A stretch of DNA of 42,985 bases. It comes from Candidatus Vogelbacteria bacterium. Lineage in GTDB: Bacteria > Patescibacteriota > Minisyncoccia > Phycocordibacterales > XYD1-FULL-46-19. The notes beneath the pieces are model-generated. The model searched no databases. It was not told where the DNA came from and saw nothing but the letters and a program-made list of their open reading frames with translations. Where the stretch lies: positions 1 through 42,985 of the forward strand of contig CAIPHT010000014.1 of the NCBI GenBank assembly GCA_903864935.1. Reading direction: 5' to 3'. This document shows, piece after piece, positions 1 through 42,985 of the stretch. A program made the translations under genes and the position numbers. The first letter of the stretch is position 1. Each line of letters opens with the position of its first letter.

Positions 1-2
1 AA

Positions 3-1154
3 GATCTCAAAGCCAAGGATGATGTCTATGTTCGCAATGCTCAGGCTGGCGATGACTATCTTGTTACCTGCCGCGAGAAAGACAAAGTCGATGCTGAAGC
101 CAAAGTTAAGACGAGCGTGTTGGCTCGGGTGGTGGAGGGGACGCAAGGGGGAGCTTGCGAATTGCCTTGGAGTAACACAGAGGAGGGTCTTAAGCAAAAC
201 AAGCCTTTTCATGTGACAGAGGCAAATTTGAGTGATTGGGTTACCAAAATTCAAGAAAAAGATTTTTCTAAATATGGCTATGGCTCTGGTGACACGAGAG
301 ACATTTCTGATTTTATGATTGGCGGTCAGTGTGATTATACAGCTTGTATCCTTGGAAAAGGGGCTTGTCCTAAACCTATCTATTTTAGTTCGAAAATCAT
401 ACCAATAAGTCCCATGGGTCAAGCCTGGGCAGATGCTTTAACTGCAGCCAAAAAAACTGTTAATATTGCAGGTCTTCCAAAGGGCTTAGGTATTAGGTCG
501 CTAAACTGGGCAATGTCAATAAGTAACAACAAGCTTGTTTATACCGGACACGCGGTGATTCTTGTTGGGATAAATGACTTGGGAAATAACGTGTATAATT
601 TCGATATTATTGACCCTAATATTCCCGATAGAGTTTCTTCTCTTACTAATTGCAAGTATGCAGAAATGGACGTAACTTCTTCTGGTTTGACCGGGAAAGA
701 TCTTGGCTTAAGTTGTGATCCTCTGGATACTAATGTTTATCCAGCCAAAGATGGTCCAGCTTTCATCTATCAAATTAGTGATTTGTACGATAAAGCATTT
801 CTGGCTTTTTATAATTTTTGCCAAAATCCCAATAATGCGACTCAGTACAAAGATCTTTGTAGCCGAGACAAAGGTAAGAGTAGTATCAATCAGTGGCTTA
901 AAGATAACTTAACTTCTTTTTCTAATATCAATTATGGTGGAGGAACATGCCATGCTTGGTCGGAGTTCTTTGTTAATGTCGCCTTTTTGGGTGATTTTGT
1001 TGGTACGGACTATCATCCTGACGATGGCAAAATTGTTGGTAAAGACTGTGATATAAATCATTATCCTTTCAAGAAAACGAGCGTAGCGAACTCTAATAAC
1101 TGGTTGGCTAATGTCTGGGCTGCTTTTGGTCATCTTTTCCCCGTTAATCTCTAA
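3..1154 (+). CDS. Cys-rich hypothetical protein, 5'-partial; possible papain-like peptidase domain
   Basis: Frame is open from base 3 (DLKAKDDVYVRN...) through the tracked GTG at 117, so the true start lies upstream of the window. Contains GHAVILVG...IIDPN and FSNINYGGGTCHAWS motifs. Confidence 0.6.
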   Translation, partial: DLKAKDDVYVRNAQAGDDYLVTCREKDKVDAEAKVKTSVLARVVEGTQGGACELPWSNTEEGLKQNKPFHVTEANLSDWVTKIQEKDFSKYGYGSGDTRDISDFMIGGQCDYTACILGKGACPKPIYFSSKIIPISPMGQAWADALTAAKKTVNIAGLPKGLGIRSLNWAMSISNNKLVYTGHAVILVGINDLGNNVYNFDIIDPNIPDRVSSLTNCKYAEMDVTSSGLTGKDLGLSCDPLDTNVYPAKDGPAFIYQISDLYDKAFLAFYNFCQNPNNATQYKDLCSRDKGKSSINQWLKDNLTSFSNINYGGGTCHAWSEFFVNVAFLGDFVGTDYHPDDGKIVGKDCDINHYPFKKTSVANSNNWLANVWAAFGHLFPVNL

Positions 1155-1193
1155 TTTAATTTTTGCTACTTTTGTGTTATCATCTAAGCACTT

Positions 1194-1964
1194 ATGGCTT
1201 TATCTTGGGCAAGGCAGAGACAATTAAATTATCTAACCACCGTTGTGGCTTTCTTGGCGCTTGTTGGTTTGGTTATTTATTTTGTTTATAAACCCGTCCC
1301 GACCTGCTTTGACGGACGACAAAATCAAGATGAAGAGGGGGTGGATTGTGGCGGAGTTTGCTCTTTGGCTTGCTCTAACCAGATTCAAGCCTTGAAGATT
1401 GATTGGGTTCGTCCACTTAAGGTGGAGGACGGCTGGTATGATCTTACCGCCCAGGTTGAGAATCTTAATCAGAATTTAGGCAATCGTTATCTGCCTTATA
1501 TCTTTTCTGTTTATGATACGGACAATGTTTTAATTACTAAGCGTGAGGGAGTAACTTTCGCTAACGCGGGAGAAAAATTTGTTATCTTCGAAGGACGCGT
1601 AATTACCAAAGATAGATCCGTTGGCAAAGTTTTTGTCGAATTTCCCACCTCCACCCCTTGGGAGAAGGCGGCACCGGTGGCCAAAGATATTTTTATCGAA
1701 CGTCGTGAATTTGCCAATGAGCCCAAACCAGTTCTTCATCTCTCGGTCGGCAATAGTAGCCTGAAGACGATAAGAGATATTTCTATTATCACGGTTCTCT
1801 CTGATATTAATAATAACGCTTTTGCCGCTAGTGAGACGAAGCTCGATGCGGTCGAACCGAATTCGCGCCAAGAAACTTATTTTACTTGGCCCGAACCCTT
1901 CTCTGGCGATCCTTCTTACGTTGAGTCTTATTGGCGGGTGAATAGTTTTAATCCTAATAAATAA
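1194..1964 (+). CDS. Membrane-anchored hypothetical protein with Cys-rich TCxDGxQNxxExGVDCGGxC motif
   Basis: N-terminal hydrophobic helix followed by PTCFDGRQNQDEEGVDCGGVC, a motif common in Parcubacteria surface proteins. Confidence 0.7.
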   Translation: MALSWARQRQLNYLTTVVAFLALVGLVIYFVYKPVPTCFDGRQNQDEEGVDCGGVCSLACSNQIQALKIDWVRPLKVEDGWYDLTAQVENLNQNLGNRYLPYIFSVYDTDNVLITKREGVTFANAGEKFVIFEGRVITKDRSVGKVFVEFPTSTPWEKAAPVAKDIFIERREFANEPKPVLHLSVGNSSLKTIRDISIITVLSDINNNAFAASETKLDAVEPNSRQETYFTWPEPFSGDPSYVESYWRVNSFNPNK

Positions 1965-1971
1965 TTTGGCC

Positions 1972-3114
1972 ATGCTCGCTGCTTTGGGTAAAATTGGTCG
2001 ATTAGAGAATCGTCTTGATTGGCTCTTGCTCTCGGCCACTGTGCCCTTGGTTCTCTTTGGTTTGGTGACCATGAATTCTTTTACTGTTGAGAGTTATTAT
2101 TTTGCTCGACAGATTACTTGGATTTGTTTGGCCTATGCCTTGTTCTTAGGGGCAAGCTTTATTGATTGGCGTTGGTTGAGAAAAAGTGGGGCCGTGATAA
2201 CTTTTTATTTTGCTGTTTTGGGAATTCTACTTTCCCTTTTTCTTATTGGCCAAGTTTCTAAGGGGGCACAGAGTTGGTTGGCCCTTGGCGGATTTTCCCT
2301 TCAGCCGGCGGACTTTATGAAGCTCGCTTTAATCTTAGTCTTGGCCAAATATTTTTCTAAACGACATGTCGAGATTGCTAACATCCGTCACATTATTGTC
2401 TCTGGTCTCTATGCCCTTATCCCGTTTGGGATAATTCTGGTTCAACCTGATTTTGGTTCAGCCTTAATCATCTTTTCTATTTGGCTGGGGATGATCCTTG
2501 TCTCTGGGGTATCTAAGAAGCACTTAGCTTTGTTGCTAATCTTAGGGGTGGCTTCGTCGGTCTTCGCTTGGTCTTTTCTTCTTCATCCTTATCAACAGAA
2601 ACGTATTATGACTTTTGTTAATCCATTGGCGGATGTTCGAGGTTCTGGGTATAACGCCTTCCAATCCACTATTGCTGTTGGTTCGGGGGAGGTCTTGGGT
2701 AAGGGGGTTGGTTATGGGACCCAATCTCGACTCAAATTCTTGCCTGAATATCAGACCGATTTTATTTTTGCCGCTTTTGCTGAGGAGTGGGGCCTCATTG
2801 GGGTGCTAATCTTCTTCTTACTCTTTGGGATAATTTTGTGGCGCATCGCTAAGATCGCTATGGTGGGAGCGACTAATTTCGAGACACTTTTTGGACTTGG
2901 CTTAATTATTATGTTGCTGGCGCACTTCATTGTGCATGTCGGTATGAATATTGGGATACTCCCGGTGACCGGTCTCCCGATGCCCTTCATGAGTTATGGT
3001 GGGTCGCACTTGTTGGTTGAATTCTTGGGCCTTGGTATCCTAATGGGTATGCGCAAATATTCTCTCTCTTTTCACCGTGATGATGTGAAGAATGAGTTCA
3101 TTGGGCCACAGTAG
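1972..3114 (+). CDS. rodA: Rod shape-determining SEDS protein RodA
   Basis: Polytopic membrane protein with GAQSW, LQPADFMK, GTQSRLKFLPEYQTDFIFA and PFMSYGGS motifs. ATG 1972 preferred over TTG 1966. Confidence 0.88.
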   Translation: MLAALGKIGRLENRLDWLLLSATVPLVLFGLVTMNSFTVESYYFARQITWICLAYALFLGASFIDWRWLRKSGAVITFYFAVLGILLSLFLIGQVSKGAQSWLALGGFSLQPADFMKLALILVLAKYFSKRHVEIANIRHIIVSGLYALIPFGIILVQPDFGSALIIFSIWLGMILVSGVSKKHLALLLILGVASSVFAWSFLLHPYQQKRIMTFVNPLADVRGSGYNAFQSTIAVGSGEVLGKGVGYGTQSRLKFLPEYQTDFIFAAFAEEWGLIGVLIFFLLFGIILWRIAKIAMVGATNFETLFGLGLIIMLLAHFIVHVGMNIGILPVTGLPMPFMSYGGSHLLVEFLGLGILMGMRKYSLSFHRDDVKNEFIGPQ

Positions 3115-3120
3115 GCGCTC

Positions 3121-3283
3121 GGCCTTGCTTCAGTAAAACAACACAGAAAACCATTCCTGCGAACGGTTTTCTTACTCTCCGCGACGGCCATTTTGCCATC
3201 GTTCTTCGCTTTGCTCAGAACATAAATAATGGCAAAAGCCATGCTGGCCGTAGCTACGCGAGGTTGTTTTACTGAACAAGGCC
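3121..3283. repeat. ~163-nt multi-branched inverted-repeat element (REP/MITE-like or structured ncRNA)
   Basis: 3121-3127/3277-3283 and 3129-3142/3263-3276 pair perfectly. Inner stems are 3145-3152/3165-3172, 3184-3190/3245-3251, 3191-3199/3229-3237 and 3201-3205/3217-3221. Confidence 0.75.
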
Positions 3284-3437
3284 TCGCTTAGCTGCTGGCT
3301 ACAAAAATTTGCCTTATTCCTTACATTGTTCCTCCTAGGACCAAAGTGTAAAACATTAGAGACAAGAACCAACAAACATAAATTACTAAAATTGTTCCGA
3401 AAATAATTTTCAATATTTTTTCTAAGGTATTCATTTT

Positions 3438-4580
3438 TTAATTATTATATATTGTAATAGTTTTTTCGAGCATTTGCTTGAGGGAGAAATTTTGTTGGAC
3501 TTGGTGCTTAAGATTCATACCAGCTAGGTGGCGGTATTCTTTTTTCTTGATCATGAAGAGGAGGGACTTTTTAATCTCTTCGATATTGCCCTTTGGCACG
3601 AGGATACCTTGTTCGGCATCGGTGATTAGCTCGGGGATACCGCCAACTTCAGAGGCTATTACTGGCAAGCCGGCGAGGCCGGCTTCGAGAATAGAATAGG
3701 GGAGAGCTTCGGTGCGGGAAGTGAGGGTAAAAATGTCGAAGGCTTTGAGATAAGAGCGAGCATCTTCAACTCGGCCAACTAAGAAAATGCGATCATCCAT
3801 TCTCTTGTCTTTAATTAGTTTTTCGAGACGGGCCCGTTCTTCACCTTCACCGATAATAACCAAGTTTAAGGACCAACCAAGTGAATTGCCAAGTAGAGCT
3901 CGGACGGTCGCAGTGAAGGCTTCAATGAGATAATCCAAGCCTTTGTTTTTGTGGAGTTCGGAGATTGTGCCAATCCAAAAACGATCATTAGATTTTCCTA
4001 AAATTTCTTTTCTAGATATGGACCGTTCGAAGAGCTTTGCTGGACCAAGTCCATTATGAATAGTTGTAACTTTATCTCTTAAGCCAGACCAATTAACAAT
4101 TTCTTTTTTTAAGCTATCCGAGACGGTAATTATCTCATGACTTAAAATCATGGAGAGCCAGTGACTGAATTTAATTAAAATTTTTTGCCAGCTCGGCCGG
4201 TCCTCGTTGGTGGCTAGACCGTGCACTGTGAAGATAATTTTAGGAATACGGGCGAGTCTGCCGGCGAGGGCACCGAGGCCCCCAATCTTAGAACTATTAA
4301 GATGGATAACGTCGGGCCGTTCTTTAAGCAAGATGCTTAGAATATTCCAAAAAGATTGAAGTTCAGCGAGAATGTTGACGTCTCTTTGGAGTGAAGAGAT
4401 CTGTCGGGTTTTTATCCCGGCCGAGACCAGTTTTTCTCCCAGGATTTTTCCTTCACCAAAAATAACTGTGATATCAAAATCCGTTTTAGGTAGACTCGTA
4501 GCCAGATCATAGACATAACGTTGGGCTCCGCCGAAATTGCCCTTAGTGATAAAATAGAAAATCTTGGTTTTTGTAGCCAT
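3438..4580 (-). CDS. GT4 family glycosyltransferase
   Basis: GGAQRYV, IHLNSSKIG, FTVHG, IHNG, KGLDYLI and EALPYSILEAGLAGLPVIASEVGGIPE motifs. Confidence 0.92.
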   Translation of the reverse strand: MATKTKIFYFITKGNFGGAQRYVYDLATSLPKTDFDITVIFGEGKILGEKLVSAGIKTRQISSLQRDVNILAELQSFWNILSILLKERPDVIHLNSSKIGGLGALAGRLARIPKIIFTVHGLATNEDRPSWQKILIKFSHWLSMILSHEIITVSDSLKKEIVNWSGLRDKVTTIHNGLGPAKLFERSISRKEILGKSNDRFWIGTISELHKNKGLDYLIEAFTATVRALLGNSLGWSLNLVIIGEGEERARLEKLIKDKRMDDRIFLVGRVEDARSYLKAFDIFTLTSRTEALPYSILEAGLAGLPVIASEVGGIPELITDAEQGILVPKGNIEEIKKSLLFMIKKKEYRHLAGMNLKHQVQQNFSLKQMLEKTITIYNN

Positions 4581-4648
4581 AAAAAATACCCTCGCGGTAT
4601 GGGCTCAATATAGCATAATTTGACTTTTTGGTGTATGCTAGCCCTAAT

Positions 4649-5959
4649 ATGAGACTGACTTCTAAGAAGGAGACACTCGTTTTGTTGATAGGAGACATCA
4701 TCCTCTTCTATGTGGCAATTTGGCTGACCTTGGTTGTTCGTAATGCTGAATTGCCAGCCTGGAGCCTCTTCTCCCAATTTTTTGTGTCCTTTGCCTTCAT
4801 CTTTGCTTTATGGGTTTTTGTTTTTTATATTGCGGACCTTTATGGCAAACATACCTCCATCTTTCGTCGCAAGTTGTCTCGTGTCATCTTTAATGCTCAA
4901 TTGGTCAACTCCTTTGTGGCTGTTGTCTTCTTCTACTTCATCCCTTATTTTGGGGTGACCCCTAAGACCCTGCTTTTTGTTGACCTCTTCATTTCTTTTC
5001 TTTTGATTTTTATCTGGCGCAGTTTAATTGTGCCCAAACTATATTTGAATGTTTCGGAGAAAATTTATTTTGCTTGTTCGGGCCAAGAGGTAGATGAGAT
5101 TAAGGAGGAGATAAAGAATAACCCTTATTATAATATTAAGATTGCGAGCGAGATTGATTTCAAAAATATTAAAAATTCAGGCATTACCTCAATTGTTGTT
5201 GATCTTTATGATAAGGATATTGATTTGGCTTTAAAGAATTTTTACAGTTTAATTTTTTCTGGTATTCGCTTTATCCCTGTTACTAGTCTCTATGAAGAAC
5301 TTTTTGATCGAGAACCGGTCACCTCGCTTAAAGAACAATGGTTTTTGGAGAAGATTTCTAATCGGCCGAAGCCTATTTATGATGCCCTTAAGCGTCTGAT
5401 GGATATGGGGATTGCTAGCTTCCTCGGCCTTTTCTCCTTAATTTTCTATCCTTTTGTTTATGTCGCTATTAAATTAGAAGATGGGGGACCGATTTTTATC
5501 TCACAAGAAAGGATTGGTAAAGATAATAAAATCGTTAGGACTTATAAGTTTCGCTCGATGAGCAACAATGTTACTGACTTGAATTCAGAGAGCAATAAGA
5601 CAAATCGGATTACTCGGGTTGGAAATTTCTTACGCAAGACGAGGATCGATGAAGTGCCACAATTGTGGGCCGTGGTTAAGGGCGATATGTCTCTCATTGG
5701 CCCTCGACCAGAGTTGCCATCTGGTGTTGGCTATTACCAAGAAGAAATTCCTTATTATAATATTCGTCACATTATCAAACCAGGTCTCTCGGGTTGGGCT
5801 CAGATCTATGGCGAGCATCCGCACCACGGTCTTGATGTTGGCAGCACGCTAAACAAGTTTTCTTATGATCTTTACTATATTAAGAATCGTAGCTTCTGGC
5901 TGGATCTAAGTATTACCTTGAAGACGATAAAAATTTTATTAATGCGCAAAGGAGAATAA
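4649..5959 (+). CDS. Polyprenyl-phosphate glycosyl-1-phosphate transferase (WcaJ/WbaP-like initiating sugar transferase)
   Basis: N-terminal TM helices; C-terminal [51 protein letters not shown] and DLYYIKN. ATG 4649 preferred. Confidence 0.93.
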
Positions 5960-5960
5960 A

Positions 5961-6746
5961 ATGATTTTTGATGGCAAAAAACTAGCCGAGGAGATTAAGT
6001 CCGAACTCCGCTTGAAGTTAAAAGCTAAAAGCCAAAAGCTTAGTTTGGCCGTTGTCTGGGTAGGAGAAGATCCGGTGTCTGAACGTTATGTTGAGCGCAA
6101 GAAAAAATTTGGTTTGGATATCGGAGTCGAAGTTGTCGTTCATGAATATCCATCTGACGTCTTAGAAGAGGATTTGATAGAAGAAATAACAAAACTAAAT
6201 AATGACTCTAATGTCTCGGGAATTATTGTTCAGCTCCCACTTCCTGATGATATTGATCAACAAAAAATTCTTAATTTAATTTCACCTGATAAGGATGTTG
6301 ATGCTCTCAGCCAAGAGGCGAGAGTCTTGTCTCCAACGGTGGGAGCAATTAAAGAAATTTTAGAGCGGAATAATGTTGAACTTGCGGGTAAAAAAGCCGT
6401 GGTGCTTGGTAAAGGTAAGCTTGTGGGTAAACCCGTTGCCATTTGGCTCACAGGGGAAGGGGCGAGTGTCTCAATTATTGATTCAAAAACGGCTGATTCT
6501 GACAGCCTTTTAAAACAAGCCGATATTATTGTGAGTGGGGTGGGCAAGCCCGGCCTAATTACTCTAGACAAGATTAAAGATGGTGTTGTTTTGATTGACG
6601 CAGCCACATCTGAGCAGAATGGCAGTCTGAAGGGTGATGCTGATCCCGCCTGCGCCGACAAGTGTTCACTTTTCACGCCTGTCCCCGGTGGTGTGGGTCC
6701 GCTTACTGTTGTGATGCTTTTCAAAAATTTACTTGAACTTAATTAA
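5961..6746 (+). CDS. folD: Bifunctional methylenetetrahydrofolate dehydrogenase/cyclohydrolase
   Basis: GIIVQLPLP, KDVDA, GKGKLVGKP, ADIIVSGVGKP and TPVPGGVGPLTV motifs. Confidence 0.95.
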   Translation: MIFDGKKLAEEIKSELRLKLKAKSQKLSLAVVWVGEDPVSERYVERKKKFGLDIGVEVVVHEYPSDVLEEDLIEEITKLNNDSNVSGIIVQLPLPDDIDQQKILNLISPDKDVDALSQEARVLSPTVGAIKEILERNNVELAGKKAVVLGKGKLVGKPVAIWLTGEGASVSIIDSKTADSDSLLKQADIIVSGVGKPGLITLDKIKDGVVLIDAATSEQNGSLKGDADPACADKCSLFTPVPGGVGPLTVVMLFKNLLELN

Positions 6747-6761
6747 GCTTGGTGCTACTTT
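6733..6761 (+). promoter_or_regulatory. Sigma70-type promoter for orphan gene 6854
   Basis: TTGAAC-N17-TACTTT with extended TG; overlaps the end of folD. Confidence 0.5.
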
Positions 6762-6853
6762 TTAATTAGATTCTTTGTCATAGGCTGGGGGAGACCCTCG
6801 GCCTAAAACGTCGGAGGGGAGACCCCTCAATCGACAGAAAAGGAGATGTTCTC

Positions 6854-7510
6854 ATGAATAAAGGATATGACGTTCTTGCTTTGTGGAGGGCTCTTTCTGG
6901 GTGGGAATCGAGGCTCGTGACCACCGGTAAGTTTACCCTGGAAGATCGTCAGAGAGAGGCCGTCAACCTTCTTCGGATTGTTGTAGAGAGGGATATCCTT
7001 CCCTCCCTGAAGAATGACCCGCTTGTTCCTTTCTGGTCTGCCAACATCGTCAAAACGAAGAGGGAGTTTGTCGAGTTCGTTTCTCTCAAGGGCTTTATTC
7101 CCGAGGGCGAAGATTGGTCATCTTGGTTCAAGAGGGTTGAGGTTGATCCAATGAAGGAAACGGCGGATTTCCGGGGAATTTACTTCTTCTTGGACGACAA
7201 CGACGGCAACTTCGCTTGGGGTGTGACTTCCGGCGGAAAGGTTATCGTTTGCCGGGCTCACTTCATGTCCCACCCGACGGAGGATTTTTGCACCGTTATC
7301 AAGGATTGTGAAGTCCGAGGTGTTGGTTGGGATGAACTCGAAAAAGGGGATTTCCCTGTTGTCGAAATGATTGAGTGCCTTGACGGTTATCTCGAAGGTC
7401 TCGTTGCTCGTCGTGAGGAATTACTCAGAAAAGCGAAAGACCGGCGGCAACCGATCAAAGAGGCGTTAGACTTTTTCAGGCTGAAGGTTCAGGCCTCTGG
7501 ATTGCGGTGA
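6854..7510 (+). CDS. Orphan hypothetical protein (218 aa)
   Basis: Long ORF preceded by AAAAGGAG (6838-6845) and followed by a terminator; no family recognised. Confidence 0.7.
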   Translation: MNKGYDVLALWRALSGWESRLVTTGKFTLEDRQREAVNLLRIVVERDILPSLKNDPLVPFWSANIVKTKREFVEFVSLKGFIPEGEDWSSWFKRVEVDPMKETADFRGIYFFLDDNDGNFAWGVTSGGKVIVCRAHFMSHPTEDFCTVIKDCEVRGVGWDELEKGDFPVVEMIECLDGYLEGLVARREELLRKAKDRRQPIKEALDFFRLKVQASGLR

Positions 7511-7524
7511 TAAAATCTCTTCTC

Positions 7525-7552
7525 AAAAGCGGGCCCCACGTGGCCCGCTTTT
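7525..7552 (+). terminator. Intrinsic terminator, possibly bidirectional
   Basis: aaaagcgggcc-ccacgt-ggcccgctttt, an 11-bp stem. Confidence 0.8.
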
Positions 7553-7593
7553 CTTGTATATGAGAGATGGAAAAATTTTGATAAAATATAATT

Positions 7594-8067
7594 ATGACTT
7601 TTTATGAATACTTAATTTATTTCTGTGCTGTAATTTTGCCTTGGGTCATGGGCGGGGGATTGATTGTTTATTTATTTTTCACCAAGAAAAAAATTAGCAC
7701 TCTTCGTTTGGTTGGCCTGTCATTTTTTAGCGCGCTCCTGGCTTGGTTTCTCGCGAGTTTGGTTAAGTATAATATTCCGAGCCCCCGACCATTTGAAGTC
7801 TACGCTAATCTTAAACCACTTTTTACAACGGCTCATGGCGACGCTTTTCCTTCTGGCCATGCGACTTTCTTGGGAGCGTTCGCGGTTGGGGTTTTCTTGC
7901 AAAGAAAGAAACTTGGGATAATTTTTATCGTTGGGGCTGGTCTTGTCGCTATTGCCCGGGTCTTAGCTAATGTCCACTGGCCAGCCGATGTAATTGCTGG
8001 GCTCCTGTTTGGGGCCTTAGTAGCGGTTGTTGTGGGTGGGGTTTATCACAAAGTCTATTCGAAATAA
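7594..8067 (+). CDS. PAP2-family phosphatase (candidate undecaprenyl-pyrophosphate phosphatase)
   Basis: K-x6-RP (KYNIPSPRP), FPSGHA and ARVLANVHWPAD motifs in a membrane protein. Confidence 0.88.
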   Translation: MTFYEYLIYFCAVILPWVMGGGLIVYLFFTKKKISTLRLVGLSFFSALLAWFLASLVKYNIPSPRPFEVYANLKPLFTTAHGDAFPSGHATFLGAFAVGVFLQRKKLGIIFIVGAGLVAIARVLANVHWPADVIAGLLFGALVAVVVGGVYHKVYSK

Positions 8068-8075
8068 CTACCCCC

Positions 8076-8112
8076 CCCCGCCACACCTCGGGCTCACTTG
8101 AGGTCTGGCGGG
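8076..8112. repeat. 37-nt palindromic REP-like element, copy 1
   Basis: 36/37 identical to 10399-10435; CCCGCC...GGCGGG arms. Confidence 0.85.
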
Positions 8113-8127
8113 GGAAAGGGGGTGGGT

Positions 8128-8155
8128 TTGATTTTCCCCCTTATTTTGCTAGAAT
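8128..8155 (+). promoter_or_regulatory. secD promoter
   Basis: TTGATT-N16-TAGAAT with TGn extension, 8 nt before ATG. Confidence 0.65.
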
Positions 8156-8163
8156 AGCCCCAT

Positions 8164-9474
8164 ATGACTAAGACACGTTTTTGGGCCATTATCCTGCTTT
8201 TAGTGGGTATTTTGATTGGCTATTTTAATTATTATTCAGAAGTTAATCCCCAGTGGAGCTTCTATCGTCCGTTTAAGTTGGGTCTCGATTTATCAGGAGG
8301 AAGTCGCCTCACCTATGAGGCTGATGTCTCTAAGTTGAACCCGGCCGATGTCTCTGATGCCATGTCATCCCTCCGCGAGGTGATTGATCGTCGTGTTAAT
8401 GCTTTTGGTGTTTCTGAGGCTATTGTCCAGACCGAGAGCTCGGCTCTATCTGGTACTGTCCACAATCGTTTGATTGTTGAATTACCAGGGGTCACTGATG
8501 TTAAGCAGGCTGCCAATATGATTTCTGAGACGCCACAGCTTGAGTTTAAGGTTGAAGGCGCTACCTCGACGGCGAACCTTGATGCCTCAAGCACTCCATG
8601 GTTGGCGACTGGTTTGACCGGACGTTATCTTAAGAAGTCCCAAGTTTCTTTCAGCCAGAATTCTTTGTCTCCTTCGATCTCTATTGAGTTCAATAGTGAT
8701 GGAGCCAAACTCTTTGATCAAATTACTAAAGCTAGCGTTGGCAAACGTGTAGCAATCTTGCTCGATAATCAGATTATCTCGGCGCCGGTTGTGCGGGAAG
8801 AAATTCGCGATGGCAAGGCGGAGATCAGCGGTCAATTTACTGTTACCGAAGCCAAGGACCTCGTTCGCAATTTAAACCTTGGAGCTTTACCTGTCCCAAT
8901 TAAGCTAGCCTCCACTCAGGTGGTCGGCGCAACCTTGGGTACCGAAGCGGCCAAGAAGGGGGTCGAAGCTGGCATCATTGGCCTTCTTCTTGTCGCCATC
9001 TTCATGTTGCTTTGGTATCGTTTGCCCGGTCTGGTCTCGATTGTCGCCCTATCTATCTATGTGATGATAATGTTGGCCATTTTCAAATTAATGCCTGTGA
9101 CTCTAACGGCCGCTGGTATGGCTGGTTTCATCCTCTCCATTGGTATTGCTGTCGATGCGAATGTTCTTATCTTCGAGCGTTTCAAAGAAGAGTTGGCTAA
9201 GGGTAAGTCTCTCCACGCGGCTGTTACTGAAGGTTTCTCTCGCGCTTGGCTCTCTATTCGTGACTCCAATCTCTCCAGTATTATCTCGTCCATTATCCTC
9301 TTCTGGTTTGGGACAAGCATGATTAAGGGTTTCGCCTTAACTTTAGCTCTGGGTATCATTGTTAGTATGTTTACCGCTGTGGTGGTCACTCGAACTTTCC
9401 TTCTAGCGCTTGGCTTCCGGCAGTCGAACCGGCTAACCCGCTTCTTATTCGGTAATGGTTTCTTCAAAAATTAA
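8164..9474 (+). CDS. secD: Protein translocase subunit SecD
   Basis: LGLDLSGG, RRVNAFGVSE, GALPVP, VGATLG, DANVLIFERFKEEL and IRDSN motifs. Confidence 0.97.
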   Translation: MTKTRFWAIILLLVGILIGYFNYYSEVNPQWSFYRPFKLGLDLSGGSRLTYEADVSKLNPADVSDAMSSLREVIDRRVNAFGVSEAIVQTESSALSGTVHNRLIVELPGVTDVKQAANMISETPQLEFKVEGATSTANLDASSTPWLATGLTGRYLKKSQVSFSQNSLSPSISIEFNSDGAKLFDQITKASVGKRVAILLDNQIISAPVVREEIRDGKAEISGQFTVTEAKDLVRNLNLGALPVPIKLASTQVVGATLGTEAAKKGVEAGIIGLLLVAIFMLLWYRLPGLVSIVALSIYVMIMLAIFKLMPVTLTAAGMAGFILSIGIAVDANVLIFERFKEELAKGKSLHAAVTEGFSRAWLSIRDSNLSSIISSIILFWFGTSMIKGFALTLALGIIVSMFTAVVVTRTFLLALGFRQSNRLTRFLFGNGFFKN

Positions 9475-9478
9475 ATAT

Positions 9479-10393
9479 ATGTTTATTATCAAACATCGTC
9501 GTTATTTCTTTGTTTTCTCCCTTGTTCTTATCCTTGTTTCTCTATTCTCTTTAATGACCTATGGACTTAACTTAGGTATTGATTTTAAGGGTGGTTCGAT
9601 TATCGAAGTTGGCTATCTCGCTCAACGTCCCGCTCTTGATCAAATTAAGACGAGCCTCGCCCCGCTTAACCTCGGAGCTTACACCTTGCAACCGGTAGGG
9701 GATAAGGCCGTTTCGATTCGTCTTAAGGAATTAGATCAGACTGGCAAAGATTCTCTAATGAAAGCCTTGTCGCTCAATGGACAAGCTCCCGTTAAAGAAA
9801 ATCAGTCAAGCACCATCGGCCCTTCTCTTGGTAAGGAGCTCGAGACTAAGGGAATGATTGCTATCGTAATTGTTGTCTTGCTCATTATCATCTTCGTTGC
9901 CTTCGCCTTCCGCTCTGTCTCTTATCCAATCAAATCGTGGAAGTATGGGGTGGCCGCAATTATCGCTCTCGTTCACGATATCATTATCGCCGTTGGGGCA
10001 ATGTCGCTCTTAGCTCACTTTTTTGGGGCTGAGGCTGACGCCTTGTTCCTAACGGCCTTGTTGACCATTCTTGGTTTGTCAGTTAATGACACCATTGTTA
10101 TTTTCGACCGTATCCGTGAGAACTTGAGACTTAAGATTAGCAATAGCTTCGAAGAGGAGGTGGGGATTAGTTTGGGTCAAACCATTATTCGCTCAATGAA
10201 CGTTACTTCGACTATCGTTATTGTCTTGGTGGCCATGCTTCTCTTTGGTCCAGTTTCGATCAAATACTTCACCGCCGTCTTGATTGTTGGTATGATCTCG
10301 GGTGCCTACTCGTCCATCTTCGTGGCCGCCCCTGTTCTTGTTGAATGGGAAATGTGGTCCCGCAATAAAGCGGTGGCTAAAATTAAACGCTAA
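9479..10393 (+). CDS. secF: Protein translocase subunit SecF
   Basis: LGIDFKGG, IGPSLG, ALVHD, SVNDTIVIFDRIREN and GAYSSIFVA motifs. ATG 9479, just after the secD stop, preferred. Confidence 0.96.
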   Translation: MFIIKHRRYFFVFSLVLILVSLFSLMTYGLNLGIDFKGGSIIEVGYLAQRPALDQIKTSLAPLNLGAYTLQPVGDKAVSIRLKELDQTGKDSLMKALSLNGQAPVKENQSSTIGPSLGKELETKGMIAIVIVVLLIIIFVAFAFRSVSYPIKSWKYGVAAIIALVHDIIIAVGAMSLLAHFFGAEADALFLTALLTILGLSVNDTIVIFDRIRENLRLKISNSFEEEVGISLGQTIIRSMNVTSTIVIVLVAMLLFGPVSIKYFTAVLIVGMISGAYSSIFVAAPVLVEWEMWSRNKAVAKIKR

Positions 10394-10398
10394 AAAAT

Positions 10399-10435
10399 CC
10401 CCGCCAGACCTCGGGCTCACTTGAGGTCTGGCGGG
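10399..10435. repeat. 37-nt palindromic REP-like element, copy 2
   Basis: cccgccagacctc...gaggtctggcggg, a perfect 13-bp stem immediately after the secF stop. Confidence 0.85.
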
Positions 10436-10442
10436 AGAAGGG

Positions 10443-10470
10443 AAAAAATGGCCTATTTAGGCCATTTTTT
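10443..10470 (+). terminator. Bidirectional intrinsic terminator after secF
   Basis: aaaaaatggcct-attt-aggccatttttt. Confidence 0.8.
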
Positions 10471-10509
10471 GGTGGTTGAGGGTATCTGGGGGAGGGGGCG
10501 AAATTGAGG

Positions 10510-10537
10510 TTGACGGGCTTATTTTTTCCTGTATAAT
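10510..10537 (+). promoter_or_regulatory. 16S rRNA promoter
   Basis: TTGACG-N16-TATAAT about 210 nt upstream of the 16S. Confidence 0.8.
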
Positions 10538-10576
10538 GGCCTAGTCATCGGTTTTTCAACTGGTGGCTATTTAGAC

Positions 10577-10589
10577 AGTCCTTTGACAA
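10577..10589 (+). promoter_or_regulatory. boxA-like rRNA antitermination element
   Basis: AGTCCTTTGACAA in the rrn leader resembles the boxA consensus (GnTCTTTGAAAA type). Confidence 0.5.
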
Positions 10590-10701
10590 TCGAATCACGC
10601 AACAATCAAAATTAATCCTGCGAAGCTTTAATAAAGCGAAGCAGGGCAAACCAGTGCAAATTAAATTTTTTCAGAAGAAAACCCCGCCACGGCGGGACAA
10701 G

Positions 10702-10724
10702 TATTTTTTCTTCTGTTCCGTTCT
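10702..10724 (+). other. 5' arm of the 16S processing stalk (pairs with 12384-12406)
   Basis: tattttttcttctgttccgttct is the reverse complement of agaacggaacagaagaaagaata over 23 nt, with one G-U pair. Confidence 0.85.
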
Positions 10725-10745
10725 ATTAAGCTAAATCAAATTGCT

Positions 10746-12239
<1,494 letters not shown>

Positions 12240-12383
12240 TTGAACGGTCTTGTCGCAAGATAAGACAATTGGCGATTTCTCTCCTCAAGAGAGAAGCAGG
12301 TGATGATTCTATTTTCACCAATTGAATTCTTTTCGAAGGAATTCAAAGAACAATGAATCTGAGTTCTATCTCATTAATCTAGA

Positions 12384-12406
12384 AGAACGGAACAGAAGAA
12401 AGAATA
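12384..12406 (+). other. 3' arm of the 16S processing stalk
   Basis: Complementary to 10702-10724. Confidence 0.85.
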
Positions 12407-12432
12407 TTTTCTCTGGAGTTAGTTTTGATAAC

Positions 12433-12460
12433 AAAAGAGGCCTTAATAGGGGTCTTTTTT
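12433..12460 (+). terminator. Probable terminator of the 16S-only transcript
   Basis: aaaagaggcc...ggtctttttt stem (two G-U pairs) with a T tract. Confidence 0.6.
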
Positions 12461-12509
12461 GCGTTGTTTTTAAAGCCCTGCCCCGTGGGAGAGAAGCGAC
12501 TCTACGGGG

Positions 12510-12537
12510 TTGACAAAGGCTGTGGTTATGCTATAAT
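12510..12537 (+). promoter_or_regulatory. Consensus sigma70 promoter for orphan gene 12609
   Basis: TTGACA-N16-TATAAT with TGn extension; preceded by the hairpin ccccgt...acgggg (12481-12509). Confidence 0.85.
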
Positions 12538-12608
12538 AGAGGATGGAAGGGTATTAAATGTTCTTAAAACCAGGCTCGCTTAGCGGGCCAAGCAGAAGGA
12601 GAAGAGAG

Positions 12609-12890
12609 ATGAAGAGTTTCCTTAAAGGCCTCGCGGCCTTCGTGGCTTGTTGCGTTGTCTTCGTTGTCCTGGTTGCCGTTCTTGGCGGGCCAGTCCTGGG
12701 CTTTTTCCAGGATGAGCCGGTCATCTATGTCAAAACCTCGACGGGCGAAGCCTTCGAGGCGAAGACCTACGACCGGGAGGGGAAGGAAGTTTGGCATTCG
12801 GCCAGCTGGGCTCGGGCTCACCGAAACGAATGCCGGGCAGAATCCACCGGCAACGGCTATAAGGTCCACTCAGCAGAGTGGGTGGATTGA
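12609..12890 (+). CDS. Small exported or membrane-anchored orphan protein (93 aa)
   Basis: MK plus a hydrophobic N-terminus; AAGGAG at 12596-12601; strong upstream promoter. ATG 12609 preferred over 12558. Confidence 0.6.
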   Translation: MKSFLKGLAAFVACCVVFVVLVAVLGGPVLGFFQDEPVIYVKTSTGEAFEAKTYDREGKEVWHSASWARAHRNECRAESTGNGYKVHSAEWVD

Positions 12891-12906
12891 CTCCTATCTA
12901 CTGACC

Positions 12907-12934
12907 GCCCCTCAGCCTCTCGTGAGGTTGGGGC
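12907..12934 (+). terminator. GC-rich hairpin after gene 12609 (no clear U tract)
   Basis: gcccc(tc)agcctc-tcgt-gaggttggggc. Confidence 0.35.
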
Positions 12935-12996
12935 ATGCGGAACTTCGAGGCGCTCAGTTCGGTTTGTATACCGGGCTGGGCGCTTTATTGTTTAGG

Positions 12997-13025
12997 TTGA
13001 AATTAGAGGCGTTTTTTGATAGGAT
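12997..13025 (+). promoter_or_regulatory. Promoter for the tRNA-Ile locus
   Basis: TTGAAA-N17-TAGGAT with TGn extension. Confidence 0.55.
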
Positions 13026-13106
13026 TTAGATTGTCCCTCCTCGTTCGCCCTGGCGAACTTCGTCGGGACGCTAAATTTTTATAGTCGCTCCGCTTCTTAA
13101 AAATTT

Positions 13107-13164
13107 GCGCGTGTAGCTCAGGCTTGCCCGCCTTAGGCGGGTGAAGTTAGGCGCGTCACTGATA
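13107..13164 (+). pseudogene. Degenerate 5' half of tRNA-Ile with a palindromic insertion in the D-loop
   Basis: First 16 nt are identical to the tRNA, followed by the insert cttgcccgccttaggcgggtgaa, then GTTAG-GCGCGTCACTGATA, ending at position 37. Confidence 0.85.
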
Positions 13165-13226
13165 TAATCAGTATACTGTCGGTTCGCTCGTTGAAAATCA
13201 AAAGATAGGCCCTTAGTGCTTTTGGT

Positions 13227-13303
13227 GCGCGTGTAGCTCAGGTGGTTAGAGCGCGTCACTGATAATGACGAGGTCGTAGGTTCGAGTCCTACCATGCGCA
13301 CCA
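13227..13303 (+). tRNA. tRNA-Ile(GAT) with encoded CCA
   Basis: Full 77-nt cloverleaf: acceptor GCGCGTG/CATGCGC, D stem GCTC/GAGC, anticodon stem CGTCA/TGACG with loop CTGATAA, T arm GTAGG-TTCGAGT-CCTAC, then ACCA. Confidence 0.98.
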
Positions 13304-13346
13304 AGTGCAGTAGGCATATCTTTTGATTTTAACTCGATGCCAACAG

Positions 13347-13385
13347 TAATGACGAGGTCGTAGGTTCGAGTCCTACCATGCGCAC
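13347..13385 (+). repeat. Exact 39-bp copy of the tRNA-Ile 3' half (att-like direct repeat)
   Basis: taatgacgaggtcgtaggttcgagtcctaccatgcgcac is identical to 13263-13301. Confidence 0.95.
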
Positions 13386-13392
13386 TAGGGGG

Positions 13393-13423
13393 AAAACAGT
13401 CTCTGTTTAGGGTACTGTTTTTT
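13393..13423 (+). terminator. Intrinsic terminator after the tRNA locus
   Basis: aaaacagt...actgtttt stem with a T tract. Confidence 0.7.
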
Positions 13424-13425
13424 GT

Positions 13426-13454
13426 TTGACTTAATTAAATATAAGTGGTACTTT
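13426..13454 (+). promoter_or_regulatory. Promoter for orphan gene 13525
   Basis: TTGACT-N17-TACTTT with TGn extension. Confidence 0.65.
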
Positions 13455-13510
13455 CGAAGCAGACTGCTTGTTAGGCTTTGTGGCCTGATAAAAATAGAAT
13501 CCAACCCTTG

Positions 13511-13521
13511 AAGGAGGTGAT
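13511..13521 (+). promoter_or_regulatory. Full-length Shine-Dalgarno sequence
   Basis: AAGGAGGTGAT is the exact complement of the canonical anti-SD AUCACCUCCUU; ATG at 13525. Confidence 0.8.
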
Positions 13522-13524
13522 AAG

Positions 13525-14001
13525 ATGAAGATTGCCATGATTAGCAAAAACAACTTTCTCCCTGGTCGGGGGGAGGGTTGGCCCAGAATTGTTAATGGTC
13601 ACGAAGTTTACCTTATTCAGGGTCGCCCTGAAACTCCCGAGAGTCTTCGTCGAGACATGAGAAGGGCCGCTGATTATCCTCGAGTCAGAAGTGTCGACTC
13701 GAGACTTGAGGCACGTAGAGACTGGGAATCCCTTAGTCGACTCCTTCCCACACTGGATAGAGTGATTGTCTATGTTGGTACCGATGGGTCTGATGAGAAC
13801 ATCGACCTTGCTGCGAAGCATTGCGGTACGAGGGTCCCTGTGACCTTCGTCTTCTGTGATTGTAATCTTGACCTCAAGAAACAGCTTCTTGCGAGTAACG
13901 GATTTGACCGGGAGAAGTTTGTCCTATGTCTTTGCGGCGGGAAGGAGAAGATGGAGGAGATTTACGAAAGGTTCATAGAGACAGGGGAACTCCCTGTCTA
14001 A
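13525..14001 (+). CDS. Orphan alpha/beta protein with two CxC motifs (158 aa)
   Basis: Own promoter, SD and terminator; FVFCDCN and VLCLCGG motifs. Confidence 0.75.
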   Translation: MKIAMISKNNFLPGRGEGWPRIVNGHEVYLIQGRPETPESLRRDMRRAADYPRVRSVDSRLEARRDWESLSRLLPTLDRVIVYVGTDGSDENIDLAAKHCGTRVPVTFVFCDCNLDLKKQLLASNGFDREKFVLCLCGGKEKMEEIYERFIETGELPV

Positions 14002-14004
14002 CAG

Positions 14005-14044
14005 CAGCCCCTGGCGGATACCCATCCGCCAGGGGCTGGTTTTT
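14005..14044 (+). terminator. Strong intrinsic terminator
   Basis: Perfect 15-bp stem cagcccctggcggat-accc-atccgccaggggctg followed by GTTTTT. Confidence 0.9.
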
Positions 14045-14077
14045 GTCTCTTCGGGGACTTATGCTAGAATGCTTTAT

Positions 14078-17000
14078 ATGGAAATCAAATCTAGATTTGA
14101 ATTTTTTAGACGAGATAATATTACTTATCTTGATAGTGCCGCGACAACTCAAGTTCCTGATCAAGTGATTCGATCAGTGGAACAAGTTTTGCAATACCGA
14201 GGCAACCCAAGTCGTAGCGCTCATTTAGTTTCTCTCCGCAATGAAGAGTTGCTAGCTGAGGCCAGAGCTAATATTGCCAAATTTATTGGGGCTGAAGCTG
14301 AAGAGATCGTTTTCTCTGGTAATGCTACTGGGGCCTTAAATCTAGCTGTTGATTCTATTGCTGATCTGATTAAGAAAGATGACGAGATAATTATCTCCGT
14401 GGCTGAACATAATTCTAATATGTTGCCTTATCTTAAGTTGGTAAAAAGAGGGGCGAATATTCGAATTGTCGGGATCAAAGATGGGGTAGTGAGTCTTGAT
14501 GAAATTAAGAAGACCCTAAACGACAAAACAAAAATTGTCGCCATTGGCCATTGTTCCAATGTTTTGGGCAATATTAATGATGTCGAAGAAATTGGGAAGA
14601 TTGTCAAAGATCATAACAAAGACATTTTTTATTTTATTGATGGGACCCAAGCCGTGGCGCATCTCCCCGTTGACGTGAAGAAAATTCAAGTTGATTTCTA
14701 TGCTTTCTCCAGTCACAAGATGTATGGTCCCGATGGTGTGGGTGTTTTGTTTATTAAAAAAGATATTCATCATTTATTAACTCCTACTCAAGTTGGCGGG
14801 GGGACAGTGAAGAACGTGGCTGTTACTTATGGTCAAGAAAAGGATATTATTTCTCCTGAGTATCATCAATCTCTAATTACGTTAGAAGGGGGGACACCGA
14901 ACACTTCAAATATTATTGGTCTTTCAAGAGCGGTTTATTTTATCCGTTCTCTTGGGTTAGAAAATATCAGGAAGCATGAATTAGAGTTATTAGAATATCT
15001 TATTGAGGGATTAAAGAAGATAGAGGAAGTTATCGTTTTTGGCCCTGAAGATTTTACTAAAAAAATTGGCCTAGCTTCTTTTGGCTTAAAAGACCATTCC
15101 GTAAAAGAGCTCGGTGATTATCTTGGCCGTCAAAAGATTTGTATTCGTTATGGTTCCCATTGCGCTTTTCCTTTGGCCGATAAATTGGGCCAAGAGAGTC
15201 TGCGTATTAGTTTTGGGGCTTATTCTGATATTGAGGACATTGATCGAATATTGGGCGAAATAAAACTCTTTTTTGATAAGAAAAAAGGTCTGATAAAAAA
15301 TCCTAATTTAGAAATTCTTAAGAATAAAATTTATTACAAAAATACTTTTATCACTCAATCGATAGGGTCTATTTTGGATAAATTAAGATCTGCTATATAT
15401 AATCCAGCTGAGACAGAAGTTGTTGTTATGGGTGGTCATTTCTTGGCTATCCCGGACATGCAAGATAATAAATTTTGGCCCAGTATCAAGCCGATGCTAC
15501 CAGAGAGGCTTCATGGTTTACTTGAAGAGTTCGGGATGACTTCTTTCCCCCTATTTTCCTGGGAGATGGCTTGCCAGACTGTGTCGAAACTTAAAGAACA
15601 AGGCGTTAGGGCCAAGCTTCTTATTGTGGCTAACGATACCACTGGGATTAACGAATTGAGACTTTCTAGCGCTAATAAAAATTCTCGGACAGCCGAATCT
15701 TATCGAGATGAATTACTGGCTCTGTTTGCTGGGGATGACGGAATACCCAAAGAATATGTCGAGATCTTAAAGAAATACAAATTAAGCAAAAAGGACCTTA
15801 TTAAAAGTGGTAAGGACTGCTTTATGCGGGAGACTATCTTACGCGCTAATTTCAAGAAATTTATCAGCGGAAATAAGAAATTCTTTGATGGGGTTATAAA
15901 TTATTCGGCCGAGGAAGGGGAGAACATTGATGTCGCTATTAATATTCTTGATAACCAGCAAATAAAGACTTGTAGCTTCCAAACCTTTAATTCTAAGACG
16001 GGAGGAAGATTTTGTATCGCTGAAGTCGCCGAATTGATGGCGGAGCTATTTGGTAAGGCCCCAGATGTTAACTTCGATTTCTTAAAAGAAAAAGTTAAGG
16101 AACCAAAAATTGAAGGCAAACATAAAATTTTTGTCATGTATTCTCCGGCCATGTGTGATAACGCTATCACAAGAGGAGGGGAACTCTACACGAAGGTGTT
16201 TTTGCAAGAAAAAGGTGTGGGTTCCTTTAAATTCTTTAATATACCATTAGGCCCTAATGCTGAGAGAGATCTTGCGATAGGCACTGAGATGAAATATATT
16301 TCAGATAAGGATTCGCTTGAGGTCTTGAATGTTGAGACTGAGCCAAGTTTTGCTGATCTGTGGAAGATTACTGAATATAATCTTCTCTATAATAGTAGCG
16401 CTTATGCTGATGAGGTAGAAAGTGTTTTTGAGAAAATTGGTATCAATAAAAATTCTAAGATATTGGACACTTGTGTCGGCCCTGGCTTTTTCTCGACCGA
16501 ATTACTGCAGCGAGGCTATAATTTAAGTACGGCTGATATTAGCGAAGAGACAATTAAACCATTTTATAAAGGTCTAGAGGAACTTGGGATTGAACATAAA
16601 GTTACCAAGTCTGCTTGGCTAGATTTGCCGAAGAATTATACTAAAGAATCTTTTGATATCCTCTTTAATCGTGGAAACTCGTTTATTTATGCCGCTGGCG
16701 GCTGGAATGAGGAACTTCCTGTAAACAAGGAGAAGTCGTTAGAAATTTTCTCGCAAACCTTGAAGATTTATTATGACTTACTAAAACCAGGAGCTTATCT
16801 CTATATTGATAAGTTTAGAGACTCAGAAATCCCCGACAAAAAAGTTGCGGCCAGACTAGAGATTACGGATTCTAAAGAAGAAAAGGATGTCATGTTTTTA
16901 GTAGAAAGACGCCCTGAAGAAAATACACGTTTTGCCCAATTGTCCTTGCGTGATACCTCTGATAATAAGGAGAAAATGATGTTGACGGGGTTGGTCTATG

Positions 17001-17113
17001 ATCTCAGTGAGGGAGAAATGGAGGATTTGTTAAAGAATGTCGGTTTCAAAAAGGTAGACAAATTAAGTCTTAAAGAAGAAAGGCATTTCGTTGTTTGGTT
17101 GGCGCAAAAATAA
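14078..17113 (+). CDS. Three-domain fusion: group II (SufS/CsdA-like) cysteine desulfurase + unknown domain + class I SAM methyltransferase
   Basis: YLDSAATTQ, EHNSN, DGTQ, SSHKMYGP (PLP Lys) and RYGSHCA (catalytic Cys); C-terminal LDTCVGPG and NRGNSF. ATG 14078 preferred because 14069 overlaps the -10 box TGCTAGAAT. Confidence 0.88.
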   Translation: MEIKSRFEFFRRDNITYLDSAATTQVPDQVIRSVEQVLQYRGNPSRSAHLVSLRNEELLAEARANIAKFIGAEAEEIVFSGNATGALNLAVDSIADLIKKDDEIIISVAEHNSNMLPYLKLVKRGANIRIVGIKDGVVSLDEIKKTLNDKTKIVAIGHCSNVLGNINDVEEIGKIVKDHNKDIFYFIDGTQAVAHLPVDVKKIQVDFYAFSSHKMYGPDGVGVLFIKKDIHHLLTPTQVGGGTVKNVAVTYGQEKDIISPEYHQSLITLEGGTPNTSNIIGLSRAVYFIRSLGLENIRKHELELLEYLIEGLKKIEEVIVFGPEDFTKKIGLASFGLKDHSVKELGDYLGRQKICIRYGSHCAFPLADKLGQESLRISFGAYSDIEDIDRILGEIKLFFDKKKGLIKNPNLEILKNKIYYKNTFITQSIGSILDKLRSAIYNPAETEVVVMGGHFLAIPDMQDNKFWPSIKPMLPERLHGLLEEFGMTSFPLFSWEMACQTVSKLKEQGVRAKLLIVANDTTGINELRLSSANKNSRTAESYRDELLALFAGDDGIPKEYVEILKKYKLSKKDLIKSGKDCFMRETILRANFKKFISGNKKFFDGVINYSAEEGENIDVAINILDNQQIKTCSFQTFNSKTGGRFCIAEVAELMAELFGKAPDVNFDFLKEKVKEPKIEGKHKIFVMYSPAMCDNAITRGGELYTKVFLQEKGVGSFKFFNIPLGPNAERDLAIGTEMKYISDKDSLEVLNVETEPSFADLWKITEYNLLYNSSAYADEVESVFEKIGINKNSKILDTCVGPGFFSTELLQRGYNLSTADISEETIKPFYKGLEELGIEHKVTKSAWLDLPKNYTKESFDILFNRGNSFIYAAGGWNEELPVNKEKSLEIFSQTLKIYYDLLKPGAYLYIDKFRDSEIPDKKVAARLEITDSKEEKDVMFLVERRPEENTRFAQLSLRDTSDNKEKMMLTGLVYDLSEGEMEDLLKNVGFKKVDKLSLKEERHFVVWLAQK

Positions 17114-17131
17114 GAGATTAGACAAATAATT

Positions 17132-17935
17132 TTGGAAGATACAAATAGCAAGAAAATTTTAGAAATACATGCCAACCCAACCTTAGATGAGGTTTGGGAT
17201 TTATGTGTAAGGAATTTCCTTTATGATCAAAAAAAGTATGTGAACGAAGTACTAGAAATTTTTGCTCGACTTGGGATAACCAAAGAATCAAAGATCGCTG
17301 ATGTTAGTGCTGGCGGGGGATTTCCCGCTCTTAATCTTATTGCTTTGGGCTACAAGGTGGATTGTTTTGATGGCTTTGCCACCGACTTATTTGATCAAAA
17401 TGCCAAAAAAGAGGGGCAAGATGTGACATGTAAAAAGGCTCTTTGGGAGGAACTCCCTGAGCTGGTTTCTCCTGGCGAGTATGATTTTGTTTTTTGTCGA
17501 GGCAATTCATTTATTTATGCTGGCGGGGGTTGGTCAGAAACATCCGGTTTTGATATTGAGAAGGTTAGAGCTGATTATATTAAAACGGCCAAAATTTTTG
17601 CCGGGATGTTAAAGGCCGGTGGCTATATGTATATAGATAAATTCAAAGATAGCGAACTTGGGTATAGAGAAAAACTTGCCACAATAAAAGTTGGGAGCAA
17701 CCTTGAGGACTTAGTATTTTTTTCAGAAAGATCCCCTGAAAGTAAGTTAAGAAAGGCTTCTGTCCAAAGAATGGCTGGTGGAGATGTAACTAACTTTGAG
17801 GTAAAAATTACTTATGATCTATCAAAAGAAGAATTAATTAATTTTTTGAAAGAGGGAGGATTTTCTGATGTTGAGGTTATTAATTCTGAGGTCCCCGAAG
17901 AGAAGCATTTTGACGTCTGGTTGGCAAAAAAGTAG
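17132..17935 (+). CDS. Class I SAM-dependent methyltransferase, glycine/sarcosine N-methyltransferase-like; paralog of the upstream C-terminal domain
   Basis: IADVSAGGG motif I and FCRGNSFIYAGGGW; TTG start. Confidence 0.82.
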   Translation: MEDTNSKKILEIHANPTLDEVWDLCVRNFLYDQKKYVNEVLEIFARLGITKESKIADVSAGGGFPALNLIALGYKVDCFDGFATDLFDQNAKKEGQDVTCKKALWEELPELVSPGEYDFVFCRGNSFIYAGGGWSETSGFDIEKVRADYIKTAKIFAGMLKAGGYMYIDKFKDSELGYREKLATIKVGSNLEDLVFFSERSPESKLRKASVQRMAGGDVTNFEVKITYDLSKEELINFLKEGGFSDVEVINSEVPEEKHFDVWLAKK

Positions 17936-17949
17936 CCATCTCTTAGCTT

Positions 17950-17978
17950 TTGGCCTCTTTCTTGTCTTGTGCTAAAAT
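17950..17978 (+). promoter_or_regulatory. murD promoter (leaderless geometry)
   Basis: TTGGCC-N17-TAAAAT with TGn extension, 6 nt before ATG. Confidence 0.65.
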
Positions 17979-17984
17979 GCCTTT

Positions 17985-19496
17985 ATGACTAGTTATAGGG
18001 GCTATTTTAAGGATAAAAAAATTACCGTGCATGGGCTTGGGCTACTTGGCCGGGGGATTGGCGATGTAATTTTTTTGGCCAAAGAAGGGGCGGATTTGAT
18101 TGTCACGGATTTGAAGGTCAAGGATGATTTGGCCGATTCGTTGGTAAGAATTAAAAAAGAATTAGGCGAGACTTTATATAAAAAAATTAAGTTTGTTCTT
18201 GGCGAACATCGGCTCGGGGATTTCAAAAATCGAGACTTTATTTTGAAAGCAGCGGGAGTGCCCTTAGATTCGCCATTCATTGCCGAAGCGCGCAAAAATA
18301 ATATTCCTATTAAGATGGATGCCTCGTGGTTTGCCGAGCTGGCGCCGGAAGGGGTAATTATTGTTGGAGTGACCGGGACGAGGGGGAAATCTACTACGAC
18401 GCACTTAATCCATGAAATTTTAGAAGCTGCCCAAGGACTCTCCTTTGGGAACCTCTCAAGGAAAGTCCTTGGGCAGGAGAAGGCGGCTCTCGGCAAGATT
18501 TTTCTTGGCGGTAACGTACGAGGACTTGCGACATTGCCCTTGCTTAAGAAAGTAAAGGCGGGGGATATTGTGGTGATGGAGTTGGACTCGTGGCAACTGC
18601 AAGGCTTCGGTGATTCTAAAATTAGCCCAAATATCTCGGTCTTCACCAACTTGATGGTGGATCATCAGAATTATTATGGTTCAGCGGCGAAGGCTATGGG
18701 AGGGGATCCGATGGATATGTATTTTGCTGATAAAGCGAATATTTTCTTGAATCAGAAAGAGGGAGACGAATTAGTTTGTAGTAAGGAGGTTTTAGGTTTG
18801 ATAAGAAAAAAATACCCCGTAAAACTCGCGAAGCTCGTAACGGGGCAAGTAAGAAATTTTGCTGGCCAAGCGATTGTCCCCGATGCTGGAGTGGTGCCTA
18901 AGAGTTGGAAGGTAAAATTACTCGGTGAGCACAATCGCTTGAACATTGCTTATGCGGTGACTGTGGCGAGAATCTTAGATATTCCCGAGAAGATAATTAA
19001 AACAGCGGTAGAAAATTACGTCGGCGTACCGGGCCGCCTAGAATTTGTCCGCGAAGTGAAGGGGGTGAAATATTATAACGATACTACTGCGACAACACCG
19101 GATGGGGTGATTGCGGCGTTGAAGGCTCTTGGTGGTTCCCAAGGACGGTCCTTTGGGGGCCGTTCAAGGACCGTCCTTGGGAACATTGTTTTGATTGGTG
19201 GCGGCCGCGACAAAGAATTAGACTACAAAAAATATGCGCCAGTTGTTAAGAAAAGTGTTAAATCTCTGGCTCTTTTTGCTGGCACCGGTTCAGATAAAAT
19301 AATTAAAGCTCTTGGAAAAACAAAATTCCCCGTAAAAGTTTTTGATAATATGCCCGAGGCTTTCGCTTGGTCTAATAGCTTTGCCAAGAAAGGGGATATC
19401 GTTTTACTTTCTCCCGGCGCGGCTTCTTTTGGTGTCTTCAAAAATGAATTCGACCGTGGCGATCAATTTGTCGCTCAGGTTAAGAAATTAAAATAG
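17985..19496 (+). CDS. murD: UDP-N-acetylmuramoyl-L-alanine--D-glutamate ligase
   Basis: GLGLLGRG, GVTGTRGKSTT, GGN, ELDSWQL, GEHNRLN, GRLE, YNDTTAT, GGRDK and LLSPGAASFGVFKNEFDRG motifs. Confidence 0.96.
   Translation: MTSYRGYFKDKKITVHGLGLLGRGIGDVIFLAKEGADLIVTDLKVKDDLADSLVRIKKELGETLYKKIKFVLGEHRLGDFKNRDFILKAAGVPLDSPFIAEARKNNIPIKMDASWFAELAPEGVIIVGVTGTRGKSTTTHLIHEILEAAQGLSFGNLSRKVLGQEKAALGKIFLGGNVRGLATLPLLKKVKAGDIVVMELDSWQLQGFGDSKISPNISVFTNLMVDHQNYYGSAAKAMGGDPMDMYFADKANIFLNQKEGDELVCSKEVLGLIRKKYPVKLAKLVTGQVRNFAGQAIVPDAGVVPKSWKVKLLGEHNRLNIAYAVTVARILDIPEKIIKTAVENYVGVPGRLEFVREVKGVKYYNDTTATTPDGVIAALKALGGSQGRSFGGRSRTVLGNIVLIGGGRDKELDYKKYAPVVKKSVKSLALFAGTGSDKIIKALGKTKFPVKVFDNMPEAFAWSNSFAKKGDIVLLSPGAASFGVFKNEFDRGDQFVAQVKKLK
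18429..18474. repeat. In-frame palindromic element A within murD
   Basis: gcccaaggact/agtccttgggc 11-bp arms plus inner stems; encodes AQGLSFGNLSRKVLG. Confidence 0.88.
18815..18845. repeat. In-gene CCCCGT...ACGGGG palindrome within murD
   Basis: Same arms as the intergenic hairpin at 12481-12509; loop contains GCGAAGC. Confidence 0.55.
19135..19184. repeat. In-frame palindromic element B within murD
   Basis: Perfect 19-bp inverted repeat gttcccaaggacggtcctt/aaggaccgtccttgggaac; encodes SQGRSFGGRSRTVLG. Confidence 0.92.
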
Positions 19497-19498
19497 TT

Positions 19499-20134
19499 AT
19501 GGAAGAGGTTGATAAATATGCCAAGATAATTTGGGAGTATATGCTAATGCACCACAGCCTCGAACCAATGGATGCAATTTTTGCTCTTGGCTCAAATGAT
19601 ATTCGTGTGGCCGAAAGGGCTGCCGAACTGTATCTCCAAGGCCAGGGGAAATACGTGATATGTTCTGGCGGTAACGGTAAGGCTTCAACTCTACCGAAGA
19701 CGGAGGCAGAAGTCTTTGGTGATGTGGTACTCTCTAAAGGGGTTCCTCAAGATAAGATAATATTAGAACCTAATGCGACGAATACTGGCGAGAATGTTAT
19801 TTTTACTAAAAAACTTTTAGCTGAAAAAGGGTTAAACTTTGAGTCTTTTGTCTTGGTTCAAAAGCCCTATATGGAGAGACGAACTTTTGCTACTTTTAGA
19901 AAACAGTGGCCAGAAGCAAAATGTGTCGTCACTTCGCCTCAAGTCTCTTTTGAGCAATATTATAATAAGGATGAAGATCTGAAAAATAGGTTTATAAATG
20001 TTATGGTTGGAGATCTACAAAGGATTAAAGAATATCCAGCCAGGGGTTTTCAAATTTCACAAGATATTCCAGCGGATGTTTGGGAAGCTTATGAAAAATT
20101 AGTCTCCCTCGGTTATACTAAGTATGTAACTTAA
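19499..20134 (+). CDS. YdcF/DUF218 family protein
   Basis: DAIFALGSND, SGGNG, EAEVF, ILEPNATNTGEN and VQKPYMERR motifs. Confidence 0.88.
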   Translation: MEEVDKYAKIIWEYMLMHHSLEPMDAIFALGSNDIRVAERAAELYLQGQGKYVICSGGNGKASTLPKTEAEVFGDVVLSKGVPQDKIILEPNATNTGENVIFTKKLLAEKGLNFESFVLVQKPYMERRTFATFRKQWPEAKCVVTSPQVSFEQYYNKDEDLKNRFINVMVGDLQRIKEYPARGFQISQDIPADVWEAYEKLVSLGYTKYVT

Positions 20135-20138
20135 ATAT

Positions 20139-21476
20139 ATGAATTTCAAAGATACGGAAAAAGTTTATTTTATTGGGATTGGAGGAATTGGTATTTCAGC
20201 TCTGGCTCAATTGATGCACCACGAAGGGAAGACTGTTTCTGGGACAAATGATAATCCTAGCCCCGAAACCTTAGACCGAGTTCGAGCTTTAGGTATAGAA
20301 ATTAATATTGGTGCCGATATAGATAAGGTGCCCAAAGATGCGGATTTGATTGTTTATAGCTTGGCTTGGGATGATCGCGAGCCAGAATTTATGAAGGCTG
20401 TTCGTGCTCTTGGTATCCCGGTTTTCTCTTACCCTCAAGCTCTTGGTTTGGTTTCGGTTGATAAATATACTATTGCGATTTCTGGTACTCACGGCAAGAC
20501 CACGACTACTGCCATGATTGCCGAGATGATGATTGAAGCGAAGCTTGATCCGACAGTGATAGTGGGGTCGCTTCTTAAATCGGGCTCCAACTTTGTTCCT
20601 GGTGAGAGTAATTATTTTGTGGTTGAGGCTTGTGAATATCGCCGTTCATTTTTAAATCTGAATCCTAATATCGCAATTATTACCAACATTGATAATGACC
20701 ACTTAGATTATTATAAAGATCTCGCTGATATCCAAAGTGCTTTTGTCGAGTTTGTTGGCAAACTTCCGGCAGATGGATTTCTGATTTGCGATACTGATGA
20801 TTTGCTTCTCGTCCCCATTATTGAAGCCGCCAAGAAAGTCGGCGCGCAAATAATTAATTATCGTGCGCCGAGAGAAGAAAACAATGAACTTGGAGGTGAA
20901 ACCTCCAAGTTGGATTTGAAAGTCCCCGGGGAGCATAATATTAAGAATGCAATGTGCGCGCTGTCGGTGGGGGAGATATTGAAAGTCAGCCCCTCGACTG
21001 CGCTCGGGGCACTAAACAAGTTTAGTGGCACCTGGCGGCGTTTTGAATTTAAGGGTGAGACGAAAGAAGGAGCTCTGGTTTATGATGACTATGCACACCA
21101 TCCGACCGAGATCAAAGCTTCTATTTTAGGGGCACGAGAATTCATGAAGAAGCGGGGATTGGAGGGTAAATTAATTATTGCCTTCCAACCCCATCTCTAT
21201 AGCCGAACGAAGTTGCTCAAAGATGATTTTGCCGAGGCCTTGGCTCTGGCGGATCAAGTCATCTTGCTTCCAATTTATGCCGCCCGCGAACCGGTTGACC
21301 CGGAGATAACTTCAGACATTTTAGCCGAATTAATTAGGGCTAAAGGCGGAGCTGTGGATAGCGTCCAGAACCCCCTAGAAGCCTCTAAAATGGCCCTAGA
21401 ACAGGCTCAAAGGGGCGATTTGTTGATTACTATGGGGGCAGGAGATGTTTCCCAATTGGCCTCAAATTTGCTATAA
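20139..21476 (+). CDS. murC: UDP-N-acetylmuramate--L-alanine ligase
   Basis: FIGIGGIGIS, GTHGKTTTT, VEACEY, DNDHLDYY, GEHN, RRFE, DDYAHHPTEI, FQPHLYSRT and MGAGD motifs. Confidence 0.97.
   Translation: MNFKDTEKVYFIGIGGIGISALAQLMHHEGKTVSGTNDNPSPETLDRVRALGIEINIGADIDKVPKDADLIVYSLAWDDREPEFMKAVRALGIPVFSYPQALGLVSVDKYTIAISGTHGKTTTTAMIAEMMIEAKLDPTVIVGSLLKSGSNFVPGESNYFVVEACEYRRSFLNLNPNIAIITNIDNDHLDYYKDLADIQSAFVEFVGKLPADGFLICDTDDLLLVPIIEAAKKVGAQIINYRAPREENNELGGETSKLDLKVPGEHNIKNAMCALSVGEILKVSPSTALGALNKFSGTWRRFEFKGETKEGALVYDDYAHHPTEIKASILGAREFMKKRGLEGKLIIAFQPHLYSRTKLLKDDFAEALALADQVILLPIYAAREPVDPEITSDILAELIRAKGGAVDSVQNPLEASKMALEQAQRGDLLITMGAGDVSQLASNLL
20887..20911. repeat. In-gene perfect palindrome within murC
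   Basis: aacttggaggt-gaa-acctccaagtt, an 11-bp stem encoding ELGGETSKL. Confidence 0.75.
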
Positions 21477-21486
21477 TTACCCCTAT

Positions 21487-21732
21487 ATGAGACACATTAT
21501 TTGGCGCAATCGAGCCAGTGCGATTCTAGGTGTTTTTGTCATGCTGATCCCTTTTACTGGTTTCCCAGAGATTATCAGGGATTCTCTCGTCGTCTTATCG
21601 GGGTTCTTAATTGCCCTTTTTGGTTTTTATCATAGCTCGTCTAATTATGCCCTTGTCGAGGTTGAGGAGGCACACCACCACGCCAAAAAAGGAGACTCTA
21701 GAACCAATGAAGAAACATCATCTCTCGGTTAG
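21487..21732 (+). CDS. Small two-TM membrane protein
   Basis: Two hydrophobic segments with LIPFTGFP; ATG 9 nt after TGCTATAAT. Confidence 0.65.
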   Translation: MRHIIWRNRASAILGVFVMLIPFTGFPEIIRDSLVVLSGFLIALFGFYHSSSNYALVEVEEAHHHAKKGDSRTNEETSSLG

Positions 21733-22915
21733 TCGTCATAGCCTAACATTTTTTGCAATCACGCTGGGACTCTTTGTCTTTGTTTTTATTGCTTTGTCAT
21801 CTTTTCTCTCAACGGGAGCGATGGAGAAAGATAAAGAACCTGGTCTTTATCCTGAGTCAGTCGCTACTTCAGCCCCAGTCGCTTCGTCTGTCTCTGATTT
21901 TTCCCTTCCGCCGACGCTTGTTAGTCATAAAAAAACTCCTCCCGCTACCAAGGCTATTTATATGTCGAGTTGGGTGGCCGGATCGAAGGAGGCGCGTGAA
22001 AAAATGTTGAAGAAATTTGAAGGGACACAAATTAATACTGTCGTTTTAGATATTAAAGATACGACGGGCAAGATCGTTATCAAATTAAATTCTCCAACTC
22101 TAGCTAGATATCAGTCTGAAGAAAGTCGAGTCTCGGATATCAAAGAATTTGTCGAAGAGCTACATGCTAAGGGTTATTATGTTGTGGGACGCATTGCCGT
22201 CTTCCAAGACAATTATCTGACTCGGGTTCGCCCCGATCTCGCGATGCGGCGCAAAGATAATAATGAGCTGTGGCAGGATGCGAAGGGTATGGCTTGGCTT
22301 GATGTTAGCCAGCAAGAAGTTTGGGATTATACCATTGCCTTAGCGAGCGAAGCTTATGCTACGGGGTTTGATGAATTAAATTTTGACTTTGTTCGTTTCC
22401 CAACTGATGGGGATATCTCACAGATTCGTTATCGTAATTATGATCCAAGCAAAGAGACAAGGGTTGAGGCTCTGCGTAAATTCTTTGTTTATCTCCATGA
22501 ACATATCAAAGATATTGGGGTGCCAAGTTCGGCTGATGTCTTTGGGATGGTGACAACGAACGACGATGATCTGGGTATTGGTCAAGTGATGGAGAATATT
22601 GCGCCTTATGTTGATTATATTTCACCAATGCTTTACCCCTTCCAATATCCTAAGGGTTGGCAAGGCTATAAGAGGCCGGCGACTGTCCCTTATAAAGTGG
22701 TTAAGATTAGCCTTGATCGTGGTATCAAAAAAATTGAGGCCCTCGGTTTTTCTAAAGATAAGATTCGTCCGTGGTTGCAAGATTTTGATTTGGGTGCCAA
22801 TTATACTTCGGGCATGGTCAAAGCTGAGCAACAGGCTGTCTATGATGCAGGACTTTCTTCTTGGATGATGTGGGATTCATCCAACAAATACACACTTAGT
22901 GCCTACCAAAAATAA
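21707..22915 (+). CDS. Putative glycoside hydrolase (DUF4015/GHL-like TIM barrel), membrane-anchored
   Basis: KAIYMS, NTVVLDIKD, RIAVFQD, DELNFDFVRFP, SADVFG, DYISPMLYP and RPWLQDF motifs. ATG 21707 precedes the TM helix. Confidence 0.8.
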   Translation: MKKHHLSVSRHSLTFFAITLGLFVFVFIALSSFLSTGAMEKDKEPGLYPESVATSAPVASSVSDFSLPPTLVSHKKTPPATKAIYMSSWVAGSKEAREKMLKKFEGTQINTVVLDIKDTTGKIVIKLNSPTLARYQSEESRVSDIKEFVEELHAKGYYVVGRIAVFQDNYLTRVRPDLAMRRKDNNELWQDAKGMAWLDVSQQEVWDYTIALASEAYATGFDELNFDFVRFPTDGDISQIRYRNYDPSKETRVEALRKFFVYLHEHIKDIGVPSSADVFGMVTTNDDDLGIGQVMENIAPYVDYISPMLYPFQYPKGWQGYKRPATVPYKVVKISLDRGIKKIEALGFSKDKIRPWLQDFDLGANYTSGMVKAEQQAVYDAGLSSWMMWDSSNKYTLSAYQK

Positions 22916-22943
22916 TTCAATTAACTTATAATAGAAAGAGTTT

Positions 22944-24665
22944 ATGGCGGAAACTTTAATAAATTATTTTGGACAAACCGATTTTCGCGGCAAGCGACTT
23001 CGCTTTGGTATTAAAGATGAAGACCGGGCCAAGCACGTTTATATTATCGGTAAGACGGGGATGGGTAAGTCGACCTTGCTTGAGAATATGGTCATCCAAG
23101 ATATTAAGAATGGCGAGGGCGTAGCCTTTGTTGATCCTCACGGTAAGTCGGCTGAATTCTTGCTTGATTTTGTCCCGCCGGAGAGAGTAAAAGATGTTAT
23201 TTATTTTGCCCCCTTTGATCTCGAACATCCTATTTCTTTTAATATTATGGAGGATGTGGGGCAAGACAAGCGCCACTTGGTGGCCAACGGCTTGATGTCC
23301 TCGTTTAAGAAAATTTGGCCGGACGTCTGGTCTAGTCGTATGGAGTATATTCTGAACAATTGCCTCTTGGCCCTTCTTGAATACCCTGAGTCAACCCTGC
23401 TTGGTGTCAATCGTTTGCTCTCAGATAAGGCCTACCGTCAGAAGGTGGTGGATAATATTACCGACCCTTCGGTTCGTTCCTTTTGGGTTGACGAATTTGC
23501 TAAATATAATGAACGTTATATGCAGGAAGCGGGGGATGCGATTAAGAATAAGATTGGTCAATTTACCGCTAATCCTTTGATCCGTAATATTATTGGTCAA
23601 CCTAAGTCCACGATTGATTTGCGCCAAGTCATGGATGATAAGAAAATTTTGATTGTGAACTTGTCTAAGGGTCGCCTGGGAGAACAGAATGCTAACCTCT
23701 TGGGGGGCATTCTGATTACGAAGATTTATTTGGCGGCCATGTCGCGAGCGGGAGCTGAATCTAGCGCCTTATCACGTTTGCCCTATTTCTATCTCTTCGT
23801 TGACGAATTCCAATCTTTTGTAAACGAGTCTTTTGCCGATATTTTGTCTGAGGCCCGCAAGTATAAATTAAGTTTAACAATTGCTCATCAGTATATTGAG
23901 CAGATGCCGGAGGAGGTGAGGAATGCTGTCTTTGGCAACGTGGGTACAACCATTGCTTTTAGAGTTGGCCCCTTTGACGCGGAGGTGCTCGAGACAATCT
24001 TCTTCCCCACTTTCACTAAAGAAGATCTGGTTAATCTTGGTTTTGCTCAAATTTATTTAACCTTATCGATTGATGGTGTTGGCTCGCCACCTTTCTCGGC
24101 CACAACCTTGCCACCAATTCAAGTAGTTGGGGAGTCACTTAAAGAACAGATTATCGCCAATGTTAGACGTGTTTATGCCAAGCCTCGAGAAGTGGTTGAG
24201 AAAGAGGTGGTAGATTGGTATATCCCTGAGCCAAGTGCTGGTTCAAATAAAGGAACAAGCTCGACCTCTGGTGGAGGAGGGGCAAGTGCCCCGGCTCGTG
24301 TCAGTACCGGAGGAGGGGCCTCAGCTCCTTCACGAGCCAAGCCGGTTGAAACCACCACTCCTTTGCCAAGTAAGTCTCAGGTTACTGCACCCCTGCCTCC
24401 CAAACCCCTTACTCCATTAACGCCAAAGGAAGCACCCAAATCTTTTTCCTTAGGAATTTTAAATAATAAACCAAAAGATAATAGAAATAAGAATGAATTA
24501 AAGAATTTTTTGGATGAGATTCTGGCCGGTAAAAAAGAAAAGGCTGTCGTTGCTCCGAAGGTTGAGGTTAAACAAATGCCACAAACCCAAGCTCCCGTGC
24601 AAAATCAAGCTCAGAATAGTATGGAAGCGAAACTAAAAGAAATTCTAAAAGTTGACTCCGAGTAA
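22944..24665 (+). CDS. VirD4/TraD-like (HerA/FtsK superfamily) coupling-type ATPase with a low-complexity C-terminal tail
   Basis: HVYIIGKTGMGKST Walker A, FVDPHG, LFVDEFQ Walker B, LSEARKY, AHQY and GNVGT motifs. Confidence 0.88.
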   Translation: MAETLINYFGQTDFRGKRLRFGIKDEDRAKHVYIIGKTGMGKSTLLENMVIQDIKNGEGVAFVDPHGKSAEFLLDFVPPERVKDVIYFAPFDLEHPISFNIMEDVGQDKRHLVANGLMSSFKKIWPDVWSSRMEYILNNCLLALLEYPESTLLGVNRLLSDKAYRQKVVDNITDPSVRSFWVDEFAKYNERYMQEAGDAIKNKIGQFTANPLIRNIIGQPKSTIDLRQVMDDKKILIVNLSKGRLGEQNANLLGGILITKIYLAAMSRAGAESSALSRLPYFYLFVDEFQSFVNESFADILSEARKYKLSLTIAHQYIEQMPEEVRNAVFGNVGTTIAFRVGPFDAEVLETIFFPTFTKEDLVNLGFAQIYLTLSIDGVGSPPFSATTLPPIQVVGESLKEQIIANVRRVYAKPREVVEKEVVDWYIPEPSAGSNKGTSSTSGGGGASAPARVSTGGGASAPSRAKPVETTTPLPSKSQVTAPLPPKPLTPLTPKEAPKSFSLGILNNKPKDNRNKNELKNFLDEILAGKKEKAVVAPKVEVKQMPQTQAPVQNQAQNSMEAKLKEILKVDSE

Positions 24666-25448
24666 AGAGAGTATTTTTACAATGAAGAGACGGATTTCTC
24701 TTCTGGTTAAAGCCCAATAGAAATTTGGGTAATGTTCTCGATATTTTTTTATCAGCTCTAAATTGAGGGTCATTAATCTTATCCGGTCGGTAAGACTGAT
24801 ATTGCCCGGATGTTTTCTGTAGCCAAGATCAAGCGAAGGCAGATTGTGGAGTTTGTACTTTGCTCCGAGCCGTAGCCACAGGTCATAATCCTCAATACCG
24901 TTTAAATTAAGAGGATAAGCCCCAAGCTTAAGCGCTACCTCCCGACGGTAGAGGGCACTAGAATGAGCAAAAGCATTTTTAGCGAGGAGACTATTCTTAA
25001 TGGCAACAGCGCCTTCAGGATTAACATAGCGCTTAATCTCTTCTCCTTTCTCGTCAATTACGACAACACCTGTTCCAACCAAAGCGTATTCATAATTAAA
25101 ATCTAAGAAGTCGACTTGTTGGCTCAGTTTGTCTTTGGCGAGCCAGACATCGTCGCTATCAAGGACGGCGATATATTCGCCAGTAGATTTTTCTAGGGCG
25201 CGGTTGCGAGTAACACAGATGCCTAAATTTTTCTCATTTTTAAAATATTTAATCCTCTCATCTTTAAGATAGGGGAGTAAGACTTCGTGAGTATTGTCGG
25301 TTGATCCATCATCAACGATAATTAGTTCCCAGTCAGTAAAGTCTTGGGCCAAGATGCTGTCTATGGCCTCAGGTAGATATTGGCCACGATTGTAAGTGGC
25401 CATATTGATACTGACTTTAGGTTTTAATCGCGGGGTAATTTGATCCAT
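24645..25448 (-). CDS. GT2 glycosyltransferase
   Basis: VSINMATYN, ELIIVDDGSTD, LDSDD and EDYDLWLR motifs. Confidence 0.93.
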   Translation of the reverse strand: MDQITPRLKPKVSINMATYNRGQYLPEAIDSILAQDFTDWELIIVDDGSTDNTHEVLLPYLKDERIKYFKNEKNLGICVTRNRALEKSTGEYIAVLDSDDVWLAKDKLSQQVDFLDFNYEYALVGTGVVVIDEKGEEIKRYVNPEGAVAIKNSLLAKNAFAHSSALYRREVALKLGAYPLNLNGIEDYDLWLRLGAKYKLHNLPSLDLGYRKHPGNISLTDRIRLMTLNLELIKKYREHYPNFYWALTRREIRLFIVKILSLLGVNF

Positions 25449-26323
25449 GTTGAGGGAATAATATCGTCAACTTTTATACTACCATTAGTAAACCAGACAT
25501 CTGGGGCAATGACAATTTTGTTTGGATTTTGATTGAGCCAAGCTGGCCACCAGGCAAAACTAGAATTGGCGATAATATTGTGTTGGCATTTACTCATTAG
25601 CATCATTTCTTGATAATCGGTAAGGGGATTTTCTTGTTTTTTCTCTGAGACATAGGTTACCGGATGCCCGTTAAAAGAAATGTTTTCCTTGATCCAGGTG
25701 ATATCTTCGCTAAAGATGAAGAAGGTTGGGTTTTCCACTTTGCTCTCAATATATTTAACTGCTTTTTTGTAGTAATTTTCTGAGCAAATGCCAAAATCTT
25801 TTAAATTTTCTGGCCAGAGATAATCTCCACGCCTAACGGCGAGGGCGATAGAGTTTGTCGAGTTTATCTCGCGCAATAGATCGGGGTGAGTTTGCTCGAG
25901 AGGTATTTTGAGGGAAAAATCTCGTGCCAGAGTCTCTCGGACGTTATCAAAATATTTGTAGCTTTGCCAATAACCATTGAGATAGACATCTTTGTCGCTG
26001 GATATTTTTTCTATTGTTTTTTTGACAAAATTTGTCTCCCAGCCAATATGGTAATTTCTTAGTATCCTAAATTCAATGGCTCGACGGATTTTTCTAAAAA
26101 TACTCTTATCCTTTCGGCCGGGGTCAACTTCCTCTATCTCGTCTAAACTGGCAAAATTTTCAATGATATTGAAAATTCCTAGGCCATATGAGCGGTAAGT
26201 ATCTCGCTCGTAGTCTAGTTTATCTAACTTGAACTCTGTCTTTGTTTCGAGCGATAACCTTCGACCAAACGAATATTGGAACATCTGGTTACCGAGCCCA
26301 CCTTTTAAATTAACGATAATCAT
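25424..26323 (-). CDS. Alpha-1,2-fucosyltransferase-like (GT11)
   Basis: GGLGNQMFQY, GYWQSYKYF, VRRGDY, FSED and IIANSSFAWW motifs. ATG 26323 preferred. Confidence 0.9.
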   Translation of the reverse strand: MIIVNLKGGLGNQMFQYSFGRRLSLETKTEFKLDKLDYERDTYRSYGLGIFNIIENFASLDEIEEVDPGRKDKSIFRKIRRAIEFRILRNYHIGWETNFVKKTIEKISSDKDVYLNGYWQSYKYFDNVRETLARDFSLKIPLEQTHPDLLREINSTNSIALAVRRGDYLWPENLKDFGICSENYYKKAVKYIESKVENPTFFIFSEDITWIKENISFNGHPVTYVSEKKQENPLTDYQEMMLMSKCQHNIIANSSFAWWPAWLNQNPNKIVIAPDVWFTNGSIKVDDIIPSTWIKLPRD

Positions 26324-26333
26324 TTCTTTGACA

Positions 26334-27065
26334 TTATTTTTTAATAAACCAGAAACAGCCACAAGCATAAGAGCTTTTGTTCACTATTTCTTCCTTCTCG
26401 TTAACCACCGGGTCTCCCGATTCTGGGATAAAATAAAATTCTGCAAGTTCTAGGTCAGAAAAAAGCTCTTTAATCATTCGATAAGAATAAATACGATGAG
26501 CATTGAATTCTATTTTAGGTTGGCCAATCGGGACAACAAAGAGGAGGGAGCCACCTTTAGCCAAGACTCTCTTTAGTTCTTTGATTGCTTTAAGATCGCC
26601 GTCTGGGTCGAGGGGGTCGCCATAGCGCCCAAGACCGATATGCTCTATTGTGTGCATGCAAGATAAGGATTCAATACTCTCGTCAGGAAAGGGCAGCTTT
26701 GTTAGGTCGGCGGAGTAAGATTCAAGATTTGAGAGGGTTAACTTGGCTGGCCGGTAATCATAAAATTTTACCGGTAGCGAAGCGGAGAGAGTTGAGCTAA
26801 AGTAGAGGCTCGAAGAAATGTCGGTGTGGAAGTTTGGTTTGAGCTCAAGAACTTTTCTCACGGCCCAGGCTACATGGTAGACATAGTGACGATCGAAATT
26901 TGTGGTAATTGTTTTGTCTTTGATTTGGGGGTAAAAATCTTTTACTTTAATTTCAAATCTCTTCTTATTGTCCGCTTTTTTATATACCAAATAATCTCTT
27001 AGAACAAAAGGAGTTAGAGTTATCCGAATAGTTTTTTTGATGATTTTTTTTAGTTTGTTGCTCAT
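26334..27065 (-). CDS. DUF268-like methyltransferase-fold protein
   Basis: FDRHYVYH, DISS and SCMHTIEHIGLGRYGDPLDPDGD motifs. Confidence 0.8.
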   Translation of the reverse strand: MSNKLKKIIKKTIRITLTPFVLRDYLVYKKADNKKRFEIKVKDFYPQIKDKTITTNFDRHYVYHVAWAVRKVLELKPNFHTDISSSLYFSSTLSASLPVKFYDYRPAKLTLSNLESYSADLTKLPFPDESIESLSCMHTIEHIGLGRYGDPLDPDGDLKAIKELKRVLAKGGSLLFVVPIGQPKIEFNAHRIYSYRMIKELFSDLELAEFYFIPESGDPVVNEKEEIVNKSSYACGCFWFIKK

Positions 27066-28210
27066 ATTATCCTTAGTAAGTTGTCGATAGCTTCTTTTGC
27101 ATCCTCCACGCTTATTCCCTTTATACAGGGGGCCGGTTCGTCTGCTTTTAGATTTTTACTGCATAGCCAATTATCATTCAAGCACTTCATCTCTTTGTTG
27201 TAAATGATTAAGTTTTTTGTTAAATCCCCGTAAGGGAAAAATCGTTTAAAATGACCTCCTCCCATAAGACATATTGCTGGGGTTCCGGCGGCGGCCGCTA
27301 AGTGGAGAATCCCAGTATCGCTTCCAAAATAAAACCTAGATTTTGAAAGAAGGCCGAGCAATGATCCAATGCTAGTTTGACCGGCTAAATTTATAAAAGA
27401 GTCTTTGCCCGCGAGCTGTTTGGTAATGCTAGATATTACTGAAAGGTCGTCCTTCGTTCCGCAGATCACCGGGGTAATCTCTTTTTGTTTGAGATAATTG
27501 ATAACCTCGACATACTTGTTAGTGGGCCAAACTTTATAAGCTTGTCCCGCCCCGGGGAAGATTACACAAAATCTTTTTTTTGTTAGATCGTTCTCCTTAA
27601 TTATTGCTTCGGCTTGGTCCAAGTCATCTCGCTCAGGTTTGATTGTAGGGAAAGATATTTCGTTAATTGATGCCCCGAGAGATTTAATAAAAAAGATATT
27701 CCTTTCGAACTCGGTAGTGGCATTTTCGGGCACTTTTATAAGTTTGGTGTAGACCTTTTCTGAATGTTTTTCTTTTTTAGTATAAGAATAGTCTCCGTCA
27801 AAACCGATTTTTGTCTTTGCTCGACTAGCTGAGACAATTGCATCACCGATTACTTCTGGCGAAAATACGGGGTAGATTACTGTTTCGTACCCGTGTTTTA
27901 CGATATCTAGGATAAAACGTCGGCGATAAAGGAAATTCTTTGAGAACCTCTTGTTATCTAGAATGACAAATTTATCTATACCTTGAATCTTGGGGATTAA
28001 TTCTTGGGCAATCTTACTGACAACCAAGCTTATCTCGTGGTTAGGGAAGACCTCTCGGTAGTGCTTTAAGACAGGTAAGAAAATAATGTAATCGCCCAAC
28101 CCGTCTTTGCGAAAAATTAGCAGTCTCTTGATATCTGATTTTTCTTGTCTTGCAAAACCGGACTCAAAGTTAATCCAGCTATCAATAACGTTTTTTAAGA
28201 TTGATCTCAT
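27062..28210 (-). CDS. GT9 (heptosyltransferase-like) glycosyltransferase
   Basis: RKDGLGDYI, FPGAG..YKVWP and GSDTGILHLAAAAGTP motifs. Confidence 0.88.
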   Translation of the reverse strand: MRSILKNVIDSWINFESGFARQEKSDIKRLLIFRKDGLGDYIIFLPVLKHYREVFPNHEISLVVSKIAQELIPKIQGIDKFVILDNKRFSKNFLYRRRFILDIVKHGYETVIYPVFSPEVIGDAIVSASRAKTKIGFDGDYSYTKKEKHSEKVYTKLIKVPENATTEFERNIFFIKSLGASINEISFPTIKPERDDLDQAEAIIKENDLTKKRFCVIFPGAGQAYKVWPTNKYVEVINYLKQKEITPVICGTKDDLSVISSITKQLAGKDSFINLAGQTSIGSLLGLLSKSRFYFGSDTGILHLAAAAGTPAICLMGGGHFKRFFPYGDLTKNLIIYNKEMKCLNDNWLCSKNLKADEPAPCIKGISVEDAKEAIDNLLRII

Positions 28211-28211
28211 C

Positions 28212-28931
28212 TTACTTGGCCAAAACTTTTAATTCAAATGAGTATACTTCTGGGCTTGGTTTGTGGTATGAGCTGGCGGTAACTTTATTCCAGAATTTTT
28301 TATTGAGCTTGTAGATTTTGAGGAAGATTTTTTTAATTATTCTGGCTATCGGGGAATGACGGGCCAGGTCAGCTGGGTCAAGAAATTCTATTGTGTCGAA
28401 TCCCGCTGATCTTAGGACATAGATTAGACTGCCAGAAGTAAAGATTGTCGTATGAGTAAAATCTTCAAACATCCAGTATGACCCCGTGTTTGATTGAGCG
28501 TTTGGTGTGGTTAGATATAGTGCGCCCGTTGCTGTTAAAGTGTTTTTGATTTCTGTTAGGGTTTTAATGATTTCTTCTTTGTTAATATGTTCAATGACGT
28601 GAGTCATAATGATGAAGTCGTATTTTTTAGTATTCTTGCTAAAGAAGTCTTCAAGGGACGATATCTGTTCAACGTTTAGATTAATATTGTGGCAATGCAA
28701 GATGGCTTCATCTGAAATATCAATTCCTGACAGATTTGTGTAACCGAGAGACCTTAGATTATCTAGAACATGACCAAAACCACAACCAACATCGAGGATT
28801 GCCGCCCCTTTGTCTTCTGGCAAAATTGACAGCAGGTAGGGGGGTATCTTGTATCTCATCATAGATTCAGCTCCGATATTTCTATTAGCGAAGTATTTTT
28901 TATTTTGTATGCTACGGTTTAGGTTGTTCAT
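28212..28931 (-). CDS. Class I SAM-dependent methyltransferase
   Basis: ILDVGCGFG, GIDIS, HVIEH, TTPN and DFTH motifs. Confidence 0.88.
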   Translation of the reverse strand: MNNLNRSIQNKKYFANRNIGAESMMRYKIPPYLLSILPEDKGAAILDVGCGFGHVLDNLRSLGYTNLSGIDISDEAILHCHNINLNVEQISSLEDFFSKNTKKYDFIIMTHVIEHINKEEIIKTLTEIKNTLTATGALYLTTPNAQSNTGSYWMFEDFTHTTIFTSGSLIYVLRSAGFDTIEFLDPADLARHSPIARIIKKIFLKIYKLNKKFWNKVTASSYHKPSPEVYSFELKVLAK

Positions 28932-29698
28932 ATTTTTGAGGCTAAATATTTGCTATCTGAGCTCGTTTTGCTTATTAATATTTTTTTTATAATGAGATCC
29001 AGCTGAAGCCGGGAAAGCAATAGTATTAATGTGAATAACCAGTTAGGGATTTTTTTCTCAGTTAGTAAGTGTATATTTTTGCCATCTGAGCAGAGGTTTT
29101 TATTGAATTTTTTTGCTAAAAATTTTAGTGTCTCTGGAGAATAAAAAGAAATATGTTGACCGTGTTCGATTCCGTAATACTCCCAATTATCGTCAGGTAC
29201 TTCTTTTGGAAGAAGTCGAGTTGAAAAAAGAATATTTGAAGAAATTTTAAACATATCACCAATCTCTTCGAGGGGTGACAGCAAATGTTCAAAACACTCA
29301 AAGCAAGAAATGGCCTCTATATTTTCTCTGTCCTCGTAATCAAAGCCTTGGGCAAATAAGTTTGGAGTATATTTGTCATGATGTCGGAAATCTAGACCGT
29401 AATCACGCATTAGTCTCGTTAACACGCCGTAGCCTCCCGCGTAGTCTAAGTAGGTGTTTTTTCTCCCAAAAAGAGAAGTGAACAGAAGCAGTGTTTTTTT
29501 GGATAAATAGACGTTTCTTGATATGTAGCCCGTGTCACTGACATTTATCGGCTTCTCGTAAGCTTCTTCGAGCCAGGTTGGATTCTCTATAAACATGAAA
29601 CTGCAATCGCTACACTTCTCATAGCGGGCCTCATATTTACCCCTAATAACTGATTCTTTGACTATTTTTGCTTCTTTTCCACAGATTTTACATTTCAT
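28928..29698 (-). CDS. Class I SAM-dependent methyltransferase with an N-terminal CxxC-x-CxxC zinc-ribbon-like motif
   Basis: CKIC...CSDC, LDYAGGYG, FECFEH and GQHISFY motifs. Confidence 0.85.
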   Translation of the reverse strand: MKCKICGKEAKIVKESVIRGKYEARYEKCSDCSFMFIENPTWLEEAYEKPINVSDTGYISRNVYLSKKTLLLFTSLFGRKNTYLDYAGGYGVLTRLMRDYGLDFRHHDKYTPNLFAQGFDYEDRENIEAISCFECFEHLLSPLEEIGDMFKISSNILFSTRLLPKEVPDDNWEYYGIEHGQHISFYSPETLKFLAKKFNKNLCSDGKNIHLLTEKKIPNWLFTLILLLSRLQLDLIIKKILISKTSSDSKYLASKI

Positions 29699-30618
29699 AT
29701 TCCTAATATTTTTCTAATCCTCAGTCTTATCTTATCAGATGTGCTTACTAAGTAAACTTTTTTAAAGAGCCGAGAATCTGCCTCTTTGTTCACAATTGTT
29801 TCTATGGGGTGAGTTATTTTACTTAAGGGACTAGATTTTTGTCCCAATTTGCTACTTTTTTCGTTTGTGTGAGTAGAATTGTTTCCGAATCCTATGTTTT
29901 CGACCAAGTTAATATTGGGAGTTATCGCTATCCCTGACGCATTCATTATTGAATATGCCCATTGGGCATCCCAGGTATCTATTTTTTTATCTCTAACGTG
30001 CAAGAAGAGGGAATTTAAAAAGCGAGACATTCTCCTATCTTCAAATAATGCGTAAGCTTTATTGGAGGTGACGAGTTTTTCAAGACCTCTCATTTCGATG
30101 TCGTATTTCTTCCAGGCCCTTCTCCATGTCGCCCAGCCCCAAATGTGTGGGAAATGTGAAAAGTAGTAACTTCCTTGGCCAAATTGTTCCCCGAACTGGA
30201 GATTTAAACCACTTATGTGCATTATCCTCCCCTCATCTCTGTATCTCTCAAGTAACTCCTGGCAGAAAAGAAAGAAACTTTGGTTGGGTAAACAGTCATC
30301 TTCTAGAATTATACCCTCTTCAACATTTTGGAAAAACCAACTAATTGCCGAACTGACGCTATCTTTACAGCCAAGGTTTTTTTCTCTGAATAAGGTTTTA
30401 GTTTCGCAAGGCCAGTCTATCTCAGTGGCGACCTCTCTGGCCTCTTGGCAGAGTTTACCTTCTTCTGGTTTTGAGCTCCTTGGGCCATCCGCGGCGATAA
30501 AGAGCCTGGCTGGTTTTATTGATCTTATTGCTTCAAAAACGCGACGAGTTGTCTCGGGTCGGTTAAAAATAATAAAAAGAATTGGCACTTGATAAGATTG
30601 TGGGGATTCGATGTTCAT
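29695..30618 (-). CDS. Nucleotide-diphospho-sugar transferase (HlpA-like GT-A)
   Basis: PILFIIFNRP, AADGPR, NLGC, ILEDDC, WGWATWRRAW, WDAQW and NIGFG motifs. Confidence 0.85.
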   Translation of the reverse strand: MNIESPQSYQVPILFIIFNRPETTRRVFEAIRSIKPARLFIAADGPRSSKPEEGKLCQEAREVATEIDWPCETKTLFREKNLGCKDSVSSAISWFFQNVEEGIILEDDCLPNQSFFLFCQELLERYRDEGRIMHISGLNLQFGEQFGQGSYYFSHFPHIWGWATWRRAWKKYDIEMRGLEKLVTSNKAYALFEDRRMSRFLNSLFLHVRDKKIDTWDAQWAYSIMNASGIAITPNINLVENIGFGNNSTHTNEKSSKLGQKSSPLSKITHPIETIVNKEADSRLFKKVYLVSTSDKIRLRIRKILGI

Positions 30619-32546
30619 TATTGTTTACTGCAAAACAAATAATAATTATCTTTAGTATAAGCGGTTTCTTTATTGTAGATAGTCTGATAGTTATGGCTGG
30701 TATTTTTTATTTCTTCCGCATAAGAGAAGCTGGCATTTGATTTTTGATAGGCGAGGAGTAGATACTTGGCCTTAAAATAATCAAATTCTTTGATTAAGTC
30801 CTGCATGTTTTTATTTGACTCAGATAAGGCCCAGGTGCTGATAAAGAGATCGCAATTTATGACAGGGCCAATTGATTTGATTGTTTCTTTGTCGAGGGGG
30901 ATAATATTTATTTTCCCAGCTTTGACTATTGGATTTTCTCTGCTCACTAAATTAACAGTCGCTCTTCCCAGTATGGTCTTAAGATAAACTATTTGGATAA
31001 AAGAGAAGATGGGGATATCTATTATCGTGTAAGTTACCTCATTGTTAAGTTTTTTAAATAATTTGGCCATATTGCCATACCCGCCACCAACTTCTACAAT
31101 CGTCTTAAAATCAGAGGCCTTGGTTTTTGTTTCTTCAAAAAACTTAATGAGGTGGTAGAGATGGTGGATATTATTACCCGAAGAAATATACTCAATGTCA
31201 TTAAGGAGAGGTTTGCCAATCTTATATTCACGAAGAATCTCTCTTGCTTGGTTTCTAGTAAGATACTTGGCAATAAGAGATTTTTGAATATTTCGCCACG
31301 GCTTAAAAGTATACATAAACATCGTGTTTTTTATCACGGGGTTGTTTAGAAAAGAAAAAGAAAATTTATTGAGAAAATACTCTTCAATCGCTAGCATATT
31401 TTGGTTCCAGTCTGGCATGACAAAATCTGTGAAATCATAATTTCCCTTGGTTTCTAGATAAACCTTCTTGGTCTCCTGGTAAACATTCCAGAAATCTCTT
31501 CGGTTGATTCTTTTGGTAAGGGGGGAGAGGAGTGCCGAATAACCATAACGGTAGGCCTTAGCTCCGAAGGAATTTATTTTTGATTTTATTTTTTTTAACA
31601 TATTTTTTAATTTATGTTTGATTCTTAAATAATAACCGAAGAAACTATTTCTCTTGATATAGATCGCCGGGGGAAAAACAATGGGGAGGGGAGGATGATC
31701 TTTACCTAAAGTTTCAATAAAATTGGGTTTTAATGTGTTGCCCATATTTATTAATTCCTCCATGATGTTCCTGGTAAAATCTTGGTAGTCAAAATTGGTT
31801 ATAAAATCAAGAGCTTCTTTGGTAAAAACATAATAATGTTTAATGAGAATGTCTCGCCAATTATAATTCGTTTTGCCATTATTATATTCTCGTAAATAAT
31901 ACGATTCGTTGAAGTTTATGCGATGCAAATATTCAGCTTCAGGACAAGTGTAGGCCTTGAGACCAGCGCCTAAAAAATTCCAGGCAAAACCTTGGGTGTC
32001 ATAACCGTGGTCTGTGGGGTAGCCTCCCGCTTTGTCGAAAGCTTCTCTGGTATACATAAAATTAACATAGAGAGGGAAGAAGCCTTGGTTGGGAGTGAGA
32101 AGTGTCGCTAGTCCAATCTCTTGTCCGGGATAGAGTGAAGTGTCGACATGGTGAATATTTTTTATATTATTACCGCTAAATTTTATTGAACGATGAATTG
32201 ATACTCCGTCACACTTTTTCTCTTCGAGAAAGCCTACCATCTTCTCGAGTGTCCCCTTGGGCAAGAGGTCATCGCTGTCTAGACAAAAAATAATCTCACC
32301 CGTGGAGTTTTGGACCGCGGTGTTTCGAGTTGCTCCACCCCCCTTATTTTCTTCATGGCGGAAGGTTTTGATATTAGGGTGTTGTTTTTCTAGTTGTGTG
32401 ATTAGAGTAGGGCTATTGTCGGTTGAGCAGTCGTCTACGATAACAACTTCAAAAGGGAAGCTTAAATTTTGTTGGTAAAGAGAAGTTACCGCTTCTTCAA
32501 GAGTTTGAGCGCAATTGTAGCAGGGAATAATAACTGACAGTTTCAT
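30618..32546 (-). CDS. GT2 glycosyltransferase fused to a putative sugar O-methyltransferase
   Basis: N-terminal SVIIPCYN, VDDCSTD and LDSDD; C-terminal IVEVGGGYGNMA, IIDIP and ISTWALSE. Confidence 0.82.
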   Translation of the reverse strand: MKLSVIIPCYNCAQTLEEAVTSLYQQNLSFPFEVVIVDDCSTDNSPTLITQLEKQHPNIKTFRHEENKGGGATRNTAVQNSTGEIIFCLDSDDLLPKGTLEKMVGFLEEKKCDGVSIHRSIKFSGNNIKNIHHVDTSLYPGQEIGLATLLTPNQGFFPLYVNFMYTREAFDKAGGYPTDHGYDTQGFAWNFLGAGLKAYTCPEAEYLHRINFNESYYLREYNNGKTNYNWRDILIKHYYVFTKEALDFITNFDYQDFTRNIMEELINMGNTLKPNFIETLGKDHPPLPIVFPPAIYIKRNSFFGYYLRIKHKLKNMLKKIKSKINSFGAKAYRYGYSALLSPLTKRINRRDFWNVYQETKKVYLETKGNYDFTDFVMPDWNQNMLAIEEYFLNKFSFSFLNNPVIKNTMFMYTFKPWRNIQKSLIAKYLTRNQAREILREYKIGKPLLNDIEYISSGNNIHHLYHLIKFFEETKTKASDFKTIVEVGGGYGNMAKLFKKLNNEVTYTIIDIPIFSFIQIVYLKTILGRATVNLVSRENPIVKAGKINIIPLDKETIKSIGPVINCDLFISTWALSESNKNMQDLIKEFDYFKAKYLLLAYQKSNASFSYAEEIKNTSHNYQTIYNKETAYTKDNYYLFCSKQ

Positions 32547-32547
32547 T

Positions 32548-33186
32548 TTATCTTGCGGGTTCGATAACCATCATATCCCGAATAATTTTGAAGGAAAAGC
32601 GCTCTTGTTTGGCCACTAGCTCGCGGATCTCCTTAATCGTTGGGTAGTCGTGAGTGCCATCAAAACAACGAGCATCATCAATCATAATAACGTCTTTTTT
32701 ATTTTTTCTGGCAAATATGGTTAGCAGTTCTTTGACGATGGGTGTCTCTATTGCCGCTTTGGCGGTGCCCTCGCCTGAATAGTGGGCATCAAGCCAGAAG
32801 AAGACGGGTTCAGTAATCTGAGGCAATAACTCAATGAGTTTTTCTCCACTGTCACCGTGAATGATGGTTATGTTTTTGTCATCGGCAAACATTTTTTTAG
32901 CATTCTCGTAAAGTTCATCAAAGAGTTCAATTGAGATAATTTTAGAGAATGTTCGACGAACGGCTTTAACCATTAGGCCCCCGGCCGTGCCTGTCTCAAT
33001 AAAGGTTTTTAAGCCATGCTTTTTGCCTAAGCGGCGAATGATTCTGTGTTTGATTGGATCGGGGGCTGGATCTGGACGGCCCGCTAAGTACCATTTAATA
33101 TTGATGTTTGTTTGTCTCACTTTTCTGACAATAGTTTGAGGAATTATCGCCTTTAAAAAGGCTCTTATTTTTTTATACATATTCAC
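32548..33186 (-). CDS. Methyltransferase-fold protein
   Basis: FIETGT..G, SIEL, HGDS, FWLDAHYSG and IDDAR motifs. Confidence 0.72.
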   Translation of the reverse strand: MNMYKKIRAFLKAIIPQTIVRKVRQTNINIKWYLAGRPDPAPDPIKHRIIRRLGKKHGLKTFIETGTAGGLMVKAVRRTFSKIISIELFDELYENAKKMFADDKNITIIHGDSGEKLIELLPQITEPVFFWLDAHYSGEGTAKAAIETPIVKELLTIFARKNKKDVIMIDDARCFDGTHDYPTIKEIRELVAKQERFSFKIIRDMMVIEPAR

Positions 33187-33194
33187 AATACTAC

Positions 33195-34055
33195 TTAAAA
33201 ATTTTTAATCTGGCAAACTATTTTTTGGGCCAGTTCTTGAGGACTTATCTCTCGGATATTGATGCGGGGAATAATAAAATTATCTCTTGTCTTTGTGGCG
33301 AGAAATCCAGTATTAGTATAGGCAAAATCAAAGCCGGATTCTTTTACTATCCCTTTCGTTGTTTTATTAAAATCATAAGTTCCTCCAAAGGGATAGGCAA
33401 AAGTTTTTATTTCTTTTCCCGTTATCTCTTCTAATTTATTTTTGCTGTTTAATATTTCTTTTTTTTGCTCTTCTTGTTTAAGATTGGCTAGATTTGGGTG
33501 TGTCTCAGTGTGAGCTCCAATGTCAATAAGAGGATGCTTGGCCAGGGTCCTTATCTCCTCTTCAGTTAGGAAAAAGGCTCGGTCATCTTCTGGGTACTTC
33601 TTGTCCCAATCAAAATTAGCTTTTTCTCCAATATGACCAGTGGTGATAAAAATCGTCGCTGGTAGATTATATTTCTCAAGCAAAGGGAGCGCCTTTGTTA
33701 AATTGTCTTGGTAACCGTCGTCAAAGGTAATGGCCATCTCGTTTCCCTTAATTTTGCCGTTTGCTAACCTCTGACTTAATTCTCTAAGTGAGATAATGTC
33801 ATAATTTTTTTTGAGAAACACAAGATGTCTTTCAAAGTGCTCTGGGCTGACACACAACATCAGAGGATCTTGGGTTGGTGTAGCAATGCGATGATAAAGT
33901 AAGATTGGCGCTGTGCGGTAGAATTTTTTAGACAATAAATTAGTCACATTCACCTTTAATTCTAAAAGCAAAAAGAATAAGTGATGAGCTTGTTTGTAAA
34001 AGCCAAGAGCCTGGAGCGGCCTTTTAAAATATTTTTTTAAAAAATCTTTTATCAT
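33195..34055 (-). CDS. Polysaccharide deacetylase (CE4/NodB-like)
   Basis: ILLYHRI, ITFDDGY, ATIFI, GAHTETHP, FAYPFG and IPRI motifs. Confidence 0.9.
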   Translation of the reverse strand: MIKDFLKKYFKRPLQALGFYKQAHHLFFLLLELKVNVTNLLSKKFYRTAPILLYHRIATPTQDPLMLCVSPEHFERHLVFLKKNYDIISLRELSQRLANGKIKGNEMAITFDDGYQDNLTKALPLLEKYNLPATIFITTGHIGEKANFDWDKKYPEDDRAFFLTEEEIRTLAKHPLIDIGAHTETHPNLANLKQEEQKKEILNSKNKLEEITGKEIKTFAYPFGGTYDFNKTTKGIVKESGFDFAYTNTGFLATKTRDNFIIPRINIREISPQELAQKIVCQIKNF

Positions 34056-34753
34056 TTCTGAGCTTTAACTGTAATAATTAAAGGGAAGTTAGGGTCATTA
34101 TCTTTTAGAGTTTTTGTCGAGGCGTCTTCTTGGGCCAGACCAGCGTAGAAATATAGACCAGAACGCACGTTGCCAAAAGATTTAATTTCTGTTTGTTCTG
34201 GTTTAAATTTTTTGCTAAATAAATATGAAGCTGAAGCGACCGTAAAGCGCCAAAAATCGCCACCAACTCCGGAGATTGGGTCAACTCGGCTTAGTGAGGG
34301 GAGGGTTGCAAGAATTACACCGCCTGGTTTAAGTACTCGATAACATTCTGATATCACGGCTGGGACGTCGTCGATGAATTGTAGGACTTGAGTCAGGATG
34401 AGGCAGTCATAGGTATTATCAGCGACACTCGACAAATTTCTTAAATCATCAATAATTGTTGCGTTTTTGTTGGAACTGTCGATATCTAAGATGCCACTTT
34501 TGATGACATTTGTTCCACCATATTTGATTGTGTAATCATTGTTTAGTAACTCAAGACAAACCCCTTTGATGAGCCCCTTGTTTCCTTCGAGAAAATTTTC
34601 GATATAAAAGCGGTCAAGAGGTGCCCCGCGGTCGAAGCCATGATAAGCGCTAAGTGGCTCAGTGCGATGGCTAAGAAAGTATAAAAACTTAGGCTTTAAT
34701 ATCCGCCGGATAAATTTCTTGGTGCTATCAGAAAGTGGTATTTTATTGTTCAT
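34052..34753 (-). CDS. Class I SAM-dependent methyltransferase
   Basis: GFDRGAPLDRFYIE, DCLILTQVLQFI, RVLKPGG and DFWRFT motifs. Confidence 0.82.
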   Translation of the reverse strand: MNNKIPLSDSTKKFIRRILKPKFLYFLSHRTEPLSAYHGFDRGAPLDRFYIENFLEGNKGLIKGVCLELLNNDYTIKYGGTNVIKSGILDIDSSNKNATIIDDLRNLSSVADNTYDCLILTQVLQFIDDVPAVISECYRVLKPGGVILATLPSLSRVDPISGVGGDFWRFTVASASYLFSKKFKPEQTEIKSFGNVRSGLYFYAGLAQEDASTKTLKDNDPNFPLIITVKAQK

Positions 34754-35525
34754 TATTTTTTATAAATAAAGCATCATTTTCCCCAATTTGTTCAAGGAGT
34801 TTATAGCCTTGGGGAATTAAGAAGTCAGAAATTTTTTGAAGCTTAGCATTATTTTGTATTTCTACTAATATATAAGCAGGTGAATTCTTGGAGAAATCTA
34901 AACCTTGAAGAACCTCCAGTTCGTAACCTTCAACATCGGCGATGAATAAGTCAATTGCCACTTTCCCTTTGGCTAAGGCTTGCTCGTCAATGATAGATTG
35001 AATTGTCTTGGCTGGGACAATAATTTCACGGCATTTTATATCTTGGCAGGATTCACTGGCCTTTATCCAGCTAGAGCTATCTTCAATGCTACCCTTAACA
35101 AAAGACATGGCACTGCAGTCAATAAACGAAACAGTTTTTTCTGGATAAGCAAAAGAGACACAAGCGCTCTGGACAACCTCCGACCTTCGGCGATTTTTTT
35201 GACAAATTTTACTTAGAGGAGGAAGGGGCTCGGCAATAATTCCTCTCCAGCCTTTAAATTTTTCGAGATAATAACTGGGGTCATTGCTATAGCCTTCGTG
35301 CCCGCCACATTGAACGAAGAAGCCGTTATTTTTATTTACATATTTTAATAAAGCTTCGTGGCCGGAATATGGGTGAGAATATTTCTCTGAACCAAAAAAT
35401 TCATACAAATCTCTTTGGTAGGGGACGAGCTTGCTCTTTAAAAAGGGGATAATTTTGTTGGCATTCCCCTTGGGGTTTGAGATAAGCTTTCTTATTTTTT
35501 GGATATTTGTCTCGTGGTAGGCCAT
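34743..35525 (-). CDS. FkbM-family methyltransferase
   Basis: GFFVQCGGHEG..N, WRGIIAEP, DVEGYELEVLQG and YILVE motifs. Confidence 0.85.
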   Translation of the reverse strand: MAYHETNIQKIRKLISNPKGNANKIIPFLKSKLVPYQRDLYEFFGSEKYSHPYSGHEALLKYVNKNNGFFVQCGGHEGYSNDPSYYLEKFKGWRGIIAEPLPPLSKICQKNRRRSEVVQSACVSFAYPEKTVSFIDCSAMSFVKGSIEDSSSWIKASESCQDIKCREIIVPAKTIQSIIDEQALAKGKVAIDLFIADVEGYELEVLQGLDFSKNSPAYILVEIQNNAKLQKISDFLIPQGYKLLEQIGENDALFIKNNEQ

Positions 35526-35527
35526 AT

Positions 35528-36502
35528 TTATTTTGAAATAATTTTTTTAACTAGTTTTGTTATTTTTAATTTTACTAGGATCTTTATAATAAAATGAATT
35601 ACTCGCTCGCTTTTTCTTGTACTTCCTTTGCCCACGTTGCGGTAAAATTCTCTTAGCAATTTTGTTGCTTCTAGATTCTCTTCTATATTATCTTCAAAAA
35701 TTATCTCTCTTTCTTTCTCAAGATTTAACTCAAAAGGGTTTTTTCCAGATAATTTGTTTAGAATTGTAAAATGAGTCCCGTTAAACAAGCCATTGTTCTT
35801 GATTAGGGGATAAGGGGAATTAACGGCTAAACCATTATTTATAATAATTGCGATATTCCAACAAATGTCCCAAGGAATGGGTTTGGCCTTTAAGCTACCC
35901 AGACACTTAAAAACTCCACCCATCTCAATCTTATCTTTTTGTTCGGGCGAAAGAAGAGAGAGGCCTTCTTCTTCATTTTGGAACCAGGTGAATTTGTCCC
36001 AACGATTTCTCCAGGTACCCCAACCCCCACCGGTATTTTCTGAATAAGTGGTAAAGAAGGTCTTGTTGTTGCTAGGGGCTTTGATAAAAGTAAAGGTCGC
36101 GATATGCATCACTTTGTCTTTGTATTCGTAAAAATCGAGAGCATCGTTCATAAAGTTGAGGAAATTAGGGGCGGACACACCGTCGTCCTCTAAGACAATA
36201 ATTTTACCAAACTTGTTTATTATTTCGGTTACACCATCGGTGATGTTCTTCTCGATATAAAAATTTTCTGGACGCTCAATAATATTAAAAGATTTGAAGC
36301 CTGTTACTGTTTTGAGATATTGGCGGACCTCAGCCACCTTTCTTTCATTGGCGGGATTTTTAAGGATATTTGGTCCATCAGAAAAAACAAAAACATCGGT
36401 GTCTTTGGCCAAATAATTTTTCTGCAAAGCCTCAATAACCCCTCGAGTATTAGCTAGTCGATTGTAGACGAAGATGGCAACCGGGGCTAAATTCTTATCC
36501 AT
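35528..36502 (-). CDS. GT-A glycosyltransferase (sugar transferase)
   Basis: APVAIFVYNR, FSDGP, IVLEDD, WGTWRNRW and WDICW motifs. Confidence 0.85.
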   Translation of the reverse strand: MDKNLAPVAIFVYNRLANTRGVIEALQKNYLAKDTDVFVFSDGPNILKNPANERKVAEVRQYLKTVTGFKSFNIIERPENFYIEKNITDGVTEIINKFGKIIVLEDDGVSAPNFLNFMNDALDFYEYKDKVMHIATFTFIKAPSNNKTFFTTYSENTGGGWGTWRNRWDKFTWFQNEEEGLSLLSPEQKDKIEMGGVFKCLGSLKAKPIPWDICWNIAIIINNGLAVNSPYPLIKNNGLFNGTHFTILNKLSGKNPFELNLEKEREIIFEDNIEENLEATKLLREFYRNVGKGSTRKSERVIHFIIKILVKLKITKLVKKIISK

Positions 36503-36511
36503 ATTAATGAA

Positions 36512-37318
36512 TTATTGTATTTTTTTATCTTTAGCAGCTAATTCTCTTTCAAATCTACAAGGGGTATTGAATAATACTGCTTTGCAACTGAAGACACGCT
36601 TTTCTGGTGGTGGCGGTGTTAGGTAATTACCACCGTACATAAGAGATAGGTATTCGTGTGCTTTGTTTGGGGCTGGGTATAATTTGCCCTCAAATTCGAT
36701 CTCCTTTAAGGGGTAAATAAGAGATTGGGGGATGGTGTAGAAATACCAATTATCTTCGACCGTCTGACCAACCTTGTCACTTTTGATAGGGGATAAGACT
36801 AGCCAGATAAATTTACATAGATAATAAATAATGTAATTTAGAAAGATTTTTTTCTTTAAAACGTAGATGTTCCCATAGGAACGGCCAGTGATGTATAGGA
36901 GCCCCTTCCTTAACAAGTCTGGCATTTTGGGATAATTAGCCGAGGGAAAGATATCCATATAGATGCCTTGATGGTGATTTTCTTCGTCTGTCTCAGCTGG
37001 ATGAATAAAAGTAGAATTGCGATTACATAGTTTTGTAAAATTTTGATGATAGTTTTTGTCTGTTTTGGGTGTCTGTAAAAAGATATTTTTAGGTAATTCT
37101 TTTGGTGCAATTTCTAAAAACTTTTTATAGTCAGTCATTGGCATTGAGACATCAACGTCGTCGTCCCAAGGGATAAATCCTTTTTGCCTGACAGCTCCCA
37201 AAAAGGCTCCAAAATCTAGCCAGTAGACTAATTTGTGCTTGTCGCAAAGAGCCTTAAAATCGTCCAGAAGACGTATTTGAATCTCTCTCAATTTGGTCAT
37301 GTCTTGCTCCGTTACCAT
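36512..37318 (-). CDS. LicD-family phosphotransferase
   Basis: GAFLGAVRQKGFIPWDDDVDV, YMDIFP, FEG...PAP and YLSLMYG motifs. ATG 37318 preferred. Confidence 0.9.
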   Translation of the reverse strand: MVTEQDMTKLREIQIRLLDDFKALCDKHKLVYWLDFGAFLGAVRQKGFIPWDDDVDVSMPMTDYKKFLEIAPKELPKNIFLQTPKTDKNYHQNFTKLCNRNSTFIHPAETDEENHHQGIYMDIFPSANYPKMPDLLRKGLLYITGRSYGNIYVLKKKIFLNYIIYYLCKFIWLVLSPIKSDKVGQTVEDNWYFYTIPQSLIYPLKEIEFEGKLYPAPNKAHEYLSLMYGGNYLTPPPPEKRVFSCKAVLFNTPCRFERELAAKDKKIQ

Positions 37319-37322
37319 TTTC

Positions 37323-37958
37323 TTATTTTTTTGTCGCAATTACTCTAATAAACTTTTGGTTGGCTTGGTTGGCCTTGTTTGATGGAGCAAACCCTGATTT
37401 TTCTTCGGCCATAACTATCTCGAAGCCGATTGATTTTAATTTTGCAACAAGCTTGTCAATATCTATAAAGCGACGATAATGACCCTCGTAAATATAAGAA
37501 TCTGTTTCTCCTTTTACTGGTTCACCTAATTTATAGAATTCATTCTTTTTACCCCTTGCTTCTATTAATATTTTGCCACCCTCTTTTAAATTTTTATAAG
37601 CCCACTTAATTACCTCATCCTCTTCTTTTTCTGAGATTGAGTGTAGTGTGAAACGGGAATAAACATGGTCAAATGTTTCTAATTTTTTTAGTTTTGTAAA
37701 ATCCGCAGAAATAAAATTTAAGGTTGAGAGATCGTTTTTTTCTATTAAAATTTTAATTTCTTCTTCACACTGGTCTATGGCGACAACATTTATCCCGTGA
37801 CTGGCGAAAAAAATACTATCACGGCCGTTTCCGCAACCAAGTTCAATAAGGGAGTGCTCACTTCTTAGATGGTTGTCTAGCACAAACTGAGCAAAAGGCG
37901 ATGACTCCAGCGGTGCCCCTTGGTGTTTGTAGTATTTTTCCCAATATTCTTTATCCAT
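37323..37958 (-). CDS. Class I SAM-dependent methyltransferase
   Basis: YWEKYY, LIELGCGNGRDS, YSRFTLHSI and GHYRRF motifs. Confidence 0.88.
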   Translation of the reverse strand: MDKEYWEKYYKHQGAPLESSPFAQFVLDNHLRSEHSLIELGCGNGRDSIFFASHGINVVAIDQCEEEIKILIEKNDLSTLNFISADFTKLKKLETFDHVYSRFTLHSISEKEEDEVIKWAYKNLKEGGKILIEARGKKNEFYKLGEPVKGETDSYIYEGHYRRFIDIDKLVAKLKSIGFEIVMAEEKSGFAPSNKANQANQKFIRVIATKK

Positions 37959-37987
37959 GTTTATATATTATTATCAGGTAATGGTAA

Positions 37988-39292
37988 TTATGCAAAGATT
38001 TTCATTATACCATCTCTCGACTTTTTGAAGAAAAAGAGACTCAAGACAACTGACATATAGGATAACATTGTTCCCCAAGCAGATCCCTCTGAGCCAAAAA
38101 GGGGAATCAAGATAAGGTTAAGAACAACATTTGTTGTCGCACCAATGATACTGGTATATAAAAAGATACGGGTGAAGTTCTCGGCGATAAAATAATGTTG
38201 AACTAAAACCACGAGGGTTATAGCGATACTCGTCCAAAGATAAATTCGAAGGATGGGCGTCGCCCCGATAAAAGCTTGGCCGAAGACAAGTTTAATGATC
38301 AAGGGAGCAAAGATAAAAAGAGGCAGGGCAATAATAGCAGTAATCCCAATTGTTAAACCGGCAAGAGCTCGGAATCTCTTGGCGTAGAGAGGAAAATTTG
38401 TTTTTTTGGCATTAACAATTGCGGGGAAGACCGAGCCAATAATCATCCCGGGTAAGAAGGCCCAGATTTGGGTCAATTTAACAGCGACACCATAGATACC
38501 AACCGTGGCTGAATCGATTAAATGGAGAAGTAGAACTTGGTCTATCTTGGCATAAACATAACCAGAAAAACCAGCCAAAATTAAGGGCCAAGAATCTCGA
38601 AGAAGCAATTTAAAGGTATCTAATTTAAATTTCCACGAAGAGGGCTTGTTGTGGAAACGGGCAATATAAACATAGATAGACCAAAGGGCCGAGATAAAAC
38701 CTTCGATAAAAATTATTAAAGCAAAATAAATTAAACCTCGATTCAAAAAGATGACGAGGATCTTAAGAGCGGGGATAAAGAAGGCCAAGAAGATTGAAAT
38801 TTGTGAGCTATACTTAGCTTTAACCTGAGCATTAAAAAGGACACCGACTGTACCAATGGGGTTGATAAGGAAATTCAAGGCACAAATACCGACAAGAGTC
38901 GTCAGGAGTAAGTTGTCACCCAAAAGATGGGAGATAGTAACGGCGATGATAAAAGCGATAAGACCAAAAAATAGTTTAGCAAAAATAGCTGTTCCTAATA
39001 ATTCATTTTCTTTCTCTGGATAGCTTATTAAGTCACGATAGAGAATCTGGTCAATGCCGAGTGAAGAGAAGATTGAGATAATTGCCACGAAACTTTGGGC
39101 ATAATCGAGCTTCCCTAAATTTTCTGGACCGAGATAGCGGGCGACCATGGCCACGGTGAGGAAGGAAGTGAAGAAAGAGGTAATTCGGGCCGCAAACAAC
39201 CAGCCGGTATTTTTAAAATACTTTTGAAAGCCGGCGTGTTGCCACCACTGCTTAGTGAATGTTTGGGTCTCTTTGTAAAATCTCTTGAACAT
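37988..39292 (-). CDS. wzx: Wzx flippase
   Basis: KNTGWL, ARYLGPENLG, SLGID, KIDQVLL, GIYGVA, LIPLFG and GSAW motifs in a polytopic membrane protein. Confidence 0.9.
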   Translation of the reverse strand: MFKRFYKETQTFTKQWWQHAGFQKYFKNTGWLFAARITSFFTSFLTVAMVARYLGPENLGKLDYAQSFVAIISIFSSLGIDQILYRDLISYPEKENELLGTAIFAKLFFGLIAFIIAVTISHLLGDNLLLTTLVGICALNFLINPIGTVGVLFNAQVKAKYSSQISIFLAFFIPALKILVIFLNRGLIYFALIIFIEGFISALWSIYVYIARFHNKPSSWKFKLDTFKLLLRDSWPLILAGFSGYVYAKIDQVLLLHLIDSATVGIYGVAVKLTQIWAFLPGMIIGSVFPAIVNAKKTNFPLYAKRFRALAGLTIGITAIIALPLFIFAPLIIKLVFGQAFIGATPILRIYLWTSIAITLVVLVQHYFIAENFTRIFLYTSIIGATTNVVLNLILIPLFGSEGSAWGTMLSYMSVVLSLFFFKKSRDGIMKIFA

Positions 39293-39295
39293 GTT

Positions 39296-39541
39296 TTACC
39301 AATTAAGAATTTTATCGGCGACCTTCTTCTTTGTTTTTAGGTATTTGTCGATTGCTTTTTCTTCAAGCTCTGGTGAGACTAAGCGGAGGATTTCTTTTCC
39401 CATAATGCGATATTGTCCGCCAATTTTGTTGGCCCGGATGGCTCCATTTTTGAGTAAGCGCTTAATTGTGCTTTCACTAATGCGGAGCACCTTTTGGGTC
39501 TCAGTGGTTGTATAGACGGCGAGAGGTTTAATTTCTTCCAT
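39296..39541 (-). CDS. Small helix-turn-helix DNA-binding protein (excisionase/HTH_17-like)
   Basis: YTTTETQKVLRISESTIKRLLKNGAIRANKIGGQYRI motif. Confidence 0.85.
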   Translation of the reverse strand: MEEIKPLAVYTTTETQKVLRISESTIKRLLKNGAIRANKIGGQYRIMGKEILRLVSPELEEKAIDKYLKTKKKVADKILNW

Positions 39542-39549
39542 TAACCGCT

Positions 39550-39588
39550 ATTCTAGCTGATAGGTCAGAAGGTGTCAACGGGTGTCAA
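39550..39588 (-). promoter_or_regulatory. Promoter and candidate operator of the HTH/wzx glycan operon
   Basis: Minus strand reads TTGACA-N17-TAGAAT-N8-ATG. There is a second TTGACA 10 nt upstream and CTGA-N4-TCAG in the spacer. Confidence 0.8.
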
Positions 39589-39593
39589 GTGGA

Positions 39594-40796
39594 TTAGTCG
39601 CGAATTATCTCCCTCATAATCTTCACCCTAATCGATTCAGGCAAGGGCTCTTTGGTGATGCAGATGAGATAACCTCCGCCCCCAGCGCCGGAGAGCTTGT
39701 AGCCAAGGATATTACCTTTGCTCTCTTTTATCTTGTCTTTAATAAATTGCTCGATTTCTTTATTTGTCATTAAGGGAAACATTGCCACTTGGGCGCGGAA
39801 GCTTGCGGTTACTCCTTCGGCCAATAGGTTTATATCCTTGTTTTTTATTGCCTCCCAAACTTTTTGACTAGCCTCGCTTAATTTCTTTGTGCCAGATTTT
39901 GTAACTCTTGTTTTTTCTAGGACGCGGAAGTTTTGGCCTCGTGGGGTAAGGGGAAGAAGAAAAATGTGGTCACTTAAGAATTTTATTGTTGAAGGGGTGT
40001 TGATTGTCTCTATTTTCTCTGGCCAGTATTTACCATTATATAGAGAGTTGGTAATGCCCGGGATAACAATACCGATTGAATCTTGGGAACCAGCCACCTC
40101 AACTGTGCCCGGTGGATTCTCGTGAGCAAAGAGAATTTTGGCCAATTTAAGAGGATCGCCTTTATCAATATGATTACCCCAAAGGTCGAGGGCCTTTTGT
40201 CTGGTGCTTGTGGCCATGCCGCTGCGCAAATTAAAAGTAATTGTTCTTTCTATATTAAGCGATTTGTCTTTAAACTTAAGAGGTACCCCAAAGATAGGGA
40301 AGGTGATGACCGAGCCTGGGTAATTTTTGGAAACATTCGGTTGATCAAGCCAACCCCCAGCTAGATCAATGCGATAGGGGATCTTAATTATCTTCTTAAG
40401 GCCTGTTGTTGATCGGGGGGTTAAGCCTTCGGCTGGGGTTCTACTTAAAACAACATACTTAATACCCAGTTTCTCGACGAACTTTTTCTTTTTGGGAGAA
40501 TCGCCATCGGTGTTTACGATAAAATAATTAGGCTTTATTTTTCTGATTGATTTTTTTAAATCGAGAACACCCATTTCTTGAGAGATAAAGGCATCTTTGA
40601 CATAGCGAATGGCTTTAACCATAAAAAGTCTTTCTCCTTCTGTATTTGTTGGTCTCCGGTCTTTTAATTGAGAAATGTTTTTATCTGAGCCAATAGACAC
40701 ATAAAGATCTCCATAAGCCGAAGCCTCTTTAAAAAATTGCACATGTCCCGAGTGGAGCAGGTCAAAACAGCCACTGATCATCACTTTTTTTGCCAT
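39594..40796 (-). CDS. Cytidylyl/adenylyltransferase-GHMP kinase fusion
   Basis: N-terminal SGCFDLLHSGH (HIGH) and ERLFMV; C-terminal PYRIDLAGGWLD, GMATS, GSQD and KLSGAGGGGY. ATG 40796 preferred because 40811 overlaps the -10 box. Confidence 0.85.
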   Translation of the reverse strand: MAKKVMISGCFDLLHSGHVQFFKEASAYGDLYVSIGSDKNISQLKDRRPTNTEGERLFMVKAIRYVKDAFISQEMGVLDLKKSIRKIKPNYFIVNTDGDSPKKKKFVEKLGIKYVVLSRTPAEGLTPRSTTGLKKIIKIPYRIDLAGGWLDQPNVSKNYPGSVITFPIFGVPLKFKDKSLNIERTITFNLRSGMATSTRQKALDLWGNHIDKGDPLKLAKILFAHENPPGTVEVAGSQDSIGIVIPGITNSLYNGKYWPEKIETINTPSTIKFLSDHIFLLPLTPRGQNFRVLEKTRVTKSGTKKLSEASQKVWEAIKNKDINLLAEGVTASFRAQVAMFPLMTNKEIEQFIKDKIKESKGNILGYKLSGAGGGGYLICITKEPLPESIRVKIMREIIRD

Positions 40797-40876
40797 AAAC
40801 GGTTTGAGCATAACACGATTTTGTCGTCTTTACCACCTTTTTATTCCTTGAAAATCTGTGTTATATTAGAGCCATT

Positions 40877-42961
40877 ATGACAACTAACAAATGGCTCAAG
40901 TATTTTATATACGCCGGTATTTTTGTAATACCGTTTATTCCGTGGATTGTAGCGAGTTCCTCGTACTTTCCCTTTATTACTGGTAAAGGCTTTGCCTTTA
41001 GACTTATTGTCGAATTAATTTTTGCGGCCTGGGCAGTTCTTGCCCTGCGCGATAATTCGGCTCGACCCGAGAAGTCTTGGGTTCTTTATTCGGTCCTAAT
41101 ATTGGGGGCTGTTGATATCTTGGCCACTATCTTTGGCCTTAATCCCTACCGCTCCTTCTGGTCTAATTATGAGCGTATGGATGGTTTAGTCACAATCTTG
41201 CATCTTGTGGCTTACTTTATTGTTCTCATTTCCGTTCTTAAGGATAAGATGAAGTGGTTCTACTTAGCTAATGTTGCTCTTATCGCCAATGTCTATATTG
41301 CGCTTTATGGTTTCTTACAACTGGCCGGCAAGGCTCAGATTCACCAGAGTGCCGCCCGTCTTGATGCTTCACTTGGTAACTCGGCTTATCTCGCGGTCTA
41401 CGTTCTCTTCATGATCTTCATCGCTGGTTATTTGTTGTTCTTGACTTGGTCTAAGAATAAGGCTCTCGCCATTTTCTATATCGTGATGATGGTGCTCGAT
41501 ATTGTTGTCTTGTATTATACCGCAACTCGTGGAGCCATCTTGGGTCTTATTGGGGGAGTCTTTTTGACTTGTCTGCTTCTCGCCATCTTCAAATCAGGGG
41601 TGACGAGAAAGATTGCGGGAGCGGTTGTTATCTTGGCAATTGTTTTGGTTGCCGGATTCTACTCAATTAGAAATACTGACTTTGTAAAAAGTAGCCAGGT
41701 TCTCTCACGTTTTACCGATATCTCCCTTTCGGGTGGTACGGCTGGTTCACGTCTAATGATTTGGAAGATGAGTTTACAGGGCTTTAAGGAGCACCCCGTG
41801 CTTGGTTGGGGACCAGAAAATTACTCGATGGTCTTTAGCAAATATTATGACCCTGGTATGTATGGCCAGGAGCCGTGGTTTGATCGCTCTCACAATATTT
41901 TCTTTGATTGGTTAATTAACGCCGGTCTCTTGGGTTTGCTCGCTTATCTCTCTGTTTATATTAGTGCGCTCTACTATCTCTGGTTTGGTCAAAAGAAAAA
42001 AGAAGAAGAAAAAGTTTTTACGAGTTCACTCGTTGCTAAGAGTTTGCTGACTGGTTTATTCGCGGCTTATTTCTTCCACAATATTTTTGTCTTCGATAAT
42101 CTTATTAGTTATATTCTTTTCTTCTCAGTGATTGCGTTTATTCATTTTCTTTCAATCAGTAAAGATTATGAAAAAGAAAAAACTCTAGCGGTAAAAAAAG
42201 ATTATCAGGTTAAGAAAAAAAATAATGACGAGATTGATTTGCTTGCGACAGGAGGAGCAATTGTTATTGTCATTGTTTTGCTTGGTTGTCTTTATTATGT
42301 TAATTACAAACCATATCAAGTCTCAGTTAATTTAATTCGGGCCATCGCGACGGGTACAACCCAGGCCGATAATAGCCTAAAAATTTTCCAACAAGTTTTT
42401 GCGGCTGATACTTTTGGTTCGGGTGAGGCACGCGAGCAACTTATCTCCATGACAATGGGTGTGCTTAATGATTCTAAAATTTCGAACGAGACCAAGACCG
42501 CCTTCGTTAACTTAACGGGCGAGCAAATTAAGGCTCATCAAATACATTTTGCTGATGATGCCAGGTCTAACCTCCTCTTTGGCTCTTATCTCTCGGCTCT
42601 TGGTCAGACTGACGCTGGCCTCGTTTTCCTTAAGAAAGCGGAGCAAGAATCGCCAAAAAAGCAACAAATTCTCTTTGAATTGGGGGGCGCGTATATTCGG
42701 AAGCAAGACGCGGCCAATGCCGTTAGAGTTATCAAAGAGGCTTATGATCTCGATACTAATTATGTCGAAGCGAGAAAAATGTACGCCATTGTTTCTCTTA
42801 TGACGGGCCAAACTAAATTGGCGATGGAACTCTTGGCTCCAATAAAAAATTCTCCTGATTATTATAATGATGATCGGTTTGTAAATTTGTATCAGCAAAT
42901 GGGTGATAAAAAAGATTTGCAAGAAATAAATTTATTGCGCGCGAGTTCAACAAAAAAATAA
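40877..42961 (+). CDS. O-antigen ligase / O-oligosaccharyltransferase-like (Wzy_C) membrane protein with a TPR-like C-terminus
   Basis: SLGNSAYLA, TATRGA, SRLMIW, HPVLGWGPENY and DRSHNIFFDWL motifs; helical-repeat C-terminus. Confidence 0.88.
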   Translation: MTTNKWLKYFIYAGIFVIPFIPWIVASSSYFPFITGKGFAFRLIVELIFAAWAVLALRDNSARPEKSWVLYSVLILGAVDILATIFGLNPYRSFWSNYERMDGLVTILHLVAYFIVLISVLKDKMKWFYLANVALIANVYIALYGFLQLAGKAQIHQSAARLDASLGNSAYLAVYVLFMIFIAGYLLFLTWSKNKALAIFYIVMMVLDIVVLYYTATRGAILGLIGGVFLTCLLLAIFKSGVTRKIAGAVVILAIVLVAGFYSIRNTDFVKSSQVLSRFTDISLSGGTAGSRLMIWKMSLQGFKEHPVLGWGPENYSMVFSKYYDPGMYGQEPWFDRSHNIFFDWLINAGLLGLLAYLSVYISALYYLWFGQKKKEEEKVFTSSLVAKSLLTGLFAAYFFHNIFVFDNLISYILFFSVIAFIHFLSISKDYEKEKTLAVKKDYQVKKKNNDEIDLLATGGAIVIVIVLLGCLYYVNYKPYQVSVNLIRAIATGTTQADNSLKIFQQVFAADTFGSGEAREQLISMTMGVLNDSKISNETKTAFVNLTGEQIKAHQIHFADDARSNLLFGSYLSALGQTDAGLVFLKKAEQESPKKQQILFELGGAYIRKQDAANAVRVIKEAYDLDTNYVEARKMYAIVSLMTGQTKLAMELLAPIKNSPDYYNDDRFVNLYQQMGDKKDLQEINLLRASSTKK

Positions 42962-42985
42962 TTAATAAAAATTAATTTAAAATAA

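Follow-up and report, generated by a model that had tools for sequence, protein, structure and literature searches.

LicD-family enzymes use CDP-linked donors to attach phospho-alcohols or phospho-bases, the Wzy_C domain is common to ligases and O-oligosaccharyltransferases, and low GC is usual in glycan loci. In the characterised cluster of T. forsythia, three methyltransferases (MTs) go with just two methyl groups (PMC6120980). The DNA analysed here (the window, 42,985 nucleotides of Candidatus Vogelbacteria contig CAIPHT010000014.1) holds a cluster in which an MT domain is present in 8 of 16 genes. This cluster (positions 24645-39292) is a single tightly packed operon of intact genes, all on the minus strand, that are spaced -35 to +29 bp apart and are not interrupted by stop codons. 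The reading frames, coordinates and MT domains had been set out beforehand in an earlier note and were all borne out, the MT domains by Pfam in six of the eight genes, by TIGR04371 in a fused gene (g08) and by profile searches, AlphaFold and Foldseek in the gene for a 212-aa protein (g09). GT2, GT11, GT9, CE4, LicD and Wzx each pass Pfam cut-offs, as the note had assigned them, and its impression of AT-rich DNA was correct (38.3% GC, against about 45-49% in the secDF region and 44.6% in the genome). The genome, a 20-contig draft that is 98.8% complete, has 16 detectable MT-like genes among about 813, and half of them fall within the cluster; this clustering exceeds chance (hypergeometric P ~3e-11, a crude figure since neighbouring genes are not independent). 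Glycosyltransferase (GT) domains number six in the operon, or eight with an upstream GT4 and PGT, close to the number of MT domains. A crude hydropathy scan gave no TM-like segment in the MT, GT and CE4 proteins, the GTs and CE4 being probably cytoplasmic, and the catalytic motifs of CE4, LicD, g18 (see below) and the GTs are all kept. The presence of Wzx, a neighbouring Wzy_C-TPR gene, the six GT domains, CE4 and LicD supports the prediction that the operon makes a surface glycan.

The eight MTs belong to eight different families and are not recent paralogues of one another. Two of them, g03 and g11, have no Gly-rich SAM loop. The first (26334-27065) is a DUF268-family class I MT (PF03269, 5.2e-18; PF08241, Methyltransf_11, 6.6e-7) and a candidate O-MT for a fucosylated glycan; its non-canonical motif I, D82-I-S-S-S86, is invariant throughout the DUF268 family, which numbers more than 7,800 homologues. 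The second (34052-34753) is of the Methyltransf_11 type (PF08241, 2.3e-10) and has the motif CLELLNNDYT, each of whose positions is either invariant in its family or conserved at 90% or more. This conservation makes the substitute motifs family traits rather than signs of decay. The AlphaFold2 model of g03 (pLDDT 87) has SAM MTs as all of its top 50 Foldseek matches, every PDB match of the g11 profile is an MT, and from fold and family conservation we assume that both proteins bind SAM. The earlier note had allowed that loss of SAM-binding residues from several genes would undo its reading; taken to the letter this applies to g03 and g11, but the replacements are conserved within each family.

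Of the other six MTs, g05 (28212-28931) is a class I SAM MT (PF13489, Methyltransf_23, 2.9e-21) with the canonical LDVGCGFG, g06 (28928-29698) joins an N-terminal CxxC...CxxC Zn ribbon to a Methyltransf_23 domain (PF13489, 6.3e-13; LDYAGGYG), and g12 (34743-35525) is an FkbM-family MT (PF05050, 5.1e-13; TIGR01444, 42.6 bits against a cut-off of 37.7). In g08 (30618-32546) a GT2 domain (residues 4-172; PF00535, 1.7e-37) is fused to a NanM-type sugar O-MT (residues ~470-582, motif VEVGGGYG), the C-terminus matching TIGR04371, "putative sugar O-methyltransferase" (3e-13, 49.9 bits against a cut-off of 44). The fusion is genuine; it is found in full in one of eight congeners (G108, 80% identity), and its GT2 half occurs alone in G106. 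The 212-aa g09 (32548-33186) has no Pfam match, nor does its family of 6,962 representative clusters have a Pfam model. That family keeps E64, G66, T67, G70, E87, G111, S113, W131, D133 and H135 invariant and D112 at 90% or more, all that its profile matches in the PDB are class I MTs, and the AlphaFold2 model (pLDDT 93) groups in Foldseek with cation-dependent O-MTs (E 6e-10), which points to a COMT/CCoAOMT-like enzyme of the cation-dependent type. The last, g15 (37323-37958; PF13649, Methyltransf_25, 5.6e-14), is a class I MT whose gene overlaps licD by 17 bp. Its best PDB matches are PMT2 (5wp5, 2.9e-12) and PMT1 (1e-10), and it looks like a phosphoethanolamine or phospho-base N-MT feeding LicD, not a sugar MT. 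With conserved motifs, intact reading frames and congener orthologues 57-85% identical (in G108, an indication of purifying selection), all eight genes look functional, and some of them likely act on targets other than sugars.

Among the remaining genes, g16 (37988-39292), the first of the 16, encodes a Wzx/MOP-family flippase (PF01943, 1.5e-28) with about 11 TM-like segments in the crude hydropathy scan and 91% identity in G108. The last, g01 (24645-25448), encodes a GT2 of 267 aa (PF00535, 1.1e-35) that is EpsE/TuaG-like in NCBIfam, carries a DSD97 motif and is 86% identical in G108. A GT11 of the alpha-1,2-fucosyltransferase family (g02, 25424-26368, 314 aa; PF01531, 6.3e-30, 104.9 bits against a cut-off of 23.9) and a GT9 heptosyltransferase-family GT-B protein (g04, 27062-28210, 382 aa; PF01075, 8.2e-25) are encoded as well. 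The GT9 is RfaQ/heptosyltransferase I-III-like in NCBIfam, below the equivalog cut-offs, and its mere 41-42% identity in G108 and L001 indicates that the allele has been replaced. The two proteins that the earlier note called GT-A enzymes, g07 (29695-30618) and g13 (35528-36502), are paralogues (25% identity, E 5e-17) and gave no significant match in a Pfam search; that assignment survives in weaker form, as GnT-I/GT13-like. g07, for which there is no Pfam model, has an invariant E106-D107-D108 (EDD105 in g13) and at least 570 relatives spread over several phyla; PF03071 is matched by two of eight family members, and POMGnT1 and GnT-I are the sole matches in a PDB profile search, at E values of 0.07-0.8.

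Several of these genes travel together. The CE4 polysaccharide/oligosaccharide N-deacetylase (g10, 33195-34055; PF01522, 4.2e-30), probably cytoplasmic, has its catalytic motifs TFDDG110 and HTETH182 intact and no TM-like segment in the hydropathy scan, and g11 lies directly 5' of it in seven of seven loci, that of Oxalobacter among them. As a fixed partner of CE4, g11 is a candidate for N-methylating the amine that CE4 exposes, a logic of deacetylation followed by N-methylation that recalls NodB/NodS. The LicD-family phosphotransferase (g14, 36512-37339; PF04991, 7.6e-39; WDDD58) has cholinephosphotransferase Mf1 as its best NCBIfam match (6e-21, under the cut-off). A cassette in the order PMT-like MT, LicD, GT-A, MT11, CE4 and GT2, with g13 after LicD, is found across phyla: in L075 and L076 the MT adjoining LicD is the size of g15 (about 208 aa) and has the same Pfam profile (TehB/Methyltransf_23/11/25), in L074-L076 a protein of ~322 aa occupies the position of g13, and G108 has a phosphonate module beside LicD in place of g15. 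DUF268 and GT11 (g03-g02) form a second conserved cross-phylum pair (odds ratio 19, P 6.5e-7), directly adjoining in 8 of 12 loci. In L002 a DUF268-FkbM-GT11 module adjoins manC/gmd/fcl, and in L074 a LicD...GT11 cassette, with no DUF268, does the same.

The cluster is bordered on the left by a TrwB/VirD4-like P-loop ATPase without TM segments (22944-24665, plus strand; PF10412, 1.2e-8), found in the same position at 72-84% identity in G108, G106, G105 and L001, and the variable locus ends on the right at a Wzy_C membrane protein with C-terminal TPR (40877-42961, plus strand; PF04932, 1.2e-22; about 12 TM-like segments; 78% identity in G108 and 62% in G106), a candidate polymerase, ligase or O-oligosaccharyltransferase between which sequence alone cannot choose. 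Between operon and right border lie, on the minus strand, a small HTH_17 (excisionase/MerR-type) DNA-binding protein (g17, 39296-39541; PF12728, 1.5e-10), not found there in G108, where 9 bp separate the g18 homologue from Wzx, and g18 itself (39594-40811), a fusion of an HxGH-fold cytidylyl/adenylyltransferase to a GHMP kinase (PF01467, 1.9e-13; PF08544) with motifs HSGH20, RSTTG133 and GAGGG375 intact. PF01467 has one other match in the genome, apparently NadD-like, and g18 is the genome's sole candidate for activating a sugar-1-phosphate or phospho-alcohol. The earlier note's statement that nucleotide-sugar synthesis genes are absent holds within the cluster, but g18 lies just outside it on the same strand. 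Its supposition that donors come from elsewhere was supported: HMM searches of the 20-contig draft, with positive controls, gave zero matches for PF01370, PF00483, PF12804, PF02773 and PF01941, and MetK (SAM synthetase) and the epimerase/dehydratase and NDP-sugar pyrophosphorylase families were not found genome-wide, nor were gmd/fcl, even though GT11 is present. With no recognisable pathway to SAM or nucleotide sugars in the genome, these must presumably be imported or salvaged. A WbaP/EPS-type polyprenyl-phosphate glycosylphosphotransferase (4628-5959, plus strand; PF02397, 2.4e-56; TIGR03025, 1.1e-85), with a divergent GT4 neighbour (3438-4580, minus strand; PF00534, 3.1e-33), lies 19 kb upstream of the operon and is likely the initiating enzyme, a connection made through its being the single PF02397 match genome-wide.

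From domain identities, intact motifs, gene packing, synteny, cassette conservation and the absence of donor families we infer the following substrates, order of steps, extent of methylation and surface location of the product, a reading to which we give fairly good odds. The cluster would be the variable core of a Wzx/Wzy-type locus in an ultra-small Paceibacteria-type CPR bacterium, with g18, the Wzy_C-TPR gene and the distant initiating transferase as functional partners. Polyprenyl phosphate would be primed by the WbaP-type enzyme, and soluble, probably cytoplasmic GTs (two GT2 domains, GT11, GT9, the two GnT-I-like proteins and possibly the upstream GT4) would assemble a short heterosaccharide, with fucose as a probable constituent. 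Tailoring would precede export, and the genes of the tailoring enzymes, which alternate with those of the GTs, are probably coupled to them in translation: DUF268 (with GT11), the NanM-type domain on GT2, COMT-like g09, FkbM, g05 and g06 may O-methylate sugars, CE4 would remove an N-acetyl group and g11 would probably methylate the freed amine. LicD would then attach a phospho head group, probably methylated by PMT-like g15 and CDP-activated by g18, to give a phosphocholine-like substituent. Finally, Wzx would flip the completed unit and the Wzy_C-TPR protein would polymerise it or ligate it to an acceptor. SAM and nucleotide sugars would be imported or salvaged, g18 being the sole candidate for salvage or activation, and the locus would be an island of low GC that keeps its chromosomal site while exchanging cassettes among close relatives and across phyla.

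The glycan could nonetheless bear fewer methyl groups than there are MT genes. It is conceivable, if somewhat doubtful, that some MTs have precursors or head groups as their substrates, stand in for one another or are redundant, and we are equally hesitant about the related idea that the high count reflects accretion of cassettes at a recombination hot spot and not exceptional methylation. The T. forsythia precedent, the kinship of g15 with phospho-base N-MTs and the gain and loss of MT cassettes among congeners (G108, G106) speak for such views, and the first two of these, together with the pairing of g11 and CE4, temper the heavily methylated glycan of the earlier note. However, the MTs are not duplicates, each is an intact gene closely linked to adjoining GTs, the orthologues in G108 indicate purifying selection, and MT domains about equal GT domains in number. 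A more drastic alternative, in which the cluster is a horizontally acquired island that now has no function and is either decaying or mis-binned, would fit a cluster GC six points under that of the genome, a TraD/VirD4-like flank gene and an excisionase-type HTH gene within. We regard it as most improbable: the reading frames and catalytic motifs are intact, the contig bears 16S rRNA, murD, secDF and ftsW, the flanks and locus recur in other genomes, and the equivalents in G108 and G106 are low in GC too.

The fate of the unit and the role of g18 have alternatives too. The product might be a non-polymerised, defined oligosaccharide moved en bloc onto proteins such as S-layer or pili, which we judge unlikely, and it is with similar reserve that we consider the Wzy_C-TPR protein as the agent of transfer, a PglL/WsfB-type O-oligosaccharyltransferase. 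The breadth of Wzy_C function, the C-terminal TPR and the lack of any known LPS in CPR bacteria would suit such transfer, but the analysis found neither an acceptor protein nor a sequon, and the domain is equally that of polymerases and ligases. As to g18, there is an appreciable chance, short of even, that it serves sugar salvage in the functional manner of Bacteroides Fkp, combining an anomeric kinase with an NDP-sugar pyrophosphorylase, instead of activating the LicD donor; GT11 or GT9 would then receive NDP-fucose or an ADP-sugar from it. Its best NCBIfam matches are RfaE domain II (heptose-1-P adenylyltransferase, 5e-16) and the fucokinase part of Fkp (7.6e-12), Fkp is among its PDB matches, GT11 is present while gmd/fcl are missing, and Anaerolineae homologues lie outside LicD contexts, beside GH5/GHL10 glycosidases. 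The kinase half is sugar-kinase-like (Fkp/HddA). We know of no GHMP kinase that phosphorylates ethanolamine or choline, and these kinase properties and the Anaerolineae contexts weaken the phosphocholine-like branch of the preferred pathway. On the other hand, LicD needs a CDP-linked donor for which the genome has no other plausible cytidylyltransferase, the N-terminal half of g18 has ethanolamine-phosphate cytidylyltransferase (ECT, 3elb, 2.2e-11) as its best PDB match, and the PDB matches to Fkp span just the short GHMP motif-3 region.

Whatever its exact product, the locus appears to be of the Wzx/Wzy surface-glycan type, with a fixed chromosomal site and content swapped among congeners. 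Flanks and locus recur in four more genomes (G108, G106, G105 and the L001 contig) with varying MT sets: G108 lacks g05 and g15 and has an extra FkbM, G106 has a different set, and g05 has no counterpart in G108, L001 or L002, where g06 homologues are 57-63% identical. The g07-like and g06-like genes of G108 and L001 are separated by an FkbM gene. Such swapping fits diversifying selection, be it driven by the host mimicry or the evasion of phages or glycanases envisaged in the earlier note or by something else. The unusual MT density proposed in the earlier note holds against 56 glycan loci picked by a non-MT anchor gene (8 genes in 15 kb here; median 2, maximum 6), but it is matched or approached elsewhere, by 8 of 13 genes in G051 and 7 of 11 in G108. 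The density is thus extreme yet not unique; the swappable locus type is common in CPR/Patescibacteria, and MT-rich loci are a trait of the lineage.

Positions 24645-39292 hold 16 intact open reading frames (g01 to g16), all on the minus strand, spaced -35 to +29 bp apart and overlapping at 9 of the 15 junctions, as would be expected of one translationally coupled operon. The earlier note had described these genes as a surface-glycan cluster in which half the members carry methyltransferase-like domains, and that observation as a whole is confirmed. Most of its labels for the remaining genes were upheld by HMM scans, with scores far above the Pfam cut-offs: a GT2 enzyme (24645-25448), a GT11 enzyme (25424-26368; 104.9 bits against a cut-off of 23.9), a GT9 enzyme (27062-28210), a second GT2 domain at the N-terminus of the 642-residue protein g08 (30618-32546), a CE4 deacetylase (g10, 33195-34055; PF01522, 4.2e-30), a LicD protein (g14, 36512-37339; PF04991, 134.6 bits against 22.6; acidic motif WDDD58) and a Wzx/MOP flippase with about 11 TM-like segments (g16, 37988-39292; PF01943, 1.5e-28). 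Both CE4 motifs, motif 1 (TFDD) and motif 2 (H-S/T-x-x-H), are present in g10, with metal ligands in TFDDG110 and HTETH182. The two genes labelled GT-A enzymes, g07 (29695-30618) and g13 (35528-36502), are paralogues. Here the label fares less evenly: the EDD motif is invariant, but the structural matches are weak, the sole PDB hits of the family profile being GnT-I and POMGnT1 (GT13) at E 0.07-0.8, and PF03071 is matched, at 0.001, by 2 of 8 family members. Neither Pfam nor NCBIfam has a model for this GnT-I-like family, which counts at least 570 relatives in a species-level genome collection, including proteins from Chitinophaga, Mucilaginibacter, cyanobacteria, Saccharibacteria and Methylotuvimicrobium.

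The cluster is AT-rich, as had been claimed, with 38.3% GC against 44.6% for the genome (825 kb in 20 contigs, rated 98.8% complete). The nearest homologues carry the source name “Candidatus Paceibacterota”, which puts the organism in the CPR/Patescibacteria. A second low-GC stretch, the 21.2-kb contig C3 (38.4% GC overall), contains methyltransferase-like genes at 7028-7828 and 19711-20361. A crude hydropathy scan detected no TM-like segments in the methyltransferases, glycosyltransferases or CE4 enzyme of the operon; if these proteins are cytoplasmic, tailoring would precede flipping of the unit.

Six of the eight methyltransferases are recognized by Pfam: g03 (DUF268 plus Methyltransf_11), g05 (Methyltransf_23, 2.9e-21), g06 (a zinc ribbon plus Methyltransf_23), g11 (Methyltransf_11), g12 (FkbM) and g15 (Methyltransf_25). 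The methyltransferase at 30618, rightly described as fused, follows the GT2 domain of g08: residues 470-582 match TIGR04371, “putative sugar O-methyltransferase”, above the curated cut-off, with the motif VEVGGGYG. The eighth, the 212-residue g09, gave no match in the Pfam scan and was identified by other means. The profile of its family, which comprises 6,962 representative clusters, retrieves only class I methyltransferases from the PDB; its invariant residues fall at the positions of motif I, the acidic β2 residue and motif III; and its AlphaFold model (pLDDT 93) superposes on cation-dependent O-methyltransferases in Foldseek.

Among the findings that the earlier note said would refute it is a lack of SAM-binding residues in several of these genes, and this turned out to hold in part, for two of the eight. 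The Gly-rich motif I (E/DxGxGxG) is kept in g05, g06, g08, g09, g12 and g15 and is absent from g03, which has D-I-S-S-S instead, and from g11, which has L-E-L-L-N-N. The possibility that g03 and g11 are decayed pseudo-enzymes is ruled out by the behavior of their large families, in which the replacement motifs are invariant or more than 90% conserved (35-120 homologues compared). In the case of g03, single-sequence PDB searches (uninformative also for g09 and g07) gave no guidance and a family profile found nothing significant in the PDB, so that structure prediction was needed. The resulting AlphaFold model has a methyltransferase fold, and its top 50 Foldseek matches are all SAM methyltransferases, including the sugar O-methyltransferase AtmM. 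We read the odd loops of g03 and g11 as family traits and the SAM binding of these two proteins as putative. Tandem duplication can be dismissed as the source of the eight genes, since an all-against-all BLAST comparison produced a single weak pair (g05/g11, 22% identity). BLAST found no copies of them elsewhere in the genome.

How unusual is such a concentration of methyltransferases? One common method detected 16 methyltransferase-like genes among the roughly 813 genes of the genome, and eight of these 16 are the ones in the operon. Density was scored identically for every locus, as the number of methyltransferase-like genes found by jackhmmer with 14 methyltransferase seeds in the best 15 kb. 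By this measure the window has eight, spanning 13 genes from the first to the last. For comparison, 56 loci spanning 15 kb or more were drawn from many phyla by way of a non-methyltransferase anchor gene (the g07/g13 glycosyltransferase family); eight of them had no methyltransferase-like gene, 13 had one, 11 two, 12 three, six four, five five and one six, the counts in other phyla being lower bounds because the seeds were drawn from this lineage. The window is thus not typical, the maximum among the 56 being six. It is not unique either. A genome from another family of the same order (G051) has 8 methyltransferase-like genes of 13, verified with Pfam, and the same-genus genome G108 has 7 of 11, which refutes the idea that the density is peculiar to this genome; three others have six (G080) or five (G088 and G007) in their best 15 kb. 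Nor is the genome-wide total exceptional, at eight PF13489-type methyltransferases here against 1-14 in 100 same-order genomes. The window therefore sits at the far upper end of what is a continuous distribution. The G051 locus (L048, on contig C4; 5990-18002) packs its 13 genes into 12 kb and also encodes GT4, GT2 and an AsnB-type amidotransferase.

The operon occupies a fixed chromosomal site with variable contents. The flanking genes are the same, and the interiors differ, in the same-genus genomes G108, G106 and G105; a related metagenomic contig (L001) shows this arrangement too. The left flank consists of murD, a Mur ligase gene, a DUF4015 gene for a putative glycosyl hydrolase (21611-22915, plus strand) and a gene for a TrwB/VirD4/TraD-like P-loop ATPase without TM segments (22944-24665, plus strand), the last two forming the left border of the glycan locus in all congeners examined. 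On the right lies a gene, divergent from the operon, for a Wzy_C-TPR membrane protein (40877-42961; PF04932, 1.2e-22; about 12 TM-like segments), which on its sequence could be a polymerase, a ligase or an OTase, indistinguishable here. Between this gene and the operon, directly upstream of the latter and on the same strand, are two further genes. One, next to Wzx, encodes an 81-residue HTH_17 protein of excisionase/MerR type (g17, 39296-39541), which may have been inserted recently or may act as a local regulator; the other (g18, 39594-40811) encodes an HxGH-fold cytidylyl/adenylyltransferase joined to a GHMP kinase, with all nucleotide-binding motifs intact. The single gene in the genome for an initiating transferase of WbaP/EPS type (4628-5959; PF02397) adjoins a GT4 gene 19 kb from the operon, to which we infer that it is functionally linked.

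The G108 locus is mostly syntenic with the operon, at identities from 41% (GT9) to 91% (Wzx), lacks g05, g15 and g17, and has an extra FkbM gene and a B12/radical-SAM gene. In the g15 position beside LicD it carries a phosphonate module (2319-6018 of locus L025, on its contig C2, minus strand) made up of a PEP mutase-cytidylyltransferase fusion (469 aa), a protein resembling TPP-dependent phosphonopyruvate decarboxylases (377 aa) and an Fe-alcohol dehydrogenase (384 aa), a gene content which suggests that the glycan of this strain is decorated with phosphonate. Its Wzx gene and g18 homologue are only 9 bp apart, with no HTH_17 gene between them. The G106 interior is largely different, with five methyltransferases and a B12/radical-SAM enzyme. 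Genes for B12-binding radical SAM proteins occur in three relatives' glycan loci (12795-14603 in locus L025 of G108, 4445-6226 in L001 and 14258-15691 in L026), on the opposite strand in the first two, and are absent from the window. The complete g08 fusion is found in one of eight same-genus genomes, and the congeners' equivalent loci are 4-6 GC points lower than their flanks. A fixed site with swapped content is the behavior of O-antigen and capsule loci.

No nucleotide-sugar genes had been seen in the cluster, and it had been proposed that the donors come from elsewhere. HMM searches of the genome support this proposal and extend it to SAM itself. They found no PF01370 epimerase/dehydratase (the gmd, fcl, galE and rmlB types), this in spite of the presence of GT11, no PF00483 or PF12804 nucleotidyltransferase (GlmU types included), and no SAM synthetase, either bacterial (PF02773) or archaeal (PF01941). 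Control genomes were positive throughout: 14 of 14 for the three sugar-nucleotide families, the ten bacteria for bacterial MetK and the four archaea for archaeal MetK. Bacterial MetK is missing from 86 of 101 same-order genomes, all of which carry several SAM-dependent methyltransferases; this implies import of SAM or an unrecognized synthetase. A literature search on CPR glycan methylation or SAM auxotrophy returned nothing directly relevant. The genome still encodes Mur ligases, MraY and FtsW, and it has at least nine domains of glycosyltransferase type (six from the operon, those of the GT4 and PGT further upstream, and MraY of contig C6). Its HxGH-fold nucleotidyltransferase genes number two, g18 and one on contig C15 whose sequence resembles that of NadD-type adenylyltransferases, which would leave g18 as the sole candidate enzyme for salvage or activation, a possible route to GDP-L-fucose and a candidate maker of CDP-donors for LicD.

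Among loci with DUF268, the family of g03, GT11 is present in 12 of 18, as against 9 of 95 without it (odds ratio 19, P 6.5e-7), and in eight of those 12 DUF268 lies directly 5′ of GT11 on the same strand. This arrangement, frequently with overlapping genes, recurs in at least five phylum-level groups of bacteria, with Saccharibacteria, Paceibacterota, Taylorbacteria, Bacteroidetes and Acidobacteria among the carriers. An initial sample of nine phylum-level loci, with GT11 nearby in only two, had given the opposite impression, which the larger pooled set reversed. In one locus (L002) a DUF268-FkbM-GT11 series adjoins manC/gmd/fcl; an Oxalobacter locus has GT11 and manC/gmd/fcl and no DUF268. 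Elsewhere (locus L043, on contig C1 of genome G026; 2989-4617) the DUF268 domain is part of a 542-residue fusion protein encoded directly beside GT11. DUF268, a family with no assigned function, was named from Caenorhabditis. In C. elegans glycomics, DUF268 genes were noted within glycosyltransferase gene clusters, and the methyltransferase that modifies fucose there is unidentified (PMC7614267). The linkage points to methylation of fucose or of a fucosylated acceptor, and we tentatively predict that DUF268 proteins O-methylate fucose itself or the acceptor that GT11 has fucosylated, while regarding the balance as tilted somewhat against this assignment. A second layer of the same reading would be that the cell takes up all the SAM for its coat from outside and obtains the activated sugars by import or salvage.

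Two other pairings suggest that methylation is not confined to sugar hydroxyls. The g11-family methyltransferase lies directly 5′ of CE4 in 7 of 7 loci, which, by analogy with NodB and NodS, suggests that an N-acetyl group is removed and the amine is then N-methylated. The likeness to that pair extends to the CE4 enzyme, which has intact metal and catalytic motifs and no TM-like segment (it is probably cytoplasmic), is translationally coupled to a class I methyltransferase and adjoins a GT2; unlike NodS, g11 falls outside the NodS family by HMM, and its N-methylating role would follow only from the invariable gene pairing. The larger block (PMT-like methyltransferase)-LicD-GnT-I-like glycosyltransferase-(FkbM)-MT11-CE4-GT2 recurs with its gene order kept in two other contigs. 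The Oxalobacter locus (Oxalobacter sp., a betaproteobacterium; GCA_030269625.1, JAJDFZ010000005.1) reads LicD-GT-A-MT11-CE4-GT2...MT23...GT11, again in the order of the CPR operon. It lacks the first, PMT-like methyltransferase; its g11 homologue is about 55-59% identical, and the cassette adjoins manC/gmd/fcl and an ABC transporter. We take this as evidence that the cassette has been exchanged across phyla.

The other pairing concerns LicD and g15. The best PDB relatives of g15 are plant phosphoethanolamine N-methyltransferases (5wp5, 2.9e-12; 5wp4, 1e-10), followed by an unrelated methyltransferase at 4e-7 and, lower, by Plasmodium PMTs at about 1e-4. LicD itself best matches a cholinephosphotransferase, and the cytidylyltransferase half of g18 an ethanolamine-phosphate cytidylyltransferase. 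Together with the phosphonate swap in G108, these matches support a “LicD slot” that accepts interchangeable cassettes for phospho-type head groups, the one in the operon being a phosphocholine-like group if the model holds. It is in this phosphocholine-like branch that the model is weakest, since the GHMP kinase (PF08544; motifs SGMATS197 and GAGGG375) is unlike known choline and ethanolamine kinases. A possible alternative role of g18, in fucose salvage, recalls Fkp of Bacteroides, which likewise joins a GHMP kinase to a nucleotidyltransferase, and the genome has a GT11 and no de novo GDP-fucose pathway. In g18, though, the nucleotidyltransferase half is N-terminal and of the HxGH fold (PF01467), and not an NTP_transferase-fold pyrophosphorylase (PF00483/PF07959) like that of Fkp; g18 would thus be an analogue of Fkp-type enzymes rather than a member. 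An invariable tie between g18 and LicD can be rejected, as Anaerolineae homologues occur in unrelated contexts. The fusion family, uncharacterized and with at least about 8,000 proteins, is found in Paceibacterota and Anaerolineae; in the latter its neighbors are GH5/GHL10 glycosidases, an aldo-keto reductase and an Fe-ADH.

Judged by its genes, the operon belongs to a known kind, the Wzx/Wzy-type surface-glycan operons, of which it is an unusually methyltransferase-dense variant. It shares its core enzymes with O-antigen, capsule and EPS clusters such as those for Salmonella O-antigen and E. coli colanic acid (WbaP/WcaJ-primed): a MOP flippase, a Wzy_C protein, a polyprenyl-phosphate glycosylphosphotransferase and a string of soluble glycosyltransferases. 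Also shared are the low GC, the fixed chromosomal site and the swapping of content between close relatives. In contrast to those clusters, half of the operon genes are methyltransferases, NDP-sugar genes are found in neither locus nor genome, and the initiating enzyme is encoded 19 kb away. The operon is, moreover, carried by a CPR bacterium, which has no LPS.

Bacterial glycan methylation has been described as rarely reported (PMC6120980). In the polycistronic 27-kb protein O-glycosylation cluster of T. forsythia, which includes Wzx, glycosyltransferases and the methyltransferases MtfJ, MtfO and MtfY (PMC6120980), several SAM methyltransferases likewise tailor a complex methylated surface glycan, fucose-containing in that case. 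That cluster has three methyltransferases in 27 kb against eight in 14.6 kb here, its own sugar-nucleotide steps (WecB/WecC) and a known glycan structure, whereas the operon is known from its genes alone. The mycobacterial polymethylated polysaccharides MGLP and MMP (PMC9883506), in which most residues are O-methylated, are also made by SAM methyltransferases encoded beside glycosyltransferases, but they are intracellular homopolymers on which one or two methyltransferases act repeatedly; the operon has eight methyltransferase families, six glycosyltransferase domains and a flippase. The operon and g18 resemble the lic loci of pneumococci and Haemophilus in combining a LicD-family transferase with a cytidylyltransferase of ECT/CCT/TagD fold, and the LicD-adjacent methyltransferase best matches the PMTs of the route to phosphocholine in plants, nematodes and Plasmodium (5wp5, 5wp4, 4mwz). 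Unlike those systems, they include no kinase of choline-kinase fold, the g18 kinase being of GHMP type and fused to the cytidylyltransferase, and a congener swaps the PMT-like methyltransferase for a PEP mutase-based phosphonate module.

The interpretation originally offered for this cluster, a heavily methylated glycan made with donors from outside, is thus partly supported. The evidence favors a surface-glycan operon with donors from elsewhere; of its methyltransferases, a minimum of two or three probably do something other than O-methylate sugars. Three large families in or next to the operon, the g09 O-methyltransferases, the GnT-I-like glycosyltransferases and the g18 fusion, lack a Pfam model or an assigned function. 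Three pairings cross phylum boundaries: DUF268 with GT11, possibly for methyl-fucose; a Methyltransf_11 subfamily with a CE4 enzyme lacking a TM-like segment, possibly for an N-methyl amino sugar; and a PMT-like methyltransferase with LicD, exchangeable with a phosphonate module. The first ties to an open question in nematode glycobiology and, if our reading of DUF268 is true, the CPR operon would provide a simple two-gene bacterial system for the enzyme family behind a methyl-fucose epitope. Finally, a bacterium of about 800 genes devotes 16 of them to this operon, eight with methyltransferase domains, where the best-studied clusters have one to three; the locus is a striking illustration of the way in which episymbiotic CPR bacteria might use activated donors that they borrow to make themselves a private surface under a chemical mask.
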